Shown here: positions 1-64,000 of the stretch, one piece after another
Layout of the letters: the number at the start of each line of letters is the position of its first letter
How positions within the stretch are numbered: position 1 is the stretch's first letter
Assembly (NCBI GenBank): GCA_963774075.1
Contig: CAVZDP010000003.1
Coordinates: 408,062-472,061 of the forward strand
Origin: an uncultured Solirubrobacterales bacterium
GTDB taxonomy: Bacteria > Actinomycetota > Thermoleophilia > Solirubrobacterales > JBBDJG01
DNA: 64,000 bases
Direction of reading: 5' to 3'
Notes under the pieces: model-generated
The model's input: the letters and a program-made list of their open reading frames with translations, nothing else
The model's database searches: none
What the model was told of the DNA's origin: nothing
Made by a program: the position numbers and the translations under genes

Positions 1-1482
1 CCGCACTGGCTCAGCCACCTCGCCGTCACGTTCCTGAAGAGCTCTCACGCGGGCGTCGGCGGCCCGAACATCCCACCGCCGGGCGGCGGACGGACCGCTG
101 ACTGCGTCGCGAACGCGCCCGGTGGGCCGACGCACGTGCTGCTGTCGGACCGCGAGGCGGAGCACATCCCCGGCTGCAACATGGCTTTTCGCAAGGCGAG
201 CCTGGACGCGATCGGCGGCTTCGATCCGCAGTTCCGCATCGCCGGCGACGATGTCGACATCTGCTGGCGGCTCCAGGACCAGGGATGGACCGTGGGCTTC
301 AGTGCCGGTGCCGTCGTATGGCACCACCGGCGCAGCCGGATGCGGGCCTATCTCAAGCAGCAGTACGAGTACGGCAGGGCCGAGGCCCTGCTCGAGCGCA
401 AGTGGCCGGAGCGCTACAACCGCGTCGGGCACCTGGCCTGGGCCGGACGCGTCTACGGCAACGGCGCCACCAAGGGCCTCGTCTGGCGCCGTTGGAAGAT
501 CTACTACGGGCGCTGGGGCTCCGGCCTGTTCCAGTCCGTCTACACCCGCTCTCCCGGCGCGCTCGCCTCGATGCCGCTGGTGCCGGAGTGGTACCTGGTG
601 CTCACGGCGCTCGCCCTGCTGTCGGCGCTCGGGGCGCTTTGGGCCCCGCTGCTGGCGGCGCTGCCCCTCTTCGTCGTCGCCGCCGGCGCGCTGGTGGTCG
701 AGTCCGCACTCGGCGCCTCACGAGCTTCTCTTCGAGACTGCCCTCGATCACGGCTGGGGCGAATGCGCATGCGGAGCAAGGTCGCTCTGCTGCACATGCT
801 CCAGCCTCTGGCCCGCCTGTCTGGCAGGCTGCGCTACGGGCTCGCGCCCTGGCGTCGCCGGTCGGCCGTCATGGCCCTGCCCATCATTCGTCTCCACAGC
901 ATTTGGAGCGAGCGCTGGCAGTCGGCGCACGAGCGCCTGCACACGATCGAGACGGAGCTTCGCAGCCATGGCTGCGCCGTGCTCCAAGGTGGGGAATACG
1001 ACCGCTGGGACCTCCAGGTCCGCGGCGGAATGTTGGGGGTGGCCCGAATGCGAATGGCCGTCGAGGAGCATGGTGCGGGCAGGCAGCTCGTCCGCACACG
1101 CTCATGGCCTAAGTACTCGCGCGTCGGGCTGGCGCTCATCGTCTCATTCGCAGCGCTCTCCGCGGGAGCGGCCTTGGCAGGCACGTGGATCGTCTCCGTC
1201 ATACTAGGAGCGATCGCAGTCCTGCTTGCCGTCTCGGCAATGAGGGACTGTGCGACGGCGGCAGGCGTGCTTGCACGCGTGCTCGACGCGCAGCCGCCCG
1301 AGAGCGAGGTAAGGGTGAGGCGAGCGCCAAAGGGACCACTACACGCGACGCCCTCTTGGGCGAGCGTGGGACCGGCTACGACAGGCAATGGGAACGAGAA
1401 CGGGCGCGAAAAAGGCCGCCGGCTCCGCCCCGCTCGACCTGCCATCCGCTCCACAGGTGATCCCCTTCTCCTCCAAGCATGA
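1..1482 (+). CDS. Glycosyltransferase family 2 protein, 5'-truncated by the window edge, with a hydrophobic C-terminal membrane region
   Basis: Frame 1 is open from nt 1. It reads GPNIPPPGG..ANAPGGPTHVLLSDREAEHIPGCNMAFRK..GGFDPQFRIAGDDVDICWRLQDQGW..VVWHHRRS..QQYEYGRAEA, which is the C-terminal catalytic half of a GT-A/GT2 enzyme. Leu/Ala-rich helices follow (WYLVLTALALLSALGALWAPLLAALPLFVVAAGALVV; VGLALIVSFAALSAGAALAGTWIVSVILGAIAVLLAV). The stop overlaps the next start (ATGA at 1479-1482). Confidence 0.8.
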   Translation, partial: PHWLSHLAVTFLKSSHAGVGGPNIPPPGGGRTADCVANAPGGPTHVLLSDREAEHIPGCNMAFRKASLDAIGGFDPQFRIAGDDVDICWRLQDQGWTVGFSAGAVVWHHRRSRMRAYLKQQYEYGRAEALLERKWPERYNRVGHLAWAGRVYGNGATKGLVWRRWKIYYGRWGSGLFQSVYTRSPGALASMPLVPEWYLVLTALALLSALGALWAPLLAALPLFVVAAGALVVESALGASRASLRDCPRSRLGRMRMRSKVALLHMLQPLARLSGRLRYGLAPWRRRSAVMALPIIRLHSIWSERWQSAHERLHTIETELRSHGCAVLQGGEYDRWDLQVRGGMLGVARMRMAVEEHGAGRQLVRTRSWPKYSRVGLALIVSFAALSAGAALAGTWIVSVILGAIAVLLAVSAMRDCATAAGVLARVLDAQPPESEVRVRRAPKGPLHATPSWASVGPATTGNGNENGREKGRRLRPARPAIRSTGDPLLLQA

Positions 1483-3995
1483 CTGAGGGCGGCTTCTCCC
1501 AGATCGACCCCTACGGGGGCGGGCAGTCGATTGACCCCTACGGGGGTCACGACCCCGAGTCCCCGAACGGCACTCAGACGAACGTTCCCATTCCCGACCC
1601 GGGAGGGAAAAGCTGGCGCACGTGGCGCATCAAGGGCGCCTTCGACCAGTGGAGCACGCTGCCCCGCGTGCTGCCGTACCTGAAGCCGTACAAGAAGCTT
1701 TACTTGGTGGTCTTCCTGACCATCATGGTGGCGTCCCTGGTCGCGCTCGCGGAGCCGTGGCCGTTCGCCCTGATCCTGGACAGCGTGCTCGCCGACCACC
1801 CTCCGGGACTCGGCCTCAGCGGCATCTTCGGCGACAACCCCAACCCCTACACGCTGCTCGTCTTCATCGTGGTCGGGGGCTTCCTGATCACGATCATCGG
1901 GCACAGCATCGAGGTGGTGAACAACTACGCGAGCGCGCGGCTGGAGCAAAACATGGTGCTCGACCTGCGCAGCAAGCTCTTCCAGCACTGCCAGCGGCTG
2001 TCGCTGACGTTCCACGACGACCGCTACACCGGACAGCTGATGAGCATCATCAACCTGCAGGCGAGTGCCGTCGGGTCGGTGATCATGGCGTTCCCGCCGA
2101 TCGTCCAAAACGCCCTGACACTGGTCGGCATGCTCGTGATCGCGCTGCTGATCTCCTGGCAGGTGACCCTGATCTCGTTGGTGGTCGTGCCGCTGATCTA
2201 CTACGCGAGCGGACTCTACGGGACGCGCATCGTGCCCCGTATCCAGCAGGTGATGAGCCTCGAGTGGCGCTCGCTCTCGATCGTGTTCGAGGCCATGTCG
2301 ATGCTGCGCGTGATCGTCTCCTTCGGACGCGAGAAGTACGAGCACCGCCGGTTCCGCGACCAGGCCAAGACCGCCGTCGACGCCCGGGTGAAGCTCACGG
2401 TCAGCCAGACCTTCTTCACGCTCGGCGTGACGGCCGCGACCGCGTTCGGCACCGCCCTGGTGCTCGGCTTCGGAACCTGGTACGTCCTGCGCGGCAACAT
2501 CACCGTCGGTGAGCTGGTCGTCCTGATCTCGTACATCACCGCCGTCTACCAGCCCATGGAGCAGATCGGGACCCAGATCGGGCACCTGCATCAGCAGTTC
2601 GTGTTCGTGAATGCCGCCCTCATGCTCCTGGACGACGTCCCAGAGGTCTCGGACGCACCCGACGCTCAGTCCATCGCGCGCGCGCAGGGAGGACTCACCT
2701 TCGAGAACGTCAGCTTCGCGTACGAGGGCCGCGTGGACACACTCAAGGGCATCTCATTCGACGTTAAACCCGGAGAGCGCGTCGCGATCGTAGGCCCGAC
2801 CGGAGCCGGCAAGACGACGCTGATCAACCTGCTCGTTCGCTTCTACGAGTTCGGGGAAGGCAAGATCCTGATCGACGACAGGGACATCAGGAAGGTGAAG
2901 CTGGAGTCGGTGCGGCAGAACGTCAGCCTGGTGATGCAGCAGCCGATGCTGTTCTCCGGCACCATCGCCGAGAACATCCGCTACGGGCGCCTCGATGCGA
3001 CGATGGACGAGATCGTCGAGGCGGCGAAGTCGGCCAACGCGCACGAGTTCATCTTGGGCCTCCCCGACGGATACGAGACTTCGCTCGGCGAAGGGGGCAT
3101 GCAGCTCTCCGGCGGCGAGCGCCAGCGCCTGTGCGTGGCGCGGGCTTTCATCAAGGACGCGCCGATCCTCGTCCTCGACGAGCCGACTTCCTCAATCGAC
3201 TCGAAGACCGAGAACGTCATCCTCGAGGCGCTGGACGACCTGATGGTCGGGCGTACGTCTTTCATGATCGCCCACCGCCTCTCCACCATCCACGACGCAG
3301 ACAGGATCCTGGTCATGAATCACGGCGAGCTGGTCGAGCAGGGCTCGCACGACGAGCTGCTGGCACGCGGCGGGCTGTACTCCCAGCTCCACACGGCACA
3401 GACGCGGCACAAGGCGCGGCGAGGCGCTGCCGTGCCCGCCGGCATTCCAGGCCCGGAGACCTCCGCGCCGCCCGTCGCGGCTCCTACCGGGCCCCCCGCC
3501 GGTCCTCCCGTCTCTCCCCAGGTCGAACCTCTCCCCGGCCCGCCCGCCGAGCCGGTGGAGGAGCCTCCGCTCGCACCGACTCCAACGCCGCCCGTGCGCG
3601 AGCGCGTCGCGGCCGCGGTCGCCGAGGCACACAGAGCGCCGCCGCCCGACGACGCCGACGGCCCTCCCCCGCGCGAGCCCAACGGCGTGCCGCCCAAGCG
3701 GCCCAACGGGCCCCCGCCTCGCAAGGTGAAAATCAGCAACGGGGTGCGCCACACGCTTCATTGCGATGTCTGCGGGCGCACCTTGCTCAAAGGCGAGATC
3801 GCCGAGCCGTTCGCGGCGCCGCCCTCGGGGCGGAGGAAGCCGGAGCCGGGGCTCGACACCGAGTTCGATGGACCCTTCCTGACCGACTTTCGCAGGATGG
3901 GTCAGACAGAGCGCAAGCTGGTATGCGAGCTGTGCTGGCCACACGCCGAGGAGCAGGGCTGGACGCCGCTTCCGATGCTGGGAGGCCCGTCCTAG
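1479..3995 (+). CDS. ABC exporter, fused permease plus ATPase (ABCB/MsbA-like), with a ~200-aa Pro-rich and CxxC...CxxC C-terminal extension
   Basis: 838-aa ORF with a TM region (LYLVVFLTIMVASLVALAEPWPFALIL etc.). ATPase motifs are Walker A GPTGAGKTT, signature LSGGERQR, Walker B ILVLDEPTSSID and H-loop MIAHRLST. After ~nt 3400 comes a proline-rich linker, then HCDVCGRTLL...VCELCWPH. Confidence 0.9.
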   Translation: MTEGGFSQIDPYGGGQSIDPYGGHDPESPNGTQTNVPIPDPGGKSWRTWRIKGAFDQWSTLPRVLPYLKPYKKLYLVVFLTIMVASLVALAEPWPFALILDSVLADHPPGLGLSGIFGDNPNPYTLLVFIVVGGFLITIIGHSIEVVNNYASARLEQNMVLDLRSKLFQHCQRLSLTFHDDRYTGQLMSIINLQASAVGSVIMAFPPIVQNALTLVGMLVIALLISWQVTLISLVVVPLIYYASGLYGTRIVPRIQQVMSLEWRSLSIVFEAMSMLRVIVSFGREKYEHRRFRDQAKTAVDARVKLTVSQTFFTLGVTAATAFGTALVLGFGTWYVLRGNITVGELVVLISYITAVYQPMEQIGTQIGHLHQQFVFVNAALMLLDDVPEVSDAPDAQSIARAQGGLTFENVSFAYEGRVDTLKGISFDVKPGERVAIVGPTGAGKTTLINLLVRFYEFGEGKILIDDRDIRKVKLESVRQNVSLVMQQPMLFSGTIAENIRYGRLDATMDEIVEAAKSANAHEFILGLPDGYETSLGEGGMQLSGGERQRLCVARAFIKDAPILVLDEPTSSIDSKTENVILEALDDLMVGRTSFMIAHRLSTIHDADRILVMNHGELVEQGSHDELLARGGLYSQLHTAQTRHKARRGAAVPAGIPGPETSAPPVAAPTGPPAGPPVSPQVEPLPGPPAEPVEEPPLAPTPTPPVRERVAAAVAEAHRAPPPDDADGPPPREPNGVPPKRPNGPPPRKVKISNGVRHTLHCDVCGRTLLKGEIAEPFAAPPSGRRKPEPGLDTEFDGPFLTDFRRMGQTERKLVCELCWPHAEEQGWTPLPMLGGPS

Positions 3996-4102
3996 TGCTG
4001 TTGCCCCGCAGCGGCCGTTTCACTCTTCCCCGGCACTGAGGGGACCTCCTAGACTTTGAGGTCAAAGGCCACGACGCCCGTGCCTTCGCACCCGGGCCGG
4101 CC

Positions 4103-6601
4103 GTGCCACGCAACGAGGAGCACACCTTGAGACCCGGAGCCGGGAAGAAGATCGTTCTGCTCGGAATGATGACGCGGATCCCGGTTGCGGGCGTGGTCTG
4201 GCAGACCGTCCACTACCTGATCGGGCTCCGGCGACTCGGCTACGAGGTCTACTACGTGGAGACCCACGCCCGCACGCCCTCGATGCTGATGAAGCGCGAG
4301 GAGGACGACAGCTCCGCCGAGGCGGCCGCCTTCATCGACAAGGTGATGCGGCAGTTCGACATGAAGGACCACTGGGCGTTCATCGGCCTCCATGACGACG
4401 GGCGCTGCTACGGCCTCAGCGAGGAGCGGCTGCGCAAGCTGTATACGTCGGCCGCGCTGCTTCTCAACCTCCACGGCGGTACCGAGCCGCGACCGGAGCT
4501 CTACGCCACCGACCGACTCGTCTACCTGGAGACCGACCCGGTCCAGCTCCAGGTCGAGTTGAGCCAGAACGTGCAGGCGACCCTCGACTTCCTCGAGCCT
4601 CATTGCGCGTTCTTCACCTACGCCGAGAACTCCGGTAACCCGGACTGCGGGCTTCCCGTCCAAGACCGGTTCCCCCTGCTTCCGACGCGCCAACCGGTCG
4701 TTTTGGACTTCTGGCGCGACCGCCCTTCGGGGCCGCTCGAGCGGTTCACGACCATCGGCAACTGGCGCCAACCATGGCGTGACGTCGTCTTCCAGGGCGA
4801 GCGCTACAGCTGGAGCAAGCACCACGAGTTCCTCAAGTTCCTCGACCTTCCGGGCCGCACCGCGCAGCCCTTCGAGCTGGCGCTCTCGAGCTACGAGCCC
4901 GAGGACAAGGCCATGCTCGAGGAGAAAGGCTGGCGGGTGACGCACGCCCTCGACGTCTCGACCGACACCGATCCCTACCGCGACTACATCGTCTCGTCGC
5001 GCGGCGAATTCTCGGTCGCAAAGGACCAGAACGTGCGCCTTCGCACCGGTTGGTTCAGCGACCGCAGCGCGACCTACCTGGCCGCCGGCCGGCCGGTCGT
5101 CTGTCAGGACACCGGGTTCACGAACGTGCTGCCCTCCGGGGAGGGCTTGTTCGGTTTCTCGGACCTGGAGCAGATCGTTTCCGCGATCGAGGAGATCAAC
5201 GGCGACTACGACCGGCATTCTCGTGCCGCAACGAGAGTCGCGGAGGAGTGGTTCGACTCGAGCGTCGTGCTCGGCAAGCTGCTCGACGACGTCGGGCTCG
5301 AGCGCTCGAGGCTGCGCGCGAGGCCGCGGCTCGAGCGGCTGCGGTCGCTGTTTCCCGCCGGGATGGAGCTGACTCCCACCTCGCGCCGGCCCACCGAGCT
5401 CCCGGAAGGGACCGCGAGGGCCGTCCTCGAGCGCCCGGTCGAGAGCTTCGAGCCCGTGGCGAGGCGCGGGCCGCCCCTGGCGAGCGTCGTCGTGGTGACC
5501 CACGACAACCTCGCCTTCACGCGCATGGCCCTCGAGAGCGTGCTGGCCGACCGCGCCGGCGCGGCCTACGAGCTCGTGATCGTGGACAACGCCTCGAGCG
5601 ACGGCACGCGCGACTACCTGCGCGAGCTGGCGGAACGCAACGACGCCGTCAGGCTGGTGCTCAACGAGGTCAACGCCGGCTTCGCGCGTGCCTGCAACCA
5701 GGGCCTGGCGGTCGCGTCGGGAAAGCTGCTCGTGCTGCTGAACAACGACACGATCGTGGCGCCGGCGTGGCTGACACGGCTGGCCGGCTGGCTGGGCGAC
5801 CCCGAGATAGGGCTCGTCGGGCCGGTCACCAACCGGATCGGCAACGAGGCGGAGATCGAGGTCTCATACGAGACCTGGGAAGGCTTCCTCGAGGCCGCGA
5901 ACGCCCGGGGGCGCGACCGCGACGGCGAGAGCTTCGACCTCCCAACCGCGACGATGTTCTGCCTGGCGATGAGACGGGACGCCAACGAGCGGATCGGGCC
6001 GCTAGATCAGCGGTTCGAGGTGGGAATGGTGGAAGACGACGACTACTCGCGGCGCGCCCACGCGGCTGGCTACCGGGTGGTGTGCGCGGAGGACGTGCTC
6101 GTGCACCATTTCGGTGAGAGCTCGTTCGGCAAGCTCGTCCCCACCGGCGAGTACGGCCGCCTGCTGGAGGAGAACAAGCGCCGCTTCGAGGAGAAGTGGG
6201 GAGAGCCGTGGCAACCCTACGGGAGGGGCGAGAAGCCCGACTACGCCGACCTGACGCGGCGGATCCGATCAGTGGTGGCGCAGGCACTGCCGCCGAGCGC
6301 GACCGTGCTCGTCGTGAGCAAGGGGGACGACGAACTACTGAAGTTCGGCGGCCAGCCGGCCCGTCACTTTCCGAGCGCACCGGATGGCACCTGGGCCGGC
6401 CATCATCCGGCGGACAGCCGGGAGGCCGTGGCGCTGCTGGAGGAGATGCGACAGCAGGGCGGCGAGTTCGTGCTCTTCCCGAAGACGGTGCTCTGGTGGC
6501 TCGACTACTACGAGGGTCTTCGGGAGCATCTCGAGGCACGGTACGAGTCGGTGTACAGCGACAAAGAGACGTGCGTGATCTTCGCCCTCAACGGGCGCTA
6601 G
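4103..6601 (+). CDS. Three-domain fusion: ~380-aa GT-B-like module, then a GT2 catalytic domain, then the C-terminal ~95-aa WWLD domain
   Basis: The N-terminal part aligns with the ORFs at 39332, 53637 and 55586 (VVWQTVHYLIGLRRLGYEV.. TGWFSDRSATYLAAGRPVVCQDTGF). The middle part is GT2 (SVVVVTHDNLAFT..VIVDNASSDGT..NAGFARACNQG..LLNNDTIV..EDDDYSRR). The tail is VLVVSKGDDELLKF..HFPSAPDGTWAGHHPAD..VLWWLDYYEGLREHLEARY..CVIFAL. The start is uncertain: GTG 4103, or TTG 4127, which has GAGGAG 7 nt upstream. Confidence 0.85.
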   Translation: MPRNEEHTLRPGAGKKIVLLGMMTRIPVAGVVWQTVHYLIGLRRLGYEVYYVETHARTPSMLMKREEDDSSAEAAAFIDKVMRQFDMKDHWAFIGLHDDGRCYGLSEERLRKLYTSAALLLNLHGGTEPRPELYATDRLVYLETDPVQLQVELSQNVQATLDFLEPHCAFFTYAENSGNPDCGLPVQDRFPLLPTRQPVVLDFWRDRPSGPLERFTTIGNWRQPWRDVVFQGERYSWSKHHEFLKFLDLPGRTAQPFELALSSYEPEDKAMLEEKGWRVTHALDVSTDTDPYRDYIVSSRGEFSVAKDQNVRLRTGWFSDRSATYLAAGRPVVCQDTGFTNVLPSGEGLFGFSDLEQIVSAIEEINGDYDRHSRAATRVAEEWFDSSVVLGKLLDDVGLERSRLRARPRLERLRSLFPAGMELTPTSRRPTELPEGTARAVLERPVESFEPVARRGPPLASVVVVTHDNLAFTRMALESVLADRAGAAYELVIVDNASSDGTRDYLRELAERNDAVRLVLNEVNAGFARACNQGLAVASGKLLVLLNNDTIVAPAWLTRLAGWLGDPEIGLVGPVTNRIGNEAEIEVSYETWEGFLEAANARGRDRDGESFDLPTATMFCLAMRRDANERIGPLDQRFEVGMVEDDDYSRRAHAAGYRVVCAEDVLVHHFGESSFGKLVPTGEYGRLLEENKRRFEEKWGEPWQPYGRGEKPDYADLTRRIRSVVAQALPPSATVLVVSKGDDELLKFGGQPARHFPSAPDGTWAGHHPADSREAVALLEEMRQQGGEFVLFPKTVLWWLDYYEGLREHLEARYESVYSDKETCVIFALNGR

Positions 6602-6608
6602 ACAGTAG

Positions 6609-8141
6609 ATGAGCGCCTCGTGCTCGATCGTCATTCCGGCCCACAACCGCGCGGGGCTGACGCGGCAGTGCGTCGACGCGATCCTGGCCGAAGCTCCGGA
6701 AACGCCCTTCGAGGTCGTCGTGGTGGACGACGCCTCGACGGACTCCACCGCCCGCCTGCTCGAGAGCTACGGCGACCGCATTCGGGCGGTCACGCTGTCG
6801 CCCAACGCGGGCTTCGCCACCGCGTGCAACGAGGGGGCGGCGGCAGCCACCGCGGAGAACCTCGTGTTCCTCAACAACGACACGATCCCGAAGCCGGGCT
6901 GGCTGGACGCGCTCGCCGCCCATGCCGCCTCTCGTCCGAACGCCGCCGTCGTTGGAGCGAAGCTCTTGTTCCCCGACGACTCGATCCAGCACGCCGGCGT
7001 GGTCGTCTGCCAGGACTGGAATCCGCGCCACCTCTACGCCGGCTTTCCCTCGGATCATCCGGCCGTGAACAGGTCGCGCGAGTTCCAGGCCGTCACGGCG
7101 GCCTGTGCGCTGGTGCGGCGCTCCAGCTTCGAGGAGGTCGGCGGCTTCGATCCGGCCTTCCACAACTGCCTCGAGGACACGGACCTCTGCCTGCGTCTCC
7201 GCGAGCGGGGCCACGAGGTCCACTACTGCCACGAGAGCGTGCTCTACCACCTGGAGTCGATCTCGCGCGGGCGACGCTCGAAAGACGTGGAGCGCAACGC
7301 GAAGCTCTTCCGGGATCGCTGGCAGGGCCGGGTGAAGCGCGACGACCTCGACTACTACCTCGCCGACGGACTGCTCAGGATCCGGTATCGCGACAGCTAT
7401 CCGATCGGACTCGAGGTCTCCGCGGAGCTCGCGTTCCTGGTCGGCGACGAACACGCCTCCGAGCGCCTGCTCGACGCCCAGTCGAGGCACGTCACGGATC
7501 TGTTGCGCGAGACGGTGCGGCTGAGCGCTCACGTCGCCGATCTCGAGCTTCCCGGCGCTGCGCGTCCGCCGAGGGAGCAGCCGGCTCCCGCGCCGGTGGT
7601 CTCGGGCGGCACTTTCGATCGCGAACAGCTCCTTCGCCGCGCCGAGCAGATCGAGATCGAGATCTACGAGCTGCAGGCCGGGCTCGCGGCCGCAGCCGAG
7701 GACGGCCGAGGGCGCGGCGGCGACCGCCCATCCTTCGAGCCGAGCGAGCAGCTCGGCTACCGCAAGCTCGTCACGGAGGTGCGCCGCAAGGCGGTCGGCA
7801 TCCTCCCGGCCGGCGCCACCGTGCTCGTTGCGAGTCGCGGGGACGACGACCTGCTGGCGCTCGACGGCCTGCGTGGGTGGCACTTCCCGCAGGACGAGGA
7901 TGGAATCTATGCCGGGCACTATCCGGCCGACGGGGACGCCGCGGTCGCCCATCTGGAAGAGCTGCGCGAGCGCGGGGCGCAGTACCTGCTCCTTCCCGCC
8001 ACGTCGCTGTGGTGGCTCGATCGCTACCCGGAGCTCGGCGCCCACCTGCGCGAGCGACACCGCGTCGCCCTCGAGGACGAGAGCTGCACTGTCTTCGACC
8101 TCCGCGCGCGGGGGAAGAGCCAGGATGCGACTCGCGGCTGA
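6609..8141 (+). CDS. GT2 glycosyltransferase with a central helical linker and the C-terminal WWLD domain
   Basis: GT2 motifs are CSIVIPAHNRAGLT..VVVVDDASTDST..NAGFATACNEG..FLNNDTIP..LEDTDLCLRLRERG. The C-terminus is VLVASRGDDDLLALDG..HFPQDEDGIYAGHYPADGD..SLWWLDRYPELGAHLRERH..CTVFDL. Confidence 0.85.
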   Translation: MSASCSIVIPAHNRAGLTRQCVDAILAEAPETPFEVVVVDDASTDSTARLLESYGDRIRAVTLSPNAGFATACNEGAAAATAENLVFLNNDTIPKPGWLDALAAHAASRPNAAVVGAKLLFPDDSIQHAGVVVCQDWNPRHLYAGFPSDHPAVNRSREFQAVTAACALVRRSSFEEVGGFDPAFHNCLEDTDLCLRLRERGHEVHYCHESVLYHLESISRGRRSKDVERNAKLFRDRWQGRVKRDDLDYYLADGLLRIRYRDSYPIGLEVSAELAFLVGDEHASERLLDAQSRHVTDLLRETVRLSAHVADLELPGAARPPREQPAPAPVVSGGTFDREQLLRRAEQIEIEIYELQAGLAAAAEDGRGRGGDRPSFEPSEQLGYRKLVTEVRRKAVGILPAGATVLVASRGDDDLLALDGLRGWHFPQDEDGIYAGHYPADGDAAVAHLEELRERGAQYLLLPATSLWWLDRYPELGAHLRERHRVALEDESCTVFDLRARGKSQDATRG

Positions 8142-8874
8142 CACGGTCGAGCCGCTTCCCCCTCCGCTCACCCGCGACCTGATCGCACAGCTCGGGTTGC
8201 GCGGGTTGAGCTGCGGGTGCGGCACCCTCCTGCACGAGGGATGGCTCAACACGGACGTGGCCCGCTTCGCCACCGCCGACGGAGCATCAACCGCCCCGGG
8301 GCGCATCGCACTCGTCAACGGCTGCCACTACCTGGAGCACGACGCGACCACACCGTTCCCGGTCGACGACAAGACATTCGACTGGGTTCATTCGGAGCAT
8401 TTCATCGAGCACATCACCCCGGCGGAGGCGATCGATTGGCTGGCCGAGATGAGGCGGCTGCTGAAGCCGGGAGGACACCTCCGCCTGAGCACCCCGGACC
8501 TGCGCAGGTACGCCGAGGGATACCTCGACGAGGGCGGCACGTTCTTCGCCGAGCACCGGCGCCAGCTGAACCTGATGCTGGCTCGCCTGCTCCGTACCCG
8601 CCCGCGCTCGTTGCGGGCATACCTCCCGGGCGAGGACGACATCCCCGATCGGCGAGCCTTCATCTTCAACCAGATCTTCCTGCTGCCGACCTGGGGGCAC
8701 AAGTGGATCTACGACCTCGACGAGCTGCGGCATGCCGCGAGGCGCGCGGGCTTCTCCGGCGACGCTGTCGTGGAGCGCGCCTTTGGGGAGGGGACCGACC
8801 CCGTCGTCGTCGCCCTCGACGCCCCGGCCCACCTCGACGAGAGCCTCTACGCCGAGATCCATAGCGAGCGGTAG
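8125..8874 (+). CDS. Class I SAM-dependent methyltransferase, paralog of 43643-44413
   Basis: An in-frame ATG at 8125 gives MRLAADTVEPLPPP..LRGLSCGCGTLLHEGWLNTD..FDWVHSEHFIEHITPAEAIDWLAEMRRLLKPGGHLRLSTPD..WGHKWIYD. The longer track ORF from 7828 overlaps the upstream gene in another frame. It aligns end to end with the ORF at 43643. Confidence 0.8.
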   Translation: MRLAADTVEPLPPPLTRDLIAQLGLRGLSCGCGTLLHEGWLNTDVARFATADGASTAPGRIALVNGCHYLEHDATTPFPVDDKTFDWVHSEHFIEHITPAEAIDWLAEMRRLLKPGGHLRLSTPDLRRYAEGYLDEGGTFFAEHRRQLNLMLARLLRTRPRSLRAYLPGEDDIPDRRAFIFNQIFLLPTWGHKWIYDLDELRHAARRAGFSGDAVVERAFGEGTDPVVVALDAPAHLDESLYAEIHSER

Positions 8875-8999
8875 CTCCGCCCTTTACCCGAGCCCAAGCG
8901 GAATCGGGGGGCCTCGCCTATGGCGGCCGTTGCCACATCTCCGGTATGCTCGCTTTGTCTAATCTGTGGATTCTCCGGACCAGGGAGTGGTGACGCTTA

Positions 9000-11900
9000 G
9001 TGGCGGGACTGGGCTGGGGCAGGGCTGGATGCCACGCGCTGAGAGTCTGCCCTTTGGCTGCGCTGATCGCGGTTTTGTTGTTTTCCGCCGCGCCGGCGTC
9101 GGCTGCCGTGACCCTGCCAGCAGGGTTTGACGACCAAGGCGTGACGATCGTGTCCCGCCCGACGGCGATGGACTGGACGCCCGACGGCCGGATGGTGATC
9201 GTCTCCCACCCCGGCATCATCCGGATCTTCGAGAACGGGGTGCTCCAGACCCCCGCCGCCCTCGACTGGCGACCGAACACCTGCCGCTCCGAGGAGTGGG
9301 GCATGAACGGCGTCGCCGTCGACCCGAACTTCGCCACCAACAACTACATCTACGTCTACTACACGGCGAAGAAGTTCGGCGGCTGCGAGAAGAACGTGCC
9401 GAACAGCCCGGTGAACCGCGTTTCGCGCTTCGTGCTGCAGCCCAACGACGTCGTCGACCCACTGAGCGAGACGATCATCGTGGACGGTATTCCGGACCCC
9501 GATGGAATCCATGCCGGCGGAGACGTCGAGTTTGGCTCCGACGGCAACCTCTGGATCAGCACCGGCGACGGCGGCTGCGACTTCCGCGGCGACAGTGGCT
9601 GCTATCCCTTCAACGACGCCGCTCTGGATCTCGGCTCCACCGGGGGGAAGATCCTTCGCGTCACCAAGACCGGCGCCATCCCGCCGGACAACCCTTATCA
9701 GGGCGCCGGCACCACGCAGTGCAGCCCGACCGGCTACACGGTGATCACGTCCATCTGCAGAGAGATTTACTCGTACGGCCTGCGCAACCCGTTCCGGATC
9801 GCGTTGAAAGGCGGCCCCCCGACGCCGCAGGTCTACGCGAACGACGTCGGGCTCAACATCTGGGAGGAGGTCAACCAGGTCGCCGCCGGTGCGAACTTCG
9901 GCTGGAACGTGCGCGAAGGCAACTGTGTGCGCGACTCGAGCACCGACTGCGGGCCGCCACCGGCGGGGATGACGAACCCCATCCACTCCTACAACCACGC
10001 GACGGGCTGCGTGTCGGTGACCGCCAGCGACTTCGTGCCGACCAGCGCCTGGCCGAGCCCTTACGACGGCGACTATCTGTTCGGGGACCTCATCTGCGAG
10101 AAGATCTGGCAGCTCGACTCCAACGGCGGCGGAGTGACCGAGTTCGCCACCGGAGTGCCTTGGTTGATCGACGGCGTCTTCGGCCCCGACGGGGCGAGCA
10201 AGTCCTACTACTACATAAGCTGGGTCGGGTTCCCGAACGACGAGATCCGGAAGATCGTCTACACCGGCCAGGAGAACCGCACGCCGACCGCGGACGCGTC
10301 CGCCAACCCCACCTCCGGTGGCCTACCCCTGAACGTCGCGTTCGACGGCACCGCCTCGAGCGATCCCAACAACGACACGCTCACCTACGACTGGGACTTC
10401 GGTGACGGCTCCCCGCACTCGACCTCACCGATGCCGAGCCACAGCTACTCGACGCCCGACACCTTCACCGTCACGCTCACGGTCGATGACGGCAACGGCG
10501 CTCAGGACACCGACACCGTGGAGATATCGGTCGGCAACGAGGCGCCGCAGGTCTCGATCGACGCGCCGGTGGCCAGTGAGCAATTCTCTGTCGGCGAGAC
10601 CCTGACGCTGGTCGGAAGCGCCGAGGACAGCGAGGACGGAACGCTCCCGAACAGCGCGCTCGAGTGGCGGGTCGAACGGCACCACAGCACGCACAGCCAC
10701 CCGTTCCTGGACACGACGATGGGCAACAACATCCCCATAGTCGGGCCTGAGCCCGAGGAGCTGTCTGCCGCCACCAACAGCTACCTCGAGATCATCCTGA
10801 CCGCTACCGACTCGTTCGGCGTGTCGACGACCGTGAGCCGGAACATCTACCCCAAGACGGTGCCGATCACGTTCGGCACCAGCCCGAGCGGACTTCAACT
10901 CGAGGTCGCCGGCAGCACTCTCACGACGCCGATCACCGTCACTTCCTGGGACAACTGGGACCTGATCGTGAATGCCCCCGACCAGTTCAACCTCTCCGGG
11001 CAGTTCTGGCGCTTCGCGAGTTGGTCCGACCTCGGCGCCCGGAGCCACACGATCAACACCCCGTCGCTGGCCACGAGCTACACGGCGACGTTTGCGGCCA
11101 ACCAGGCGCCGACCGCCGTGGCGAGCGCCGATCCGACCAGCGGAGGGGGGCCGCTGACCATCGACTTCGACGCCACCGGTTCCAGCGACCCCGACGACCC
11201 GAGCCTCACCTACAGCTGGGACTTCGACGACGGCTCGCCGCCCTCGAGCTCACCGACTCCCACCCATACCTACAACTCCGAAGGCACCTTCAGCGCGACG
11301 CTGACAGTCGACGACGGGCACGGGGCCGAGGACGTGGACGTAGTCCCGATCACGGTCACGAACACTGCGCCCCAGGTCTCGATCGACGCGCCGCTCGCCG
11401 GCACGCTTTTCAAGGTGGGCGAGGCGATGACGCTCACGGGCACCGCCCAGGACGCCGAGGAGGGCACGCTGCCCGACAGCGCGCTCGACTGGCGCGTGAT
11501 CAAGCACCACGGCGCGCACACGCACACGCACCTTCCCAACACGCCGGGCAACAACGTGCCGATCACTGGCCCCGCCCCCGAGGACTTGGCCGCGACCACG
11601 TCCACGCATCTGGAGATCGTGCTCGAGGCGACCGACTCACTCGGGGTCACGACGACCGTGACGCGCGACATCTTTCCCAAGACGGTCGGCCTGACTTTCG
11701 CGACCAACCCCACCGGGCTCGACCTGACGGTGGCGGGGCAGGCGCTGATCGCCCCGCAGACGATCACCTCCTGGCAGGACTGGGTGATACCGGTCAGCGC
11801 ACAGAGCCAGTTCGACGACCTCGACCAGTTCTGGCACTTCTCGAGCTGGTCCGATTCGGGCGCGGGCACCCACACGATCACGACCCCGGGCACGGCGTCC

Positions 11901-13409
11901 ACCTACACGGCGACGTTCCAGGCCAACCAGGCGCCGACGGCGGTGGCGGCGGCCGACGACACGAGCGGCCCCAACCCGCACACCGTGAACTTCGACGCGA
12001 CCGACTCGAGCGATCCAGACGACGCAAGCCTCAGCTACCTGTGGGACTTCGGCGACGGCTCGCCGACCTCTACCTCTCCCACCCCGGCGCACACCTACAC
12101 CACCACGGGCCCGTCCACGGCGACGCTGACGGTCGACGACGGCCACGGGGGCGTGGACACGGACACCATCCAGATCGAGGTCACGAATGGGCCTCCACAG
12201 CCGACCATCGTCACGCCCGCCACCGGAACGCTCTTCAGCGTCGGCCAGGGACTGACGCTCTCGGGCGGCGCGACCGACGCGGAGGACGGGACGCTCGGCG
12301 ACGGGTCGCTGTCGTGGAAGGTCCTGGTCCATCACGACACCCACACGCACACGCTGCTCGACGACACGCCGGGCAACAACGTCCCCATCACCGGCCCTGC
12401 GCCCGAGAACCTGTCGGCCACCACCAACAGCCACCTGGAGCTGATCCTGACGGCGACCGACTCCAACAGCGCGACGACCACGGTAACCCGGAACATCAAC
12501 CCGAGAACGGTCGCCCTCACGTTCCAGTCGAACCCGACGGGCTTCCAGCTCGGGGTCGCCGGCACCACGTTCACGGCGCCGCAGACCATCACCTCGTGGG
12601 CGGGCTGGCAGATACCGGTGTCCGCGCCCGACCAGCTCGATTCCCAGGGCAGGTACCACGTCTTCGACACCTGGTCCGACGGCGGGGCGGCGACACACAC
12701 GATCACGACGCCCTCCTCGGCCCAGACCTACCAGGCGAGCTTCCGGACGTTCGCGTATCCGCGCCCGGGCGGCGGCACGCCGCTGCGGGTGGCGCTCGTG
12801 CCTGAGTACGTCCAGTGCGCGACACCGAACGGCAGCCATGTCGGGCCGCTGGACGAACCCTCCTGCAGCCCGCCGCAGCGCGCCTCGTCCCAGCTCACCA
12901 CGTCGACGCAGGGCAGGGGCAACGGCTTCGCCCGGCTCGACGTCAAGCCCGGTACGAACCCACCGTCCATGGACGATGCCGACCTGCGAATCCGGGCGAC
13001 AGTGACCGACGTCGTCCGCAACATCGGAGGGGCGCCCGACTACGTGGGCCCGATGATCCTGCGCATGAGGCTGCGAATCACGGACGGCGTCAGCGGCCCG
13101 AACGAGCAGACGGCGGCGACGGTCCAGGACATCGCGTTCTCGGTCCCGGTCAACTGCGTGGCGACTAACGGCACCCCGACTCCGGTCGGCGGGACTTGCA
13201 GCGTCGACACCATGACCGACTCGATCCTCCCCAACTTCGCCAAGGAACGAAGCCGGGCCGTGATGAGCGCGTTCTCGATGGAGGTCCTCGACGCCGGCGC
13301 CGACAGCTCGATCACTCCGACCTCCGCCCCCTTCGGATTGGGCTGCCCGCCCACTTGCGGATCGGGTGACGAAGCCGTCTACATGCGCCAGGGCGTGTTC
13401 GCCCCCTGA
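9000..13409 (+). CDS. Secreted multidomain protein: PQQ-dependent sugar (glucose/sorbosone) dehydrogenase-like beta-propeller, three PKD-containing repeats, and an unknown C-terminal domain
   Basis: The signal peptide is CPLAALIAVLLFSAAPASA|AV. GSDH-type motifs are GMNGVAVDPNF..NRVSRFV..HAGGDVEFGSDGNLWISTGDGG..GGKILRV..PPDNPY..YSYGLRNPFR..NDVGLNIWEEVN..GANFGWN. Three ~275-aa repeats follow, each starting with a PKD-like unit (..DPDD.SLTYSWDFGDGS..HTY...TLTVDDG.G). Confidence 0.85.
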   Translation: MAGLGWGRAGCHALRVCPLAALIAVLLFSAAPASAAVTLPAGFDDQGVTIVSRPTAMDWTPDGRMVIVSHPGIIRIFENGVLQTPAALDWRPNTCRSEEWGMNGVAVDPNFATNNYIYVYYTAKKFGGCEKNVPNSPVNRVSRFVLQPNDVVDPLSETIIVDGIPDPDGIHAGGDVEFGSDGNLWISTGDGGCDFRGDSGCYPFNDAALDLGSTGGKILRVTKTGAIPPDNPYQGAGTTQCSPTGYTVITSICREIYSYGLRNPFRIALKGGPPTPQVYANDVGLNIWEEVNQVAAGANFGWNVREGNCVRDSSTDCGPPPAGMTNPIHSYNHATGCVSVTASDFVPTSAWPSPYDGDYLFGDLICEKIWQLDSNGGGVTEFATGVPWLIDGVFGPDGASKSYYYISWVGFPNDEIRKIVYTGQENRTPTADASANPTSGGLPLNVAFDGTASSDPNNDTLTYDWDFGDGSPHSTSPMPSHSYSTPDTFTVTLTVDDGNGAQDTDTVEISVGNEAPQVSIDAPVASEQFSVGETLTLVGSAEDSEDGTLPNSALEWRVERHHSTHSHPFLDTTMGNNIPIVGPEPEELSAATNSYLEIILTATDSFGVSTTVSRNIYPKTVPITFGTSPSGLQLEVAGSTLTTPITVTSWDNWDLIVNAPDQFNLSGQFWRFASWSDLGARSHTINTPSLATSYTATFAANQAPTAVASADPTSGGGPLTIDFDATGSSDPDDPSLTYSWDFDDGSPPSSSPTPTHTYNSEGTFSATLTVDDGHGAEDVDVVPITVTNTAPQVSIDAPLAGTLFKVGEAMTLTGTAQDAEEGTLPDSALDWRVIKHHGAHTHTHLPNTPGNNVPITGPAPEDLAATTSTHLEIVLEATDSLGVTTTVTRDIFPKTVGLTFATNPTGLDLTVAGQALIAPQTITSWQDWVIPVSAQSQFDDLDQFWHFSSWSDSGAGTHTITTPGTASTYTATFQANQAPTAVAAADDTSGPNPHTVNFDATDSSDPDDASLSYLWDFGDGSPTSTSPTPAHTYTTTGPSTATLTVDDGHGGVDTDTIQIEVTNGPPQPTIVTPATGTLFSVGQGLTLSGGATDAEDGTLGDGSLSWKVLVHHDTHTHTLLDDTPGNNVPITGPAPENLSATTNSHLELILTATDSNSATTTVTRNINPRTVALTFQSNPTGFQLGVAGTTFTAPQTITSWAGWQIPVSAPDQLDSQGRYHVFDTWSDGGAATHTITTPSSAQTYQASFRTFAYPRPGGGTPLRVALVPEYVQCATPNGSHVGPLDEPSCSPPQRASSQLTTSTQGRGNGFARLDVKPGTNPPSMDDADLRIRATVTDVVRNIGGAPDYVGPMILRMRLRITDGVSGPNEQTAATVQDIAFSVPVNCVATNGTPTPVGGTCSVDTMTDSILPNFAKERSRAVMSAFSMEVLDAGADSSITPTSAPFGLGCPPTCGSGDEAVYMRQGVFAP
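10272..12746 (+). repeat. Three tandem in-frame 825-nt (275-aa) coding repeats inside the secreted dehydrogenase-like gene
   Basis: Repeat units start at 10272 (ENRTPTADA), 11097 (ANQAPTAVA) and 11922 (ANQAPTAVA), so the period is exactly 825 nt. Units 2 and 3 share long identical peptide stretches (ANQAPTAVA, TLTVDDGHG, PGNNVPITGPAPE). Confidence 0.9.
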
Positions 13410-13440
13410 GGCAGCCTCTTCTTTTTGAAGCTTTGCTTGG

Positions 13441-14700
13441 CTAGCGGCTGAACTCGATCACGATCCGGACGAGGTCGCGCTCCAGGGCCGGCACGCAATC
13501 CGGGTACTTCAGCCGCGTGAAGTACAGGTAGGCGCGCCGCCCGACGGAGGCGAACGTACGCGAGCCGCTGTCCGGGTCGAGCACGGAGGGATAGTAAATC
13601 GGGTTCCGGTCTCCGCACTCGAACGTCCAGGGCAGCTCGACCTCGGCGATCAGCTGTCGCCTGGTCCACTCGATCAGGTCTTTCGAAAGGGCGAAGTAGA
13701 TGCCCCATACGGTCCTGCGCCGGCTGGACAGGTACTCGCCCGACACTCCCACCAGCATGTAGCGGTCGTAGTAGGTGTTGTAGGTGAGGCTATGCGTCAT
13801 CGTCTCGATGTCGCCAACGTCGACCGGTTCGCAAAGGTGGTTCGCGACGTTCAGAGGGGGCGACGGATAGGGATCGACGAACCCGACCGTGAAGTCGCTC
13901 CCGTCCCACGCCCTCCACGAGCTCGGCTCCGCCAGGTTGCGGGTACGAATCAGGCACGAGCCGTACTGCTGCCGCTGGTAGGACCCGACCATCACCATCG
14001 CGTAGTACCAGCCGTCCTTCTCGACGATGTTGCTCGGCTGGAAGACGCCGAACGGCCCGGCGTCGGGCACGTACTGGTACGGGAGCGTCGCCGCGAGCTT
14101 GGCCGGGGCTGCCGGCTGGCTGAAGCTCTCGCCCGCGTCCGTCGACGTCGCCGTGGTGATCGAGTTGTACCAGCACTTCTGGTAGTCGCCGCTCGGGCAG
14201 CGACCGGGATGCTTGTCTCCCTGATACTCGTTGTGCACCAGCGCGTGGATGGTCGTTCCGTCCTCGGTGAAGGGTGCGGTCAGCCACTCGCGGTCGTCGA
14301 ACGCCGCCGGGTCGCCGTTGTAGCCGGACTGCATCACCACCTTGCATTCGTGGCGCACCTCGTCGAGAGACGGGCCGACGAACCTGCGCGTCACGTAGTG
14401 CGAGGCGTAGAGCTGTACCCGGCCACGCGCGTCGCGCAGCGCCCTTGCGGGGGCGTCGGGGACGTCGACGTCCTCGCAGGCGTCCCGGCTCCAGTCGAAG
14501 ACCAGCTCTTCGGGCCCGACGAGTCGCACGCCCGGCCACTGCACGGTGCCGCTGCCGGGATCCCGCACGGAGGACAGGATCCCGATCAGCGCCAGCGTCA
14601 ACGGAAGGATCCAGAACCAGAGCCGGGGGGCGAGTAGCCGCGGCAGCCATCGATTCGGCCGACGGCGCGAAACAGGGTTCGCCGTCCGCTGATTCGCCAC
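13441..14700 (-). CDS. Membrane-anchored or exported hypothetical protein (N-terminal TM helix plus ~370-aa extracytoplasmic domain)
   Basis: The track ORF (13441-15042) overlaps cysC antisense at its 5' end. An in-frame GTG at 14700 gives VANQRTANPVSRRRPNRWLPRLLAPRLWFWILPLTLALIGILSSV, followed by a non-repetitive, Trp/Tyr-rich domain. No family recognised. The start codon choice is uncertain. Confidence 0.6.
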   Translation of the reverse strand: MANQRTANPVSRRRPNRWLPRLLAPRLWFWILPLTLALIGILSSVRDPGSGTVQWPGVRLVGPEELVFDWSRDACEDVDVPDAPARALRDARGRVQLYASHYVTRRFVGPSLDEVRHECKVVMQSGYNGDPAAFDDREWLTAPFTEDGTTIHALVHNEYQGDKHPGRCPSGDYQKCWYNSITTATSTDAGESFSQPAAPAKLAATLPYQYVPDAGPFGVFQPSNIVEKDGWYYAMVMVGSYQRQQYGSCLIRTRNLAEPSSWRAWDGSDFTVGFVDPYPSPPLNVANHLCEPVDVGDIETMTHSLTYNTYYDRYMLVGVSGEYLSSRRRTVWGIYFALSKDLIEWTRRQLIAEVELPWTFECGDRNPIYYPSVLDPDSGSRTFASVGRRAYLYFTRLKYPDCVPALERDLVRIVIEFSR

Positions 14701-14797
14701 CGATCGATTATCCCCCTCTGCGCGCAAATGGGAGGCGGGCTGCCGCCGACCCGGATATGCTCCCCGGCCGGGACGCCAGGCACGGCCCCCCGCTCGG

Positions 14798-15340
14798 ATG
14801 GAGACCCCCGGATTCACACTCTGGCTCACGGGCTTGCCGCGTTCGGGCAAGTCGACCGTCGCTGGCCTCGTCGCCGGGCGGCTGCGGGCGATGGGCATCG
14901 AGCAGGTCGAGCTGCTCGACGGTGACATCATCCGCGAGGGGCTGTGCAGGGACCTCGGGTTCTCGCGGGAGGATCGCGAGGAGAACATCCGCCGCATCGC
15001 CTTCGTGTCGAAGCTCCTGACGCGCAATCGTGTAGCGGTCATCGTCGCCGCGATCTCGCCCTACAGGGAGAACCGCGAGCTCGCGCGCGAGGAGATCCAG
15101 TCCTTCGTCGAAGTCTGGTGCAAGGCCTCGGTCGAGGCCTGTGCCGCGCGCGACTACAAGGGCCTCTACGAGAAGGCGATGAGAGGTGAGATCGACAACC
15201 TCACCGGGGTCAACGATCCCTACGAGGAGCCGGAGGACGCGGACCTCGTGCTCGACACCGTGGGCGAGAGCCCCGAGGAGAGCGCCCAGCGGGTGATGGA
15301 CGTGCTGGTCGGCAGGGGTCTCCTCGGGCCGAGGCCCTAG
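14798..15340 (+). CDS. cysC: Adenylyl-sulfate (APS) kinase, copy 1
   Basis: 180 aa. It reads FTLWLTGLPRSGKSTVAG (P-loop), LLDGDIIREGLCRDLGFSREDREENIRRIAFVSKLL and VIVAAISPYRENR, the hallmark CysC motifs. Over a 145-residue core I count 11 substitutions versus the copy at 58540-59082. Confidence 0.95.
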   Translation: METPGFTLWLTGLPRSGKSTVAGLVAGRLRAMGIEQVELLDGDIIREGLCRDLGFSREDREENIRRIAFVSKLLTRNRVAVIVAAISPYRENRELAREEIQSFVEVWCKASVEACAARDYKGLYEKAMRGEIDNLTGVNDPYEEPEDADLVLDTVGESPEESAQRVMDVLVGRGLLGPRP

Positions 15341-15355
15341 CACGCCCTAGCACCA

Positions 15356-15371
15356 GAGCCGGCGCCGGCTC
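15356..15371. repeat. Perfect 16-bp GC palindrome GAGCCGGCGCCGGCTC in the 41-nt gap between convergent genes (possible bidirectional terminator hairpin)
   Basis: Read directly: its reverse complement equals itself. It lies between the cysC stop (15340) and the stop of the minus-strand methyltransferase (15382). There is no U-tract, so terminator function is only a possibility. Confidence 0.5.
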
Positions 15372-15381
15372 CCAGCGGGCG

Positions 15382-16227
15382 TCAGCCCACTCCGACGCAG
15401 CCCACGACGTCCTGAGACCACCAGTCCTGCTGGTGGCCCCATCCGCCCTCCTTGTACATGACCAGCCTCAGCGCGGAGCGCCTCTCGATCTCGGCGCACG
15501 TCCACGACGGGTTCGCGATCGAGATGCCGTAGTTGACGGGCATCGAGAGCTCGCTCCGCCGCTCGTCGCTGAACCAGTCGGTGTAGCCGAAGCCGGTGCG
15601 GTCGTAGCCGTCGAGGACCTCCTCGATCTGCTCCTTCTGCATCCCCCACGCCATCTGGGCCGGATGAGCGCCGAAGCGCTCCTCGACTTCGTGCCTTCGC
15701 ATACCGAACGCTTCGAGCCGCGCTCGCACTCGGTCGGCGATCATCCGCCCGTGCGTCGTGAAGACGAGCACGCCGCCGGTGGGAGCGAGGATCGATTCGA
15801 ACAGGTCGAGGAAGGCTCTCGTGCCGTCGAGGTCGAGGTGAGTCAGGAGCGAGCCGACCCAGATCAGGTCGAAGGGACCCTCGAGCGCGACGTCGCGCGG
15901 ATGCTGTGCACTGTAGACGGGGATCGCGCCGAGCGCCGCGGCGCAGAAATCGACGCCGTCGCGATTGATGTCGCATGCGGTGACGGCCGCCCGCGGGAAC
16001 GCCGCCTTCAGAGTCCTCAACACGCGCCCATGGCCACAGGGAAGGTCGAGCACGCTCGCCGGCTCGGAGAGCCCAGCGGAAAGCATCGCCAAGCGCACGT
16101 TGCGAAGTGCGAGCTGGCCGGCCTCGAAGTAGTACTCCGGGATCGCCTTGTACATCTGGTCGTGCGGCGAAATCTCTTCGATCACCCCGGGGACTTCCCG
16201 GTAAAGGTCTTCGAGCAACCGGGTCAT
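15382..16227 (-). CDS. Class I SAM-dependent methyltransferase
   Basis: An in-frame ATG at 16227 gives MTRLLEDLYREVPGVIEE..SVLDLPCGHGRVLRTLKAAFP..DLIWVGSLLTHL..GGVLVFTTHG. The 5' part of the 480-aa track ORF overlaps the next gene in another frame and is Arg/Ser-rich nonsense. Confidence 0.8.
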   Translation of the reverse strand: MTRLLEDLYREVPGVIEEISPHDQMYKAIPEYYFEAGQLALRNVRLAMLSAGLSEPASVLDLPCGHGRVLRTLKAAFPRAAVTACDINRDGVDFCAAALGAIPVYSAQHPRDVALEGPFDLIWVGSLLTHLDLDGTRAFLDLFESILAPTGGVLVFTTHGRMIADRVRARLEAFGMRRHEVEERFGAHPAQMAWGMQKEQIEEVLDGYDRTGFGYTDWFSDERRSELSMPVNYGISIANPSWTCAEIERRSALRLVMYKEGGWGHQQDWWSQDVVGCVGVG

Positions 16228-16252
16228 GGAGCTGTCAGACGAGACGGAGATC

Positions 16253-17416
16253 TCATTCCCTTCGCAGGGCGAGCAGCCTGCAGGCGTCCTCGTCGACGAC
16301 CACGCTCGAACGCCCCTGGAGCTGGTGCCTGAACGCCTCTCGCTCCTCGAGCCACCGAAACGTCGCAGGCGAAAACAGGATATATCCCGCTCCTCGCCTG
16401 TAGAGCTCATCCAGCGCCGAGCTCTCGTCGACCGCATCCGCGGGAGGGAAGTGAAGCGCCGTCCTGCCGTCGAGTCCGGTGATCTGCTCCAGCACACGGT
16501 CGTCGCCGCCGGACGCGACGAGGACCGTGCTCTCGGGTGGCGTGAGCGTTCGCACGACCTCACGTATGCGTCCCAGGTGGCCTCCCGGCCGCTGGGAGTC
16601 GAAGTCTTCGAACACCGCCTCTTCCCGCGCGGCGTAGATGCCGATGTTGTCGATGCCGGCTCCAGATCCCGGCGCCTTGTACCAGGGCCCGTGGCGGATG
16701 GCGGAGAGGCCCGCCCACTCGAGCATGCGCGCGAGGACCGCAGGGCCGGTCGGGTACCACTGGAGCCCGTGCACTCCCGAGAGCAGGCGAGTACGCGACT
16801 CCTCTCCGGCCACCAGGGCGCCATCGGGAAATCCGCGGCGGCTGGCGGTGCTGAGGATCATGAGCTCGCCGGTCAGGTCGGCGGCGATCCGCAGACCCTC
16901 GATCGGGTCCGGGAGGTGGTAGAGGATGCCGCGGAAGAGCACGACGTCGAAGCGCTCCAGCTCGAGCGCCGGGACGTCGTACAGGTCGCAGACCTCGAAG
17001 CGGATCCCGTCGCTCGGCGCAGACCTCGCCCGGCTGAGGAAGCGCGCCTGCTCGATCCAGTGCTCGCGTACGTCGAACCCGAGGCACTCGCCAGCGCCCA
17101 TCTCCCTTGCCAGGAACAGGTAGGCGCCGCAGTTGCAGGCGCAGTCGAGGACGCTGCGCCCCTGCAGACCGGTCGGGAAGAGGCGCTTCATCAGCCACCT
17201 GAACCCCGGCCCGGGGTCGTAGAACGCCCCAGGCGTCGAGGCGGCGACCGGCTCCAGGAAGTCCCTCGTGCCGAGGCGGCCGGTGATCTCCACGTTGAGG
17301 TGCCAGGGACGAAGCCGCTCGCCCTCGCGCAGCAGTGACGCTTCGGCGGCGTCGGGGCTCGCCTCCAGCGCGTCGGCGCCGGATCCCGGCGGGGGCTCAG
17401 GCCGCGACGGGTGCAC
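16253..17416 (-). CDS. SAM-dependent methyltransferase (CmoB/DUF1698-like core) fused to the C-terminal WWLD-type domain
   Basis: The methyltransferase part is GRSVLDCACNCGAYLFLAREMGA..RFDVVLFRGILYHLPDP. The C-terminus is STVLVASGGDDRVLEQ..ALHFPPADAVDESSALDELYRRGAGYILFSPATFRWLEEREAFRHQL..ACRLLAL. The GTG start at 17416 overlaps the upstream gene's stop by 20 nt, and a later start is possible. Confidence 0.8.
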   Translation of the reverse strand: MHPSRPEPPPGSGADALEASPDAAEASLLREGERLRPWHLNVEITGRLGTRDFLEPVAASTPGAFYDPGPGFRWLMKRLFPTGLQGRSVLDCACNCGAYLFLAREMGAGECLGFDVREHWIEQARFLSRARSAPSDGIRFEVCDLYDVPALELERFDVVLFRGILYHLPDPIEGLRIAADLTGELMILSTASRRGFPDGALVAGEESRTRLLSGVHGLQWYPTGPAVLARMLEWAGLSAIRHGPWYKAPGSGAGIDNIGIYAAREEAVFEDFDSQRPGGHLGRIREVVRTLTPPESTVLVASGGDDRVLEQITGLDGRTALHFPPADAVDESSALDELYRRGAGYILFSPATFRWLEEREAFRHQLQGRSSVVVDEDACRLLALRRE

Positions 17417-19298
17417 CGCGCGCGGGCGTCTGCCCGTGGGTGGGCGCCGCCATCAGCTCTTCGATCAGCGCCCGCCAGCGGTGCGTCTGCAGCCACGCGT
17501 TGTAGCGGGTGGCGAGCCAGCGATACTCACTGGCAGTCGGGTAGGACTGCTCCTCGAGGTGATAGAGCTCGGCCGCCGGCAGGTACCAGTTCTGGCGCCC
17601 GAGGCGGATCAGGCTCAAGCAGAGGTCCGAGTCCTCGTAGCCGCCCTGCACGTACGAGTGGTCGAAGCCGCCAACCTCCTCGAAGAGGGCCCTGTCGATC
17701 ATCATGCACGCTCCCGTCACCGCCGGCACTGGTCGCGCGACGTTGGCAGGCGCGAAGTTCCTCGCGAGCCCCTTGAGGTAGTGCTGGTTGCCCCACAGGG
17801 AAGTCGCCGCGTCGAGCTGGAAGAACATGCCCGCATGTTGGAGTGAGTGGTCCTCGTAGAGGAGCTTCGAACCGAGTGCCCCGATGTTCGGCGTCGCGTC
17901 GTAGAACGCCGCCATGCGGGAGATCCAGCCCGGCCGGGCGGGCAGCACATCGGAGTTCACGAACAGGAGCGTTCGTCCCCGGGCGATCGAGGCGCCGAGG
18001 TTGTTGGCGATCGCGTAGCCTCCGTTGCGGCTGAGGATCGCGACACGGAACGGAAGCCCGTAGAACTCGTGCAGGTCCGCGGCGACGCTGTTGAGGTCGC
18101 GGGCGAGCTCCGGCGAGTCCAGCACGTAGAGCAGGTCGACCGTGCCGATCTCCCGATCGTGTACGAACTGCGCCATCTGGTGCTGAAGGAAGTCGATCCG
18201 CTCGTAGAACGGCACGACGACCGAGACCGTCGGCGACTGCGGTTGGGTCCCGTACTCGATGACGGTGTCGACCTCGACCGACCGTTGCAGCCGCTCCTGT
18301 AGCCGCGACAGGGCTGGGTGAGCGTGCGTCTCGGTCAGCCGATGCTGGAAGTCGTCCTCCTTCGTGTCCCTGAGGATCAGCTCGCGAACCGCGACGAAGT
18401 CCCGAATCACCTCTGGGGTGGCGCCCTCCGTCCCACCTCCCCCGGCGGTCTCGAGCTTCGTCAGCCACCCGGTGGAGAGGCGGCTTGGCGCTGCCAGCTC
18501 GAAGCAGCTCATGAGCCCGTGCTTCTCGGACGTCTCCATGCCGGCGCTGCCATAGGCGTGCTCGATGTCGGGGCGCCCATAGCGGAATGCGTCCTGCAAC
18601 AGCTCCGTCGCGAACCCCTCGGGCGAGACGGCGATCAGCCCGGTCGCCGCCTTCTTCTCGTCTCGGATCCAGCCCCTGATCCAGAATGCGCGATCGTCAA
18701 TCGCCATGATGCGATCGACGTCGTGGTTCAAGGGCTCGTCCGCCGTGCTCACGCGCTCGCGCCCTCGCTCGCGCAGGATCTCGCGCAGGCCCAGCAGGTT
18801 CGTCGCGAGGGTGCCGGCGTCCGCGCCGTCGAGGTGCGGGGCGCAGGCCTCGAGGACGAGCTCGTGCAGCTCCCGCCGCGCGGCCGGCTCCAGGGGCGAA
18901 AGCCGAGCGCCGAGCGCCTCGTCGACCAGCCGGGGTGAGGCCTGCAGCTCGGCCGGGCCCAGGACGAGCGTCGACGGGCCCGAGCGTAGGACGAGCTCGT
19001 TCACGCCCGCGTCGCGGGCGCCTCGCGGAAACTCGACGATGGCGAGCATGCTCACGCTCGCGCCCCCCGCGACCTCGTGACGACGATAGCGCTGGGCGAA
19101 GATGGCGACCTCCGCATCGCCGCCCTCGAGCTTCACTCGAGCACGTACGACGCGCGAGCTGCCCAGATCGCAGACGACGAGCAGCAGATCGTCGTTCAGC
19201 CACGCCGCGCCCGAAAGCGTGCCGTCGCTACGGCGCCGGAACAGTCGGCCCGGCGCCCGGACGAGGTTGCGCAAGGTCGTGGAGAGCCGCTCGAACAT
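17397..19298 (-). CDS. Two-domain glycosyltransferase: unknown ~340-aa N-terminal X domain plus C-terminal GT2 domain (X-GT2 paralog 1 of 4)
   Basis: The GT2 part is VSVVVPFYERIDFLQHQMAQF..LLYVLDSPE..NGGYAIANNLGA..FVNSDVLPARPGW..LLYEDHSLQHAGM..GGYEDSDLCLSL. The N-domain shares IMAIDDRAFWIRGWIRDE..GLIAVSPEG..FRYGRPDI..GW with the ORFs at 24378, 29887 and 34099. Confidence 0.85.
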   Translation of the reverse strand: MFERLSTTLRNLVRAPGRLFRRRSDGTLSGAAWLNDDLLLVVCDLGSSRVVRARVKLEGGDAEVAIFAQRYRRHEVAGGASVSMLAIVEFPRGARDAGVNELVLRSGPSTLVLGPAELQASPRLVDEALGARLSPLEPAARRELHELVLEACAPHLDGADAGTLATNLLGLREILRERGRERVSTADEPLNHDVDRIMAIDDRAFWIRGWIRDEKKAATGLIAVSPEGFATELLQDAFRYGRPDIEHAYGSAGMETSEKHGLMSCFELAAPSRLSTGWLTKLETAGGGGTEGATPEVIRDFVAVRELILRDTKEDDFQHRLTETHAHPALSRLQERLQRSVEVDTVIEYGTQPQSPTVSVVVPFYERIDFLQHQMAQFVHDREIGTVDLLYVLDSPELARDLNSVAADLHEFYGLPFRVAILSRNGGYAIANNLGASIARGRTLLFVNSDVLPARPGWISRMAAFYDATPNIGALGSKLLYEDHSLQHAGMFFQLDAATSLWGNQHYLKGLARNFAPANVARPVPAVTGACMMIDRALFEEVGGFDHSYVQGGYEDSDLCLSLIRLGRQNWYLPAAELYHLEEQSYPTASEYRWLATRYNAWLQTHRWRALIEELMAAPTHGQTPARGAPVAA

Positions 19299-19310
19299 GG
19301 CGTGGGCCTC

Positions 19311-20606
19311 TCAGCCGGTCAGCACTGGCTCTCGGCGCAGAGTGAGCAGGTCGTCATACAGCTGACTGAGGTTCGCCGTGTGCTCCTGCATGGTGTAGAC
19401 GGGCTTGATCCCGGCGTGGAGCTGCTCCCACAGGCCCGGCGTGTCCACAGCTCTCTGGATCGTGTCCGCGAGGTTCTGCGGGTTTCCGACGCGAAAGTGA
19501 AGCCCGTCCACCCCGTCGGTGACCTTCTCCGCCATTCCCCCGACGTCGCTGCAGATCACAGGCCTGCCGTGGAGGAACGCCTCCTGGATCACCAGCGGCG
19601 AGTTCTCCCACCACAGGGACGGAACCACGATCCAGTCGGCTTCGCTCATGAGCCCCGCGACCGCCGCGCGGCTGTAGGCGCCGCGGTTGGCGACCGTCGG
19701 TCCCGCCTCCTGGAGCAGGTTGTGGAACGCGCCCCTCCAGTGCTCGTGCTGCAGCTCCAGGTTGGCCGCGTGGAGCGAGAGCTGGATGTCCTGCCGGATC
19801 CCACGCAGTCGCGCCATGGCACCGAGCAGAACCTGCAGACCCTTGTAAGGGTTGGCCTGGCCGAAGAACGCGAGCCGGTTGCGCGGTCTCGGCTGCCCCT
19901 CGTCCGGCGCCGGCACGCGCGGCTCCGGCCAGCGCCCGTAGTCCTCGAACCGAATTCGCTCGCGCGGGAGTCCCCAGTCGACGTAACGCTCGAGCAGGAA
20001 ATGGCTCGGCGCGAGGAACGTGTCGACGTGCTCGAAATGCGACCGGGCGAAGCGCTCTCGCAGAAAGAACTGCTGAGGAGGGATCTCCGGAAAGCACTCG
20101 TTACAGCGCCGCGGCGACCACTGGAGGCACAGCTCGCCGCTCGATCTCTGGAGCTGCCCCTGACGATGGCAGATCGGGAGGTATTCGTGCAGCGTGTAGA
20201 CGATGGGCACCTCCGGCAGGACGCGCCGAGTGAGCGAGACCAGGTCGATCCCCATGAAGAACGTGTGCTGGAAGTGGACGACGTCGGGTTTCTCCGAGCG
20301 GAGGAACTCGGCGAATTTGTTTGTGTACTGCGACTTCTCCCGCAGGGTCATGAGGAAGAAGTCGAAGTGCGCCTCCTCCGTGAAGAAGAAGTGTTGATTT
20401 TCGTCGTCGTTTATGTTGCTGAACGGGGCGCCCGCGTGTGACGTGCGCGGCTTCGACACGTCGTTGCCCAGCCTTGCCATGAGCACGGGTTGGTACTCCT
20501 GCGATTCCCGCATCGCCTCGTAGAGCTCGAGTGCATATGACTCGGATCCGCCAGGACGGATCGACGGGTGGTTGTGGAGTATGTAGAGGACCTTCTTCTT
20601 GCTCAT
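19311..20606 (-). CDS. GT4-type (GT-B) glycosyltransferase with a Cx13Cx7Cx2C insert (paralog 1 of 6)
   Basis: An in-frame ATG at 20606 gives MSKKKVLYILHNHPSIRPGGSESYALELYEAM. It continues PDVVHFQHT..LHEYLPICHRQGQLQRSSGELCLQWSPRRCNECFPE..FFGQANPYKG..VVPSLWWENSPLVIQEAFLHGRPVICSDVGGMAEKV..GLHF (an EX7E-like GT-B C-terminal motif). Confidence 0.85.
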   Translation of the reverse strand: MSKKKVLYILHNHPSIRPGGSESYALELYEAMRESQEYQPVLMARLGNDVSKPRTSHAGAPFSNINDDENQHFFFTEEAHFDFFLMTLREKSQYTNKFAEFLRSEKPDVVHFQHTFFMGIDLVSLTRRVLPEVPIVYTLHEYLPICHRQGQLQRSSGELCLQWSPRRCNECFPEIPPQQFFLRERFARSHFEHVDTFLAPSHFLLERYVDWGLPRERIRFEDYGRWPEPRVPAPDEGQPRPRNRLAFFGQANPYKGLQVLLGAMARLRGIRQDIQLSLHAANLELQHEHWRGAFHNLLQEAGPTVANRGAYSRAAVAGLMSEADWIVVPSLWWENSPLVIQEAFLHGRPVICSDVGGMAEKVTDGVDGLHFRVGNPQNLADTIQRAVDTPGLWEQLHAGIKPVYTMQEHTANLSQLYDDLLTLRREPVLTG

Positions 20607-20831
20607 GTGAGACGCACGCCCAAGCGGGACGTTAGCCACTCCGGCAGGCGCATCGCCAAGCCCGCGTCGCGTTTCACCAGACGCTGCCGCGGCGACGCGC
20701 CGGCGCTCCTGGAGAGCTCTCCCCCCGCCTTTGTGCGGTGCGGCGGGCCCAAATCGGTCGATTAGACTATACATCGAGAAGTAAGGCGGACTGGGCGGCT
20801 CTGGCGCCGGATCGGGAGCGGTAGGTAAGGC
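20607..20831. promoter_or_regulatory. Divergent intergenic region (225 nt) between the minus-strand GT4/X-GT2 pair and the plus-strand cassette array; candidate bidirectional promoter region
   Basis: This is the largest non-coding gap in the core. It contains the only clearly A/T-rich patch (aaatcggtcgattagactatacatcgagaagtaagg, ~20751-20787). That patch has TAGACT (20763-20768, plus strand) and TATAGT (complement of 20766-20771, minus strand) as -10-like TAnnnT hexamers. No convincing -35 element. Confidence 0.35.
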
Positions 20832-21731
20832 TTGCAATCAGGAGGGGACGGGAGCGGTTCGGCTCAGCTGAGCGCAGAGGAGCGCGACCGTGTGCTGGGG
20901 CGGCTGGGGGAAGTGGTACGCACCCACGTGCCGGCGAATACGCCGGTCGCGGTGGTGAGCGATGGGGACAAGGCCTTCGTCGAGATCGAGGGAGCCAACG
21001 CCCTGCACTTTCCGTCCGCGGAAGACGGTGGGCACGCCGGCCGGCTCCCGGCGGACGGAGCGGAGGCGGTCGAGCTGGTCGAGCTCCTGCGGCGGCGCGA
21101 CGTCCAGTACCTCACCTTGCCGAGCCAGGCGTTCTGGTGGCTCGAACGCTATCCGGAGCTGAACCAGCACCTCATCAAGCGCTACCAACTCCTCGCCAGC
21201 GAGGACGCCTGCCTCCTCTATCGCCTCGTCGAGCAGCCCCGGCAGGCCACCGGGCAGGGTGGCCACCCCGCTGCCGACCCGCGCCTCCTGCAGCCCATCA
21301 GGGACCTCCTCGACCACCTCCTCCCGGCACGGACCGCGGTGGCAGTCATGACGCTCGGCGAGGCAGCTCCACTCCCCGGCGTCCAGGCGTGGCAGTTCCC
21401 GCGCGCCGCCCGGGAGGACCTGGGCCTCGCCGCCGGCCACCTGGCTGCGCTCGAGGCGGGCGGCGTGGAGTTTCTCGTAGTGGCGAGGCCTGAACGCGAA
21501 TGGCTCGAGCTTCACCCGGGGCTGCTCGATTACCTGCGCACGCACCACCGCCTGACGACGAGCCAGGAACACCTATGCGACGTGTACGAGCTCTCCGCTC
21601 CGGTCTCGAACGACCCCGTCCCGGACCGGCCGGAGGAGACCGCGCAGCAGCCGAGCCCGGCTCGGCGCACGCCCGTCACGCGCCTGCTGGATCGAGCCCT
21701 TCGCCCGGGCACCGATGGTAACGACCGTTAA
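20832..21731 (+). CDS. Standalone tandem WWLD-domain protein (tD1): two copies of the ~95-aa domain, the second degenerate
   Basis: Copy 1 is VAVVSDGDKAFVEI..HFPSAEDGGHAGRLPADGAEAVELVELLRRRDVQYLTLPSQAFWWLERYPELNQHLIKRY..CLLYRL. Copy 2 is VAVMTLGEAAPL..FPRAA..GHLAALEAGGVEFLVVARPEREWLELHPGLLDYLRTHH..LCDVYEL. The TTG start at 20832 is inferred because the paralogs conserve the region from SAEERDRV onward. Confidence 0.7.
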   Translation: MQSGGDGSGSAQLSAEERDRVLGRLGEVVRTHVPANTPVAVVSDGDKAFVEIEGANALHFPSAEDGGHAGRLPADGAEAVELVELLRRRDVQYLTLPSQAFWWLERYPELNQHLIKRYQLLASEDACLLYRLVEQPRQATGQGGHPAADPRLLQPIRDLLDHLLPARTAVAVMTLGEAAPLPGVQAWQFPRAAREDLGLAAGHLAALEAGGVEFLVVARPEREWLELHPGLLDYLRTHHRLTTSQEHLCDVYELSAPVSNDPVPDRPEETAQQPSPARRTPVTRLLDRALRPGTDGNDR

Positions 21732-23037
21732 CGCCAGGCCGAAGGTCCTCTTCGTCTGCCACAACCACCCGGCGATCCGTCCGGGGGGCGCCGAGGGCTA
21801 TGCGCTGGACCTGTACGAGGCGATCGGCCTGGCGGGAGAATTCGAGCCGTACTTCCTCGCGCGTGTAGACAACGACCAGCGAGAGGCTCTCTCGCATCAC
21901 GAAACGACGCCGATCACGGGGGTACAGGGCGATCCGAACCAGTACTTCCTGTTCACCGACCTGTCGCAGTGGGACTGGCTCTTCGGCAGGTACCCCGACA
22001 AGACGCCACTGGTCCCGTTCTACCGTGATTTCCTGCAAGCGCTCAAGCCGGACGTCGTCCATTTCCAGCACACCGTGTTCATCGGCTACGACATTCTGCG
22101 CGTGACACGAAACGCGTTGCCGGACTCGCCGATCGTGTACATGCTGCACGAGTACATGCCAATTTGTCTGCGCGGGGGGCAGCTGGTGAGGGTGCATGGG
22201 GACGACCTGTGTCAAAAGGCCTCGCCGCGACGCTGCCACGAATGCTTTCCCAACCTCAGCATGCCCGAGCTCTTCATGCGCGAGCGTTTCGTCAAGTCGC
22301 AGCTGGCGCTAGTGGATTTGTTCCTGACGCCGAGCGCGTACGCCAGAGAGCGCTACATCGACTGGGGCCTGTCAGCCGACTCGATCCGAGCCGTCGAGCA
22401 CGGACTGCGGCCCGTTCAGAGGCTGCCGGAGACCAATGAGGAACGGCCCCGCAACCGCTTTGCGTTCTTCGGCCAGTTCACTCCCACCAAGGGCGCCGAC
22501 GTCTTCCTCGAGGCGGTGAAGCGGCTGGGCGACGACTTCGACGGCCACGTCTGGTTCCACGGCGCGAATCTCGAGGTGCAGCCGCCCGACTTCAGGGAGC
22601 GGATCGAACGGCTGCTGGAGGCGACGGGCGGAAAGGTCAGCATGAGAGGCTCCTATGACCATTCGGGCCTCGCGAAGCTGATGAACCAGATCGACTGGGT
22701 CGTCGTGCCGTCGATCTGGTGGGAGACCGGGCCGCTGGTCGTTCCGGAGGCGTTCCTGTACGGAAGGCCGGTCATCTGCAGCGATATCGGGGGGATGTCC
22801 GAGCGGGTGACCTCCGGGGTCAACGGGCTGCACTTCCGCCGGGCCGATCCGGACAGCCTGGCAGAGGCGATGCTGAAGGCTTCCCGCACTCCCGGGCTGT
22901 GGGAAGAGCTGAGGGCGGGGATCCCGCCGGTGCAGACCATGGAACAGCACGCCGAGCTGGTCGGCGGCATGTACCGTGAGCTTCTCGCCGGACGGCGCGC
23001 AACCGTCGCTCCCGCCGTGCCGAGCACCTCCGCATAG
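21715..23037 (+). CDS. GT4-type glycosyltransferase with Cx13Cx7Cx2C insert (paralog 2 of 6)
   Basis: It reads KVLFVCHNHPAIRPGGAEGYALDLYEAI..PDVVHFQHT..LHEYMPICLRGGQLVRVHGDDLCQKASPRRCHECFPN..FFGQFTPTKG..VVPSIWWETGPLVVPEAFLYGRPVICSDIGGMSERV. The start overlaps the upstream stop by 17 nt. Confidence 0.9.
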   Translation: MVTTVNARPKVLFVCHNHPAIRPGGAEGYALDLYEAIGLAGEFEPYFLARVDNDQREALSHHETTPITGVQGDPNQYFLFTDLSQWDWLFGRYPDKTPLVPFYRDFLQALKPDVVHFQHTVFIGYDILRVTRNALPDSPIVYMLHEYMPICLRGGQLVRVHGDDLCQKASPRRCHECFPNLSMPELFMRERFVKSQLALVDLFLTPSAYARERYIDWGLSADSIRAVEHGLRPVQRLPETNEERPRNRFAFFGQFTPTKGADVFLEAVKRLGDDFDGHVWFHGANLEVQPPDFRERIERLLEATGGKVSMRGSYDHSGLAKLMNQIDWVVVPSIWWETGPLVVPEAFLYGRPVICSDIGGMSERVTSGVNGLHFRRADPDSLAEAMLKASRTPGLWEELRAGIPPVQTMEQHAELVGGMYRELLAGRRATVAPAVPSTSA

Positions 23038-23068
23038 CCGATGCCCAACCCGCTCGAGGAATAGGTCG

Positions 23069-24385
23069 ATGTCCAAGCCCAAAGTTCTCTACGTCGCCCA
23101 GAACCATCCCGAGGTGCGCCCAGGCGGAGCCGAGGGCTATGCGCTCGACCTCTATCACGCGATGCGCCGCATCGGCGAATTCGAGCCGATCTTCTGCGCG
23201 CGTACCGGGCCCCCGATCTCGAAGGTGAAGCGAACCCTCACCGGTGCCCCCTTCACGGCCGCGAACGAGGATCCGAATCAGTACTTCTTCTGGACCGACC
23301 TCACGCACTACGACTGGTTCTACGGGCGTCCGCCCGACAAGTCGATACTGACGAGGTTCTTCCGCGACTTTCTGCTCACGCACCGGCCGGACGTGATCCA
23401 CTTCCAGCACACACTGTTCATCGGCTACGAGGCCGTTCGGATCGCGAGGCGAACGTTGCCGGACACCCCAATCGTGTACATGCTGCACGAGTACCTGCCG
23501 ATCTGTCATCGCGACGGGCAGATGGTCCGCACGCTCGAGAACGACCTCTGCCAGCTCGAGACCCCGCATCGCTGCCACGAGTGCTTTCCGGAAACCAGCC
23601 CGCAGACCTTCTTCGCGCGCAAGCGCTTCATCCAGTCTCAGCTTCGTCACGTCGACGTGTTCATCGCTCCGAGCGAGTACGTGCGCGAGCGCTATGCCGC
23701 CTGGGGAATTCCCGCGGAGAAGATCAGGGTCGAGCCCTACGCCTGCTTCCCCGTCGCAAAACTGGAGACGGACGACCACCAGGGGCCACGAAACAGATTC
23801 GCCTTCTTCGGTCAGTTCACCCCGTACAAGGGCGCTGACGTTCTGCTTCAGGCGATGGCGCAGCTCGGTGACGACTTCGGCGGCCATCTCTGGATCTACG
23901 GCGCCAACCTCGAGACCCAGCGCCCGGAGTTTCGCGAGATGTTCGAGTCCATGCTCGAGGCCACCGGGCGCACGGTGACGTTCGCGGGCCACTACGACCA
24001 CGCCGACTTGCCGAAGCTGATGGAGCGGATCGACTGGGTGGTCGTGCCGTCGATCTGGTGGGAGACGGGGCCCATCGTGGTGCTCGAGGCGTTCCAGTAC
24101 GGGCGCCCCGTCATCTGCAGCGACATCGGCGGGATGTCGGAGAAGGTCACCCACGAGGTCAGCGGACTGCATTTTCGCCGCGGGGATCCGGCCAGCCTTG
24201 CCGAGGCGATGCGTCGGGCCGTGGAGACGCCTGGCATCTGGGACACCCTGCGTACCGGGATCCCCCAGGTTCCGATGATCATGGAGCACGCGCGGGTGCT
24301 GTCGGATCTCTATCGAGATCTGCTTGCCGCGCGCCGGACGCGCCAGAAGGCGGGCCTCGAGACGGTTGGAGCCACCGATGACTGA
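23069..24385 (+). CDS. GT4-type glycosyltransferase with Cx13Cx7Cx2C insert (paralog 3 of 6)
   Basis: An in-frame ATG at 23069 (MSKPKVLYVAQNHPEVRPGGAEGYALDLYHAM) is preceded by GAGGAA. It continues LHEYLPICHRDGQMVRTLENDLCQLETPHRCHECFPE..VVPSIWWETGPIVVLEAFQYGRPVICSDIGGMSEKV. Confidence 0.9.
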   Translation: MSKPKVLYVAQNHPEVRPGGAEGYALDLYHAMRRIGEFEPIFCARTGPPISKVKRTLTGAPFTAANEDPNQYFFWTDLTHYDWFYGRPPDKSILTRFFRDFLLTHRPDVIHFQHTLFIGYEAVRIARRTLPDTPIVYMLHEYLPICHRDGQMVRTLENDLCQLETPHRCHECFPETSPQTFFARKRFIQSQLRHVDVFIAPSEYVRERYAAWGIPAEKIRVEPYACFPVAKLETDDHQGPRNRFAFFGQFTPYKGADVLLQAMAQLGDDFGGHLWIYGANLETQRPEFREMFESMLEATGRTVTFAGHYDHADLPKLMERIDWVVVPSIWWETGPIVVLEAFQYGRPVICSDIGGMSEKVTHEVSGLHFRRGDPASLAEAMRRAVETPGIWDTLRTGIPQVPMIMEHARVLSDLYRDLLAARRTRQKAGLETVGATDD

Positions 24386-26240
24386 CGCGGCGACCTCCTC
24401 CCGCGAGCGCCGGCGCGGGAGGCAACGGCAACAGCGCGCCGGCGGCGTGGCGGCGCTCGGCCCCCGGGTGCTGGTGGCGGTCGGAGAGCTCGCGTCCACG
24501 CGGGGCTCCGAAGTGGAGCTCGCTCAAGGGCGAGAGCGGCTCGAGGCCGAATGTCACATGCTCACGTTCGAGCGCCCCGACCCGGACGGCAGCCCCGAGC
24601 CGGCTCAGCTCCTGTGTGCCGTGATCACCTCCGAAGACTGGGACGTCAACTCCCAAGGGCCGGTGACGCTTACGGCGAACGGGAGCAGCTTCGAGCTCGA
24701 CCCCCGCGCTCAGCTGCAGGCAGCCCTCGGAGCGCTGGTCCGCCGTGACCTCGCCCCTCTCGACGGGCGAACCCGCAACCGGATCAGCGACTTCATGGCA
24801 CGCGCGTGCGCGTCGGCGCTCGCTGGAGCCGGCGGGCTCCGCGTCAGCGAGCGGCTGTTCTCGCTGCGCCAGGCGCTGCGCGAGCGGCTTCCCGTGCACG
24901 CAAACCAGCCCGAGCATCCGATGGGGCTGTATGCCGATCGCCTGCTCGCGATCGATGAGCGCTCTTATTACCTGCGCGGCTGGATGCGAGACGAGGCATC
25001 GAGGGCGGTGCGGCTGACCGCGGTGTCCCCGGAGGGTGCCCGCATGGACCTGCTCGACAGGCTCTACCGCTTCCCACGTCCCGATGTACTCGACTTCTAC
25101 TCCGGGCTCGGCCGGGCGACGGACACGAGACTCGGCATGCTGTCCTTCTTCGACCTCGGCGTCCCGAGCATGGAACCGGCGGGGTGGATATTGGAGATGG
25201 AGGAGGGGGATGGCGCGGCAATCGAGGTCGCCATTCCCCCCGTTGTCCGCGACCCCGAGGTGGTGCGCAACACGATTCTCGAGGACGCCCTGCGCGAGCG
25301 GCAGCTGGACCGGCGGCTGATGGTCGACAACGTCAAGCCGGCGCTGACGCTGATGCAAGAGCGGCTCGAGCAAACGGTGCGCGTGCGTGCCGTCAATCAG
25401 TACGGAGTCGGGCCCGAATCGCCTGACGTGTCCATCATCGTGCCGCTGTACCAGCACATCGAACACGTCGAGATGCAGATGGCCGAGTTCGGCGACGACC
25501 CGCAGTTGCGAGACGCCGACCTGATCTACGTGTTGGACTCGCCCGAGCAGGCCGACGCGCTCGACTTCACGGCGGGCCAGCTCGAGCAGATCTACGGGAT
25601 CCCCTTTCGAACCGTGGTGCTGGAGCACAACGTCGGCTTCGCCGGAGCGAACAACGCCGGCTTCGGCCTCGCCCGCGGGCGGCTTCTGCTATTGCTCAAC
25701 TCGGACGTCTTGCCGGCACGGCCGGGATGGCTGCGGGCGATGGCGGAGTTCTACGACCAGACGCCAGGCATCGGGGCGCTCGGTCCGAAGCTCCTATACG
25801 AGGACGATTCGATCCAGCACGCGGGCATGTGCTTCCATCAGCCTCCGGGCAGCCCCGACTGGCTCGACGCCCACTTCTTCAAGGGCATGCATCGCACGTT
25901 GCCCGAGGCGAACGTCGCCCGCCCGGTGCCCGCCGTGTCGGGGGCCTGTCTCATGATCGCGGCGGACCTCTACCGGCGCCTTCCGTTGCGTGGCATCTAC
26001 GTCCGGGGAGACTACGAGGACTTCGATCTCTGTATGCGGCTGACCGAGGCGGGTCTGGAGAACTGGTACGTCCCAAGCGCCGAGCTCTACCACCTCGAAG
26101 CACAGTCATACACCAGCCAGCTGCGCGGGCCCACCAACCGCTACAACATGTGGCTCCACACGCATCTGTGGAGCGACACGATCGAGCAGCTCATGAGCTC
26201 CGATCGCTACCGGCCCACCGGCGACCTCAGGCCGACATGA
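24378..26240 (+). CDS. X-GT2 glycosyltransferase (paralog 2 of 4)
   Basis: The ATG at 24378 overlaps the upstream stop by 8 nt (ATGACTGA). The N-domain is LLAIDERSYYLRGWMRDEASRAVRLTAVSPEG..LYRFPRPDV..GWILEME. The GT2 part is VSIIVPLYQHIEHVEMQMAEF..LIYVLDSPE..NVGFAGANNAG..LLNSDVLPARPGW..LLYEDDSIQHAGM..GDYEDFDLCMRL. Confidence 0.85.
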   Translation: MTDAATSSRERRRGRQRQQRAGGVAALGPRVLVAVGELASTRGSEVELAQGRERLEAECHMLTFERPDPDGSPEPAQLLCAVITSEDWDVNSQGPVTLTANGSSFELDPRAQLQAALGALVRRDLAPLDGRTRNRISDFMARACASALAGAGGLRVSERLFSLRQALRERLPVHANQPEHPMGLYADRLLAIDERSYYLRGWMRDEASRAVRLTAVSPEGARMDLLDRLYRFPRPDVLDFYSGLGRATDTRLGMLSFFDLGVPSMEPAGWILEMEEGDGAAIEVAIPPVVRDPEVVRNTILEDALRERQLDRRLMVDNVKPALTLMQERLEQTVRVRAVNQYGVGPESPDVSIIVPLYQHIEHVEMQMAEFGDDPQLRDADLIYVLDSPEQADALDFTAGQLEQIYGIPFRTVVLEHNVGFAGANNAGFGLARGRLLLLLNSDVLPARPGWLRAMAEFYDQTPGIGALGPKLLYEDDSIQHAGMCFHQPPGSPDWLDAHFFKGMHRTLPEANVARPVPAVSGACLMIAADLYRRLPLRGIYVRGDYEDFDLCMRLTEAGLENWYVPSAELYHLEAQSYTSQLRGPTNRYNMWLHTHLWSDTIEQLMSSDRYRPTGDLRPT

Positions 26241-26334
26241 TCGAGCTGGATGTGGCTCCCAGAGCGGTTTTCGGCCACAATGCCACTGTTATACTGACCG
26301 TGAGGTTTTCGGAGCGGAAGGAGTAGAGGCAGAG

Positions 26335-27234
26335 TTGGGTCTTGGCACTGAGGGCCGGACGGATGCGGCCCCTGTTCGTGCTGGGGAATACGAGCAGCTC
26401 GCCGAGCAGATCCGCGAGCTCGCGCATCTACGGATTCCGACGGGAGCGACCGTGGCGGTCGTGAGCCGGGGAGACGAGGTGCTGCTGCAGCTCGGGCGCC
26501 GTAAAGGCGTGCACTTCCCCCAGGACGAGGACGGCAAGTGGGCCGGCTTTCACCCCTCCGACAGCGAGTCGGCCGTAGAGATGCTCGAGCAGGCGCGCGA
26601 GGAGGGCGCCGAATACTTCCTGCTGCCGAGCACCTCCTTCTGGTGGCTCGACTACTACCAGGGCCTCAAGACCCACCTCGAGACCCGCTACCAGGTGGTC
26701 GAGGCGGGCGATTCGTGCTGGATCGTCCAGCTCACGCCAGGAATGGATCTTGCCGCCCATTCAGTCCCCGCGCCCAGTGCCGATACAGAACGCATGACGG
26801 TTGGCCTGAGCCTGCACGAATCGTCTCCGTCGCTGCGCGAGGTCATCGACGGTCTCCTGCCCGAAGGCGCGAAAGTCGGCCTCTTGAGCACCGGCGGCGC
26901 CGGAACTCCCGCAGGGCTGCTCCAAGCGGACCTCGCCGACCCGGAAGCCGCCATCGATCAGCTCCACAACCTGGAGACGGACGGCACCCAGTTCGTCGTC
27001 GTCCCGGGGATGCTCTTCGATTGGCTGGCCGACAACCCCGAGGTACGGCAGCAGCTCAACCGCCATCGCTTCATCACGAAGCAGGCTCATCTCTGCGAGA
27101 TCTACGAGCTTCTTCCGGCCACGGAGGAGCGGCCGCCGCGTGAAAGCGAGGAAACGGGGACGACCAGGACCTCTTTCGGCGAGGTACTACGGCGCATCCT
27201 TCTTCGTTCTCGGCGGCATGGCACCGGTTCCTAG
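26335..27234 (+). CDS. Standalone tandem WWLD-domain protein (tD2)
   Basis: Copy 1 is VAVVSRGDEVLLQLGRRKGVHFPQDEDGKWAGFHPSDSESAVEMLEQAREEGAEYFLLPSTSFWWLDYYQGLKTHLETRY..SCWIVQL. Copy 2 is KVGLLSTGGAG..DPEAAIDQLHNLETDGTQFVVVPGMLFDWLADNPEVRQQLNRH..LCEIYEL. The TTG start at 26335 is preceded by GGAAGGAG..GAGGCAGAG. Confidence 0.75.
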   Translation: MGLGTEGRTDAAPVRAGEYEQLAEQIRELAHLRIPTGATVAVVSRGDEVLLQLGRRKGVHFPQDEDGKWAGFHPSDSESAVEMLEQAREEGAEYFLLPSTSFWWLDYYQGLKTHLETRYQVVEAGDSCWIVQLTPGMDLAAHSVPAPSADTERMTVGLSLHESSPSLREVIDGLLPEGAKVGLLSTGGAGTPAGLLQADLADPEAAIDQLHNLETDGTQFVVVPGMLFDWLADNPEVRQQLNRHRFITKQAHLCEIYELLPATEERPPRESEETGTTRTSFGEVLRRILLRSRRHGTGS

Positions 27235-28537
27235 AGACAAGGTCCTCTACGTCTGCCACAACCACCCGGCGATCACGCCTGGTGGTGCAGAGAGCATTGC
27301 GCTCCAGCTCTACGAGGGCATGCGCGATGCCGGCGAGCTCGATGCGGTCTTCCTCGCCCGCAGCGGTCCTCCCGTCTCCATCACGGCCCGCGTGCACGAA
27401 GGCCGCCCGCTGACGCTCGTCAACGACGACCCGAATCAGTACTTCTTCTACACCGACCTCTCCGATTGGGATTGGCCGTTCGGGCGCTCTCCGAACAAGT
27501 CGGCGCTAACGCGCTTCTTTGCCGACTTCCTCCTGGATCAGGATCCTGACGTCGTCCACTTCCAGCACTCGACGTTCCTCGGATACGACGCGCTGCGGGT
27601 GACGCGTAACACTCTGCCGGACGTGCCGATCGTTTACACGCTGCACGAGTTCCTGCCCATCTGCTTCCACGACGGCAAGCTAGTCAGGACGCGCAACTAC
27701 GAGCCCTGCCTCGAGGCCTCGCCACGTCGCTGCCACGAGTGCTTTCCGGCCATCAGCCAGCAGACCTTCTTCATGCGCGAGCGGTTCATCAAGTCGCATC
27801 TCTCGGTCGTTGACCAATTCATCTCGCCGAGCCGTTTTCTGCGCGACCGCTACGTGGACTGGGGCCTGCCGGCGGAGAAGATCATGGTCGAGGAGAACGG
27901 CCGCCTCGCGGTCGAGAAGCTGCCGCCGACCGAGGGGCGCCGAAACCGGTTCGCCTTCTTCGGGCAGCTCACCCAGTACAAGGGCATCGACGTGCTGCTG
28001 AAGGCGATGGCGCTTCTCGACGAGGCGGAGTTCGAAGCACAGGTCTTCATCCACGGCGCGAACCTGGACTGGGCCCCCGAGGACTTCAAGGACGAGCTCC
28101 TAGCCCTGCTCGACGCCGCCGGGCCGTCGGTGAGCCTGGTTGGAATCTATGAGCCGCACGAGCTGCGCAATCTCATGCAGGAGGTGGATTGGGTCCTGGT
28201 GCCCTCGATCTGGTGGGAGAACTCGCCGCTCGTGATTCAGGAAGCCTTCATGTATGGGCGGCCGGTCATCTGCAGCGACATCGGCGGAATGGCGGAGAAG
28301 GTGACCGACGGCGTCGATGGGCTCCACTTCCGGCGGGCCGACCCGGAGAGCCTCGCCGAGGTGATGCAGAGGGCGGTGACCACGGAAGGGCTCTGGGAAA
28401 GGCTGCGCGCAAACGCCCCGCAGGTCCAAACGATGCGCGATCACGTCGCGACGCTCACCGGGACGTACCGCAGGCTGCTTGCCGACCGCGAGGGGCAGGT
28501 CTCCGAGTCCGACGGCGAGGTGGTGCAGCTTGCATAA
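27218..28537 (+). CDS. GT4-type glycosyltransferase with Cx13Cx7Cx2C insert (paralog 4 of 6)
   Basis: An in-frame ATG at 27218 (MAPVPRDKVLYVCHNHPAITPGGAESIALQLYEGM) overlaps the upstream stop by 17 nt, as at 21715. It continues LHEFLPICFHDGKLVRTRNYEPCLEASPRRCHECFPA..LVPSIWWENSPLVIQEAFMYGRPVICSDIGGMAEKV. Confidence 0.9.
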   Translation: MAPVPRDKVLYVCHNHPAITPGGAESIALQLYEGMRDAGELDAVFLARSGPPVSITARVHEGRPLTLVNDDPNQYFFYTDLSDWDWPFGRSPNKSALTRFFADFLLDQDPDVVHFQHSTFLGYDALRVTRNTLPDVPIVYTLHEFLPICFHDGKLVRTRNYEPCLEASPRRCHECFPAISQQTFFMRERFIKSHLSVVDQFISPSRFLRDRYVDWGLPAEKIMVEENGRLAVEKLPPTEGRRNRFAFFGQLTQYKGIDVLLKAMALLDEAEFEAQVFIHGANLDWAPEDFKDELLALLDAAGPSVSLVGIYEPHELRNLMQEVDWVLVPSIWWENSPLVIQEAFMYGRPVICSDIGGMAEKVTDGVDGLHFRRADPESLAEVMQRAVTTEGLWERLRANAPQVQTMRDHVATLTGTYRRLLADREGQVSESDGEVVQLA

Positions 28538-28538
28538 C

Positions 28539-29894
28539 ATGGTCACCGACCAGGTTGAGTCGAGCAACGGGGGCAGGCGGCGTCCCAAGGTCATGTTCGT
28601 CGCTCACAACCATCCGCAGATCCGGCCCGGCGGGTCGGAGGGCTACGCGTTCGAGGTCTACGAGGAGATGCGTGACCAGGGCGAGTTCGAGCCGGTCTTC
28701 GTGGTCCGCAGCGGGCCACCGATCTCCATCGCCGACCGGCAGCACGAAGGCCGTCCATTCACGCTTGCCAACAACGACCCCAACCAGTATCTCTTCTACA
28801 CCGACCCGACCGGCTTCGACTGGCTCTACGGCCGCTCACCGCACAAGTCGGCCCTAACCAGGTTCTTCAGCGACTTTCTCCTCGACCAGCAGCCGGACCT
28901 GGTCCACTTCCATCACACGATGTTCCTCGGCTACGACATCCTCCGCGTCACGCGCAACACCCTTCCCGACGTTCCGATCGTCTACACGATCCACGATCAC
29001 ACGCTGATCTGCAACCGCGACGGCCAGATGGTGAGGACGGGCACGGACCAGCTCTGCAACGAGGCGTCGCCACGTCGCTGCCACGAGTGCTTCCCGGGCA
29101 TCAGCCAGCAGACCTTCTTCATGCGCGAGCGCTTCATCAAGTCTCAGCTGTCGGCGGTGGACCTCTTCATAATTCCGAGCAAGGACGCGTTCGAGCGCTA
29201 CGTCGATTGGGGGATCCCTAGATCGCGCATCGTCCACGAGCCACACGGCCGCCCGCCGAGGGAGATGATCGATGACGCCGACGCCGATCTCCCGCGTGAC
29301 CGGTTCGGCTTCTTCGGCCAGCTGACGGCGTACAAGGGAGCCAACGTGCTGCTCGAGGCGATGTCCCTGCTGGGCGAGGATTTCAAGGGCACGTTGACGA
29401 TTCACGGGGCGAACCTCGAGATCGCTGAGCAGGAGTTCCAGGAGCAGCTCACCGCGCTGCTGGAGGACTCCCACGCCAACGTTCGCCTGGCCGGCGAGTA
29501 CACCTACAGTGACCTGCCGAACCTGATGGAGCGGATCGACTGGGTGGTAGTCCCGTCGATCACCTACGAAACGGGCCCTCTCACGCTTCTCGAGGCGTTC
29601 GAGCACGGCCGACCGGTCATCTGCAGCGACATCGGCGGAATGGCCGAGAAGGTGACCGACGGCGTCGATGGGCTCCACTTTCGGCGCGGCAACGCCCACA
29701 GCCTCGCTTCGACGTTGCGGCGCGCCGCGAGCGACCCGGAGCTCTGGAAAGAGCTCCGCGCCGGAATACCGCCAGTACAGACGATGAGCGACCACATCCA
29801 TCGACTCGCAGGTCACTACCGGTCTCTGCTCGAGCGGCCGCAGCAGATGTCTCGGTCGGCCTCGGGCGGCGGAAAGGTGCATCAGCGTGCCTAG
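28539..29894 (+). CDS. GT4-type glycosyltransferase with Cx13Cx7Cx2C insert (paralog 5 of 6)
   Basis: The ATG at 28539 lies 1 nt after the upstream TAA. It reads MVTDQVESSNGGRRRPKVMFVAHNHPQIRPGGSEGYAFEVYEEM..IHDHTLICNRDGQMVRTGTDQLCNEASPRRCHECFPG..VVPSITYETGPLTLLEAFEHGRPVICSDIGGMAEKV. Confidence 0.9.
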   Translation: MVTDQVESSNGGRRRPKVMFVAHNHPQIRPGGSEGYAFEVYEEMRDQGEFEPVFVVRSGPPISIADRQHEGRPFTLANNDPNQYLFYTDPTGFDWLYGRSPHKSALTRFFSDFLLDQQPDLVHFHHTMFLGYDILRVTRNTLPDVPIVYTIHDHTLICNRDGQMVRTGTDQLCNEASPRRCHECFPGISQQTFFMRERFIKSQLSAVDLFIIPSKDAFERYVDWGIPRSRIVHEPHGRPPREMIDDADADLPRDRFGFFGQLTAYKGANVLLEAMSLLGEDFKGTLTIHGANLEIAEQEFQEQLTALLEDSHANVRLAGEYTYSDLPNLMERIDWVVVPSITYETGPLTLLEAFEHGRPVICSDIGGMAEKVTDGVDGLHFRRGNAHSLASTLRRAASDPELWKELRAGIPPVQTMSDHIHRLAGHYRSLLERPQQMSRSASGGGKVHQRA

Positions 29895-31743
29895 CCGACT
29901 CGCCGCACTCGAAGCTGACGGCACCTCGGTCGGCCTCGCCAGCCGCCTGTCCACCGGCGTGCTGCTGCTGGCGGGCCGCTTCGGCGAGGGCGAGGAGCGC
30001 CGCGTGATGCTCCACAGGGACGATGCGGAGACACCGCTCGAGTCGGTCAGCTTCGACTATGAGCTGTCCGAGTACCCCGGGGAGCCCGGGAGGCCGCGGA
30101 CGCTGATGATGGTCTTCCTGCCAACGCGCTACCCGCTGCGGCGAGACGACAGGCTCACGATCGAGGCTCCCGGTTCCCGCGTGGAGCTCGAGTGGCAGGA
30201 GCTCAAGCGCTCGCTCACAGACCTCAAGACGCTCGCGCGCACCGCGCTGGCGCCCCTGGATGCGGAGGGTCGTGCCAGCGCGATGAAGTTCCTGGCCCGC
30301 GCGCTCGCGATCCACCCCCGTGGCGGCGCGATCCAGCTCAGCGAGACGCTGTTCGAGCTGCGAACCGCCCTCCGCGAGCACCTGCCCGTGTACGACCACG
30401 CACCCGACCAGCCGCGTGGGATTGCCATGGAGTCGATCATGGCGGTGGACGACTGCTCCTTTTACATGGAGGGTTGGGCCCGCGACGAGGAGGCGGAGAT
30501 CGTGCGGCTCACGGCCGTCTCCCCCGAGGGGGACCGGGCCGAGCTGGCCGGGAACCTCTATCGCTTCCCGCGGGCCGACGTGACCAACTACTTCGCGGTC
30601 GGGGTCATCAGCCGTCAAGACCCCAACGAGCAAGTCGGCTTCATTTCTTTCTTCGAGCTCGAGTCTCCGAGCTTCCTGAGCACCGGCTGGGTGCTCGAGA
30701 TGGAGAATGCGCAGGGAACCGTGCTCGAGACGGGAGGACCGCCCGTCGTGCGCGATTCGAAAATCGCCCGTGAGCGCATTCTGGCCGCCGCGAGCAGGGA
30801 GCGGCTTCCCGACGACGAGCTGATGGAGAAGCACGCCATGCCGGCCCTGGTCAGGTTCCAGCAGCACGTCGAGGACTCGATCAGGATCGCGTCCGTGACC
30901 GAGTTCGGGGAGCCCCCTTCGGCGCCAGCCGTCTCCATCGTGATTCCGCTCTACAAACGCGTGGACTTGATCGAGCAGCAACTTGCCGAATTCGTGCTCG
31001 ACCCAGAGATCCGAGACGCCGAACTGATCTACGTCCTGGACTCGCCCGAGCAGAAGGACGAGCTTCTCTTCCTCGCCTCTCGCCTATTTCCGGTCTACCG
31101 AATTCCCATGCGCGTGGCGGTACTCCAGCGCAACGTCGGCTTCGCGGGCGCGAACAACGCAGGCGCCTCGATTGCGCGTGGAAGTCTCTTGATGCTCATG
31201 AACTCCGACGTCTTGCCGGACAAGCCCGGGTGGCTCGGTGTGTTGAGCCGCTTCTACGAGGAAACGCCCAACATTGGCGCGCTCGCCCCGAAGCTGCTGT
31301 ACGAGGACGGCTCGATCCAGAACGCGGGCATGCGCTTTCACCGGCCGCACGGAACATCGGTCTGGCTGGACGACCACTACTTCCGGGGCCTGCACCGCAG
31401 CTTTCCAGCCGCCAACGTGCCCCGCAGAGTGCCCCTGCTCTCGGGCGCCTGCCTGATGATCTCTCGCTCGCTTTACGAGGAGCTCGGAGGCCTGCGCGGC
31501 ATCTACGTACAGGGCGATTACGAGGACAGCGACCTCTGCATGCGCCTCAACGAGCTCGGCCGCGACAACTGGTACATGCCGGACGCGGAGGTCTTCCACC
31601 TCGAGGGCACGTCCTACACGGCCGACATGCGCATGCCCGCCAACAGGTACAACGGCTGGCTGCACACCCACCTCTGGAAAGACCACATCGGCGCCCTGAT
31701 GGCGCGGTACGAAAGCCCGAACGGAGCGGCGGACTCGCCGTAG
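29887..31743 (+). CDS. X-GT2 glycosyltransferase (paralog 3 of 4)
   Basis: The GTG at 29887 overlaps the upstream stop by 8 nt (GTGCCTAG). The N-domain is IMAVDDCSFYMEGWARDEEAEIVRLTAVSPEG..LYRFPRADV..GWVLEME. The GT2 part is VSIVIPLYKRVDLIEQQLAEF..LIYVLDSPE..NVGFAGANNAG..LMNSDVLPDKPGW..LLYEDGSIQNAGM..GDYEDSDLCMRL. Confidence 0.85.
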   Translation: MPSRLAALEADGTSVGLASRLSTGVLLLAGRFGEGEERRVMLHRDDAETPLESVSFDYELSEYPGEPGRPRTLMMVFLPTRYPLRRDDRLTIEAPGSRVELEWQELKRSLTDLKTLARTALAPLDAEGRASAMKFLARALAIHPRGGAIQLSETLFELRTALREHLPVYDHAPDQPRGIAMESIMAVDDCSFYMEGWARDEEAEIVRLTAVSPEGDRAELAGNLYRFPRADVTNYFAVGVISRQDPNEQVGFISFFELESPSFLSTGWVLEMENAQGTVLETGGPPVVRDSKIARERILAAASRERLPDDELMEKHAMPALVRFQQHVEDSIRIASVTEFGEPPSAPAVSIVIPLYKRVDLIEQQLAEFVLDPEIRDAELIYVLDSPEQKDELLFLASRLFPVYRIPMRVAVLQRNVGFAGANNAGASIARGSLLMLMNSDVLPDKPGWLGVLSRFYEETPNIGALAPKLLYEDGSIQNAGMRFHRPHGTSVWLDDHYFRGLHRSFPAANVPRRVPLLSGACLMISRSLYEELGGLRGIYVQGDYEDSDLCMRLNELGRDNWYMPDAEVFHLEGTSYTADMRMPANRYNGWLHTHLWKDHIGALMARYESPNGAADSP

Positions 31744-31830
31744 GGCCGGCGCGGGTTACGCGGCCGCAGCCGCGCGTGCAGAGCGGGAAACGGCACGGTC
31801 CCCCAACTAGACTTGAGAGGTGGAGAGGAA

Positions 31831-32781
31831 GTGAACGCGGGTGCATCGAGAGGCCCAACCAGCGTGACCGCGGAGCCTGCCAAGGGGCCCTATCCGCGCG
31901 TCACGAGCTCCGAGTACGCCCACACCGTCCAGCGACTTCAGGAGATCGTCAGCACCAGCGTGCCGGCTGACGCGGTCGTGCTGATCGCAAGCAGGGGCGA
32001 CGAGGCGCTCTTGGAGCTGGACAGGCGCGAGGGGTGGCACTTCCCGCAGGCCTCGAACGGCGAGTACGCCGGCCACTATCCAGAGGATGGGGCGAGCGCA
32101 ATCTCCCATCTCGAGGAGCTGCGAGGCCGTGGCGCGCAATACGTCGCGTTTCCCGAAACGGCCATGTGGTGGCTCGACCACTACGGCGAGCTACGCGAGC
32201 ATCTCGAAGACCGCTGCCGCCTCGTCGCCGACGAGCCGGAGTGCAGGGTCTTCGAGCTTGCGGCCGTCGCGCCCGAGGGGGTGCTCGCCGAAACGGAATC
32301 GTCGCCCGTCGAGCCCATGCCCGGTGCCGCCACGTCGCGCCTGCACGCGGAGGACTTCAAAGCGTTGCGCGAAGTTGTGCGAGGCCTGCTTCCGCCCAAC
32401 GCGAGCGCCGCCGTCGTGGGTTCGGACCCCGCGACGCTGAGCGCGCTCGAGCTCGATGGTTACCGCGTTTGGGCGATCGAGCCCGACGCCGGCGCGCCGG
32501 CCGCGGAGCTCGCGGAAGCTGAGCGCCTTGGTTGTCGCTTTCTGGTCGTCACCAGAGCGGGCTTCGACTCTCTGGACGAGATGACGGAGCTGAGCGACCA
32601 CGTCCGGCGCCGGTATTCGTTCGTGACCCGGCAGGAGGAGCTGTGCGAGATCTACGAGCGCCGCGAAAGCTCCCAGGGCTCTCAGGGAGCGGCTCATGCG
32701 GCGACGGACGGCCCCGGCGGGCAGTCCCTGCTCGCGCGCCTGCGCTCGATGCTCCCCGGCCGCCGCGGCGGGAAAGCGTAG
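31831..32781 (+). CDS. Standalone tandem WWLD-domain protein (tD3)
   Basis: Copy 1 is VVLIASRGDEALLELDRREGWHFPQASNGEYAGHYPEDGASAISHLEELRGRGAQYVAFPETAMWWLDHYGELREHLEDRC..CRVFEL. Copy 2 is AAVVGSDPATL..AAELAEAERLGCRFLVVTRAGFDSLDEMTELSDHVRRRY..LCEIYE. I prefer GTG 31831 (GGTGGAGAGGAA immediately upstream) over the track's TTG 31813. Confidence 0.75.
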   Translation: MNAGASRGPTSVTAEPAKGPYPRVTSSEYAHTVQRLQEIVSTSVPADAVVLIASRGDEALLELDRREGWHFPQASNGEYAGHYPEDGASAISHLEELRGRGAQYVAFPETAMWWLDHYGELREHLEDRCRLVADEPECRVFELAAVAPEGVLAETESSPVEPMPGAATSRLHAEDFKALREVVRGLLPPNASAAVVGSDPATLSALELDGYRVWAIEPDAGAPAAELAEAERLGCRFLVVTRAGFDSLDEMTELSDHVRRRYSFVTRQEELCEIYERRESSQGSQGAAHAATDGPGGQSLLARLRSMLPGRRGGKA

Positions 32782-32786
32782 TCGGC

Positions 32787-34106
32787 ATGAAGGTCCTGTT
32801 CGTCTGCCACAACCACGCGAAGCTGCGCCCCGGCGGAGCGGAAGGCTACGCGCTCGACCTCTACGAGCATCTTCGCGCACGCGACGACTTCACCCCGATC
32901 TTGCTCGCGCGCGCCGAGCCGCCGCGCTCGGATCGCTCCCGCCGGTTCGAGGGCAGGCGGATCAGGCGGGTCGACGACGACCCCAACCAGTACCTCTTCT
33001 ACACGGACCCCAAGGAGCACGACTACCTATTTGGCAAGGGCCGCAACAAGAGCGAGTTGACGCGGTTCTACCGTGAGTTCCTGCTGGCCCAGGAGCCGGA
33101 CGTGGTCCACTTCCAGGGCACGCTGTTCCTCGGCTACGACATCATCCGGGTGACGCGCAACGCTCTGCCTCACGCGGGGATCGTCTACACGCTGCACGAG
33201 TACCTCCCGATCTGCTACCGCGACGGCCAGATGGTCCGCACGAAGGGGAACGAGCTCTGCGGCGAGGAGTCTCCACGCCGCTGCCACGAGTGCTTCCCCG
33301 AGGTGAGCGAGCAGGACTTCTTCCTGCGCAAGGCCTTCATCCAGTCCCATCTCGAGCTGGTCGACCGGTTCATCGCTCCAACGCCCCACACGCTGGAGCA
33401 GTACGTGCAGTGGGGCATCCCGCGCGAGAAGATTCGTCTCGAGTCGCAAGGGATAGTGCGCCCACTGCCCGAGCGGCCGAGGCGGCGGCCGGCCACTCGG
33501 GACCGCAGGCGAAACTGCTTCGGCTACTTCGGCCAGCTCACTCCCTACAAGGGCGTCGACGTGCTGCTGAGGGCGATCGACGCGCTCGGAGACGAGTTCG
33601 ACGGGAAGCTGTGGATCCACGGCGCGAACCTGGAGCATGCAAAGCCCGAGTTTCGGGCCGAGCTGCGCGCGCTGCTCGAGCGCACGAAGGACCGGGTCAC
33701 GTTCGCCGGTCGCTACGAGAGGCACGAGCTGCCCGAGCTGATGGAGCGGATCGACTGGGTTGTGATCCCGTCGATCTGGTGGGAGACCGGCCCGCTCACG
33801 GTGTCGGAGGCCTTCATGCACGGCCGTCCGGTGATCTGCTCGAACATGGGCGGAATGGCGGAGCGCGTCGAGGACGGGGTCAGCGGTCTGCACTTCCGCC
33901 GTGGCGATCCCCACGACCTCGCGGACGTGCTGCGGCGAGCGTCGACCGCGCCGGAGCTCTGGGACGAGCTGCGCGCCGGCATACCCGAGGTTCATTGGAT
34001 GAAGGACCACGCGGCCGTGCTTGGCGAGCTGTACAGGGAGCTCGCCGCCTCGCGCTCCCCCGCCAGCTCGCCGCTCGAGACGCGCGAGGCACTCAGGAGT
34101 GCCTGA
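32787..34106 (+). CDS. GT4-type glycosyltransferase with Cx13Cx7Cx2C insert (paralog 6 of 6)
   Basis: An in-frame ATG at 32787 gives MKVLFVCHNHAKLRPGGAEGYALDLYEHL. It continues LHEYLPICYRDGQMVRTKGNELCGEESPRRCHECFPE..VIPSIWWETGPLTVSEAFMHGRPVICSNMGGMAERV. Confidence 0.9.
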   Translation: MKVLFVCHNHAKLRPGGAEGYALDLYEHLRARDDFTPILLARAEPPRSDRSRRFEGRRIRRVDDDPNQYLFYTDPKEHDYLFGKGRNKSELTRFYREFLLAQEPDVVHFQGTLFLGYDIIRVTRNALPHAGIVYTLHEYLPICYRDGQMVRTKGNELCGEESPRRCHECFPEVSEQDFFLRKAFIQSHLELVDRFIAPTPHTLEQYVQWGIPREKIRLESQGIVRPLPERPRRRPATRDRRRNCFGYFGQLTPYKGVDVLLRAIDALGDEFDGKLWIHGANLEHAKPEFRAELRALLERTKDRVTFAGRYERHELPELMERIDWVVIPSIWWETGPLTVSEAFMHGRPVICSNMGGMAERVEDGVSGLHFRRGDPHDLADVLRRASTAPELWDELRAGIPEVHWMKDHAAVLGELYRELAASRSPASSPLETREALRSA

Positions 34107-35964
34107 GCAGCCGAGAGACGAGCTCGAGCCGGCCGCGCCCAAGGCTGCGAGCGTGCGCGGCGCCGCGTGGCTCGTCCCGGAGATCCTCGTCGTGGTCTTC
34201 GACCGCCGGCAGGACGACGCCGAGGCCCAGGCGGTCCTGGAGACCAACGGAAGCTCCCACAGCCTCCCGCTGCGCCAGCTCGACATCCCGGCCGGCCCTG
34301 AGGGAAGCGGCGGGTCGGTGGGGCTGCTGTTCGTCCACGTACCCGAGCCGCTTCGCCCGGCTCTCGCTCGCTCCCGGCTCGTCCTCGAGACCGGCGAATC
34401 GGAGCTCTCGCTCTCGGGCAGGCAGGTCGGTGAGGCGGCAAGAAGCCTTCGTGAGCTGGCACGCAGGCACCTCGCCCCGCTGCCGGGCCCGGCTCGCAAC
34501 GAGATCAGCCACTTCGCCGCGATAGCGGCGCCCGGCCTCGCCGGCGCTGCGGCCGAGAAGCTCCAGGAGGCGCTGCACGATCTGAGAGCAGCGCTGCGCG
34601 AGCATCTGCGGCCGGCCGACGAGTCGGCGCGCATGGGGCTCGGCGTGGAGAAGCTGCTCTCGATAGACGCCTTTGCGTTCTACGCCTACGGCTGGATGGG
34701 CGACAGGGACGCGAAGGTAACGCGCATGACGGCTGTGACTCCGGAAGGTGAGCGCGTGGACCTGTCCGAGCGGCTGTTCCGCTACCGGCGACCCGACGTG
34801 TCGGCGCTCTTTCCCGGTGAGCGCGGTGAAGCCGCGGGTACCGGCTTCGCCTGCTACTTCGAGCTCAATTCCCCGAGCCACCTGTCGCGCGGCTGGATGT
34901 TCGAGATCGAGAACGACAGAGGGGACGCGGTCGAGGTCGAGGCTCCCGAGGCCATCTGCGGCCGGCCGGCCGTCACGGTCGAGATCCTCGAAGACCCGTA
35001 TCACCAGCATCGGCAGGACGACGAGTTGATGGCTACACACGTGGTCCCGGCCGTCACCCGCCTTCAGGCCCAAGTGCAAGCGCTCGGGCAGGTCGACTCG
35101 AGCACGGACTTCGGCTCTGTGCCTCGCTCGCCCGAGGTCTCGATCGTCGTGCCGCTGCACGGCCGGATCGACTTGATCGAGTATCAGCTCGCGAAGTTCG
35201 CCGACGACCCCGAGCTGCGCTCAGCCGAGCTGATCTACGTTCTCGACTCGCCGGATCAGGGCGAGCAGCTGCTCGCGCTCGCGGGCGGGATCTCCGAGAT
35301 CTACCGCGTCCCGTTCCGAATCCACGTGCTTGCGGAGAGCGTCGGCTTCGCGGGCGCCTGCAACGCCGGCGCCGCGGCCGCTTCCGGTCGTCTCGTTCTG
35401 CTGCTCAACTCGGACGTGCTCCCATCCAGGCCGGGCTGGCTCGGCTCCTTGGCGGCCTTCTACGACGAGACGCCGCGCATTGGCGCGCTCGGCCCCAAGC
35501 TGCTCTACGAGGACGACACGATCCAGGCAGCGGGGATGTACCTCCACAAGGCGCCGGAGGAAACGGTCTGGCGTGATGCGCACTACTTCAAGTGCCTCCA
35601 CAAGAGCTTTCCGGCCGCGAACGTGGCCCGACCCGTGCCGGCGATCTCCGGTGCATGCATGATGGTCGTGCGAGAGCTGTACGAGCAGCTCGGCGGCATG
35701 CGCGGCGCCTACGTCAGGGGCGACTACGAGGACTTCGACCTCTGCCTGCGCCTGGCCGAGCTGGGTCTCGAGAACTGGTACCTGCCACACGTCGAGCTCT
35801 ATCACCTCGAGGCGCTCTCATACGAGAGCAGCGCCCGGCTCGGCGCCAATCGCTACAACGCCTGGCTGCACACTCACCTGTGGCGGAGCCGCATCGAGAC
35901 GCTGATGAGCGGCCACGAGTCACCCGATGGCGCCCCGGCGCTGAACGTGGCCGCCGGCGAGTGA
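34099..35964 (+). CDS. X-GT2 glycosyltransferase (paralog 4 of 4)
   Basis: The GTG at 34099 overlaps the upstream stop by 8 nt (GTGCCTGA; compare GTGCCTAG at 29887). The N-domain is LLSIDAFAFYAYGWMGDRDAKVTRMTAVTPEG..LFRYRRPDV..GWMFEIE. The GT2 part is VSIVVPLHGRIDLIEYQLAKF..LIYVLDSPD..SVGFAGACNAG..LLNSDVLPSRPGW..LLYEDDTIQAAGM..GDYEDFDLCLRL. Confidence 0.85.
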   Translation: MPEQPRDELEPAAPKAASVRGAAWLVPEILVVVFDRRQDDAEAQAVLETNGSSHSLPLRQLDIPAGPEGSGGSVGLLFVHVPEPLRPALARSRLVLETGESELSLSGRQVGEAARSLRELARRHLAPLPGPARNEISHFAAIAAPGLAGAAAEKLQEALHDLRAALREHLRPADESARMGLGVEKLLSIDAFAFYAYGWMGDRDAKVTRMTAVTPEGERVDLSERLFRYRRPDVSALFPGERGEAAGTGFACYFELNSPSHLSRGWMFEIENDRGDAVEVEAPEAICGRPAVTVEILEDPYHQHRQDDELMATHVVPAVTRLQAQVQALGQVDSSTDFGSVPRSPEVSIVVPLHGRIDLIEYQLAKFADDPELRSAELIYVLDSPDQGEQLLALAGGISEIYRVPFRIHVLAESVGFAGACNAGAAAASGRLVLLLNSDVLPSRPGWLGSLAAFYDETPRIGALGPKLLYEDDTIQAAGMYLHKAPEETVWRDAHYFKCLHKSFPAANVARPVPAISGACMMVVRELYEQLGGMRGAYVRGDYEDFDLCLRLAELGLENWYLPHVELYHLEALSYESSARLGANRYNAWLHTHLWRSRIETLMSGHESPDGAPALNVAAGE

Positions 35965-36010
35965 CCGCTGGTACGGTGGCGGTCGAGATTGGAGGTGGAG
36001 GACAGCTCCC

Positions 36011-37336
36011 GTGAGCTCCGTGACGAAGATCGCGTTCCAGCGCGCCGAGCCCGACGGCGAGAACCTCGCCGACTTCTGGTTCGAGTTCGTCGATGAGGCC
36101 GGCCCGTACGAGCTTATTCTGGACGGGTGGGTGATCGGGGGGCAGGGCCCGGTCCAGGCGGTGGAAGTGGGAGCCGAGGGAATACTTCTGTGGTCCCTGC
36201 CCCTCAACGTTCGCCGGGAGGACCTGCGAGCGTTGCATCCCGAGATACCGTGGTCCGACGGGGCGGGGATCAGGCACGAGCTGAGCGCCCTGAAGCTGCG
36301 AACGGAGTTTTTTTTGGAGGTCGGAGTGCTGCTCGAGAACGGCGATCGGGTCGGCATCGGCTCTCTCGTCGGCAGGCGTGACCCGCTGCCCGCCGGCCCG
36401 TCCCAGTTCGACCCCGTCATGCTCACGTCGCTCGGACGCACGGGCTCGACCTGGGTGATGACGCTCCTCGGCCAGCATCCCGAGATCGTGGTCTACCGTC
36501 CCTTCGACTACGAGCCCAGGGTCACGCGCTACTGGGCCGAGGTCTTCGGCGTGCTCAGCGAGCCCGCCAGCCATCGCCAGGTTCTCGGCGCCGTGGAGGA
36601 GTACTACCCCGAATGGTGGATGGGCAAGAGGCGTGAGCTGCCGCCTGTCGACAGGAGGGATCCAGAGCTGGAGGGGTGGCTCGGTGGGCACGGCGTGGAG
36701 GCGCTGGCGCGAATGTGCCGAGAGAGGTCGGACGACTTCTACGCGCACGTGGCAGGCACGCAAGGGAAGGATGGTGCCCGATACTTCGCCGAGAAGTGGC
36801 TGCCGGGAATGTTCTCTCAGCACATACTCCCCGAGCTCTACCGAGACCCCAAGCAGGTGTTCCTGGTGCGCGACTTCAGGGACATGGCCTCTTCCATAAT
36901 TGCCTTCGACCGCAAGCGTGGGTTCACGGGGTTCGGCCGCTCGACGGACGTCACCGACGCGGAGTACGTCCGCCGCTTGAAGCTGGACGTCGATTCACTT
37001 CTGAGCAGCTGGAGGCGCTACCAGGATTCGGCATTCCTCCTGAGATACGAGGAGTTGATATCCGATCCGGTCCCAACGCTGCGCTCGCTGCTGTCGTATC
37101 TCGACCTCGAAGCGAGCGAGATCCTGGCCGAGCGCATGGTCGAAGAGGCACAGGACGATGCCGCCCGCAGAGGGAGAACGCACCCGACGAGCGCCACTCC
37201 CGCCGCTTCGATCGGCCGCTGGCGGCAAGAGCTCGACGCGGAGGCCCAGGCCGCGTGCGAGGAGGCGTTTCGCGAGGCTCTCGATGCCTTCGGGTACGAC
37301 GAGGAGCGGTACGGAGCGAAGGCTGTTTCTTCCTAG
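36011..37336 (+). CDS. PAPS-dependent sulfotransferase with a ~130-aa N-terminal unknown domain (N-ST paralog 1 of 3)
   Basis: The 5'-PSB-like P-loop is LTSLGRTGSTWVMTLLGQHP. The 3'-PB-like motif is VFLVRDFRDMASSIIAF, then LLRYEELISDP..IGRWRQEL. The GTG start is preceded by GGAGGTGGAGG. The N-terminal domain shares GWV.G...V.AVEV...L.LP.EF with the ORFs at 37953 and 41126. Confidence 0.8.
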   Translation: MSSVTKIAFQRAEPDGENLADFWFEFVDEAGPYELILDGWVIGGQGPVQAVEVGAEGILLWSLPLNVRREDLRALHPEIPWSDGAGIRHELSALKLRTEFFLEVGVLLENGDRVGIGSLVGRRDPLPAGPSQFDPVMLTSLGRTGSTWVMTLLGQHPEIVVYRPFDYEPRVTRYWAEVFGVLSEPASHRQVLGAVEEYYPEWWMGKRRELPPVDRRDPELEGWLGGHGVEALARMCRERSDDFYAHVAGTQGKDGARYFAEKWLPGMFSQHILPELYRDPKQVFLVRDFRDMASSIIAFDRKRGFTGFGRSTDVTDAEYVRRLKLDVDSLLSSWRRYQDSAFLLRYEELISDPVPTLRSLLSYLDLEASEILAERMVEEAQDDAARRGRTHPTSATPAASIGRWRQELDAEAQAACEEAFREALDAFGYDEERYGAKAVSS

Positions 37337-37348
37337 GTCGCGCCCGAG

Positions 37349-37948
37349 ATGGTGATCGGCGACAGGTTCGCGTGGGGTCACGTGCCCAAGACGGGGGGCG
37401 AGGCGACCCGCTCGATGTTCGACCTCTTCCCCGAGCTGATCCGCTTCTCGGATCCCCGGAACTCCGCCGAGCAGCACACGACCTTCGAGGCGCGGATCGA
37501 GCAGGTCGAAGGCAAGCTGCTTGCACTCAACATGCGCAGGCTGCCGGCGTGGATCCTGAGCCGCGAGCAGCACAAGGCGCGCTGGGGGCTTCATCCCGAC
37601 TACAGGCCGATCCCGATGGACTCGGCCGAGCAGATGGCCGAAAGCTCCTTTCCCGACTACCGGCTCTCCGGGTTCCTGCGTAACGGGGCCTTTCGCATCG
37701 ACCGGTGGCTGCGGATGGAGCAGCTCGCCGAAGACTTTTTCGCCTTCGTGTCCGAGCTGACCGAGGTTGACGCCGACGCCAGGGAGCGAATCGACGAGCT
37801 GGGAAGCGTGAACGCGAACGACTACGACCACGAGCTCGCACATTGGTTCACGCCCGAGCAGGTGCAGAGCCTGTACCGCAACAACCCACTGTGGGCGTCG
37901 GTCGAGCGGCAGGTGTACGGGGACCTGGCGCCCGGCAGTGAGGGCTGA
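37349..37948 (+). CDS. Small sulfotransferase-family protein (HxPKTGG type)
   Basis: It starts MVIGDRFAWGHVPKTGGEATRSMF. The xHVPKTGG motif near the N-terminus is the PAPS 5'-phosphosulfate loop of Sulfotransfer_2-like enzymes. It is related to the ORF at 54798 (ILIHVPRTGGQFIRKV). 199 aa. Confidence 0.65.
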   Translation: MVIGDRFAWGHVPKTGGEATRSMFDLFPELIRFSDPRNSAEQHTTFEARIEQVEGKLLALNMRRLPAWILSREQHKARWGLHPDYRPIPMDSAEQMAESSFPDYRLSGFLRNGAFRIDRWLRMEQLAEDFFAFVSELTEVDADARERIDELGSVNANDYDHELAHWFTPEQVQSLYRNNPLWASVERQVYGDLAPGSEG

Positions 37949-37952
37949 CGGG

Positions 37953-39335
37953 ATGGCCGTATACCGAGTCCTGGACGTCCAGGTTCCGGCCGAGCCGGCC
38001 GAGGAGCTGCTTGGTTCGTTCATCGACCTGCCCAAGGTGGGAGACGAAGGGGACGTGTTCGTGCTCCACGTCGTCGGCTGGGTTCTCGGCCGCCACTCTC
38101 CCGCGACCGCCGTCGAGGTCGTCTACCAGCCCGAGCCGGACATAGTGCGGCCGGGGCCGGACCGCGTGATCCGGATCACGCCCATCCGCGGCGACCGCGG
38201 CGACGTCGCCGCCGCCTACCCGGGGGTTCCGGCGGAGATCGACTGCCATTTCGAGTCGCTTCTCTCGGTAGTCGGACTCACGCCCGAGTTCGAGCTGCGC
38301 CTGAAAGCCGTGCTCGAGGACCAGACGCGCGTCCCGATCGGGTCGCTGCGAGTCCGGCACGAGCCGCTTCGCACCAGCTTCGAGCCGACGATGCAGCCGC
38401 TCACGCTGACCTGCCTGGGTCGCACCGGGACGACGTGGGTGATGGGGATGCTCGCCGCTCATCCGCAGATCGCCGTGTACCGCCGCTTTCCGTACGAGTC
38501 GAGCACCGCCAAGTACTGGATGCAAATGCTCAAGGTGCTCGCCGAGCCGTCGAACATGGTCCAGTCGTCCCACCCCGACACGTTCCACAACGACATCTGG
38601 CGCGTCGGCCACAACCCCTATTACGACGACGCGATCGCGAGCAACCCTACGCACAACGCCTGGTTCGGCCGGTCCTATGTGGAGCGCTTGGCGGCCTTCA
38701 GCCAGCAGAGCATCGAGGACTGGTACCGGACCCTTGCCGAGACGCAGGGACAGGAGAGCCCCCTCTACTTCGCGGAGAAGCACCTGTGGCCGAATTACAT
38801 CCCGGTGCTCATGCGCGAGCTGTACCCGCGCGCGAAGGAAATCTTTCTCGTGCGCGACTTTCGCGACATGGCGCTCTCGATCATGGCGTTCGACGCGAAG
38901 CGTGGCTGGGCCGGCTTCGGGCGCCGGGAAGGCACCACCGACGAGCAGTACCTGCAGGAGGTCCTGCGACCCGCTGCGCTCAGCATGGCCAACAGCTGGC
39001 GCACGCGGGGCTCGAGCTCTCATCTCGTGCGCTACGAGGACATGGTGCTCCAGCCCCGATCGACGCTGAGCGCCCTGCTCGAATACCTGGAGCTCGACGC
39101 TTCGCCCGACCTGGTCGACTCCTTGCTCGAGCAGGCTTCGATGGAGACCGACCAGGTTCGGCGCCACCGCACCACGCGCGACCCCCGCGAGTCGATAGGT
39201 CGCTGGCGGCGAGAGCGCGACGACCTTTTTCGCGAGGCATGCAACGCGGCGTTTGCGGACGTGCTGCCAGAGTTCGGTTATTCCGAGCACGGCTACACCG
39301 AGTCGGGCGTCTCGGAGTCCGGCGTAGGCTCGTGA
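37953..39335 (+). CDS. PAPS-dependent sulfotransferase with N-terminal unknown domain (N-ST paralog 2 of 3)
   Basis: It reads LTCLGRTGTTWVMGMLAAHP..IFLVRDFRDMALSIMAF..LVRYEDMVLQP..IGRWRRER. ATG 37953 is preferred over GTG 37938, which would overlap the upstream gene. Confidence 0.8.
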   Translation: MAVYRVLDVQVPAEPAEELLGSFIDLPKVGDEGDVFVLHVVGWVLGRHSPATAVEVVYQPEPDIVRPGPDRVIRITPIRGDRGDVAAAYPGVPAEIDCHFESLLSVVGLTPEFELRLKAVLEDQTRVPIGSLRVRHEPLRTSFEPTMQPLTLTCLGRTGTTWVMGMLAAHPQIAVYRRFPYESSTAKYWMQMLKVLAEPSNMVQSSHPDTFHNDIWRVGHNPYYDDAIASNPTHNAWFGRSYVERLAAFSQQSIEDWYRTLAETQGQESPLYFAEKHLWPNYIPVLMRELYPRAKEIFLVRDFRDMALSIMAFDAKRGWAGFGRREGTTDEQYLQEVLRPAALSMANSWRTRGSSSHLVRYEDMVLQPRSTLSALLEYLELDASPDLVDSLLEQASMETDQVRRHRTTRDPRESIGRWRRERDDLFREACNAAFADVLPEFGYSEHGYTESGVSESGVGS

Positions 39336-40480
39336 TAGCCGTCGTCGCGGGCTCCGTCGCCCAGCGTCCGGGGCGAGGCGGTCACACCTGGGTCTTCCTC
39401 CAGTACCTGCTCGGACTGCGCGAGCTCGGCTGGGAGGTGCTGCTGCTGGATCGCCTCGAGCCGGGCATGCCAACGGATGAGCTGGGACAGCCGTGCGACC
39501 CCGAGCGCTCGGTCAACGTCGCGTACATGCGCGAGGTGATGAGGGGCTTCGGCCTCGAAGAGAGCTACTCCATCTTTCTCGGCGACGGAGAGTCGATCGG
39601 GCTCACGCGAGAGGAGGCGGTCGAGCGGCTCGCCGCATCCGAGCTGCTGCTGAACGTGAACGGCTTCCTGACCGACCCGGACCTGCTCTCGCGAGCCTCC
39701 AAGCGCGTCTTCCTCGACATCGATCCGGGCTTCTGGCAGATGTGGCGAGAGCTCGGCCTCCACGACGCCTTCGGGGGCCACGACGCCTACGTGACGGTCG
39801 CAGAATCGATCGGCCGCCCGGGCTGCGCGGTCCCCACCTGCGGACTCGACTGGATCACCACGCCGCAGCCGGTGGTGCTGGACCAGTGGCCCATGGCCGC
39901 CGGCGCCGGCGGCCGCTTCACGAGCGTGGGGAGCTGGCGCGGGCCGTTTGCCCCGATCGAGTACGGCGGGGTCACCTACGGACTGCGCGTCCACGAGCTG
40001 CGCCGGTTCGCCGAGCTGCCCCGGCGTTCGAGCGAAGGATTCGAGCTCGCCCTGGACATCGACGCCGCCGATGCTGCGGACGCCCAGCTCCTGAGGGAGA
40101 ACGGGTGGTCCCTGGTGGATCCTGCTATCGCGGCGCGCGACCCTTGGGCGTACCGCTCTTACGTCCAGGGCTCGAAGGCCGAGCTGATGGTCGCCAAGAA
40201 CATGCCCGTGCGGGCGCGAAGCGGCTGGTTCAGCGATCGCAGCATCTGCTACCTCGCCTCGGGGCGGCCCGTCCTCGCGCAGGAGACGGGCTTCTCGGAC
40301 AACCATCCGACCGGGCGCGGGCTGGTGGCTTACGAGACGCTCGAGCAGGCGGTCGACGGCGCTTCGGCCATCGCGGCCGACTACGATCTTCACTCTCGCG
40401 CGGCGCGTGCCCTGGCCGAGGATCGCTTCGGCTCCAAAAAGGTGCTGACGCGCCTGCTGGAGAGGTTGGAGGTGGCATGA
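39332..40480 (+). CDS. ~380-aa GT-B-like protein (family member 2 of 4), function unassigned; candidate glycosyltransferase
   Basis: The GTG at 39332 overlaps the upstream stop (GTGA). It reads VIAVVAGSVAQRPGRGGHTWVFLQYLLGLRELGWEVLLLD..LLNVNGF..VFLDIDPGFWQMW..SGWFSDRSICYLASGRPVLAQETGFS..GLVAYETLEQAV. The 681-aa track ORF is a read-through artefact across the upstream sulfotransferase in another frame. Confidence 0.8.
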   Translation: MIAVVAGSVAQRPGRGGHTWVFLQYLLGLRELGWEVLLLDRLEPGMPTDELGQPCDPERSVNVAYMREVMRGFGLEESYSIFLGDGESIGLTREEAVERLAASELLLNVNGFLTDPDLLSRASKRVFLDIDPGFWQMWRELGLHDAFGGHDAYVTVAESIGRPGCAVPTCGLDWITTPQPVVLDQWPMAAGAGGRFTSVGSWRGPFAPIEYGGVTYGLRVHELRRFAELPRRSSEGFELALDIDAADAADAQLLRENGWSLVDPAIAARDPWAYRSYVQGSKAELMVAKNMPVRARSGWFSDRSICYLASGRPVLAQETGFSDNHPTGRGLVAYETLEQAVDGASAIAADYDLHSRAARALAEDRFGSKKVLTRLLERLEVA

Positions 40481-40559
40481 TCCGCGCGAGCGAGGCCCTT
40501 GCGGCGAAGGTGCGCAGGGCACGATCCGATGGACCCGACTCCGGGAGAGTGTCGAGCTG

Positions 40560-41114
40560 ATGGCAGGTCAAAAGACGGAGCTGAGAAGGCTGAACTGGGG
40601 CTGCGGCCCCTGGACGGTGGAGGGATGGATCAACTCGGACATCGCGGACCACCCCGGGGTGGAGCTCGTCTGCGACATTCGGGAGGGGTTGCCGCTCGAG
40701 GACGAGAGCATCGACTATGCCGTCAGCAACCATGCTCTGCCCGAGATTCCCTACTCCGACCTGCTGCCCACGCTGGACGAGCTCCGGCGGGTGCTGAAGC
40801 CAGGCGGCGTCCTGCGCCTGGCGCTGCCCGACATGGACAAGGGCATCGACGCCTACCGGTCCGGCGAGGAGGACTACTTCCTCATTCCCAACGAGGAGTG
40901 GCGCAGCATCGGCTCGAAGTTCGTCGTGCAGATGGTCTGGTACGGCTACTCACGCACGATGTTCAACCACGACTTCGTCGCGGAGCTGCTCATCAAGGCG
41001 CAGTTCTCGCAGGTCACTCGCTGCGAGTTCCAGCAGACGGCGAGCCCGTACCCGGAGATCGTCGAGATCGACAACCGCGAACGCGAGAGCCTGTTCGTCG
41101 AGGCAGTCAGGTAG
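40560..41114 (+). CDS. Class I SAM-dependent methyltransferase (small)
   Basis: It reads LRRLNWGCGPWTVEGWINSD..ESIDYAVSNHALPEIPY..LRRVLKPGGVLRLALPD. 184 aa. Confidence 0.75.
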   Translation: MAGQKTELRRLNWGCGPWTVEGWINSDIADHPGVELVCDIREGLPLEDESIDYAVSNHALPEIPYSDLLPTLDELRRVLKPGGVLRLALPDMDKGIDAYRSGEEDYFLIPNEEWRSIGSKFVVQMVWYGYSRTMFNHDFVAELLIKAQFSQVTRCEFQQTASPYPEIVEIDNRERESLFVEAVR

Positions 41115-41125
41115 GGCTTGCCGCC

Positions 41126-42475
41126 GTGGAGGCGTTGGTCGAGTTCTCGGACGTCCGCGTCCTCGAGACCGGCGGCGACGCGCTGTGGGGGTTCTCGCTC
41201 GACGGCCCGCGCGTCGGGCCGGACGCCGCCCCGGAGGGGCCCATCCGGGCCCACGCCTTCGACCTGCGGGGCTGGGTGCTCGGGCGGCGCGCGCGGGTGG
41301 AGGCCGTGGAGGTCCTGTACGCGGGGGCATGCCTTTGGCGCGTGCCGACCGACGTCAGGCGCCGCGACGTGGCCGAATCGTTCCCCGACGCGGAGGGCGC
41401 CGAGCACAGCGGCTTCTTCGTGCCGGTCAACTCGCTCTCCCTGCCGCCTGAGTTCGAGCTGCTGGTCGTGGCGGCGTTGAGCGATGGCACGAGGGTGGAG
41501 CTGGCCGAGATCCGGGGCAGCCGGCAAGCATTGCGCTTCGACCTCGAGCCCCGCCTGCGCCCTCTCATGGTGACGACGATCGGGCGCACGGGCTCGTCGA
41601 TGCTGGTGCACCTGCTGGGCGCGCACCCCGCCGTGGTCGCGTATCGCCCGTTTCGGACCGAGCCGCGGGTGGCGAGCTACTGGATCGGCGTCCTGCGCGC
41701 GCTCTCCGAGCCGGCTAGCTATCGGCGCCAGATACTCCAGGCACAGAACCTCCACGACCCCACATGGTGGCTCGGGCGAGAGGGAAGGCTGCCACGCCGC
41801 ACGCTCGACAGGGAGTTTCAGGACTGGCTCGGCTCCGACGCTGTGGAATCGCTGGCCGAGCTCTGCCGGAGCCGGATCGACGCGGTCTACTCGCGGATCG
41901 CCGACCTCTTCGACCGCCCGGATGCGACGTACTTCACCGAGAAGTTCCAGCCCGACGCGGTACCCGACCTCGTCTGGGAGCTGTACCCGAACGCGCGCGA
42001 GATCGTGCTGGTGCGCGACTTCCGCGACATGCTCTGCTCGATGCTCGCCTTCAACGCCAAGCGGGGCATCCAGGGCTTCGGCCGCCAGCGCGCCGACAGC
42101 GACAGCGAATTCGTCGAGGAGATCGGGAAGCCGGCCAAGGCGCTCGCGCGCAGCTGGGAGCGGCGCTCGGGGCAGGCGCACCTCGTGCGCTACGAGGAGC
42201 TCGTCGCGGATCCGGCGCGCACACTCGAAGCAATCCTTCGCTACGCCGATCTGGACTCCGGCCCGGAGGCGGTGGCGGCGATGAGGCAGAGCCTCGAGGA
42301 CGCCGAGGACGATGCTGTTGTCCACCGCACCGCCGAAGACGGGCCCGAAGCATCGGTGGGCCGCTGGCGTCGCGAGCTCCCCGACGAGCTGCGCGAGCAC
42401 GCGGGGCGATCCTTCGCGCCCGCGCTGGAGGCGTTCGGCTACCCCGTCGACGCAGCGACGCCTAAGAGCCTCTAA
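41126..42475 (+). CDS. PAPS-dependent sulfotransferase with N-terminal unknown domain (N-ST paralog 3 of 3)
   Basis: An in-frame GTG at 41126, just after the upstream stop, gives VEALVEFSDVRVLETGG. It continues VTTIGRTGSSMLVHLLGAHP..IVLVRDFRDMLCSMLAF..LVRYEELVADP..VGRWRREL. The 5' part of the 658-aa track ORF overlaps the methyltransferase in another frame. Confidence 0.8.
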   Translation: MEALVEFSDVRVLETGGDALWGFSLDGPRVGPDAAPEGPIRAHAFDLRGWVLGRRARVEAVEVLYAGACLWRVPTDVRRRDVAESFPDAEGAEHSGFFVPVNSLSLPPEFELLVVAALSDGTRVELAEIRGSRQALRFDLEPRLRPLMVTTIGRTGSSMLVHLLGAHPAVVAYRPFRTEPRVASYWIGVLRALSEPASYRRQILQAQNLHDPTWWLGREGRLPRRTLDREFQDWLGSDAVESLAELCRSRIDAVYSRIADLFDRPDATYFTEKFQPDAVPDLVWELYPNAREIVLVRDFRDMLCSMLAFNAKRGIQGFGRQRADSDSEFVEEIGKPAKALARSWERRSGQAHLVRYEELVADPARTLEAILRYADLDSGPEAVAAMRQSLEDAEDDAVVHRTAEDGPEASVGRWRRELPDELREHAGRSFAPALEAFGYPVDAATPKSL

Positions 42476-42641
42476 CGAAATGCCCGTGGTGCCTGAGGCG
42501 GCGAGAATCAAGTCAGCCAAGGACGCAGGGAGACCCCATACCCAGGCGGTATGGGGTCGACCGAGGACGCAGGATGGCGATGATTCGCAGCCGCGTCAGG
42601 CGTCTGCGGGTGTTTCTGTTGGAGGCTTAAGAGGTAGGCCG

Positions 42642-43592
42642 GTGCCAACCGTCCTCTTTCATCGCAACCACCCTCGCTTCTCGGGCGGGGCGCTCAAGGT
42701 CTGGGACTACTTCAACCACATCCTCGCCTTTCCCGGGTACTCGGCCTACGTGCGCTTCGGGCCCAGCACCGCCTGGGACGAGGGCAATCCCTGGATGGCC
42801 GCTCGCGACCGCGTGCTCGGGCCGGACGACCGGGTCGACGCCGACATGCACTTCCTCGCCGGCATCGACTGGCTCCGCCTCGAGGAGAGCGAGCGCCCCG
42901 ACTCGCCGCGTCCGATCATCAACTACCTGGCTCACGTGCTGCACGCCTGCCCCGACGACCACCTCGGCCGCTACGCCTTCCTCTCGAACAAGGCGATCCG
43001 GATCTGCATGAGCGAGCAGATCGAGGAGGCGGTCCTCGCGACGGGGCGTGTCAGGGGGCCGACGTTCACGATTCCCGGTTCCATCGACCTCCAGGAGGTG
43101 ACCGGCGGCCGCGACGGACGGGAGCGTGACCTCGACCTGCTCGTAGTCGCCAACAAACGGCCTCGGCTCGGCCGGCGGGTCGCCCTGCGGATGCGCCGGC
43201 CTGGGCGGCGCGTGGAGCTCATAGACAATCTCGTGCCGCGCAGGGACGTGCTCGACGCGATCAGCCGTGCACGCGTGACGGTCTTCCTGCCCAACCGCAA
43301 GGAGGGCTTCTTCCTGCCGGCGCTGGAGGGCATGGCGCTCGGGACGGTCGTGGTATGCCCGGACTGCATCGGCAACCGTTCGTTCTGCCTCGACGGCGAG
43401 ACCTGCCTCCGGCCCGACTATTCCGAGGATAAGATCGTCGCGGCTGCGGAAGGCGCGCTGGCCGAGGCGTCTGCGCTCGGCCGCATGCTCGAGGCTGGAG
43501 CCCGCACCGCACGGGAGCACGACCTGAACGACGAGCGAACCAAGTTCCACGACATCATCACTCGGGTGGACGCGCTTTGGCAGAGCGCGTGA
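42642..43592 (+). CDS. GT-B glycosyltransferase (GT1/GT4-like C-terminal domain)
   Basis: The GTG at 42642 is preceded by GGAGG..AAGAGG. It reads VPTVLFHRNHPRFSGGALKVWDYF. The C-terminal half is VFLPNRKEGFFLPALEGMALGTVVVCPDCIGNRSF, an EX7E-type motif. Confidence 0.75.
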   Translation: MPTVLFHRNHPRFSGGALKVWDYFNHILAFPGYSAYVRFGPSTAWDEGNPWMAARDRVLGPDDRVDADMHFLAGIDWLRLEESERPDSPRPIINYLAHVLHACPDDHLGRYAFLSNKAIRICMSEQIEEAVLATGRVRGPTFTIPGSIDLQEVTGGRDGRERDLDLLVVANKRPRLGRRVALRMRRPGRRVELIDNLVPRRDVLDAISRARVTVFLPNRKEGFFLPALEGMALGTVVVCPDCIGNRSFCLDGETCLRPDYSEDKIVAAAEGALAEASALGRMLEAGARTAREHDLNDERTKFHDIITRVDALWQSA

Positions 43593-43642
43593 GAGCCGGC
43601 AGAGCGGGGCCGACGCCCCGCCGCGCGGACTGAAGAGCCGGA

Positions 43643-44413
43643 ATGCCCAGACGCTACGACCAGCTCGAGCTGCTTCCGGACGCGCCGCCGTACGGCGCCG
43701 AGCTGATGCGCCGGATCGGCCTTCGGGGCCTCCAGTGCGGCAGCGGCCCCAAGCTCCCTCCGGGCTGGATGAACACCGACATGGTGCACATCACCTCCAA
43801 GGCCGGTGAGGAAACCGAGAGGGGACGGATCGCGGTGCTCGACGGCAACTTCTACTTCATGGAGCACGATGCAACCGAGCCTTTCCCGTTCGAGGACGCC
43901 TCCTTCGACTGGGTCTACTCGGAGCACTTCATCGAGCATCTCGAACCCGCGGAGGCGATCGCCTGGCTGACCGAGATGCATCGCATCCTCCGCCCGGGTG
44001 GTCACATCCGGGTCAGCACCCCCGACATGGGCAAGTACATGCGCGGCTACGCCGATCCCGCGGGACAGTTCTTCGATCAGCACCACGAGCGGGTGGCCCC
44101 GCACCTGAAGCCGTTCGCGCCTGATGACGAATCCGTCCCGCTTCCGCGGCGGCAGTTCGCGCAGCGGTACATGCCGGGAGAGCAGGAGGTGCCCGCCAGG
44201 CGCGCCTTCCTCGTCAACCAGATCTTCTTCTTCTGGGGGCACAAGTGGATCTACGACTTCGAGGAGCTGCGGTGGGCGCTCTCCTGCGCGGGCTTCGACC
44301 CCGCGAACGTGGTCGAGCGCGGCTTCCGGGAGGGCAGCGCGCCCGAGCTGGCCCAGCTCGACCTGGAGCTGAGGAACGACGAGAGCGTGTACGCGGAGGC
44401 CGTCCGTACTTAG
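43643..44413 (+). CDS. Class I SAM-dependent methyltransferase, paralog of 8125-8874
   Basis: It reads LRGLQCGSGPKLPPGWMNTD..FDWVYSEHFIEHLEPAEAIAWLTEMHRILRPGGHIRVSTPD..WGHKWIYDFEEL. Confidence 0.85.
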   Translation: MPRRYDQLELLPDAPPYGAELMRRIGLRGLQCGSGPKLPPGWMNTDMVHITSKAGEETERGRIAVLDGNFYFMEHDATEPFPFEDASFDWVYSEHFIEHLEPAEAIAWLTEMHRILRPGGHIRVSTPDMGKYMRGYADPAGQFFDQHHERVAPHLKPFAPDDESVPLPRRQFAQRYMPGEQEVPARRAFLVNQIFFFWGHKWIYDFEELRWALSCAGFDPANVVERGFREGSAPELAQLDLELRNDESVYAEAVRT

Positions 44414-44898
44414 ACCCTCTCTCTCGGAGTTGGGGCGCCCTCCCGCTCGAGGATCACGACCGGGATCTCTCGGTGCGTCAACCGCCGGTACTGCTCAAAT
44501 CCGGAGTACTGCTCGAGAATGCTCGGCCACAGCCGATTCTCCTCTTCGGCCGATGCACGCCTGGCACGAACTACGCGATGCTCCCCGCGGAAGTCGACTT
44601 CAGCTTGGGGATTCGCCTGAAGGTTGAGCCACCACGCGGGCGGACGGTCCTGCCCCGCATTTGACGGCACTACTACCAGGTCATCGCCGTGGGGCATGCA
44701 GGCTATGACCGTTGATCGTGCCGCCCCGGATTTACGCCCCGTCGTGGTGAGGGCGAGCACAGGCTGACCAGCCGCAAAGAGAAACGAGCGTTTGAGCCGG
44801 CCGCCGCTCATCCGCAGGATCCTTGCGTGTAGCCGAGTTACGCGGGTCGCGATGAAGCGAGGCCGGCTGAGGATGTTGCTAACGCGGGCCAGGCTCAC
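44410..44898 (-). CDS. Deazaflavin (F420H2)-dependent nitroreductase-family protein (DDN/DUF385-like), copy 1
   Basis: It reads VLALTTTGRKSGAARSTVIACMPHGDDLVVVPSNAGQDRPPAWWLNLQANPQAEVDFRGE..EENRLWPSILEQYSGFEQYRRLTHREIPVVILE. Its stop codon overlaps the convergent methyltransferase stop. Confidence 0.85.
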   Translation of the reverse strand: MSLARVSNILSRPRFIATRVTRLHARILRMSGGRLKRSFLFAAGQPVLALTTTGRKSGAARSTVIACMPHGDDLVVVPSNAGQDRPPAWWLNLQANPQAEVDFRGEHRVVRARRASAEEENRLWPSILEQYSGFEQYRRLTHREIPVVILEREGAPTPRERV

Positions 44899-45206
44899 CC
44901 GAAGAGCCTAACTCCTTTCGCGCAATGCACAAGCCCGCGAACCGAAGGTCGCATTAGCTACAACGGACCGGTTGGGAAGACGATCAGCTTTGCGGGCGGT
45001 TTCCTTTTGAGCCAACGCGGCTGCGTACCGCTCGAGGTGCGAGTTCGAGGGCGTCGTCCGACGCGCGCGCGCATTCCATTCGGCGTCGGTCGCTGCTGAG
45101 AGCAGTCGCGTCAGCGCCCAGACTTTTTTGGGTACTCGATCCACGCCGCCTGGGCCGTGGTTCGTCGCGGGACGCTGCTGGGTTTCGCGATGCGACAGCG
45201 CGGCTT

Positions 45207-45615
45207 CTACGTGGAGTCTTCCGCAATGCCAGCGGCTTCGAAGGCCCGGCTCCGATCGGTGTGTATCGAGAGGCGAGCGACCTTGCCGCCAACCAAGGTC
45301 CAGACATGGAAGAAGCGTTGCCAAACCTCGGAATCGCTTCCCTTTAGCCGCCCCCCGTCGCGGATGCGAGTGATCACCTGCTTCTCGTCGGCATAGACCA
45401 CCTCTTCGATTTCGATACGGAAATCGTCAAAGGTCTTCCAGTACGGAAGCATGCTTTCCTGGACGGCGTCGTATCCCCGAAGGACCCCAACCGTATCCAG
45501 GGGGACATCTGAATCATCAGATTCAAAGTCTGGCTCGAATAGCTCCCGAGGTGGCTCGAGGCGCACAGTGACCCCGTCATAGATACGCGACCACGTCGAG
45601 GTTCGCTTGCGACAT
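45207..45615 (-). pseudogene. NTF2/SnoaL-like protein gene with an apparent 1-nt frameshift after codon ~9
   Basis: ATG 45615 gives MSQANLDVVAYL then a stop at 45577. The +1 frame continues without a stop as RIYDGVTVRLEPP.. into the 119-aa ORF 45207-45566, which ends ..KVARLSIHTDRSRAFEAAGI. The total span is 409 nt (3n+1). Alternatively the gene simply starts at GTG 45566 and lacks the first helix. Confidence 0.5.
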
Positions 45616-45737
45616 CTCTCGCGGAGTATAGGTTCCTACCTCGCCGCTCCTGGCGGACCGCGGTGCTGCAGTTCGCGCAGGCAGTCGCACGGCCTCCGCG
45701 CAATCCAGCAGCGGCCGACCCGACCCCTGCGAACGAT

Positions 45738-46058
45738 CTACGAGCTCCGGGAACCAGTCTCTGAAGAAAAGCCGAGATCCAGCCCGCTCGTCTTGCCGCC
45801 CCCGCTGAAGTGCTGGAGCACGAGCACGCGCTCGCTGTCGAGTTCGCGAAACTCCTCCGCCTCGAAGCGGACGTCCTCCGAGGCGCTCAATCGTCCCCGC
45901 CAGGCCTCTGCCATCTCGGCTATCCCTTTGAAGTGCCCGGGATCTGGCCCGTCGGGTAGCACGTACTCGATCTCGGGGTGCGCCCATTCAGCAGAGCTCC
46001 AGTCGCCGCGCTCCCAGGCGGCGTAGAGGGACCGCACGAGATCCAGATTCGCCGACAC
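45738..46058 (-). CDS. NTF2/SnoaL-like protein, possibly 3'-disrupted
   Basis: An in-frame GTG at 46058 gives VSANLDLVRSLYAAWERGDWSSAEW..FKGIAEMAEAWRGRLSASEDVRFEAEEFRELDSERVLVLQHFSGGGKTSGLDLG. The ORF then ends in FSSETGSRSS without the expected last strands. The +1 frame reads LFFRDWFPELVDRSQ..AEAVRL, resembling the C-terminus of the neighbouring paralog. Confidence 0.5.
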   Translation of the reverse strand: MSANLDLVRSLYAAWERGDWSSAEWAHPEIEYVLPDGPDPGHFKGIAEMAEAWRGRLSASEDVRFEAEEFRELDSERVLVLQHFSGGGKTSGLDLGFSSETGSRSS

Positions 46059-46257
46059 GGTGAGCCAAGTATCCACGATTTCTATGTAGCTGAAGGGCTC
46101 GGGTCCGTGGACGCAGCGCTGCCCGCCCCGCGGTTCTCGTCCAGGACGCAAGTGATGGCCGATAAGCTGGAGTCGCCCCGGCGCACGACACCAGGACGGG
46201 TCCGTAGCTCACACACCGACACTGCACAGCTTCTCGCTGTGGGAGGGACGAGGCACG

Positions 46258-46518
46258 ATGGAAACGCTGCTTGTGTTTCACGAGGTAGACGACGTCGACC
46301 ACTGGCTCGCTTCACCGAAGCGAGAGGAATTCTTCGGGCCGCTGGGAATGACGGCGCGCACTTTTCGGGACCCGGCGGGCTCGAATCGGGTCGGGCTGAT
46401 CGTGGAGGTCCCGGACATCGCTGCCTGGGAGGAAGCACTGCAGACTGAGGCGGCGGCGGAGGCAATGAAGTTCGACGGTGTTCGCCCCGAGACGATCTTG
46501 GGCCTCGTGGAGGCGTAG
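46258..46518 (+). CDS. Small hypothetical protein (86 aa)
   Basis: The ATG start is at 46258. The sequence is non-repetitive and balanced in composition (METLLVFHEVDDVDHWLASPKREEFFGPLGMTARTFRDPAGSNRVGLIVEVPDIAAWEEAL..). No family assigned. Confidence 0.55.
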   Translation: METLLVFHEVDDVDHWLASPKREEFFGPLGMTARTFRDPAGSNRVGLIVEVPDIAAWEEALQTEAAAEAMKFDGVRPETILGLVEA

Positions 46519-46679
46519 CGCAAAGATCCGTTCCACGCGGCTGCCTTCCGGACCAACGCCGCGTGGCGGTCGTTTCTCGCGCAATGGGGCAGCGAGCATG
46601 GGCTGGCCAGATAAATCTCCCCCTTCGGAAGGGCCGGGCCGACTGCACGCAGCCGCCGTCGCGGCCGATCGGCGGATGC

Positions 46680-47513
46680 TCAGGAGCTCGCCGAGGTGAA
46701 ACGCAGAATCTCGGAGGCCACCAGCTCCGGGTCGTCGAACATCGCGGTGTGGCCGCAGCCGGTCAGCTCGCGCAACTCCCCGTCCGGCAGCTCGGCGAGG
46801 AATCGCTCGGCATGTTCGCGCGAAAAAAGTCGATCGCCGGACGGATGGAGGATGAGTACGGGACAGCTCACCCGCTCCAACCCATCGATCCGAGCGATCC
46901 CCCCGTCAGCGCCCGTGTTCGCGGCGAGGTGTGCGGCGACGTCGCAGTGGGCGAACTGGGCCAGCAGGCGCTCCGCCTCGACAGGCGGGATCCGGGACGG
47001 GTCGACGCAGTTGTCGGCTAGCAGCAGGCGTCTTCCCCGACGGACGTGAACCAGCCGACGCGCGAGCGGCTTTAGCATCCGGATCGTGCGGTGGTCGCGG
47101 CGAGACTTCTTCGCGAAGGCGTGCCATTCGTCGCGCGTGAACATCCCGGCGGGGGCAACCCCGACGACGGTTCGCGCCCGCCCGCGCTTGGCGAGCTCGA
47201 GCGCCAGCCAGCCGCCGAGTGAGTTGCCGGCGATGTCGGGCCGCTCGAATCCCGCGGCATCCAGCTCCGCTTCGACGGCGTCCGCCCAGGTCTCGACCGT
47301 GGGCGCGGCCCCGGCGTCGAGCGGCGGCGACCCGAGGTGGTCGGGAAGCGTCGGCGCGAGCACCTCGCGTTCAGCAGTGAGTCGGTCGAGTACGGGCGAC
47401 CAGCTGTGCCAGCTCTCCCAGATCCCGTGAAGCAAGAGGAGCGGCGCGCCGCTTCCGGCGCGGTAACGGTCGACTTCCACGCGCGGAGTATTCCACGGAC
47501 CGCGGCGATTCAC
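46680..47513 (-). CDS. Alpha/beta-hydrolase fold protein
   Basis: It reads APLLLLHGIWESWHSW..IAGNSLGGWLALELA (a GxSxG nucleophile elbow) ..CPVLILHPSGDRLF..GCGHTAMFDDPE. The GTG start at 47513 forms a GTGA overlap with the reconstructed stop of the upstream NTF2-like gene. The 345-aa track ORF fuses the two genes. Confidence 0.75.
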   Translation of the reverse strand: MNRRGPWNTPRVEVDRYRAGSGAPLLLLHGIWESWHSWSPVLDRLTAEREVLAPTLPDHLGSPPLDAGAAPTVETWADAVEAELDAAGFERPDIAGNSLGGWLALELAKRGRARTVVGVAPAGMFTRDEWHAFAKKSRRDHRTIRMLKPLARRLVHVRRGRRLLLADNCVDPSRIPPVEAERLLAQFAHCDVAAHLAANTGADGGIARIDGLERVSCPVLILHPSGDRLFSREHAERFLAELPDGELRELTGCGHTAMFDDPELVASEILRFTSASS

Positions 47514-47872
47514 GGAGGCTTGGACACGTGATCGAGGATGACTATGCCACGTCAGCGCCTGGAAGATCTCCATCGTGGTCATCGCGCCGCTTCGCCTTCG
47601 GAGCGCATGCACCATGGCGAACGCGAGCGTCTGCGCGCCAAGATCGAAGTACGCCTCGGATTCGATGCGAATGTCGTCCCGCCACACCTCCTCGAAGCCC
47701 TGGTACCACTCGCGCATCCCAGCTGTCCGCGATAGATGGTCACCCCGCCGACCGCCACAAGCCGCGAGTGAAACTCGATCTCGGGATCGCAGAGCGCGAT
47801 GATCGCCTCGATATCGCGGGCATTGAAAGCCTCGTAGACGCGTCGATGAAGCTCGACGTTCTCGGCCGACAC
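47510..47872 (-). pseudogene. NTF2/SnoaL-like gene interrupted by two compensating frameshifts
   Basis: The sequence VSAENVELHRRVYEAFNARDIEAIIALCDPEIEFHSRLVAVGGVTIYRG runs from 47872 in one frame. MREWYQGFEEVWRDDIRIESEAYFDLGAQTLAFAMVHA..EIFQALTW runs from 47717 in a second frame. The first frame then returns with RGIVILDHVSKPP and a stop at 47510-47512. The total is 363 nt (121 codons), a normal NTF2-like length. Confidence 0.55.
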
Positions 47873-47977
47873 GAGTCGCAGTATCGCGACGCCGCCCATC
47901 CGCGTAAAGGGGTCTCAGGGTGTTGCTCCTCGGCGATCAGAGCGCCACGCACCCCTTTTGTGTACGCGTCATGCTGT

Positions 47978-48517
47978 ATGGGTCCGACCCCGGAAAAGCA
48001 CTGGGAGATCGACGTCGCCGAACCACTGACCTACGCCCAGGCGAACCCGCTCCAGAAGTCGCTGCGCCGCTTCGCAGCCAGCCGCCCGGGCGCATGGCTC
48101 TTCGCGGGCATTCTGCATCACATCGATGAACCCGTGTACCGGCTTTCGCGAGGCCGGCACACGTTCGCGAGCCTGTTGTCAGGATTGCCCGTCGTCATGC
48201 TGACGACGACCGGCGCGCGCAGCGGTGTGCGGCGCTCGGCGCCGGTGCTCGGCGTTCCAACCGAATACGGCCTGGTCGTGATTGCGTCGTCCTGGGGCCA
48301 GGAGCGCCACCCTGCCTGGTACTACAACCTGCGCGCCAATCCCGAGGGTGAGGTCAGCGTCGACCGGACTACGCAGCGATTCCGCGCGACAGAGGCGCAG
48401 GGCGACCAGCGCGAACGGATCTGGCAACAGGCTGTGCGGATCTATCCGGGTTGGTCGACATACGAGCGGCGCGCTCCGCATCGGCGCATCCCCGTGCTCG
48501 TGCTCGACCCGGTCTGA
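47978..48517 (+). CDS. Deazaflavin (F420H2)-dependent nitroreductase-family protein (DDN/DUF385-like), copy 2
   Basis: An in-frame ATG at 47978 gives MGPTPEKHWEIDV.. It continues VVMLTTTGARSGVRRSAPVLGVPTEYGLVVIASSWGQERHPAWYYNLRANPEGEVSVD..RERIWQQAVRIYPGWSTYERRAPHRRIPVLVLD. The upstream part of the track ORF (from 47528) is antisense to other genes. Confidence 0.85.
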   Translation: MGPTPEKHWEIDVAEPLTYAQANPLQKSLRRFAASRPGAWLFAGILHHIDEPVYRLSRGRHTFASLLSGLPVVMLTTTGARSGVRRSAPVLGVPTEYGLVVIASSWGQERHPAWYYNLRANPEGEVSVDRTTQRFRATEAQGDQRERIWQQAVRIYPGWSTYERRAPHRRIPVLVLDPV

Positions 48518-48576
48518 ACCGGCTAGGTTCGCCCCCGCGGCAAGCCGGGAGCGCCGCGCACGCGACCCACGATCGG

Positions 48577-50139
48577 CTACCGCCTGGACACGCGTTCCAG
48601 CTCGCTACGAAGCGCGGGAAGATAGATCTGGATCTCCTGGTCGAGCGTGCCCACGCCCGACGTCGCCACGCGCACGGCCCCGTCCCGCCAGGGACGCAGC
48701 GAGCCGGTGACCGCGGACTCGCGGCCCCGCTTGCGCCGGAACTCCTCCTCCGAGCGCGTGTAGTAGTGGTTCACGCGCAAGCGCGAGAACGAGACCGACT
48801 TGGTCCGCATCCCCCCGACCGGGTACTCGCTCTCGTTCACGGCACTGCGAAAGCGGTACGAGAAGTGATGCGGGCTGCGTGCCTCCAGCGCCTCGCCCGG
48901 ATCGACGACGCTCTTGACGTAACGGCTCGCACCCCCCTCTATGCGCTGCTCGTAGCTCTCCACCACCAGGCCGGGCGGGGGAGTGACATGTCCGGACGTG
49001 CCGAAGTTGGCACGGTTCACGGCAACTGCGGGCCAGCGCTCGTATGCTCGCAGCACCTCCGGCAGCGGCCTGCCCGTGGGAGAGAAGAGGAACTCGTCGA
49101 GGTCGAGGAAGGCGATCCAGCGCGACTCGGGGCCGTGCTCCCGCAGAGCGTGCTCGAACGCCGACAGCTGACCGGGATGAGCGGGCCATTCGTGCAGCGT
49201 CACGGTCCCGTCGTCGAGATAGGGGGCCAGCGCCTCCAGGTGAGCGTCCGTGCTCTGATTGTCGTACAGGAAGAAACGCTCGACTCCGACGATGCGGTGG
49301 AAGGCCACCCACTCGCGCAGGTAGCGGGCCTCGTTGCGGTAGATGCCGCACGCGGCCAGGTAGGTCGGCTTGCCCGCGGCACGCGCGAGCCGGGACTCTT
49401 CCGTGCTCTCGGCCGGAGCGTCTACCGCCCAGAACTCGTGCTCCTGGGCGGCCGCGAAGATCAGACTCTGTGCATCGATCGCGTCTCGCACTGGCACGCC
49501 CGCCTCGCGCATGCGCCGCTCCACCTCCCGCACGAACGACAGATGCGCGGCGTACTCCTCCGCTGGCGACCGCTCGCTGACGGGCTCGCCGAGGATTCGC
49601 TCGAGCTTCACCAGCACCCTTCTGCGCATGATCGGAAACCGCTCCGGATCAAGCGCGAAGTTGAGGAGCGACCCGACCGCCAGGACGCGGTCGGGCGCGT
49701 CCACCACTGCCGAAGGCGCGTGCTCGGCCGCGCGCGCGAACGCCTCGAAGCGAGCCTGCGGCTCCGACCCGCCGCCCCGGAAGGCGGTGAGGGCACGGCC
49801 GAGCGACTCGGGCTCGGCGGCCGCCCACGCGCGAAGCGCGCGCAGGTCGGCGGGAGTCGTCAGCGTGTACAGCCGCGCGTCGAAGACGGAGTCGAGCGGG
49901 GCCAGCGCCTCTTCGACCACCGCGCGCACGTCCGATCCGGTGACGACCCGGTGGATCATCTCTTCCACGAGACCCGCGACCTCCGGCTTGAAGTCGCGCT
50001 CCTCTTCGTCGAAGGCGGACCTCGCCCGCGAGCGCGCGACGTAGGCCAGGAAGCGTTGCCATGCCTGAGCGGGCTCCGGGCGAGCGCTGAGAGGCTCGAC
50101 CGCCATTTCGCGAGCGAACACTACCCGTCGGCGCTGCAA
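48577..50139 (-). CDS. GT92-family (DUF23-like) glycosyltransferase with a ~260-aa unknown N-terminal domain
   Basis: The C-terminal half is YLAACGIYRNEARYLREWVAFHRIVGVERFFLYDNQSTDAHLEALAPYLDDGTVTLHEWP..RWIAFLDLDEFLFSP..VNRANFGTSGH..LRVNHYYTRSEEEF. The start is uncertain: TTG 50139, GTG 50121 or ATG 50106. Confidence 0.8.
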   Translation of the reverse strand: MQRRRVVFAREMAVEPLSARPEPAQAWQRFLAYVARSRARSAFDEEERDFKPEVAGLVEEMIHRVVTGSDVRAVVEEALAPLDSVFDARLYTLTTPADLRALRAWAAAEPESLGRALTAFRGGGSEPQARFEAFARAAEHAPSAVVDAPDRVLAVGSLLNFALDPERFPIMRRRVLVKLERILGEPVSERSPAEEYAAHLSFVREVERRMREAGVPVRDAIDAQSLIFAAAQEHEFWAVDAPAESTEESRLARAAGKPTYLAACGIYRNEARYLREWVAFHRIVGVERFFLYDNQSTDAHLEALAPYLDDGTVTLHEWPAHPGQLSAFEHALREHGPESRWIAFLDLDEFLFSPTGRPLPEVLRAYERWPAVAVNRANFGTSGHVTPPPGLVVESYEQRIEGGASRYVKSVVDPGEALEARSPHHFSYRFRSAVNESEYPVGGMRTKSVSFSRLRVNHYYTRSEEEFRRKRGRESAVTGSLRPWRDGAVRVATSGVGTLDQEIQIYLPALRSELERVSRR

Positions 50140-50149
50140 TAATGGGCTC

Positions 50150-51001
50150 GTGGGAGACCTTGGCGGCGGGAGCGCGAAGCAGGGCGCTCACTACCTCTCC
50201 GCCTGCGCGATCTACCGCGACGAGGGGCCCTACTTGCGCGAATGGATCGAGTTCCATCGGCTGGTCGGGGTGGAGCGCTTCTTCCTGTACGACAACGCAA
50301 GCCACGACGACCACCTTCAGGTGCTCGCGCCCTACCTCGACGAAGGGATCGTTACCCTCCACGACTGGCCGGTGTTCCCGGGGCAGCTTCAGGCTTACGA
50401 GCACGCGCTGCGAGAGCACGGCCCCGAGTCGCGCTGGATCGCCTTTCTCGACCTCGACGAGTTTCTCTTCTCTCCCACGGGCAGGCCGCTGCCGGAGATC
50501 CTCGCGGACTACGAGCAATACCCGGGGGTCGGAGCGAACTGGGCCGTCTTCGGCACCTCGGGCCACGTGGAGAAACCGCAGGGGCTGGTGACGGAGAGCT
50601 ACGTCTGGCGCTGCGAGGACGAGCAGGAGGGGAACCGACTCGTCAAGAGCATCGTCGACCCGACCCGGGCGGTCTCGTGTCCGGACCCGCACTTCTTCGT
50701 GTACGCCGACGGGGCACTCGCGGTGGACGAAAACAAGGAGACGATTCGCTACGGGCGAACCGCACCCCCCGCCTGGTCCCGCCTGCGGGTGAACCACTAC
50801 TTCACGAAGTCGGAGCAGGAGTTCCGCGCCAAGCTCGCCAAGGGCAAGGCCGACAAGCCAGAGGGCCGCGAGCCCGCCGTCGCAAACATCGCGCGGATCA
50901 CGGAGGCGCTCCACCGGGAGCGCGACGAGAAGATCCTGTCCTACGCGCCCGACCTGCTCGAAGCGCTGTCGCGCCGCCGGCGGGCCGCCCCGGCGACATG
51001 A
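50150..51001 (+). CDS. GT92-family glycosyltransferase (tandem copy 1 of 4)
   Basis: It reads YLSACAIYRDEGPYLREWIEFHRLVGVERFFLYDNASHDDHLQVLAPYLDEGIVTLHDWP..RWIAFLDLDEFLFSP..ANWAVFGTSGH..LRVNHYFTKSEQEF. The GTG start at 50150 is the only start codon upstream of the conserved YLS block. Confidence 0.85.
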   Translation: MGDLGGGSAKQGAHYLSACAIYRDEGPYLREWIEFHRLVGVERFFLYDNASHDDHLQVLAPYLDEGIVTLHDWPVFPGQLQAYEHALREHGPESRWIAFLDLDEFLFSPTGRPLPEILADYEQYPGVGANWAVFGTSGHVEKPQGLVTESYVWRCEDEQEGNRLVKSIVDPTRAVSCPDPHFFVYADGALAVDENKETIRYGRTAPPAWSRLRVNHYFTKSEQEFRAKLAKGKADKPEGREPAVANIARITEALHRERDEKILSYAPDLLEALSRRRRAAPAT

Positions 51002-51789
51002 GCGCGTACCTCTCCGCCGCCGCGATCTACCGCGACGAGGGGGCCTACCTGCGCGAGTGGATCGAGTTCCACCGCCTCGTCGGCGTGCAGCGGTTCTTCC
51101 TCTACGACAACCGCAGCTCCGACGATCACCTCGACGTGCTCGCACCCTACGTCGACGATGGAACAGCGGTGCTGCACGAGTGGCCCGAGGAGCCAGGCCA
51201 GCGCGGCGCATACGACCACTGTCTACGCGAGTACGGGAGCGATTCGCGCTGGATCGCGTTCCTCGACCTGGACGAGTTCCTCTTCTCGCCGACCCTTCAG
51301 CCGCTCTCCGAGCTGCTGGTGGAATACGAGCAATGGGCTGCCGTCGGCGTCAACCGCGCGACGTTCGGCACGTCCGGCCTGAAGACCAGGCCCGACGGGC
51401 TGGTGATCGAGAGCTACGTGATGTACTGGCCGATGGTGGCGAGCATCAAGAGCATCGTGGACCCGAGCCGCACCGTCCGCTACCAGAACCCGCACGCGTT
51501 CGTGTACCGCGACGACGGCTTCGCGGTCGACGAGCACAAAGGCCCGATCGAAGGCTGGTTCACGAAGGAGTTCACCCACGAGCGGCTTCAGATCAATCAC
51601 TACTACACGCGCTCGGAGGCCGAGTTCAGGCACAAGCTCGAGCACGGTCGAGCGGATACCGGCGAGCTGCGTGAGCAGCCGAAGAGTTGGGAGAGGGTGA
51701 GCGGGCGCGAGCGCGACGAGACGATCACCGCGTACGCGCCGGCGCTGAAGGAAGCTCTCGCGAGTCCCCCCACCACGACTGGCGCGTGA
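50998..51789 (+). CDS. GT92-family glycosyltransferase (tandem copy 2 of 4)
   Basis: The ATG at 50998 overlaps the upstream stop (ATGA). It reads MSAYLSAAAIYRDEGAYLREWIEFHRLVGVQRFFLYDNRSSDDHLDVLAPYVDDGTAVLHEWP..RWIAFLDLDEFLFSP..LQINHYYTRSEAEF. Confidence 0.85.
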   Translation: MSAYLSAAAIYRDEGAYLREWIEFHRLVGVQRFFLYDNRSSDDHLDVLAPYVDDGTAVLHEWPEEPGQRGAYDHCLREYGSDSRWIAFLDLDEFLFSPTLQPLSELLVEYEQWAAVGVNRATFGTSGLKTRPDGLVIESYVMYWPMVASIKSIVDPSRTVRYQNPHAFVYRDDGFAVDEHKGPIEGWFTKEFTHERLQINHYYTRSEAEFRHKLEHGRADTGELREQPKSWERVSGRERDETITAYAPALKEALASPPTTTGA

Positions 51790-52598
51790 AGCACTACCTC
51801 TCGGTCTGCGCGATCTATCGCGACGAGGCGTCCTACCTGCACGAATGGGTGACCCTGCACCGCCTCGCCGGCGTGGAGCACTTCTACCTCTACGACAACG
51901 GCAGCGTCGACGAGCACGAGGAGGTGCTCGAGCGCTACGTCGCCGAAGGCCTGGTGGACGTGCTTCCCTGGGACGTCCATCCGGGACAGCTGAAGGCCTA
52001 CGAGCACTGCCTGGCGGAGCGACGGGACGAGTCGCGCTGGATCGCGTTCATCGACATCGACGAGTTCCTCTTCTCCCCGACACTGCGCCCGCTCCCGGAG
52101 CTGCTGGCTGGATATGAGCAGTGGCCGGGAGTCGTCGCGAACTGGGCCGTTTTCGGCACGTCGGGCCACGAGACGAGGCCGGACGGACTCGTCATCGAGA
52201 GCTATCTGAATCGCTCCGGCAACGAGCGGCTGAACAGCCACGTCAAGACCATCGCGGACCCACGGCGAGTCGAGCGGCCGGGTGGCAACCCGCATTTCTT
52301 GGTCTACTCCGAGGGCGAAGCCGTCGATGAGACCGGAGGGCCGGTCGATGGGCCACCGTGGAGCTTCACGGCGGAGGTTCACTTCGACCTGCTGCGCGTC
52401 AACCACTACTACACGAAGTCCGAGCAGGAGTTCCGCACGAAACTCGCCAAGCCCAAGGCACATGGCCCGAAGTACCAGGTGCCCGTCGCCGAGCGCGAAC
52501 GCCTCGAGCCGGCGATTGCGGCGCTGAACGACATCGAGGACCGAACGATCCTCGCGTACCTTCCCAGGCTCCGAGAGGCGCTAGATGCGCTGCAATAA
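51786..52598 (+). CDS. GT92-family glycosyltransferase (tandem copy 3 of 4)
   Basis: The GTG at 51786 overlaps the upstream stop (GTGA). It reads VKHYLSVCAIYRDEASYLHEWVTLHRLAGVEHFYLYDNGSVDEHEEVLERYVAEGLVDVLPWD..RWIAFIDIDEFLFSP..LRVNHYYTKSEQEF. Confidence 0.85.
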   Translation: MKHYLSVCAIYRDEASYLHEWVTLHRLAGVEHFYLYDNGSVDEHEEVLERYVAEGLVDVLPWDVHPGQLKAYEHCLAERRDESRWIAFIDIDEFLFSPTLRPLPELLAGYEQWPGVVANWAVFGTSGHETRPDGLVIESYLNRSGNERLNSHVKTIADPRRVERPGGNPHFLVYSEGEAVDETGGPVDGPPWSFTAEVHFDLLRVNHYYTKSEQEFRTKLAKPKAHGPKYQVPVAERERLEPAIAALNDIEDRTILAYLPRLREALDALQ

Positions 52599-52607
52599 TC
52601 GCAGTCG

Positions 52608-53633
52608 TTGAAGCCGTACCTTTCCGTCTGGGCGCTCTATCAGGACGAGGCGCCGTATCTCCGAGAGTGGATCGAGTTCCACCGCCTGATGGGCGTGGAG
52701 CGCTTCTACCTGTACGACCACGACAGCGTCGACGACCACCGCGAGCAGCTCGCGCCCTACGTCGCCGACGGCACGGTGGTGTTTTACGACTGGCCGATCG
52801 ACCCGGGGCAGGTCCAGGCTGCCAACCATTGCCTCGAGCACCACCGAGACGAGACGCGCTGGCTCACCTTCCTCGACCTCGACGAGTTCCTCTTCTCGCC
52901 GACGGGCAGGCCGCTTCCCGAGGTGCTCGCCGACTACGAGCAGTGGCCCGGCGTCGTGGTCAACTGGGCGACGTTCGGCACGTGCGGCCACGAGACGCCG
53001 CCCGACGGGCTCGTGATCGAGAACTACACCTCCCGTACCGACAACCCTGGGATCAACGGGAACAAGAAGACGATCGTCGACCCGGCCCGCGTGATCCAGA
53101 ACCGTGGCGGGTTGTTCGACTACACCGAGGGCTTCTCGGTGGACGAAAACATGGAGCAGGCGGACGGCCGCGTGTCGGAGAAGGTCTCGTTCTCGCGCCT
53201 CCGGATCAACCACTATCACACGAAGTCGGCGATCGAGTTCGAGCGCAAGATCGCCAAGCCTCGAGCGGACCGGCGCGGCGTGCGAGATACGAGCAAGCGG
53301 CTGCGGGGGAAGATCCTGGGCGGCCTGAACGAGGTCCACGACGAGACGCTCGTCCCGTATGGGCCGGCGGTGCGCGAGGCGCTAGAGCGCACCGAGAGCC
53401 GCTGGCGCGAGGCGGGCGGTGGCGCGCGTGGCAACGCTTTCGAGGTCGACCCGCAGGCGCTCCAGTTCGCGCGCGACGTCCTGATGGGCGTCGCGGTCTG
53501 CTCGGCCGACGGCGATCCGTACCCGCACGTGGACCTGGTCGAGAAGGCGGCGGCCATGCTCGTCGGGCGGCCGTACCCCGAGCGCGACGGGCCCGAGACG
53601 CCCGAGACGTCCGAGACGTCCGAGACGGCGTAA
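52608..53633 (+). CDS. GT92-family glycosyltransferase (tandem copy 4 of 4) with a ~90-aa C-terminal extension
   Basis: The TTG start is at 52608. It reads MKPYLSVWALYQDEAPYLREWIEFHRLMGVERFYLYDHDSVDDHREQLAPYVADGTVVFYDWP..RWLTFLDLDEFLFSP..LRINHYHTKSAIEF. The tail ends in PETPETSETSETA. Confidence 0.85.
   Translation: MKPYLSVWALYQDEAPYLREWIEFHRLMGVERFYLYDHDSVDDHREQLAPYVADGTVVFYDWPIDPGQVQAANHCLEHHRDETRWLTFLDLDEFLFSPTGRPLPEVLADYEQWPGVVVNWATFGTCGHETPPDGLVIENYTSRTDNPGINGNKKTIVDPARVIQNRGGLFDYTEGFSVDENMEQADGRVSEKVSFSRLRINHYHTKSAIEFERKIAKPRADRRGVRDTSKRLRGKILGGLNEVHDETLVPYGPAVREALERTESRWREAGGGARGNAFEVDPQALQFARDVLMGVAVCSADGDPYPHVDLVEKAAAMLVGRPYPERDGPETPETSETSETA
53592..53627 (+). repeat. Four tandem 9-nt units (CCCGAGACG x2, TCCGAGACG x2) encoding PET-PET-SET-SET at the 3' end of the last GT92 gene
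   Basis: Read directly from the sequence. The units lie at 53592-53600, 53601-53609, 53610-53618 and 53619-53627. The stop codon is at 53631-53633. Confidence 0.9.
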
Positions 53634-53636
53634 CCG

Positions 53637-54797
53637 ATGCCCGCGGTTGTCGTCGGCGGCGCTGTCGCCAACAAGCTGCTGAACGGCGGCGAGGCCTGGG
53701 TTCGCCTGAGCTGGCTGCTGGGCCTGGCGCGGCTGGGCTGCGACACGTACTTCGTCGAACAGATACACCCTTCGAGCTGCGTGGACCGCGACGGGCGACC
53801 CGCGGAGTTCGAGGACTCCGCCAACCGTCGGTACTTCGACGCGGTCATGCGCGAGTTCGGGCTCGAGCGCTCGTCGGCGCTGCTCCTCGAGGGGAGCGAG
53901 CACACGAGCGGCATGGCCTACGACGATCTACTCGAGCTGGCGGCATCGGCCGACCTGCTGATCAACGTCAGCGGTCACCTCAGCGCCGAGCCGGTCATGA
54001 CGCGGCTGCGGCGCAAGGCCTACGTCGACCTCGACCCCGGCTTCACCCAGTTCTGGCACGCGAGCGGCCGCCCCGGCGCCCGCCTGGAGGGACACGACTG
54101 GTTCTTCACGGTGGGCGAGAACATCGGGAGACCGTCCAGCACCGTGCCCACCGGGGGCATCGACTGGCGCCCCGTGCGCCCACCCGTCGTGCTCGACGAG
54201 TGGCCTCGGGCGGAGATTCTCGAAGCGCGGCGCTTCACGACGATCGCCACCTGGCGCAGCGGTTACGGCACGGTGGAGCACGAAGGCCGCACGTACGGCC
54301 TCAAGGTGCACGAGTTCCGCAAGATCGTGGACCTTCCCCGGCGCGTGCGCGCCCGTTTCGAGCTCGCGCTCGACATCCATCCCGGCGACTCACGCGATCT
54401 GGAGTCGCTTCGCGAGCATGGCTGGCAGATCGTGGACCCGCGGGAGGTGGCGGTGACCCCGGATGCGTTCCGCGCCTACGTGCAGGGCTCCGGAGCTGAG
54501 TTCTCGGTGGCGCAGGGCGTCTACGTCGACACGCGCTCCGGCTGGTTCAGCGACAGGACCGTGCGTTACCTCGCCTCGGGAAGGCCGGCTCTGGTGCAGG
54601 AGACCGGGTTCAGCGACAACTACCCGACGGGCGAGGGCCTGCTCTCCTTCTCGTCGCTCGAGGAGGCGGTGGCGGGCGCCGACGCGATCGAATCCCGCTA
54701 TGAGGAGCACAGCGAGGCGGCGCGGGCGCTGGCGGAGCGCTTCTTCGACTCAGACGACGTCCTGAGCTCGTTTCTGGAGCAGGTGGGAGTTCGGTAG
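53637..54797 (+). CDS. ~380-aa GT-B-like protein (family member 3 of 4)
   Basis: It reads MPAVVVGGAVANKLLNGGEAWVRLSWLLGLARLGCDTYFVE..LINVSGH..AYVDLDPGFTQFW..SGWFSDRTVRYLASGRPALVQETGFS..GLLSFSSLEEAV. It is colinear with the ORFs at 39332 and 55586 and with the N-terminus of the ORF at 4103. Confidence 0.8.
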   Translation: MPAVVVGGAVANKLLNGGEAWVRLSWLLGLARLGCDTYFVEQIHPSSCVDRDGRPAEFEDSANRRYFDAVMREFGLERSSALLLEGSEHTSGMAYDDLLELAASADLLINVSGHLSAEPVMTRLRRKAYVDLDPGFTQFWHASGRPGARLEGHDWFFTVGENIGRPSSTVPTGGIDWRPVRPPVVLDEWPRAEILEARRFTTIATWRSGYGTVEHEGRTYGLKVHEFRKIVDLPRRVRARFELALDIHPGDSRDLESLREHGWQIVDPREVAVTPDAFRAYVQGSGAEFSVAQGVYVDTRSGWFSDRTVRYLASGRPALVQETGFSDNYPTGEGLLSFSSLEEAVAGADAIESRYEEHSEAARALAERFFDSDDVLSSFLEQVGVR

Positions 54798-55562
54798 ATG
54801 AGCGATCCCACGAGCCACGCGCAGCACGGGGACCCGGCGCAGGCGCCCGCTGCGACCCCGGACTGGCCCACCTTCCCCGGCGGTCCGCGCGCTCAGCGGC
54901 TGCACTCGATGGTGATGACGCGCCACTTCATCCTGATACACGTCCCGCGCACGGGCGGACAGTTCATTCGCAAGGTGTGCTTCGAGCACCTGCCGGCGAC
55001 GTGGTTCATCCGCAACGCGCTCGACGCGCATACTCCGTACGACGTGATCGCGGACGACTTCGCCCAGCTCCCGATGTTCGCTGTGGCACGCAATCCGTGG
55101 GACTGGTACGTGTCCTGGTACCACTACCTGACCCAGACCGACGCCGCCGACAGGACCGGCCCGATGTGGACCTCCGCCTTCGACAGCGGTAGAAGCGACT
55201 TCAAGTCCACGGTCACGGCAGCGTGCAGCGGGCGCGGGTTCACCAACCCGCGCACGGAGCCCATCATGCGCGAGCTCGACTGCGACCACCTCTCCGCCGT
55301 CTACATGCGGATCGCGGGCCGGGGAGTGGATGCCGGGCGCGTGCAGGTCGGGCGCTTCGAATCGCTCCAGCTCGATTTCCTCGCGTTCCTCGAGCGCCAT
55401 CAGGTGCCGACCGGGCGCGCGTTCGAGCGAACGGTCATGGCCGAGCCACCGTTCGGGTCCAGCAAGCGGGGGCGCTACCAGGACTACTACGACGATGAGC
55501 TGCGCGATCTGGTGGCCGAGAAGGCGCGCCGCCTGATCGCCGCCCACGGGTACGAGTTCTGA
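54798..55562 (+). CDS. Sulfotransferase-family protein (HxPRTGG type)
   Basis: It reads FILIHVPRTGGQFIRKV (the PAPS-binding loop) and is related to the ORF at 37349. ATG 54798 directly abuts the upstream TAG. An alternative start at ATG 54909 (MVMTRHF) would match the paralog's N-terminus. Confidence 0.7.
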   Translation: MSDPTSHAQHGDPAQAPAATPDWPTFPGGPRAQRLHSMVMTRHFILIHVPRTGGQFIRKVCFEHLPATWFIRNALDAHTPYDVIADDFAQLPMFAVARNPWDWYVSWYHYLTQTDAADRTGPMWTSAFDSGRSDFKSTVTAACSGRGFTNPRTEPIMRELDCDHLSAVYMRIAGRGVDAGRVQVGRFESLQLDFLAFLERHQVPTGRAFERTVMAEPPFGSSKRGRYQDYYDDELRDLVAEKARRLIAAHGYEF

Positions 55563-55585
55563 GCGACCGCCGGCTGAGACTGATC

Positions 55586-56719
55586 GTGAGCGGGATGGTC
55601 GCCGCCGTCCCGCGTCAGGGGGGCGCCGCCTGGGCGGTGCTCCAGTACGTGCTCGGGCTGCGGCGGCTGGGCCACGAGGTCCTGCTCGTGGAGGAGTACG
55701 GCCAGCGACCGGACGAGTCGGGCGGAAAGCCGCTCGCCCAGTCCGCGGCAGGCCTCTACTTCAGCGGACTCGCCTCCCGCTTCGGGATCGAGGACTCCGC
55801 GGCGCTCCTGCGCGCCGGGAGCGAGGAGACGGTCGGGCTGCCGTACGCGCGCCTCGTCGAAGCGGCCGCCGGCGCCGACGCACTCGTCAACATCTCGGGC
55901 ATCCTCACCGACGAGCGCCTGCTCGAGCCGATACCCGTCCGCGTCTACCTCGACCTCGATCCCGCGTTCACGCAGCTGTGGCAGGACGAGGGCATCGACA
56001 TGCGCTTCGGCGGCCACACGCACTTCGCGACGGTCGGCAAGGCGATCGGCACGCCAGAGTGCGACCTCCCCACGTGCGGGCGCGACTGGATCACGACCCT
56101 CCCACCCGTCGTGCTGGAGCACTGGCCGCGAGCAGAGAAGATCGAGCACGACGCTCTCACCACCATCGCGAACTGGCGCGGTTACGGCTCGGTGGAGCGC
56201 GACGGCGTTCATTACGGCCAGAAGGTTCATTCGCTGCGCGAGCTGATCGAGCTTCCCCTCAAGGCCCCGATCCGCTTCCTGCTCGCCCTCGCGATCCACC
56301 CGGACGAGGCGCGCGACCTCGAGGCACTCGAGCGCAACGGATGGGAGTTGACGAGCGCCGACCTCGCCGCCGGCACGCCGGACGCCTACCGCGACTTCAT
56401 CCGGGGATCGCTGGCCGAGTTCGGGTTCGCCAAGAGCGGCTACGTGCTGTCTGGCTCCGGCTGGTTCAGTGATCGCAGCGCCTGCTATCTGGCGTCCGGG
56501 CGGCCGGTGATCGCGCAGGAGACCGGCTGGAGCCGGTTCATCCCCGCCGGAGAGGGACTGTTCGCGTTCAGCAGCCAGGAAGACGTCGTCGCTGCTGTCG
56601 TCGAGATGAAGAGCGACTATGAGCGTCATGCCCGCGCCGCTCGGCGGCTGGCAGAGCGCCATCTGGACTCGGACGTGGTGTTGCCGCGCCTCTTGTCAGA
56701 GCTCGGTCTGGACGCGTGA
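55586..56719 (+). CDS. ~380-aa GT-B-like protein (family member 4 of 4)
   Basis: It reads GGAAWAVLQYVLGLRRLGHEVLLVE..LVNISGI..VYLDLDPAFTQLW..SGWFSDRSACYLASGRPVIAQETGWS..GLFAFSSQEDVV. Confidence 0.8.
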   Translation: MSGMVAAVPRQGGAAWAVLQYVLGLRRLGHEVLLVEEYGQRPDESGGKPLAQSAAGLYFSGLASRFGIEDSAALLRAGSEETVGLPYARLVEAAAGADALVNISGILTDERLLEPIPVRVYLDLDPAFTQLWQDEGIDMRFGGHTHFATVGKAIGTPECDLPTCGRDWITTLPPVVLEHWPRAEKIEHDALTTIANWRGYGSVERDGVHYGQKVHSLRELIELPLKAPIRFLLALAIHPDEARDLEALERNGWELTSADLAAGTPDAYRDFIRGSLAEFGFAKSGYVLSGSGWFSDRSACYLASGRPVIAQETGWSRFIPAGEGLFAFSSQEDVVAAVVEMKSDYERHARAARRLAERHLDSDVVLPRLLSELGLDA

Positions 56720-57735
56720 CCCAAACCTCAGACGCCGACCTCCGCGCGGGGCTCGAGCGGGCGCTCGCCGAGGCGTCCGCGCAGCCGGGGCCCATCGCGC
56801 GCCTGGAGCGCCGTCCCTGTCCCTACCAGACGAGCTTCACACTCGAGGAGCTCGACGTCGAGCTCGAAGGCGGAGAGACGCTGGAGCTGGTCTTCAAGGA
56901 CCTCGCTCGCGACGCCCTGTCCGAGGAGGCACGCGATGCCAAGCCGGCCTTCCTGCACGACCCGGAGCGCGAGATCGAGGCCTACTCACGTGTGCTCTCG
57001 AACGCCGGCCTCGGCACGCCCCGCTTCTACGGCGCGGCCGTGGAGCCTCGACTCTCCCGCTACTGGCTCTTCATCGAGCGGGTCGAGGGAGTGCCGCTCT
57101 GGCAGATCGGGGAGCTCGAGCGCTGGCGGCACGTCGCTCGCTGGCTGGCTCGGATGCACGAACGCTTCCTGAGCGAGCGAGCGCCGTGGGAGGACGCGAG
57201 GCATCTGCTTCGGTACGACGCGGACCTCTTCAGGGTCTGGCCCGAGCGCGCCCGCGACCTGGCGCGGCGGGCGACGGACGAGGAGGCGCCCTCCCGGCTC
57301 GAGCGAATCGAGTGGATCGCCGCCCGCTACGAGCCGGTCGTGGAGCGCCTCGGTTCGCTCCAACAGACGTTCCTGCACGGCGAGCTCTACGCCTCAAACG
57401 TGCTGATACCCGAAACGGGCTCGGAAGGCCGCGTGAGCCCGATCGACTGGGAGCAGGCCGCGATCGGGCCGGGCATGATCGACCTCGCCGCGCTGTCCGC
57501 AGGGGATTGGGACGAAGAGCAGCGCGCTTCGCTCGCCGACGCCTACGCAGGAGCGCTCGAGCGCCCGGAGGCGCTCGGCGCCGGCCCGGAGGACATCACC
57601 GGGTCACTGGACTGCTGCCTGCTGCATCTGGCGATGCAGTGGCTGGGCTGGGCAGAGCGCTGGCGGCCGCCGCGAGAGCACGCGCACGACTGGCTCGAGG
57701 AGGCGACGGGAGCGGCGCAGAGGCTGGGCCTGTGA
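56716..57735 (+). CDS. Aminoglycoside/choline-kinase-like phosphotransferase (APH fold) with Glu in place of the usual catalytic-loop Asp
   Basis: The GTG start overlaps the upstream stop (GTGA). It reads LVFKDL..YWLFIERVEG..FLHGELYASNVLI..VSPIDWEQAAIGPGMIDLA, which has the layout of the HGDxxxxN / IDW(E/D) kinase motifs but with HGE. Confidence 0.7.
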   Translation: MTQTSDADLRAGLERALAEASAQPGPIARLERRPCPYQTSFTLEELDVELEGGETLELVFKDLARDALSEEARDAKPAFLHDPEREIEAYSRVLSNAGLGTPRFYGAAVEPRLSRYWLFIERVEGVPLWQIGELERWRHVARWLARMHERFLSERAPWEDARHLLRYDADLFRVWPERARDLARRATDEEAPSRLERIEWIAARYEPVVERLGSLQQTFLHGELYASNVLIPETGSEGRVSPIDWEQAAIGPGMIDLAALSAGDWDEEQRASLADAYAGALERPEALGAGPEDITGSLDCCLLHLAMQWLGWAERWRPPREHAHDWLEEATGAAQRLGL

Positions 57736-57775
57736 GCGGGGTGGGCCCGGTCGATCCGGGATCATCCGAGCTGAG

Positions 57776-58480
57776 ATGATGATTTCGCAGGACGGCCGCT
57801 TCCTGATCGTGAACGCCGATGACTTCGGTCACAGCGCGGGCGTCAACGCCGGCGTCATCAAGGCCCACGAGCGCGGGATCGTGACGAGCGCGAGCCTGAT
57901 GGTGCGAGGCGGCGCCGCTGCCGGGGCGGCGGCCTACGGGCGCGGCTCGTCGCTCAGCCTGGGACTGCACGTCGACCTCGGAGAGTGGTCCTGGGGCGAT
58001 GGCGACTGGGTGGAGCGCTACGAGGTGGTCCCGATGGAGGATGGGGCGGCCGTCGAGGGAGAGGTGCGGCGCCAGCTCGAGCGCTTTCACGAGCTGGTCG
58101 GGCGCGGCCCCAGTCACTTGGACTCGCATCAGCACGTCCACACCTCCGAGCCGGCCGCGGGCGTGCTCGTGCGGCTGGCGCAGGAGCTGGGCGTGCCGTT
58201 GAGGCACAGCGGCCAGGTCCGCTACTGCGGGGACCTCTACGGGCAAACCTCCACCGGCGAGCCGATGCGGGAGGCGATCGGGGTCGAAAACCTGATCGAG
58301 ATCCTGCGCCGGCTCGAGCCGGGGGTCACCGAGCTCGCCTGCCACCCCGGCGAGGGCAGCGACATCGACTCCCCCTACCGTTACGAGCGCGAGGAGGAGC
58401 TGAGCGCCCTCTGCGATTCGAGGGTTCGCGCGACGATCGAGGCCGAGGGCATAGTCCTTCGATCTTTCGCGGACATTTAG
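57776..58480 (+). CDS. YdjC/ChbG-family carbohydrate deacetylase
   Basis: It reads FLIVNADDFGHSAGVNAGVIKAHERGIVTSASLMV..LGLHVDL..HLDSHQHVH, the hallmark YdjC motifs. Confidence 0.8.
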   Translation: MMISQDGRFLIVNADDFGHSAGVNAGVIKAHERGIVTSASLMVRGGAAAGAAAYGRGSSLSLGLHVDLGEWSWGDGDWVERYEVVPMEDGAAVEGEVRRQLERFHELVGRGPSHLDSHQHVHTSEPAAGVLVRLAQELGVPLRHSGQVRYCGDLYGQTSTGEPMREAIGVENLIEILRRLEPGVTELACHPGEGSDIDSPYRYEREEELSALCDSRVRATIEAEGIVLRSFADI

Positions 58481-58539
58481 CCTCCCCCCGCACCGCGACC
58501 GCCGAGGCCGGGGGCCGCCGACCTGTAACTTTCCCGCTC

Positions 58540-64000: not shown

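Follow-up and report, generated by a model that had tools for sequence, protein, structure and literature searches.

'WWLD', a domain of enzymes and stand-alone tandem proteins in glycan-assembly loci of Solirubrobacterales, as a candidate recruitment module

The 'WWLD' domain, a small α/β module found both on glycan-building enzymes and in free tandem proteins, is tentatively read here as a module without catalytic activity that serves recognition and recruitment among the cytoplasmic enzymes of an ABC-exporter-dependent glycan assembly line, a reading to which we assign a probability of roughly 0.4. The evidence comes from a window of 64,000 nucleotides of an uncultured Solirubrobacterales bacterium (contig CAVZDP010000003.1, positions 408,062 to 472,061) and from the homologues of the domain copies that it encodes.

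Where glycans are exported through ABC transporters, the assembly line has to bring its soluble transferases together at the membrane, on a single lipid-linked chain. In the pathways of PMC11231755 and PMC3482155 this is solved by scaffolds of the coiled-coil type and by a carbohydrate-binding module that belongs to the transporter. The 'WWLD' family is large (at least 4,500 clusters), absent from the catalogues searched and modular, occurring on at least five enzyme classes as well as in free putative adaptors; once named, it would lend an annotation to C-terminal extensions and 'hypothetical' proteins in their thousands. It would also flag a conserved and unstudied surface-glycan system, with a probably sulfated and methylated product, in Solirubrobacterales and other abundant soil lineages. 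The domain might also be of use as a portable targeting module for glyco-engineering.

Domain copies, their carriers and the predicted fold

A hidden Markov model (HMM) built from the six motif-bearing copies was run against the six-frame translation of the window and recovered the same six at E-values of 1e-37 to 1e-59, together with three degenerate second copies at about 27 bits each (i-E ~8e-8 to 1e-7). As the next-best match in the window lies at E ~4, there are exactly nine copies, six intact and three degenerate, at the places where a sequence-only reading had first put them. Three of the intact copies are the C-termini of enzymes, and the other three are the first copies (A) of stand-alone tandem proteins. 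When the profiles of copies A and B from 25 tandem proteins were compared by hhalign, homologues with a still intact copy B being excluded, they aligned over 107 columns with 99.4% probability and an E-value of 1.7e-21. This profile-profile comparison, named in the sequence-only reading as a possible refutation, instead proves the homology of the two copies. Missing from the degenerate copies are the GD and HFP motifs, the AGHHP loop and the first of the Trp residues, whereas the P, the W-L and the terminal C-x-[IV]-Y-E-L are retained, in agreement with their earlier description as copies without the signature yet with the terminal pattern.

All six carrier reading frames translate as previously described. 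The first encodes an 832-aa enzyme (4103-6601, plus strand) in which an N-terminal domain of ~440 residues without a family match is followed by a GT2 domain (residues 457-680), and this by an intact copy (6230-6598). Its N-terminal domain matched no PDB sequence, and the best hit of the corresponding profile was a GT-B enzyme at E 0.5. This architecture recurs in 48 of 50 full-size related loci. It is followed by a 510-aa enzyme (6609-8141, plus strand) in which a helical linker joins a GT2 domain (residues 1-220) to an intact copy (7746-8111); GT2-tailed carriers were found in every one of the 50 full-size loci. On the minus strand, a 387-aa SAM methyltransferase (16253-17416) ends in a copy (16256-16588) that is without the 11-residue DG..AGHH hairpin and retains the GD, HFP and W-L-E. 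The three enzyme fusions that had been proposed are therefore real, but they represent two catalytic classes, GT2 twice and SAM methyltransferase once, rather than three. A further reading frame at 8217-8864, considered as a fourth partner, was rejected as an Arg/Pro-rich, off-frame artefact. Hydrophobic or transmembrane segments are absent from the carriers in the window (maximum KD19 ≤1.5), and no transmembrane segment was found in any enzyme of the cluster.

The free form of the domain, likewise anticipated from the sequence, is confirmed in the three tandem proteins tD1, tD2 and tD3. The tD1 gene (20832-21731, plus strand) is a 299-codon reading frame that encodes one intact and one degenerate copy, followed by a basic tail. 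The deposited protein has 279 residues and starts at 20892, 20 codons downstream of a TTG at 20832; the TTG start is supported by the conservation of the N-terminus in homologues. Copy A (20871-21236; HMM E-value 8.7e-54) bears the SDGD, HFP and WWLE-x-Y motifs, whereas in copy B (21282-21611; i-E 8.6e-8 with the HMM from A copies) these are gone and the β2-α2 loop is shortened. A disordered linker then leads to an amphipathic basic segment, VTRLLDRALRP (21675-21707), with a hydrophobic moment of 0.95, in a tail that is conserved in tandem homologues. The best 11-residue hydrophobic moment of such tails averages 0.75 in the family as against 0.59±0.13 in shuffled tails, a modest excess of ~1.2 SD, and their net charge is mostly +1 to +8. 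In the AlphaFold2 (AF2) model the tD1 tail forms a short helix and is otherwise disordered. The second protein, tD2 (26335-27234, plus strand), is organized in the same way, with copy A at 26377-26742, copy B at 26815-27129 and the tail SFGEVLRRILLRSRR; in tD3 (31813-32781, plus strand) the copies lie at 31903-32268 and 32353-32682 and precede the tail SLLARLRSMLPGRR.

The AF2 model of tD1 copy A (pLDDT 95.5) is a five-stranded α/β domain of ~120 residues with the order α0-β1-α1-β2-hairpin loop-α2-β3-α3/α4-β4-β5, in agreement with the small α/β module that had been suspected. The length of ~95 residues first given for it needs revision to ~115-120, because the N-terminal helix is part of the fold. 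A model of the tandem protein contains the same fold twice, copy B having the same order of secondary structure elements, followed by a disordered tail; its pTM of 0.51 means that a confident packing of the two domains against each other is not predicted. In searches of the PDB with Foldseek, neither the single-domain nor the tandem model found anything at E < 1e-3.

The conserved motifs map to specific positions of this fold: S-x-G-D follows β1, H-F-P ends β2, the hairpin loop reads D-G-x-Y-A-G-H-H-P-x-D, and P-x-T-x-x-W-W-L-D-x-Y comes after β3, its W-W-L-[DE]-x-Y portion forming the N-terminus of helix α3, which is followed by a break and helix α4. Among 201 intact copies from 77 loci, G32, D33, H46, F47, P48, G53, G57, P60, P84, W89, W90 and Y94 are each conserved in at least 97%. 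These invariant residues are located at strand ends and in the loop that is deleted in degenerate copies, and they are dispensable for the predicted fold, since the degenerate copies are modelled with the same fold in their absence. That polar and aromatic residues at the ends of strands hardly ever vary argues for a defined pocket. Judged from secondary-structure positions, the invariant residues would cluster in a single pocket along the sheet's C-terminal edge. Degenerate or intermediate copies are found in second position (I,d 15; I,m 13; I,I 9); a degenerate copy always has an intact one ahead of it in its chain and never occurs by itself. The B copies evolve fastest, with 31% mutual identity compared to 45-59% for copies of the A type.

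The family and its conserved locus

The family comprises 4,504 cluster representatives (clusters at 50% identity) in at least six phyla, most of them from uncultured Solirubrobacterales, and the loci nearest to that of the window, also from Solirubrobacterales, are 69% identical over the domain. The partner domains are enzymes of glycan metabolism only, namely GT2, GT4, methyltransferases, sulfotransferases, WbsX and Glyco_trans_1_2, and a short coiled-coil linker often precedes the 'WWLD' domain. It always accompanies enzymes that build or decorate glycans, usually with two to six copies per locus; in a small number of loci, L016 among them, there is only one copy within 16 kb. Multi-copy chains include P0065, with eight matched stretches, and P0066, with four, the latter being a natural fusion of a GT2 domain, a coiled coil, three intact copies, one degenerate copy and a basic tail, and thereby joining a tailed GT2 enzyme to a protein of the tandem type in the manner of a Rosetta stone. 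Family members without any enzyme domain also exist, so that the combination of diverse enzyme attachments with a free form, noted at first in one stretch of DNA, extends to the family at large.

No named family accounts for the domain, as had been surmised: the scans of curated families, the profile search of the PDB and Foldseek all ended without a significant match. Specifically, no model in Pfam-A 2025, NCBIfam r20, PADLOC 2.0 or PHROGs v4 covers the domain region, even at lax thresholds. With whole carriers as queries, GT2 and methyltransferase models match the catalytic parts and none matches the domain region. Ten isolated domains scanned at E ≤10 gave one chance match (E 0.25), and the PADLOC and PHROGs scans gave nothing below E 0.29. 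A profile search against PDB sequences retrieved no natural protein; the sole match at E < 0.05 was a designed TIM barrel, for which no single stretch passes alone. A literature search for the motif or for glycosyltransferases of Solirubrobacterales found nothing relevant.

By its gene content the locus is a conserved system, consisting of an MsbA-like exporter, two 'WWLD'-tailed GT2 enzymes and cassettes of a tandem protein, two GT4 enzymes and a long GT2 enzyme. The exporter gene (1479-3995, plus strand) encodes an MsbA/Sav1866-type half ABC transporter with a Pro-rich C-terminal extension that carries CxxC pairs. Such an exporter is present in 45 of the 50 full-size loci, and in 40/44 loci it lies upstream of the 832-aa-type enzyme on the same strand. 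The first cassette (21715-26240, plus strand) follows tD1 and encodes two GT4 enzymes (21715-23037 and 22976-24385) and a long GT2 enzyme (24324-26240), the ATG of the first GT4 gene overlapping the 3' end of tD1 by 17 nt. The second (27218-31743, plus strand) follows tD2 with two GT4 genes (27218-28537 and 28479-29894) and a long GT2 gene (29887-31743), and here too the first GT4 gene overlaps the tandem gene by 17 nt. The third, after tD3 (32787-35964, plus strand), has one GT4 gene (32787-34106) and a long GT2 gene (34021-35964). A partial cassette in inverted orientation (17397-20837, minus strand; GT4 19311-20837, long GT2 17397-19298) lies upstream of the 'WWLD'-bearing methyltransferase, an arrangement shared with locus L079. 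Two loci outside the window, L078 and L079, have the same tandem/GT4/GT4/GT2 cassette with the same 17-nt overlap, and the cassette is found in ~32 of the 50 full-size loci. From these overlaps, the tandem genes are probably coupled translationally to the GT4 gene that follows. The domain is missing from the GT4 and long GT2 enzymes of the cassettes, and PDB searches with the N-terminal half of the latter gave no match.

Candidate roles of the domain

If 'WWLD' is a recruitment module, every intact copy would recognize the same feature of a partner through the predicted pocket. The tandem proteins, with their intact copy, degenerate copy and basic amphipathic tail, would be membrane-proximal adaptors, each made together with the first GT4 enzyme of its own GT4-GT4-GT2 cassette, and the soluble carriers, i.e. 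the two GT2 enzymes and the methyltransferase, would be drawn into the same assembly by way of the domain. Such a role would be functionally analogous to that of the non-catalytic C-terminal region of WbdD, which combines a membrane-binding amphipathic helix with a polymerase-recruitment site; membrane-associated non-catalytic scaffolds are thus known in ABC-dependent glycan assembly (PMC11231755, PMC3482155). The chain with eight stretches, the stand-alone forms, the P0066 fusion, the apparent coupling to GT4 genes and the basic tails all favour a non-catalytic role, in keeping with the docking, scaffolding or acceptor-binding function first suggested. The restriction of the partners to glycan enzymes, the conserved gene context and the absence of transmembrane segments from the enzymes also speak for the recruitment reading, and the P0066 fusion, the 17-nt overlaps and the synteny hint indirectly that a glycosyltransferase may be recruited physically. 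Against recruitment it can be held that loops at strand ends with strictly invariant Gly, Pro, His, Asp or Trp would be met more often in a pocket for a small ligand or for catalysis than on a protein-protein surface. Moreover, because the cassette GT4 and long GT2 enzymes are without the domain, their recruitment would need a different contact. The loci with a single copy, the low pTM of the tandem model and the modest amphipathic signal of the tails weigh against it as well. For the predicted pocket itself, we judge docking of a protein or peptide somewhat more likely than binding of the nascent lipid-linked glycan, although the evidence fits both.

The latter activity is the core of the foremost alternative, which we consider doubtful: an acceptor-binding or substrate-tethering module, whose pocket would hold the nascent polyprenyl-linked glycan, its pyrophosphate-sugar head group or a repeat unit, so that the domain would keep all enzymes on the same chain and arrays would gain avidity for the polymer. 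The character of the pocket suits this proposal, as the invariant W-W, Y, F, H and D side chains are placed at strand ends and in a flap loop, strand ends being the usual ligand site of doubly wound α/β folds, and all paralogues in a given cell keep the motif, as do family members from at least six phyla. The partner enzymes differ in their donors (NDP-sugars, SAM, PAPS) and share one acceptor, P0065 and P0066 with their eight and four stretches resemble multivalent carbohydrate-binding repeats, and there is a weak structural likeness to the CC unit of oligosaccharyltransferases (PMC3703281). However, the Foldseek search returned no solved carbohydrate-binding module of the same fold, and the stand-alone tandem proteins would still require a protein contact in order to hand substrate to the enzymes. 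Furthermore, the sole glycan-binding module described for the ABC-dependent pathways of PMC11231755 sits on the transporter, with none on transferases. Were acceptor binding nevertheless correct, 'WWLD' would represent a new class of cytoplasmic domain for glycan or acceptor recognition.

An allosteric sensor, in which the pocket binds a nucleotide second messenger or a by-product of the donor and thereby co-regulates the enzymes of the pathway, strikes us as improbable. The model for such a role is PilZ, which regulates cellulose synthase, and the position of 'WWLD' at the C-terminus of GT2 enzymes, its Rossmann-like layout with a Gly-containing loop after β1 and conserved residues ending β2, and the presence of SAM-binding proteins such as the SAM sensor SAMTOR among its weak Foldseek neighbours are all compatible with this. 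In contrast, no model of PilZ, the GGDEF I-site or any other receptor matches the domain, and the methyltransferase-like structural matches are not significant (E ≥0.01, TM ≤0.5). Arrays of intact copies and free putative adaptors would also be unusual for sensors, and the copy fused to the methyltransferase is without the hairpin loop.

Still less credible is a small enzyme (for instance a hydrolase, phosphatase or transferase) that would have an active site of His, Asp and Cys and, as its substrate, the glycan or the carrier of the glycan. D33, H46, H100 and D62 are indeed strictly conserved and C114 is present in 141 of 201 copies, and the degenerate copies lose the candidate active-site residues in the manner of pseudo-enzyme partners. 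Yet C114 is replaced by Gly in 41 of the 201 copies, R104 is variable, the domain has only ~120 residues, and it matches no catalytic family by sequence or fold. With several copies in one chain and six intact ones per cluster, which would be hard to justify for a single step, a catalytic domain is unlikely. Finally, the notion that 'WWLD' is no real domain but a product of compositional bias or chance in GC-rich coding sequence, prompted by a genome of 64-70% GC with many long spurious reading frames, is ruled out for practical purposes by the intact-copy HMM (1e-37 to 1e-59, next match in the window E ~4), the hhalign comparison (E 1.7e-21), the 4,504 homologous cluster representatives and the AF2 pLDDT of 95.5.

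Comparison with known systems

The class I SAM methyltransferase fold has seven strands in the order 3-2-1-4-5-7-6, a GxGxG after β1 and an acidic residue ending β2. 'WWLD' resembles it in a parallel β-α-β core, a Gly-containing loop after β1 and a terminal β-hairpin, and the non-catalytic methyltransferase-like domains considered alongside were the RlmG N-terminal domain and SAMTOR. The best Foldseek E-values indeed belong to proteins of this kind (PrmA, SAMTOR, TrmR and NodS; PrmA with E 0.011 at a query-normalized TM-score of 0.36), all such matches scoring ≤0.50. However, 'WWLD' has five strands, S-x-G-D after β1, H-F-P at the end of β2 and no GxGxG, and no methyltransferase model of Pfam matched the domain even at E ≤10. 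Homology to methyltransferases was rejected on the strength of the strand count, the absent GxGxG and the lack of a significant match. Identity with a PilZ-type cyclic-di-GMP receptor was similarly rejected: PilZ is a β-barrel with RxxxR and D/NxSxxG motifs, whereas 'WWLD' is α/β and has no Pfam match.

Closer in biological context is the carbohydrate-binding module of Wzt, which, like 'WWLD', is a non-catalytic module on a component of an ABC-dependent glycan pathway. This module is a β-sandwich, unlike the α/β model of 'WWLD'. It is situated on the transporter and recognizes the chain terminus, whereas 'WWLD' is found on transferases and free proteins, and the exporter of the present locus has instead a Pro-rich extension with CxxC pairs. 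Recognition of the nascent glycan by the Wzt module takes place in the cytoplasm (PMC11231755).

A further comparison is offered by the CC unit of oligosaccharyltransferases, which is likewise of mixed α/β structure and in which a helix also begins with a Trp-Trp-acidic-Tyr motif. There, the WWD forms the pocket for the Ser/Thr at position +2 of the acceptor, the complete pocket comprising WWDYG, a following helix and, borne by a kinked helix, a DK or MI motif (PMC3703281). Oligosaccharyltransferase chains also gave the top query-normalized TM-scores in Foldseek (6ftg_5 0.56, 7oci_F 0.53 and, at a probability of 0.82, 3vu0_A 0.49), at E-values of 0.04-0.4 that are not significant. The motifs differ, WW-L-[DE]-x-Y in 'WWLD' as opposed to the five-residue WWDYG, and a profile search of the PDB retrieved no STT3, AglB or PglB chain at E ≤10. 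While the CC unit is extracytoplasmic, has 152-181 residues and is fused to a GT-C membrane domain, 'WWLD' has ~120 residues, is cytoplasmic and is fused to GT-A/GT-B enzymes and methyltransferases, with no preceding multi-spanning membrane domain. We see a slim chance that 'WWLD' is a cytoplasmic relative, or a convergent counterpart, of this acceptor-binding core unit, its W-W-x-D-x-Y helix and flap loop forming a hydroxyl or peptide pocket. On that reading, GT-A/GT-B enzymes, methyltransferases and sulfotransferases would share a portable acceptor-recognition module that tandem adaptors supply in trans, which would amount to a new organizing principle for the way in which glycans, or perhaps glycoproteins, are assembled for ABC exporters in uncultured soil Actinomycetota and in other phyla.

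The recruitment reading finds its nearest counterpart in WbdD, since both are non-catalytic parts of ABC-transporter-dependent glycan assembly lines. WbdD draws a soluble glycosyltransferase to the membrane by means of a recruitment site and an amphipathic helix that is membrane-associated (PMC11231755, PMC3482155). The two are related neither in sequence nor in fold: WbdD relies on a long coiled coil, whereas 'WWLD' is a globular α/β domain with a predicted pocket that is attached to several enzymes at once and occurs in arrays, and the exporter of its locus is an MsbA-type half transporter rather than Wzm/Wzt. For its part, the 'WWLD' system has tandem proteins with basic amphipathic tails and enzymes without a transmembrane segment, for which a role in recruitment is predicted.

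Copies, fold and conserved residues of the WWLD domain

An HMM built only from the six motif-bearing copies and run over a six-frame translation of all 64 kb of the window matched these six at 1e-37 to 1e-59, and the second copies of the three stand-alone tandem proteins, tD1 (20832-21731), tD2 (26335-27234) and tD3 (31813-32781), at ~27 bits each (i-E ~8e-8 to 1e-7). Because the next-best match in the window had an E-value of ~4, there is no tenth copy, and the count of exactly nine, at the positions claimed in the sequence-only reading, stands; the translations of the six named ORFs likewise agree with its account. That reading also held the signature-less second copies to be homologous, and had named a profile-profile test beforehand as one means of refutation. 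We cut the tandem-protein alignment into first and second halves, leaving out four homologues with an intact second copy, and hhalign aligned the two profiles over 107 columns (99.4% probability, E 1.7e-21). The claim thus survived, and by profile comparison the degenerate copies are true homologues of the intact ones.

The AlphaFold2 model of a single domain, based on an alignment of 25 sequences (pLDDT 95.5, pTM 0.89), agrees with the small alpha/beta module proposed earlier, and extends the folded unit from the suggested ~95 to ~115-120 residues by including an N-terminal helix. From the N-terminus its elements are a0 (2-19), b1 (25-29), a1 (34-37), b2 (43-47) and a long loop with a small hairpin, followed by a2 (63-75), b3 (80-84), a3 (89-93), a4 (95-104), b4 (106-110) and b5 (114-118). 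In the model of the full tandem protein both halves have an identical secondary-structure order at ~90 pLDDT per half, the linker is disordered, as is most of the tail, and no confident packing between the halves is predicted (pTM 0.51).

All conserved motifs map to the C-terminal ends of strands or to the loops directly after them: b1 is followed by S-x-G-D, b2 ends in H-F-P, the b2-a2 loop holds D-G-x-[YW]-A-G-H-H-P-x-D, and P-x-T-x-x-W-W-L-[DE]-x-Y starts where b3 ends and runs into a3. This topology suggests that the motif residues would form one single pocket. Among 201 intact copies G32, D33, H46, F47, P48, G53, G57, P60, P84, W89, W90 and Y94 are each at least 97% conserved. The degenerate copies have the b2-a2 hairpin deleted and have lost GD, HFP, W89 and Y94; because they are nevertheless predicted to keep the fold of the intact copies, the invariant residues appear to be functional rather than fold-maintaining. 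The 11-residue hairpin is also absent from the methyltransferase-fused copy.

Degenerate and intermediate copies take second place behind an intact copy, with 15 I,d, 13 I,m and 9 I,I arrangements; the copy survey of the related loci found no stand-alone degenerate copy, and eight lone copies scored as intermediate. Copies of the same architecture share 59%, 48% and 45% identity across genomes, different architectural types inside one locus 43-46%, and second copies only 31% with each other. Same-type copies are closer across genomes than are the types within a locus. Together these values indicate old paralogy, with intact copies under strong and degenerate copies under relaxed constraint.

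A new family and its fusion partners

Pfam-A, NCBIfam, PADLOC and PHROGs contain no model that covers the domain, even with isolated domains as queries at E <= 10. In a profile search of all PDB sequences only a designed TIM barrel fell below E 0.05, none of its stretches passing alone; the rest was noise. Foldseek searches of 350,542 PDB chains with the single-domain and tandem models returned nothing at E <= 1e-3 for either; the lowest E-values (0.011 upward) went for the most part to class I methyltransferases, all at TM <= 0.5. First described as unassigned, the domain keeps that status after comparison with four HMM libraries and the PDB.

HMMER, run exhaustively over 1.84 billion cluster representatives, recovered 4,504 proteins at E <= 1e-3, 3,225 at <= 1e-10 and 1,778 at <= 1e-30, with up to 8 matched stretches per protein; two strict peptide patterns alone retrieved 154 relatives from the reference genome set. 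Most of the 77 loci obtained are from Solirubrobacterales and other Actinomycetota MAGs, and some are from Planctomycetota, Verrucomicrobiota, Acidobacteriota, Gemmatimonadota and Chloroflexota. They hold 251 domain matches, typically four per locus.

The three enzyme fusions in the window, an 832-aa enzyme (4103-6601, +), a 510-aa GT2 (6609-8141, +) and a 387-aa SAM methyltransferase (16253-17416, -), were borne out, but not the three enzyme classes: there are only two catalytic classes, GT2 twice and one methyltransferase, with one GT2 fusion bearing an additional 440-residue N-terminal domain that matches no family. Across the 77 loci, 51 carriers have this 832-aa type of architecture (family-less N-terminal domain, GT2, domain), 62 consist of GT2, helical linker and domain, and 39 are tandem proteins. 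Further partners are GT4-type transferases, methyltransferase–domain–DUF3880/Glyco_trans_1_2 and GT4–domain–WbsX proteins, and sulfotransferases. All identified partners are cytoplasmic enzymes that build or decorate glycans.

Two metagenome proteins are extreme members of the family and show that copy number has recently expanded in some lineages. P0065 (1,486 aa) carries eight matched stretches together with a coiled-coil-like N-terminal region and a GT4-type domain. P0066 (927 aa) combines a GT2, a coiled coil, three intact copies, two of which have a long identical stretch in common, one degenerate copy and a basic tail; it is in effect the GT2-tailed enzyme of the window fused to a tandem protein. 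The domain is a new, large family that serves as an accessory module, in a type of pathway already known, and is relevant to glycobiology and protein-family annotation.

The glycan-assembly locus

The window contains an MsbA/Sav1866-type half ABC exporter (1479-3995), present in 45 of 50 full-size related loci and lying upstream of the 832-aa-type enzyme on the same strand in 40 of 44. In its C-terminal extension of ~190 residues (3399-3995, +) a Pro-rich linker of low complexity leads to a small segment that has two CxxC pairs (CDVCGR ... CELCW) and may be a zinc ribbon; the extension bears no similarity to the WWLD domain. The two tailed GT2 enzymes follow (4103-8141). Pfam, NCBIfam and the PDB sequences gave no match to the N-terminal ~440 residues of the first (4103-5437, +); this strongly conserved region (67% mean column identity) occurs in 48 of 50 full-size related loci, and a 13-sequence profile reached only E 0.5, with a GT-B glucosyltransferase. 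It is probably a divergent GT-B domain.

An ORF of 215 codons (8217-8864, +), with an Arg/Pro-rich low-complexity translation and no family match, lies between the GT2 and PKD genes and is probably not a gene; most related loci have a tandem-domain gene in its position. Between the tailed GT2 genes and the cassettes lies a 1,469-aa protein (9000-13409, +) that combines a glucose/sorbosone-dehydrogenase-like beta-propeller with Ig-like domains and several PKD domains (GSDH/PKD protein). It may be a cell-surface protein connected with the glycan system, or a target of that system. An ORF of 533 codons (13441-15042, -) has no Pfam match and is overlapped by several opposite-strand ORFs; near its position the syntenic contig L079 carries an APS kinase (5026-5568).

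The GT4–GT4–~630-aa GT2 module recurs through 16253-35964, three times directly, each behind a tandem-domain gene (20832-35964: tandem protein, GT4, (GT4), long GT2), and once inverted and partial, ending in the domain-bearing methyltransferase (16253-20837: GT4, long GT2, methyltransferase). In each of the four long GT2 paralogues the first ~350 residues (24324-25403, 29887-30930 and 34021-35130, +; 18240-19298, -) have no Pfam match, and the one paralogue compared with PDB sequences gave no match there either; this N-terminal part is a second family-less domain that recurs in the cluster. Cassette enzymes occur in ~32 of 50 full-size related loci, and two independent metagenome contigs, L078 and L079, share the conserved cassette; L079 additionally has the APS kinase, the inverted group and, in the same position, a 1,730-aa counterpart of the GSDH/PKD protein. 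The tandem paralogues of the window are only ~34% identical, and because each has closer orthologues in other metagenomes, the cassette multiplication is old.

tD1 and tD2 each have their stop codon 17 nt into the GT4 gene that follows (21715-21731, 27218-27234), an overlap with the GT4 ATG found identically in L078 (10917-10933) and L079 (10887-10903), which suggests translational coupling; tD3 and its GT4 are separated by 5 nt. No enzyme of the cluster has transmembrane segments. A conserved basic amphipathic C-terminal segment is confined to the tandem proteins, the mean best hydrophobic moment of the tails being 0.75 versus 0.59+-0.13 for shuffled tails.

Three sulfotransferase paralogues (36011-37336, 37938-39335 and 40499-42475, +) follow the cassettes, with homologues in 20 of 50 related loci, and the window holds further GTs and methyltransferases. 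A glycan that is sulfated, and methylated as well, is the probable product.

Function and comparison with known systems

These results show that the domain is a portable module, not tied to one type of enzyme, within a conserved glycan-assembly system. One invariant motif set is shared by the intact copies, and the free forms add to an intact copy a degenerate copy and a basic tail. The docking, scaffolding or acceptor-binding role suggested in the sequence-only reading would be consistent with this evidence. All intact copies may use the motif set as a recognition pocket for one and the same feature of a partner, and the tandem proteins would be membrane-proximal adaptors, made together with the first GT4 of their own cassette. 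Our leading model, with a probability of about 0.4, is that the domain recruits or assembles enzymes via protein or peptide contacts. Three points count against recruitment: Gly, Pro, His, Asp and Trp residues are invariant in a pocket-like manner, the tandem model has a low pTM, and the cassette enzymes lack the domain. That the domain itself binds the nascent glycan or lipid-linked acceptor is a somewhat less likely alternative; a small-molecule sensor is a good deal less probable, and a catalytic function is the least plausible of all.

One structural comparison concerns the CC unit of oligosaccharyltransferase C-terminal domains, a mixed alpha/beta unit in which a WWDYG motif and the helix after it make a Ser/Thr pocket for the acceptor (PMC3703281). 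The W-W-L-[DE]-x-Y of our domain begins a broken helix, and its highest, though non-significant, Foldseek TM-scores (0.49-0.56) go to the soluble domain of oligosaccharyltransferases (STT3, AglB-S2; 3vu0). The domain differs in cellular location and fusion context, and its sequence profile finds no oligosaccharyltransferase chain among PDB sequences at E <= 10. A real relationship, or an equivalent pocket, is a lead rather than a result, and one to which we give little credence.

[quoted passage not shown]

Follow-up and report, generated by a model that had tools for sequence, protein, structure and literature searches.

The four GT2 glycosyltransferases in the window (the whole stretch of 64,000 nucleotides analyzed here) carry a real and conserved N-terminal extension, X, which has no assignment in Pfam, NCBIfam or PDB. 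X is an accessory module of a known GT2 family, that of ExpE2/WgeB and ExpE6/WgeF of the galactoglucan cluster, and does not represent a new type of system. We propose, with a probability of about 0.45, that X is a rigid accessory module of a two-enzyme alpha/beta co-polymerase, where it docks a GT4 enzyme, holds the growing glycan, or does both.

The X module in four paralogs

All four proteins (618-633 aa) consist of an N-terminal region of ~345 aa (X) followed by a GT2 catalytic domain, and the public gene calls give identical proteins (620, 633, 618 and 621 aa for W1-W4) with the chosen start codons. The assignments rest on Pfam for the GT2 domains, on the AF2 model for X of W1, and on alignment, Pfam and local HMMs for X of W2-W4.

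24378-26240, plus strand: W1, X-GT2 ORF, 620 aa
24378..25412, plus strand: X module of W1, residues 1-345, no Pfam match
25413..26240, plus strand: GT2 (GT-A) catalytic domain of W1 (PF13641, PF00535)
17397-19298, minus strand: W2, X-GT2 ORF, 633 aa
18243..19298, minus strand: X module of W2, residues 1-352
17397-18242, minus strand: GT2 domain of W2
29887-31743, plus strand: W3, X-GT2 ORF, 618 aa
29887..30915, plus strand: X module of W3, residues 1-343
30916-31743, plus strand: GT2 domain of W3
34099-35964, plus strand: W4, X-GT2 ORF, 621 aa
34099..35121, plus strand: X module of W4, residues 1-341
35122-35964, plus strand: GT2 domain of W4

BLASTP identity among W1-W4 is 33-37% for the N-terminal regions (E 1e-29 to 5e-63) and 52-64% for the GT2 parts; over the full length, W2-W4 share 40-47% identity with W1. 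This confirms the initial annotation, which had described one N-terminal region common to four GT2 enzymes and placed it correctly to within a few codons in all of them. The motif blocks that it had drawn are present, though slightly over-strict (W2 has LIAVSPEG and AFRYGRPDI, W1 has FFDL, and W4 has EIE). It had allowed that the similarity might come from low-complexity segments; such an origin is ruled out, since the N-region alone finds homologues at E 2e-54 to 6e-16. Each of W1-W4 has its own ortholog in a related locus, L002, at 62-77% identity (77% for W3 and 62% for W4), which indicates that the four copies are old and have been maintained.

With regard to known domain families, Pfam gave no match to residues 1-345 of W1-W4 at E<=1 and no recurrent match to the N-domains of 23 family members at E<=10, and NCBIfam gave no match over X of W1. 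Profile searches of PDB with the whole N-domain and with its second beta-sandwich alone reached best E values of only 0.3 and 0.18; the latter hit, to VHH frameworks, was taken as noise or fold-level convergence. Foldseek against PDB with the N-domain model returned generic Ig-like structures only (best E 4e-3, TM 0.18, antibody Fabs), among them Ig V-set matches over ~90 residues (highest probability 0.96). A profile search with beta-sandwich 2 for other architectures yielded short fragments only. Thus the domain remained without assignment, as had been stated from the letters alone, and a new Pfam family may be warranted for it.

According to the AF2 model of W1, X is built from four structural units, all on the plus strand.

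24429-24701, plus strand: beta-sandwich 1, residues ~18-108
24702-24893, plus strand: helical bundle, residues 109-172
24909-25247, plus strand: beta-sandwich 2, residues 178-290
25248-25412, plus strand: two linker helices, residues 291-345

Local HMMs for each of these units match all of W1-W4, and the units differ in evolutionary depth, so that the single domain of ~340 aa assumed previously was not borne out. The ancient core of X is an Ig-like beta-sandwich (beta-sandwich 2) with a GW / (S)PEG / RxxRPDV / GF / GW signature, together with the two linker helices, which run into the GT-A fold. The helical bundle and the fast-evolving beta-sandwich 1 precede this core and vary by lineage: beta-sandwich 1 is missing from the ~485-aa versions of Bryobacterales, and the smallest family members lack the whole N-terminal half. 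The weak conservation already noticed over the first ~100 residues was found again (22-24% identity between paralogs), and a beta-sandwich fold is predicted for them with pLDDT ~80-90. Residues of X conserved throughout the family are R133, R168, G201, W202, P218, G220, R234, D236, G253 and P321. Comparison by hhalign of sandwich 1 with sandwich 2 and of the bundle with the linker gave no signal, leaving an internal duplication unsupported.

The models of the N-domain (pLDDT 85.6) and of full-length W1 (pLDDT 87.2) have the same pTM of 0.85, which suggests that the domain arrangement is fixed and that X is packed rigidly against the catalytic domain. No transmembrane segment was predicted by hydropathy, and membrane anchoring of X was dropped on this ground.

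The predicted structure bears on two other functions of X. Chain-length control had been suggested from the position of X before the GT2 domain, and ABC-transporter-dependent O-antigen systems do combine terminal methylation with coiled-coil rulers such as WbdD and WbbB; the cluster described below likewise has an ABC exporter and methyltransferases. However, WbdD and WbbB have an extended coiled coil between functional domains, which was found in neither the N-domain model nor the full-length model of W1. The helices of X are 5-21 residues long and form a bundle and a helical hairpin, so that a ruler has no structural support. Since minimal family members also dispense with the N-terminal half, we consider a molecular ruler very improbable.

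Another idea is that X mediates homo-oligomerization, like the Ig-like trimerization domains of the wall-teichoic-acid glycosyltransferase TarS or the beta-barrel at the N-terminus of GlfT2, which is a tetramer. The two predicted Ig-like sandwiches with a helical bundle, as well as the V-set matches, are in favor of it. TarS and TarP of S. aureus, GlfT2 of M. tuberculosis and RmlT of L. monocytogenes likewise combine a GT-A domain with beta-rich accessory domains, which serve oligomerization and polymer-acceptor binding. On the other hand, these domains showed no fold match to X in Foldseek and no sequence relationship in PDB profile searches; those of TarS, TarP and RmlT are C-terminal, whereas X is N-terminal. 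RmlT was matched through its GT-A domain (E 1.5e-4), and both TarS and GlfT2 were absent from the 50 Foldseek PDB matches listed for either model. Moreover, homo-oligomerization leaves the near-obligate GT4 neighbor unexplained and seems unlikely to us.

Catalytic domain and the ExpE2/WgeB family

Matches to PF00535 and PF13641 are confined to residues ~345-590 in W1-W4 and score 31.7-47 bits in all four proteins, above the gathering cut-offs of 23.3 and 27. The GT-A catalytic residues (nucleotide-binding Asp, DxD-type Asp and ED motif) are intact, and D387, D443, E547 and D548 are invariant across W1-W4 and also present in WgeB-type sequences. Foldseek against PDB placed the catalytic domain nearest to GT-A enzymes including ppGalNAc-T, K4CP and hyaluronan synthase; the closest solved folds were ppGalNAc-T1, T2, T4, T10 and T12 (E 7e-10 to 6e-7), aligned over the GT-A domain only with 12-19% identity and TM 0.28-0.33.

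The X module is carried by the 552 representative clusters that the N-region profile retrieves and, among species genomes, by 504 loci, mostly of Solirubrobacterales (this locus search used the full-length paralog alignment as query). Whether X always accompanies this GT2 subtype had been posed as a question: the pairing holds in 150 of 171 retrieved proteins, the other 21 being fragments of 145-386 aa.

W1-W4 are not orphans: sequence comparison places them, at a distance, in the ExpE2/WgeB family. The X-GT2 alignment matched that of the WgeB family in hhalign (122-608 on WgeB 278-758, probability 100%, E 5e-107) and also matched WgeF (E 1e-38), and the local HMM of beta-sandwich 2 hits both WgeB-type and WgeF-type ORFs. 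The homology therefore reaches beyond the generic GT2 domain into the upstream beta-sandwich and linker helices. In Sinorhizobium meliloti, the tblastn match (34% identity over ~410 residues) directly follows the genes for a type I secretion system (T1SS) and an RTX calcium-binding protein. This identifies it as ExpE2/WgeB, since expE2 has been reported at just this place in the exp/wge operon (PMC1403797; PMC3233446). The WgeB cluster is Wzx/Wzy-independent and has an ABC-type exporter (10.64898/2026.08.21.746188).

Homology between ExpE2/WgeB and W1-W4 extends from the latter half of the helical bundle across beta-sandwich 2 and both linker helices over the entire GT-A domain; retained catalytic residues and an adjacent GT4 partner are further points in common. 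ExpE2/WgeB differs in its N-terminus: the first ~300 residues of WgeB (749 aa) have no match to beta-sandwich 1, and hhalign found no significant counterpart of beta-sandwich 1 and the first helices (best alternative E 0.007, probability 5%). The GT4 gene lies downstream of wgeB in alphaproteobacteria but upstream of W1-W4. The WgeB cluster has T1SS ExpD1/D2, the secreted RTX protein ExpE1, pyruvyl transferases and rml genes; in their place, the window has sulfotransferases, Y proteins and an MsbA-like exporter, and no HlyD-type adaptor was found among the window ORFs scanned.

By analogy with the lectin domain of polypeptide GalNAc-transferases, X might instead recognize a protein substrate, such as a secreted RTX or calcium-binding protein, for glycosylation by these enzymes. 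The closest solved folds are indeed ppGalNAc-Ts, WgeB-type genes directly follow T1SS and RTX-protein genes in both Azospirillum and Sinorhizobium, and the window itself encodes an RTX protein (62591-63841, minus strand). Nevertheless, the low identity to ppGalNAc-Ts reflects the generic GT-A fold, and the C-terminal ricin-type lectin domain of these GT27 enzymes was not detected by Pfam in W1-W4. The RTX gene, the sole one in the window, is ~27 kb away. In actino-type loci, the genes found with X-GT2 are those for GT4, Y and sulfotransferases, not RTX genes. Moreover, the EPS II gene list gives expE2 as encoding a beta-glucosyltransferase (PMC1403797); beta-glucosyl transfer from a dTDP-Glc donor into a beta-1,3/alpha-1,3 disaccharide-repeat polymer is predicted only (PMC1403797; PMC3233446). 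Recognition of a protein substrate thus appears highly unlikely.

ExpE6/WgeF, a cryptic paralog, is annotated as a "hypothetical protein" without any Pfam match, and has beta-sandwich 2, the linker, a GT2-like domain and the GW / RxxRxD signature in common with W1-W4. While W1-W4 keep their catalytic residues, WgeF-type paralogs lack D387, the NSD/DxD motif, E547-D548 and H572. They retain G201, W202, R231, R234, D236 and G253 of beta-sandwich 2, and a GT4 gene still adjoins, following the gene in the case of ExpE6/WgeF. ExpE6/WgeF is probably a pseudo-enzyme, judging from its replaced catalytic Asp and Glu, so that the beta-sandwich 2 signature persists in the absence of catalytic activity in the same chain.

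This bears on whether X could simply extend the acceptor site of its own GT2, as in the acceptor recognition suggested initially, with beta-sandwich 2 and the helices walling the groove and setting specificity without binding any partner. Such a role is consistent with the rigid packing suggested by the full-length model, with conserved Arg, Asp and Trp typical of sugar-binding sites, and with an N-region that diverges faster than GT2, as expected if the copies read different acceptors. It does not explain why WgeF-type proteins keep the signature after loss of the catalytic residues. In addition, beta-sandwich 1, which diverges fastest, is also the least conserved X unit between orthologs (35-53% identity), suggesting relaxed constraint rather than paralog-specific specificity; the latter was dropped for this unit. 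We regard the acceptor-site extension as rather doubtful.

GT4 partners, surrounding cluster and proposed polymer

The adjacent GT4 partner, overlooked in the initial annotation, is the strongest functional clue for X-GT2. The cassettes and their surroundings are as follows.

1..8141, plus strand: conserved cluster head (Pfam, NCBIfam, local HMMs)
to 1482, plus strand: membrane GT2, running off the window start
1479-3995, plus strand: MsbA/ChvA-like ABC exporter
4103-6601, plus strand: GT2 protein with C-terminal Y unit
6609-8141, plus strand: second GT2 protein with C-terminal Y unit
19311..20837, minus strand: GT4 partner of W2 (Pfam), with its end 12 nt before the W2 start
20832..21731, plus strand: Y protein at the head of cassette 1, ~300 aa, without a Pfam family
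21715-23037, plus strand: second GT4 in the cassette of W1 (Pfam)
22976..24385, plus strand: GT4 partner of W1 (PF00534, PF13692, PF13439), its stop overlapping the W1 start by 8 nt
26335-27234, plus strand: Y paralog (alignment)
27140-28537, plus strand: second GT4 in the cassette of W3 (Pfam)
28479..29894, plus strand: GT4 partner of W3 (Pfam), 8-nt overlap with the W3 start
31813-32781, plus strand: Y paralog (alignment)
32532..34106, plus strand: GT4 partner of W4 (Pfam), 8-nt overlap with the W4 start
36011-37336, plus strand: sulfotransferase, downstream of the last cassette (PF13469, PF00685, as for the next two)
37938-39335, plus strand: sulfotransferase
40499-42475, plus strand: sulfotransferase

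A GT4 gene lies next to all four copies of X-GT2 in the window, and the 8-nt overlap of GT4 stop and X-GT2 start in three of the cassettes was read directly from the sequence. Among related loci, GT4 adjoins the X-GT2 family gene in 86/93 cases. In actino-type loci it is co-directional and directly upstream (49 of 55), in alpha-type loci it is downstream (37 of 38). ExpA23 of S. meliloti is a natural GT2-GT4 fusion. The Y protein has 149 unnamed homologues, precedes actino-type X-GT2 in 35 of 48 loci and gave no hhalign signal with parts of X. In many related loci GT2-Y genes precede the cassette, and several loci have a further GT2 gene at their head. A sulfotransferase gene directly follows X-GT2 in 18/52 related loci; in the window, two ORFs without Pfam match are interspersed among the three sulfotransferase genes (36011..42475).

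GT4 is a family of retaining glycosyltransferases. In the preferred reading, X would be a soluble, cytoplasmic module packed rigidly on the catalytic domain, and would provide a platform for docking of the adjacent GT4 and/or holding of the nascent glycan. Retaining GT4 and inverting GT2 would then take turns in building a repeat polymer in which alpha linkages alternate with beta linkages, of the type found in galactoglucan, ->3)-beta-Glc-(1->3)-alpha-Gal-(1->. This GT4/X-GT2 unit has been multiplied four times in the Solirubrobacterales-like genome, whose attribution to that order rests on the best related loci and on F420-dependent reductase genes among the window ORFs. Two glycosyltransferase activities also produce an alternating polymer in KfoC (the chondroitin polymerase of E. 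coli K4), WbbM/N/O (Klebsiella O2a galactan I) and ExpA23, though none of these has the X module; K4CP shows a weak sequence and fold match to X-GT2 through the GT-A domain. We infer that polymerization is carried out by the window enzymes. The three sulfotransferases, the methyltransferases and the MsbA-like ABC exporter alongside point to a sulfated, Wzx/Wzy-independent polysaccharide as the putative product of the cluster.

The genetics of galactoglucan (EPS II) synthesis date back to the 1990s and, to our knowledge, include neither a Wzx/Wzy system nor any defined polymerase. An unannotated accessory module is now seen to be common to ExpE2/WgeB and the "hypothetical" ExpE6/WgeF; hundreds of genomes of Actinomycetota, Chloroflexota, Acidobacteriota and Alphaproteobacteria conserve it together with its GT4 partner, and one paralog, WgeF, is apparently catalytically dead but keeps the module signature. 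Together these facts give a concrete hypothesis that is testable in a tractable organism. They also draw attention to soil Solirubrobacterales, in which polysaccharide clusters linked to sulfotransferases form a large uncharacterized family. Sulfated extracellular polysaccharides are, as far as we know, generally held to be rare in bacteria outside cyanobacteria. More speculatively, and with rather low likelihood, beta-sandwich 2 and the linker may be an undescribed glycan-holding and partner-docking domain that defines a distinct and widespread class of soluble two-protein GT4 + X-GT2 co-polymerases, with rhizobial WgeF as a pure scaffold and with the cassettes of soil Actinomycetota, accompanied by sulfotransferases and an MsbA-like exporter, producing sulfated block heteropolysaccharides.

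Structure and conservation of the N-terminal module

Four paralogous proteins encoded in the window (W1-W4) carry an N-terminal region of ~345 aa (X) ahead of a GT2 catalytic domain of GT-A fold. All four genes are large ORFs with high GC3, and the starts chosen give exactly the lengths of the public gene calls, each of whose entries is a singleton at 90% clustering.

X-GT2 genes
24378-26240, plus strand: W1, 620 aa
17397-19298, minus strand: W2, 633 aa
29887-31743, plus strand: W3, 618 aa
34099-35964, plus strand: W4, 621 aa

The translations can be aligned end to end; identity to W1, which serves as reference and whose residue numbers are used here, is 40-47%. The initial annotation described a common region before GT2 in these enzymes, and BLASTP supports this: identity is 33-37% for the N-regions (E as low as 5e-63), rising to 52-64% in the catalytic parts. 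Its motif blocks were also found in the alignment, with minor exceptions. It could not assign the domain, and neither could we. The Pfam GT2 models PF00535, PF13641 and, weakly, PF02709 cover residues ~345-590 only, while no Pfam model at E<=1 matched the first ~345 residues of W1-W4. When 23 N-domains were compared with Pfam at E<=10, 12 different families were hit once each, and no NCBIfam model fell on X. Profile search of X against PDB gave a best E of 0.3, and the second beta-sandwich alone gave 0.18 (camelid VHH frameworks, not significant).

The AlphaFold2 model of the N-domain, built from the 23-sequence N-domain alignment, reached pLDDT 85.6 and pTM 0.85 and consists of four units.

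Predicted units of X
Strands between residues 21 and 107: eight-stranded beta-sandwich 1
Residues 109-167: four-helix segment, ending in the conserved LRxALRERLP
Residues 182-285: eight-stranded beta-sandwich 2
Residues 293-306 and 312-333: two helices running into the first GT-A strand

All the motifs of the initial annotation (D-x7-GW, AVSPEG, RxxRPDV, GF..FEL, GW.LE.E) sit in beta-sandwich 2, where RxxRPDV is predicted to start a short helix. The two sandwiches have no detectable relationship to each other. Foldseek found nothing in PDB for this model at E<=1e-3; its top matches were antibody Fabs at TM ~0.18, so that the predicted fold is generically Ig-like. X is an undescribed module, without Pfam family, NCBIfam family or solved structure. 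The full-length model (pLDDT 87.2) has the same pTM of 0.85, which suggests that X is fixed on the catalytic domain and not flexibly tethered. No transmembrane segment was predicted in X-GT2. The chain-length control proposed in the initial annotation did not gain support, because the AlphaFold2 models contain no extended coiled coil, and we consider a ruler function of X very improbable.

The best-matching loci are from Solirubrobacterales MAGs, led by L002 at 69% identity, which is syntenic with the window and has one ortholog each of W1 (69%), W3 (77%) and W4 (62%).

Identity by unit, orthologs (window versus L002); paralogs within the window
Beta-sandwich 1: 35-53%; 22-24%
Helical bundle: 52-70%; 36-52%
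Beta-sandwich 2: 59-75%; 36-47%
Linker: 60-73%; 27-40%
GT2: 77-89%; 54-63%

Judged from these identities, beta-sandwich 1 is the unit under least constraint. Being least conserved between orthologs too, it is a poor candidate for a determinant of paralog-specific specificity. Among 227 family members, the conserved positions of X are R133, L160, L167, R168, G201, W202, P218, G220, R234, D236, G253, F254, P321 and G343 (raw numbering of that analysis is offset by +17).

Distribution and relation to ExpE2/WgeB and ExpE6/WgeF

A word-indexed search with X retrieved 22 clusters only, all X-GT2 proteins of 450-600 aa or fragments; the exhaustive profile search retrieved 552 representative clusters at E<=1e-3, 220 of them reaching E<=1e-30. 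The same GT2 subtype was present in 150 of the 171 retrieved X sequences and the other 21 were fragments of 145-386 aa, so X always accompanies this catalytic domain, a co-occurrence that the initial annotation had raised for profile searches. Sampling one genome per species gave 504 X-GT2 loci, with further hosts among other Actinomycetota, Chloroflexota, Planctomycetota, Bryobacterales and Alphaproteobacteria. The match begins near residue 170 in Bryobacterales, and at residue ~105-200 in the alphaproteobacterial hosts, which are cultured (Azospirillum, Skermanella, Belnapia, Microvirga, Phyllobacterium and Sinorhizobium/Ensifer). Synteny with L002 and the F420H2-dependent reductase genes encoded in the window agree with its probable Solirubrobacterales origin.

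The homolog on S. meliloti pSymB is a 749-aa 'glycosyltransferase'. Directly before it lie genes for a T1SS permease/ATPase, an HlyD adaptor and an RTX calcium-binding protein, and after it those for a methyltransferase, a GT4, two hypothetical proteins and a further GT4; the other side of the locus holds a MarR regulator, a GT4, a DUF6212 protein, a GT2-GT4 fusion, pyruvyl transferases and rfbABCD. The Azospirillum locus is arranged in the same way. This locus is the exp/wg* galactoglucan (EPS II) cluster and the homolog is ExpE2/WgeB, predicted in reviews to be a beta-glucosyltransferase (PMC1403797, PMC3233446). The X-GT2 family was already known genetically, via ExpE2. The T1SS/RTX neighbourhood in alphaproteobacteria, together with a generic GT-A similarity to ppGalNAc-Ts, would fit recognition of a protein substrate by X; these are the only hints of such a role, which we regard as highly unlikely.

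Profile-profile alignment matched X-GT2 122-608 to WgeB 278-758 (probability 100%, E 5e-107), and the shared unit therefore runs from the middle of the helical bundle through beta-sandwich 2 and the linker and includes GT-A. No significant counterpart of beta-sandwich 1 was seen in WgeB (E 0.007, probability 5%). Since ~485-aa Bryobacterales proteins contain only beta-sandwich 2, linker and GT2, beta-sandwich 2 plus linker is the ancient core of X, and beta-sandwich 1 with part of the bundle is a lineage-variable extension. With high confidence (probability about 0.9) we assign X to the ExpE2/WgeB GT2 family as a soluble accessory module, composite in make-up and rigid in appearance. The actinobacterial and rhizobial proteins differ in N-terminal extension and gene order, and the actinobacterial clusters have sulfotransferases, Y proteins (the second protein family of the cassettes) and an MsbA-like exporter, whereas the rhizobial ones have T1SS, RTX and pyruvyl transferases instead.

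ExpE6/WgeF, a 738-aa 'hypothetical protein' of the S. meliloti locus (L081, 22104-24332) with an Azospirillum counterpart (L079, 15555-17729), has no Pfam match. It was matched by the local beta-sandwich 2 HMM and GT2 HMM, and by the X-GT2 profile at E 1e-38, and is a cryptic paralog of ExpE2/WgeB. In the hmmalign alignment, to be read with some caution, WgeF-type sequences have the positions D387, N441-S442-D443, E547-D548 and H572 replaced and keep G201, W202, R231, R234, D236 and G253 of beta-sandwich 2. As its GT2-like domain no longer has the catalytic Asp, Glu and His, ExpE6/WgeF is probably a pseudo-glycosyltransferase, a degenerate paralog in which the core signature of X persists.

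Cassettes, GT4 partners and possible function of X

Three tandem cassettes in the window have the order Y, GT4, GT4, X-GT2, with only one GT4 in the third, and the minus strand carries a fourth GT4/X-GT2 pair with a methyltransferase after it. Each plus-strand cassette has an 8-nt overlap between GT4 stop and X-GT2 start, which suggests translational coupling of the two genes.

GT4/X-GT2 overlaps
24378-24385, plus strand: ATGACTGA
29887-29894, plus strand: GTGCCTAG
34099-34106, plus strand: GTGCCTGA

Among 81 related loci, a co-directional GT4 was immediately upstream of actino-type X-GT2 in 49/55, a GT4 downstream of alpha-type proteins in 37/38, Y upstream in 35/48 and a sulfotransferase directly downstream in 18/52. 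The GT4 partner is near-obligate. The six GT4s of the window are paralogs (45-60% identical). Those paired inside cassettes 21715-24385 and 27140-29894 share 59-60%, against 45-57% with GT4s of other cassettes, suggesting independent tandem duplication or gene conversion within cassettes.

We tentatively propose that X provides a docking site for the GT4 and/or keeps hold of the nascent chain, a function somewhat less than evenly probable. The inverting GT2 and the retaining GT4 would then alternate on the chain, an alternation compatible with the galactoglucan repeat, a disaccharide with alpha-1,3 and beta-1,3 linkages (PMC1403797). Different units or blocks would come from the four maintained cassettes; the product would then be decorated by sulfotransferases and carried across the membrane by the ABC exporter. 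A purely cis role at the acceptor groove is unlikely, and homo-oligomerisation as the only function equally so. Docking or holding by X would bear on the old question of how galactoglucan-type polymers form without Wzy.

Other genes of the cluster

The genes upstream of the cassettes encode a membrane GT2, an MsbA/ChvA-like ABC exporter and two GT2 enzymes that carry a Y unit at the C-terminus. The scanned window ORFs yielded no Wzx, Wzy or polyprenyl-phosphate phosphoglycosyl transferase.

Further features
1-1482, plus strand: membrane GT2 of PF13632 type, running off the window start and adjoining the exporter, at least 4 predicted transmembrane segments
1479-3995, plus strand: MsbA/ChvA-like ABC exporter with a ~190-aa C-terminal tail (residues ~645-838) beyond the ATPase domain
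4103-6601 (residues 711-829) and 6609-8141 (residues 384-503), plus strand: Y unit at GT2 C-terminus
9000-13409, plus strand: glucose/sorbosone-dehydrogenase-like protein, 1469 aa, three PKD domains
16253-17416, minus strand: Y unit (residues 281-384) at methyltransferase C-terminus
20832-21731, 26335-27234 and 31813-32781, plus strand: stand-alone Y proteins (~300 aa) heading each cassette
36011-37336, 37938-39335 and 40499-42475, plus strand: paralogous sulfotransferases (PF13469/PF00685), downstream of cassettes
48577-50139 (minus strand), 50150-51001, 51687-52598 and 52608-53633 (plus strand): array of four paralogous GT92/Glyco_tranf_2_4 glycosyltransferases
59101-62583, minus strand: protein of 1160 aa, no Pfam match
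62591-63841, minus strand: RTX calcium-binding repeat protein, 416 aa

In many Actinomycetota and Chloroflexota loci, too, a sulfotransferase lies directly 3' of X-GT2, which points to sulfated polysaccharides as products of soil bacteria, among which they are regarded as rare (PMC13390465). The GT2 at 1-1482 is possibly a membrane-bound initiating or synthase-like enzyme of the pathway; several related loci are also headed by a GT2 gene. The exporter tail is proline-rich, and its final Cys-containing segment, CDVCGR...CELCWPH, resembles a zinc-ribbon.

The fused Y unit has ~120 aa with the motif HFPQ...AGHHP.D...WWL, and the Y family has no Pfam or NCBIfam match. There are 149 Y homologues, the best 120 of which are either nameless or 'hypothetical protein'; against PDB sequences, Y gave only short matches spanning 64 residues, with phosphofructokinase (E ~9e-5) and with a designed TIM barrel. 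At 20832-20837 the divergent Y (plus strand, from 20832) and GT4 (minus strand, to 20837) genes overlap at the 5' ends of their longest ORFs, leaving virtually zero intergenic room for promoters, and the true starts are probably internal. A shadow ORF of high GC3 (20838-21572, 244 aa) runs antisense to Y.

The GT92 array is followed by several ORFs with no or weak Pfam match (53637-57735) and a YdjC-like protein (57776-58480). The 1469-aa, 1160-aa and 416-aa proteins flanking the cluster are putative large surface or secreted proteins.

Follow-up and report, generated by a model that had tools for sequence, protein, structure and literature searches.

The 64-kb stretch of DNA that was analysed (hereafter the window) carries four colinear homologues of about 380 residues, 36–47% identical in pairwise alignments and sharing 79 invariant columns. 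We refer to this family as FAM. All four reading frames listed for it in an earlier note are present, and the family profile searched against the six-frame translation of the window returned exactly these four (E 1e-136 to 1e-204) and no fifth copy. Of the motif blocks quoted in that note, GWFSDR[ST]xxYLA[SA]GRP..Q[ED]TG is intact in all four copies, while DPGF.Q.W and two further blocks show small departures in the fusion copy and, in copies 2 and 3, at individual positions. The relevant features are:

1–1482, +, membrane GT2, MftF/EpsD/PgaC-like, about 4 TM helices, 5' end cut by the window edge (Pfam Glyco_trans_2_3, GT21)
1479–3995, +, ABC exporter of MsbA/NdvA/HepA type, TMD + NBD half-transporter, 838 aa (Pfam ABC_membrane, ABC_tran)
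4103–6601, +, FAM_F fusion protein (FAM profile, alignment; FAM_F orthologues follow the ABC exporter in other phyla)
about 4103–5350, +, GT-B-like FAM_F domain of this fusion (aa 1 to about 415)
aa 457–680 of the 4103–6601 protein, +, GT2 domain
aa 705–832 (approximately) of the 4103–6601 protein, +, conserved, unassigned C-terminal domain of about 120 aa
9000–13409, large secreted PKD/GSDH protein
37938–39335, +, sulfotransferase, 465 aa, N-terminal extension of about 150 aa (PF13469, Sulfotransfer_3, 5e-18; PF00685, Sulfotransfer_1, 1.5e-12)
39332–40480, +, FAM1 (copy 1), GT-B-like, 382 aa (alignment, family profile; group 48–72% identical across loci)
40560–41114, +, small SAM-methyltransferase-like protein, 184 aa (Pfam Methyltransf_11 1.9e-8; homologues in 30 loci)
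41126–42475, +, second sulfotransferase of the same 450-aa type, start codon inferred (PF13469 1.2e-17)
53637–54797, +, FAM2 (copy 2), 386 aa, the AlphaFold2-modelled protein (group 45–69% identical)
54798–55562, +, short divergent sulfotransferase, 254 aa, lineage-specific, between FAM2 and FAM3 (below Pfam threshold; homologue profile)
55586–56719, +, FAM3 (copy 3), 377 aa, in all cases adjoining the kinase gene (group 46–65% identical)
56716–57735, +, small-molecule kinase of APH/choline-kinase fold, 339 aa (PF01636 in homologues; AlphaFold2 pLDDT 91.4)
57776–58480, +, YdjC-family carbohydrate deacetylase (Pfam YdjC 7.6e-46)
58540–59082, +, APS kinase, supplying PAPS, start codon inferred (Pfam APS_kinase 4e-57)
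59101–62613, large secreted protein of 1170 aa
62591–64000, large secreted RTX protein

Genes of the cluster are tightly coupled, with start and stop codons that overlap or abut: the stop of the 37938–39335 sulfotransferase overlaps the FAM1 start (GTGA), and the kinase start overlaps the FAM3 stop (GTGA). The start of this sulfotransferase lies at 37938, where the earlier note gave 37953.

In NCBIfam the best matches of the membrane GT2, of the exporter (MsbA 447 bits, glucan exporter 429 bits, HepA 358 bits) and of the YdjC protein (ChbG-like, HpnK-like) were all below cutoff. The C-terminal extension of the exporter, about 190 aa, had no Pfam match. In the PDB, the YdjC protein matched chitooligosaccharide deacetylase 7vi8 (1.5e-23). 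Best Foldseek matches of the kinase were 3csv, choline kinases, homoserine kinase, NahK and APHs (E 2e-11 to 1e-8), and WaaP was not among the top matches listed. Since these structural neighbours of the model are free small-molecule kinases and not WaaP, the role of a precursor kinase would fit as well as that of a glycan kinase. Neither a phosphoglycosyl transferase or Wzx/Wzy nor an obvious acceptor gene was found.

Four orthologous groups in a conserved cluster

Related genes were surveyed in 79 loci of soil bacteria from about ten phylum-level lineages; these loci were picked by similarity to the copies of the window, so frequencies among them do not represent an unbiased survey. Identity within subfamilies is 0.51–0.58 versus 0.34–0.44 between them, a nearest-neighbour test upheld the four groups for 226 of 227 sequences, and UPGMA recovered the same four. 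The copies are ancient orthologous subfamilies, FAM_F, FAM1, FAM2 and FAM3, inherited together. They are not local duplicates. That the copies form four distinct, ancient orthologue groups had escaped the earlier note.

Gene order across these loci is fixed: membrane GT2, MsbA-like ABC exporter, FAM_F fused to GT2/GT4, FAM1, FAM2, FAM3, APH-like kinase, YdjC. The part from FAM1 to YdjC recurs in Actinomycetota, Acidobacteriota, Gemmatimonadota, Planctomycetota, Chloroflexota, Verrucomicrobiota, Dormibacterota and Binatia. Constant partners of any copy are the other three paralogues, the kinase (62 of the 79 loci, adjoining 60 FAM copies) and YdjC (54 of the 79). The exporter and the membrane GT2 are present in every locus whose 5' flank extends far enough, the latter as conserved first gene, with orthologues directly upstream of the exporter in loci L017, L022, L024, L030, L040 and L042. 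Natural fusions of ABC::FAM_F(::GT2) type (P0196, P0213, P0239, P0253), FAM3::kinase (P0139, P0182, P0252), FAM2::FAM3, GT4::FAM2 and FAM_F::GT2::GT4::MTase were also found, although fusion proteins predicted from metagenomes may be frameshift artefacts. As far as the predicted sequences go, the ABC–FAM_F, FAM2–FAM3 and FAM3–kinase fusions support functional coupling. On the best reading, the four FAM genes are the core of a glycan synthesis-and-export cluster of about 15 kb, co-inherited after ancient divergence.

Fold and conserved residues

The AlphaFold2 model of FAM2 (pLDDT 94.6, pTM 0.93) consists of two Rossmann-like domains and a C-terminal helix, which bears out the GT-B-like architecture proposed in the earlier note. 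Foldseek returned 262 PDB matches at E<=1e-3 and none to a non-GT fold. Top ranks, with E 7e-11 to about 1e-8, went to GT-B enzymes of the retaining kind, most of them GT4: tll1591 (7fga), BshA (6n1x/3mbo), PimA (2gej/4n9w), ManT (7qsg), HepE (4xsu), MshA (3c48) and TreT; inverting GT1 enzymes come further down. With the GT4 enzymes FAM shares the two-Rossmann fold with its C-terminal crossover helix, a Gly-rich loop after N-beta1, an Arg at the end of C-beta1, a Lys/Arg at the start of C-alpha1 and an A-x-G-x-P-V helix-strand motif in the C-domain. The distance from them is nevertheless large. TM-scores are just 0.5–0.62 and identity 10–12%, no Pfam GT4 model reaches FAM, and profile-profile comparison with the GT4 enzymes encoded in the window gave no significant match. 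FAM also differs by a beta-hairpin insertion (208–222), a long conserved inter-domain linker (G.P.C..PT.G..W...QPVVLD.WP) and its invariable occurrence as four co-inherited paralogues. As had been suspected, the classical EX7E signature is missing: both glutamates are absent, the second mapping to a variable column (C/R/C/T), and an invariant G-W-F-S-D-R loop is found instead. With the residues gone that hold donor sugar and ribose in GT4, it is uncertain which type of donor FAM uses.

At the sequence level no model of Pfam, NCBIfam or PDB captures FAM or assigns it a function, in line with the earlier note, and the source annotation reads "hypothetical protein". The family is large (4936 clusters at 50% identity, E<=1e-3). 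The sole model detecting it, always below threshold, is PF13524 (Glyco_trans_1_2), with 35 of 52 members at E<=0.1 and a best value of 6.7e-6; with the cutoff at 25, window copies reached 20.2 or 18.2 bits or gave no match. These matches always cover the C-terminal 100 aa or so and leave the N-terminal domain uncovered. Together with a weak profile match to the C-domain of WbaZ-1, they agree with the earlier comparison of the C-terminal half to a GT1/GT4 nucleotide-sugar domain. The PF13524 consensus presumably keeps a Glu at the second EX7E position, unlike FAM.

Residues kept in all four subfamilies (227 sequences, copy-2 numbering) are the GG loop 17–18 after N-beta1, N110, D133-P134, Q138, H153, R207 at the C-beta1 end, K/R223 at the C-alpha1 start, G302-W-F-S-D-R307, Q321 and T323-G324. 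In the model they lie at strand C-termini, the substrate-binding side of GT-B enzymes, a pattern of conservation like that of an active site.

Proposed role in the assembly of an exported glycan

Our preferred reading, with a probability of roughly 0.6, is that FAM is a previously undescribed family of GT-B glycosyltransferases, most like retaining GT4 and distantly related to the CgeB-type PF13524 family, and that its four members build the conserved core of an exported glycan. The membrane-anchored GT2 would prime an acceptor, possibly a lipid, on the cytoplasmic face of the membrane. FAM_F, which carries a fused GT2/GT4 domain and in certain organisms is joined to the exporter as well, would act with FAM1, FAM2 and FAM3; each would draw on a common nucleotide sugar and add a sugar of its own, presumably with retention of configuration, one after another or as a hetero-complex. 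The resulting oligosaccharide core may be phosphorylated by the kinase coupled to FAM3 and lose an N-acetyl group from a HexNAc residue to YdjC, and the product would then cross the membrane through the MsbA-like exporter. Variable genes would decorate it by lineage, here probably with heavy sulfation and methylation.

The choice of donor allows another, unlikely reading, namely that FAM proteins are GT-B-fold transferases working without nucleotide sugars, either on sugar-1-phosphates made by the kinase (phosphorylase-type) or by transfer of phospho-groups or polyol-phosphate, like TagF. GT-B enzymes using sugar-1-phosphates exist, as GT35 phosphorylases and the GT4 trehalose phosphorylase. 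None of the four subfamilies has kept the ribose-binding Glu of EX7E, the core cluster contains no nucleotidyltransferase or nucleotide-sugar synthesis gene, and the kinase, whose gene overlaps that of FAM3 and in some cases is naturally fused to it, has the anomeric kinase NahK among its structural neighbours (4wh2, 4ocj; E 9e-9). However, NahK is no closer to it than choline or homoserine kinases, there is just one kinase for four FAM proteins, and housekeeping nucleotide sugars would suffice. Moreover, R207, K/R223 and the Gly-rich loop are placed where GT4 enzymes hold the diphosphate, and all of the nearest structural matches are binders of UDP or GDP sugars.

Sulfotransferases

In the window every free-standing FAM copy adjoins a sulfotransferase, as the earlier note had observed; this holds because both neighbours are recognisable as such, 37938–39335 by clear Pfam matches and 54798–55562 as a divergent member. 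The latter reaches only 16.3 bits for PF00685 (cutoff 22), but the profile of its homologues matches solved sulfotransferases (about 17 of 24 matches; 5x2b at E 7e-5). Its 3'-PB motif (RNPWDWYVS versus RNPKDTAVS) and the region with a nearly invariant His align within the significant stretch, while the match of the PKTGG loop to PKSG lies only in another stretch, which by itself falls short of significance. The 41126–42475 protein is 36–41% identical to the other two of its type.

That note took the adjacency as a hint at paired function. In its strong form, each FAM would be a dedicated partner of the neighbouring sulfotransferase, which might sulfate the transferred sugar, and the pairing would define the family. 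Co-occurrence does extend outside this genome: sulfotransferases are found in 45 of the 79 loci, far above what we would expect near a random gene, and the 37938–39335 protein is an orthologue of a gene directly upstream of FAM1 in 27 of 68 cases from several phyla (best-hit E 1e-92 to 1e-103 in L017, L040, L042 and L050). Beyond FAM1 the pairing does not recur. A sulfotransferase directly precedes FAM2 in 1 of 73 cases, FAM3 in 1 of 66 and FAM_F in 0 of 18, so for these three the idea is largely refuted; the one between FAM2 and FAM3 is confined to the window and a single other locus, L078. In the sequence span covered, 34 of the 79 loci carry none, among them 15 of the 49 that span 15 kb or more, and among the fusion proteins examined there was no FAM::sulfotransferase, against FAM::kinase, FAM::FAM and ABC::FAM. 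Dedicated pairs are therefore quite unlikely. Given these counts, sulfation is a common optional tailoring step and not the defining partner of FAM. APS kinase occurs in 9 of the 79 loci, only in sulfotransferase-rich relatives. Variable genes of the window comprise about 5 sulfotransferases, the APS kinase, methyltransferases, 7 GT4, about 8 GT2-domain proteins and 4 GT92-like proteins.

Protein glycosylation and scaffolds as unlikely alternatives

PF13524/CgeB being the only named sequence relative, FAM proteins might also be CgeB-like protein O-glycosyltransferases decorating the large secreted proteins nearby and not builders of free or lipid-linked glycans. CgeB, a putative UDP-sugar glycosyltransferase, has been proposed to modify the spore-crust protein CgeA (PMC13577073). 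The 1170-aa and RTX proteins are likewise encoded after the cluster in L078 and in some further Solirubrobacterales loci. However, the large proteins occur in only 2–8 of the 79 loci, all from close relatives, whereas the FAM core is kept across phyla. Its context is an exporter-linked glycan cluster and not a spore crust, and the membrane GT2 and the fusion to a lipid- or glucan-type exporter suit glycan assembly better, so we regard this role as distinctly improbable. Very improbable is that one or more paralogues are catalytically dead scaffolds or chaperones for GT2/GT4, like GtfB for GtfA: fixed stoichiometry and order, the FAM2::FAM3 fusion and the constant fusion of FAM_F to GTs all suggest a complex, but the same cleft residues are kept at >=90% in all four subfamilies, and only six well-conserved columns differ between these, none in the GWFSDR, R207 or GG motifs.

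Likeness to known systems

For the preferred reading, that of four glycosyltransferases building an exported glycan core, two functional analogies can be considered. Inner-core assembly of LPS employs GT9 heptosyltransferases WaaC/WaaF/WaaQ, kinases WaaP/WaaY and the flippase MsbA. There too, serial paralogous GT-B enzymes act on the cytoplasmic face; by analogy and not homology, a protein-kinase-fold sugar kinase would phosphorylate the core, an MsbA-type exporter would flip the product, and a conserved core would carry variable outer decoration. Unlike this system, FAM does not belong to GT9, the kinase resembles small-molecule kinases, lipid A and Kdo genes are lacking in the cluster, and its carriers include diderms but also the monoderm Actinomycetota and Chloroflexota.

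Tailoring of Nod factors involves the synthase NodC, deacetylase NodB, sulfotransferase NodH, NodPQ for PAPS, methyltransferase NodS and exporter NodIJ. Its analogous components here may be the membrane GT2, a HexNAc deacetylase, sulfotransferases with APS kinase, methyltransferases and an ABC exporter. However, the deacetylase is YdjC and not NodB/CE4, the exporter is of MsbA and not ABC-2 type, and the membrane GT2 matches NodC weakly; the Nod system, for its part, has fewer GTs and lacks any counterpart of the four FAM proteins.

In line with export of the product, in two acidobacterial loci (L011 and L044) a gene for an outer-membrane beta-barrel lies between FAM2 and FAM3.

The four copies and their orthologue groups

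All four open reading frames named in the earlier note are present in the window, where GC content is 64–70% (mean ~68%) and the plus strand holds most genes, and they translate to the quoted proteins, designated here as the FAM family:

39332-40480, copy 1, FAM1 (382 aa)
53637-54797, copy 2, FAM2 (386 aa)
55586-56719, copy 3, FAM3 (377 aa)
4103-6601, FAM_F, the first ~415 aa of an 832-aa fusion protein

In the family alignment A1 they are collinear from end to end, with 79 invariant columns and identities to copy 1 of 47, 45 and 36%. The motif blocks previously described for them were correct, with small deviations mainly in the fusion copy. The family profile, searched against the six-frame translation of the window, found exactly these four (E 1e-136 to 1e-204) and no fifth copy; the same scan ruled out that the N-termini of the X::GT2 proteins (650 aa) contain further copies. 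The similarity among the four copies is far beyond chance, and their number is four, not more.

A scan of species-representative genomes yielded at least 556 relatives. The 79 loci analysed (77 from the scan and 2 from exact look-ups) were picked by similarity, and frequencies registered among them are indicative only. Identity of the window copies to their own orthologues in other phyla is 45–72% versus 36–47% to each other, and the mean identity is 0.51–0.58 within groups versus 0.34–0.44 between them. For 226 of 227 sequences the nearest neighbour from another locus was a member of their own group, and UPGMA recovers four groups: FAM_F (fusion), FAM1 (39332), FAM2 (53637) and FAM3 (55586). 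Recent local duplication is ruled out: orthologues from other phyla are nearer to each copy than its window paralogues are. In total the search scored over 7,700 homologues, the source-supplied names among the matches listed being all “hypothetical protein”, and the family comprises 4,936 clusters (50% identity, E≤1e-3). It is abundant in such little-studied soil lineages as Solirubrobacterales, Acidimicrobiia, Vicinamibacterales and Gemmatimonadota.

Fold, conserved residues and relation to known families

The AlphaFold2 model of copy 2 (pLDDT 94.6, pTM 0.93) contains two Rossmann-like beta/alpha/beta domains separated by a cleft, and a C-terminal helix that runs back to the N-domain. Its order of secondary structures and the Foldseek matches are those of a GT-B fold, which bears out the GT-B-like character suggested earlier. 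Foldseek against PDB gave 262 matches at E≤1e-3, of which the best 50 are all GT-B glycosyltransferases. Top ranks belong to retaining enzymes, mostly GT4 (tll1591, BshA, PimA, ManT, HepE, MshA and TreT); glycogen synthase is found further down, and inverting GT1 enzymes begin at about rank 30. Among the matches listed E-values range from 7e-11 to 2e-7, identity is ~8–16% and TM-scores are mostly 0.5–0.62, down to ~0.40. On these matches the GT-B assignment is solid, and a solved close relative is absent.

By fold, as judged from the model, the family is nearest to GT4, and by sequence to PF13524 (Glyco_trans_1_2, CgeB-like). Matches of the window copies to this Pfam family cover the C-terminal ~100 aa and reach 20.2 and 18.2 bits, below its gathering threshold of 25 bits; copy 1 had no PF13524 match in the Pfam search. 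In a sample of 52 members from all subfamilies 35 match PF13524 at E≤0.1 (best 6.7e-6), and the precomputed label is carried by 3 of 120 close homologues. PF00534 and PF13692 (Glycos_transf_1) matched neither the window copies nor any of the 52 members, NCBIfam search of the window copies gave nothing meaningful, and PDB sequence searches with profiles A1 and A3 returned only chance-level or weak C-terminal matches. CgeB itself is only a putative UDP-sugar transferase (PMC13577073).

The EX7E motif, reported before as not obvious, is absent. Its position was set by alignment to the C-domain of GT4 enzyme WbaZ-1 (LAsGrPv versus MASGKPV) and to GT4 proteins of the window; comparison with the six GT4 paralogues by hhalign was not significant (E 0.044, probability 1.2%) and was used solely for this placement. 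In copy 2 numbering the first Glu maps to G302 or S305 of the invariant G-W-F-S-D-R loop, and the second one to column 310, which is variable (C/R/C/T). Because both family thresholds were missed and EX7E is absent, we assigned the family to neither GT4 nor PF13524; it offers a natural case for studying GT-B donor binding without EX7E glutamates.

Residues conserved in at least 90% of 227 sequences are common to all four subfamilies: GG17-18, N110, D133/P134/Q138, H153, R207, K/R223, the GWFSDR loop, Q321 and T323-G324. In the copy 2 model they follow beta-strands on the cleft side. G17-G18, R207 and K/R223 are conserved where topology would place the Gly-rich loop and the putative Arg/Lys pair for the donor diphosphate, as in GT4.

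Conserved gene cluster

Among the 79 loci the order FAM1-FAM2-FAM3, APH-like kinase, YdjC is shared by loci from Solirubrobacterales, Acidimicrobiia, Vicinamibacterales, Thermoanaerobaculia, Gemmatimonadota, Planctomycetota, Chthoniobacterales, Chloroflexota, Dormibacterota and Binatia. In loci whose flank extends far enough, the first genes of the cluster encode a membrane GT2 with four TM segments, an ABC exporter similar to MsbA/NdvA/HepA, and FAM_F, the latter being fused to a GT2 or GT4 domain and a conserved ~120-aa C-terminal domain. The neighbours of 253 FAM copies were another FAM in 154 cases, the kinase in 60 and a sulfotransferase in 26. Genes are tightly packed, in the window with GTGA overlaps between the upstream sulfotransferase and FAM1 and between FAM3 and the kinase. 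Natural fusions include ABC::FAM_F(::GT2), FAM2::FAM3, FAM3::kinase, GT4::FAM2 and FAM_F::GT2::GT4::methyltransferase. In two acidobacterial loci an outer-membrane beta-barrel gene stands between FAM2 and FAM3, which is compatible with an exported product. The kinase gene of the window and these insertions are:

56716-57735, kinase gene
L011:12215-15016, CarboxypepD_reg + outer-membrane beta-barrel (PF25183) gene
L044:3621-6347, the same type of gene, in a Vicinamibacterales locus

The overlapping ORF 56619-57779 was rejected as spurious. The nearest matches to the kinase model (pLDDT 91.4) are small-molecule kinases with the APH/choline-kinase fold, the anomeric kinase NahK among them, and YdjC resembles chitooligosaccharide deacetylase 7vi8 (E 1.5e-23). 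The Pseudomonas Pap cluster, which also has a YdjC gene, is unrelated and encodes a membrane protein of flippase type. A literature search found no description of the FAM family or its cluster. The ABC exporter of the window carries a C-terminal extension of ~190 aa past the nucleotide-binding domain (3411-3992) that has no Pfam match.

Sulfotransferases

Adjacency of FAM copies to sulfotransferases, from which a paired function had been surmised, is true within the window (37938-39335 and 54798-55562). The first of these genes encodes a clear sulfotransferase. The product of the second is below the Pfam threshold (16.3 versus 22 bits); a profile of its 38 homologues matches solved SULTs (5x2b at 7e-5, 7d1x, 7eov and others). 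The significant stretch covers a 3'-PB motif (vRNPWDWYVSwY versus vRNPKDTAVSMFHY) and a nearly invariant His, and a PSB-like loop (PkTGG versus PKSG) lies only in a stretch not significant by itself. On these profile matches 54798-55562 can be placed in the sulfotransferase fold.

Outside this genome co-occurrence was found as well: at least one sulfotransferase is encoded in 45/79 loci by iterated profile (32/79 by phmmer alone, an undercount) and in 34/49 of those ≥15 kb. Adjacency recurs for FAM1, which has an orthologue of 37938-39335 immediately upstream in 27/68 cases from several phyla; FAM2 (1/73), FAM3 (1/66) and FAM_F (0/18) almost never adjoin a sulfotransferase. The 254-aa sulfotransferase at the FAM2/FAM3 position occurs only in the window and in locus L078, and APS kinase lies inside the cluster in just 9/79 loci. 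On these counts sulfation is a tailoring step that is frequent and in part conserved, but dispensable. The window represents an extreme version of the cluster, rich in sulfation and glycosylation genes: ~5 sulfotransferases, APS kinase, 7 GT4, ~8 GT2-domain proteins, 4 GT92-like proteins and several methyltransferases.

Three ~450-aa sulfotransferases (35945-37336, 37938-39335 and 41126-42475) are 36–41% identical over nearly full length and have a common N-terminal extension of ~150 aa with no domain assignment. ORF 40499-42475 was ruled out as a single 658-aa protein; it resolves into methyltransferase 40560-41114, in another frame, followed by a sulfotransferase. Between two sulfotransferases lies a 203-aa protein (37337-37948) with no Pfam match, which recurs in 6 loci.

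Proposed pathway and alternatives

Fold, paralogy and synteny of the family are near certain, and we regard FAM as a new family of the GT-B type, unusual in its obligate set of four paralogues. Leloir activity is predicted at the level of fold and motif. One can assume that the membrane GT2 primes an acceptor, to which FAM_F and FAM1-3 would each add one specific residue, with a common nucleotide sugar as donor; the closest folds and the Gly-rich loop make retaining chemistry probable. The kinase coupled to FAM3 may then phosphorylate the core and YdjC de-N-acetylate it; the ABC exporter would translocate the product, and lineage-specific glycosyltransferases, sulfotransferases and methyltransferases would elaborate the glycan. 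We give this overall mechanism a probability of roughly 0.6; for sequential or complex action of the FAM proteins on a conserved core the odds seem about even. At the level of function the cluster is like LPS inner-core assembly, which likewise combines a set of paralogous GT-B enzymes with a kinase and MsbA; its tailoring genes are reminiscent of the decoration of Nod factors.

A wider reading is offered tentatively, as somewhat less probable than its opposite. FAM_F and FAM1-3 might constitute a new CAZy-level GT-B family, an assembly line that needs all four members and may take the form of a hetero-complex on the MsbA-like exporter and the kinase. Its product might be a glycoconjugate, so far unrecognised and either exported or held at the cell surface, whose conserved core is phosphorylated, partly de-N-acetylated and, in about half of lineages, sulfated; it would be common to soil bacteria of about ten phylum-level lineages, both monoderm and diderm. 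The module points to a bacterial glycoconjugate that is shared widely and still undescribed, and a four-paralogue GT-B module in an exporter-linked cluster suggests a testable function for thousands of orphan genes. Bacterial glycans that carry sulfate are rare, and they are of biotechnological interest.

In the boldest version of the assembly line, loss of EX7E would mean a non-nucleotide donor (sugar-1-phosphate) delivered by the fused kinase. That the kinase supplies sugar-1-phosphate or another non-nucleotide donor is a reading suggested by the lack of EX7E and by the fusions to the kinase; it has to be set beside the expected location of the diphosphate Arg/Lys pair, and we consider it unlikely. 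Slightly less credit is due to sulfotransferase pairing as a defining feature of the family: conspicuous in the window, it is largely confined to FAM1 elsewhere, and the initial lead is corrected in that the kinase/YdjC/exporter core, rather than sulfotransferases, should be pursued as the partner. Equally doubtful is CgeB-like glycosylation of neighbouring secreted proteins, suggested by the PF13524 similarity and set against a cluster that recurs with its own membrane GT2 and exporter. That FAM proteins are non-catalytic scaffolds is highly improbable, because conservation of the cleft-side residues in all four subfamilies argues for four active enzymes, and catalytic activity, judged from sequence and model, is likely.

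Other genes of the window

A module made up of two GT4 and one X::GT2 protein of ~650 aa is present several times, at 21556-26240, 26888-31743 and 32523-35964 (plus strand) and at 17397-20837 (minus strand); two copies are full, one has a single GT4 and one is partial and inverted. Identity is 45–60% among the six GT4 and 41–47% among the four X::GT2; the ~370-aa N-terminal X region has no Pfam match and does not belong to the FAM family. Another recurring element with no Pfam match is the ~120-aa domain (~6215-6598, 7746-8141, 31888-32260 and 20856-21600; 34–52% identity), located at the C-termini of the FAM_F fusion and of GT2 6609-8141, within 31744-32781 and twice in 20829-21731. In other phyla FAM_F fusions end with this domain, which also occurs immediately upstream of FAM1.

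The 539-aa protein 13441-15060 (minus strand), with no Pfam or NCBIfam match, has homologues in 14/79 loci, mostly Solirubrobacterales; the metagenomic protein P0134 has such a homologue joined to the C-terminus of FAM2 (E 8e-116). An unrelated block on both strands (44410-48517), composed of two F420H2-dependent quinone reductases and an alpha/beta hydrolase, splits the glycan cluster between methyltransferase 43643-44413 and the GT92-like genes. The latter, lying just upstream of FAM2, and the large, probably secreted proteins of the window are:

48577-50139, minus strand, GT92-like/GT2_4 glycosyltransferase
50150-51001, plus strand, GT92-like/GT2_4 glycosyltransferase
51687-52598, plus strand, GT92-like/GT2_4 glycosyltransferase
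52608-53633, plus strand, GT92-like/GT2_4 glycosyltransferase
9000-13409, plus strand, 1469-aa GSDH + PKD-repeat protein, probably secreted
59101-62613, minus strand, 1170-aa protein with no confident domain, probably secreted
62591-64000, minus strand, RTX-repeat protein cut by the window end, probably secreted

Among the 79 loci the GT92-like/GT2_4 genes were found only in L078. The 1170-aa and RTX-repeat proteins, absent from this position in other phyla, adjoin the cluster also in L078 and in a few close relatives.
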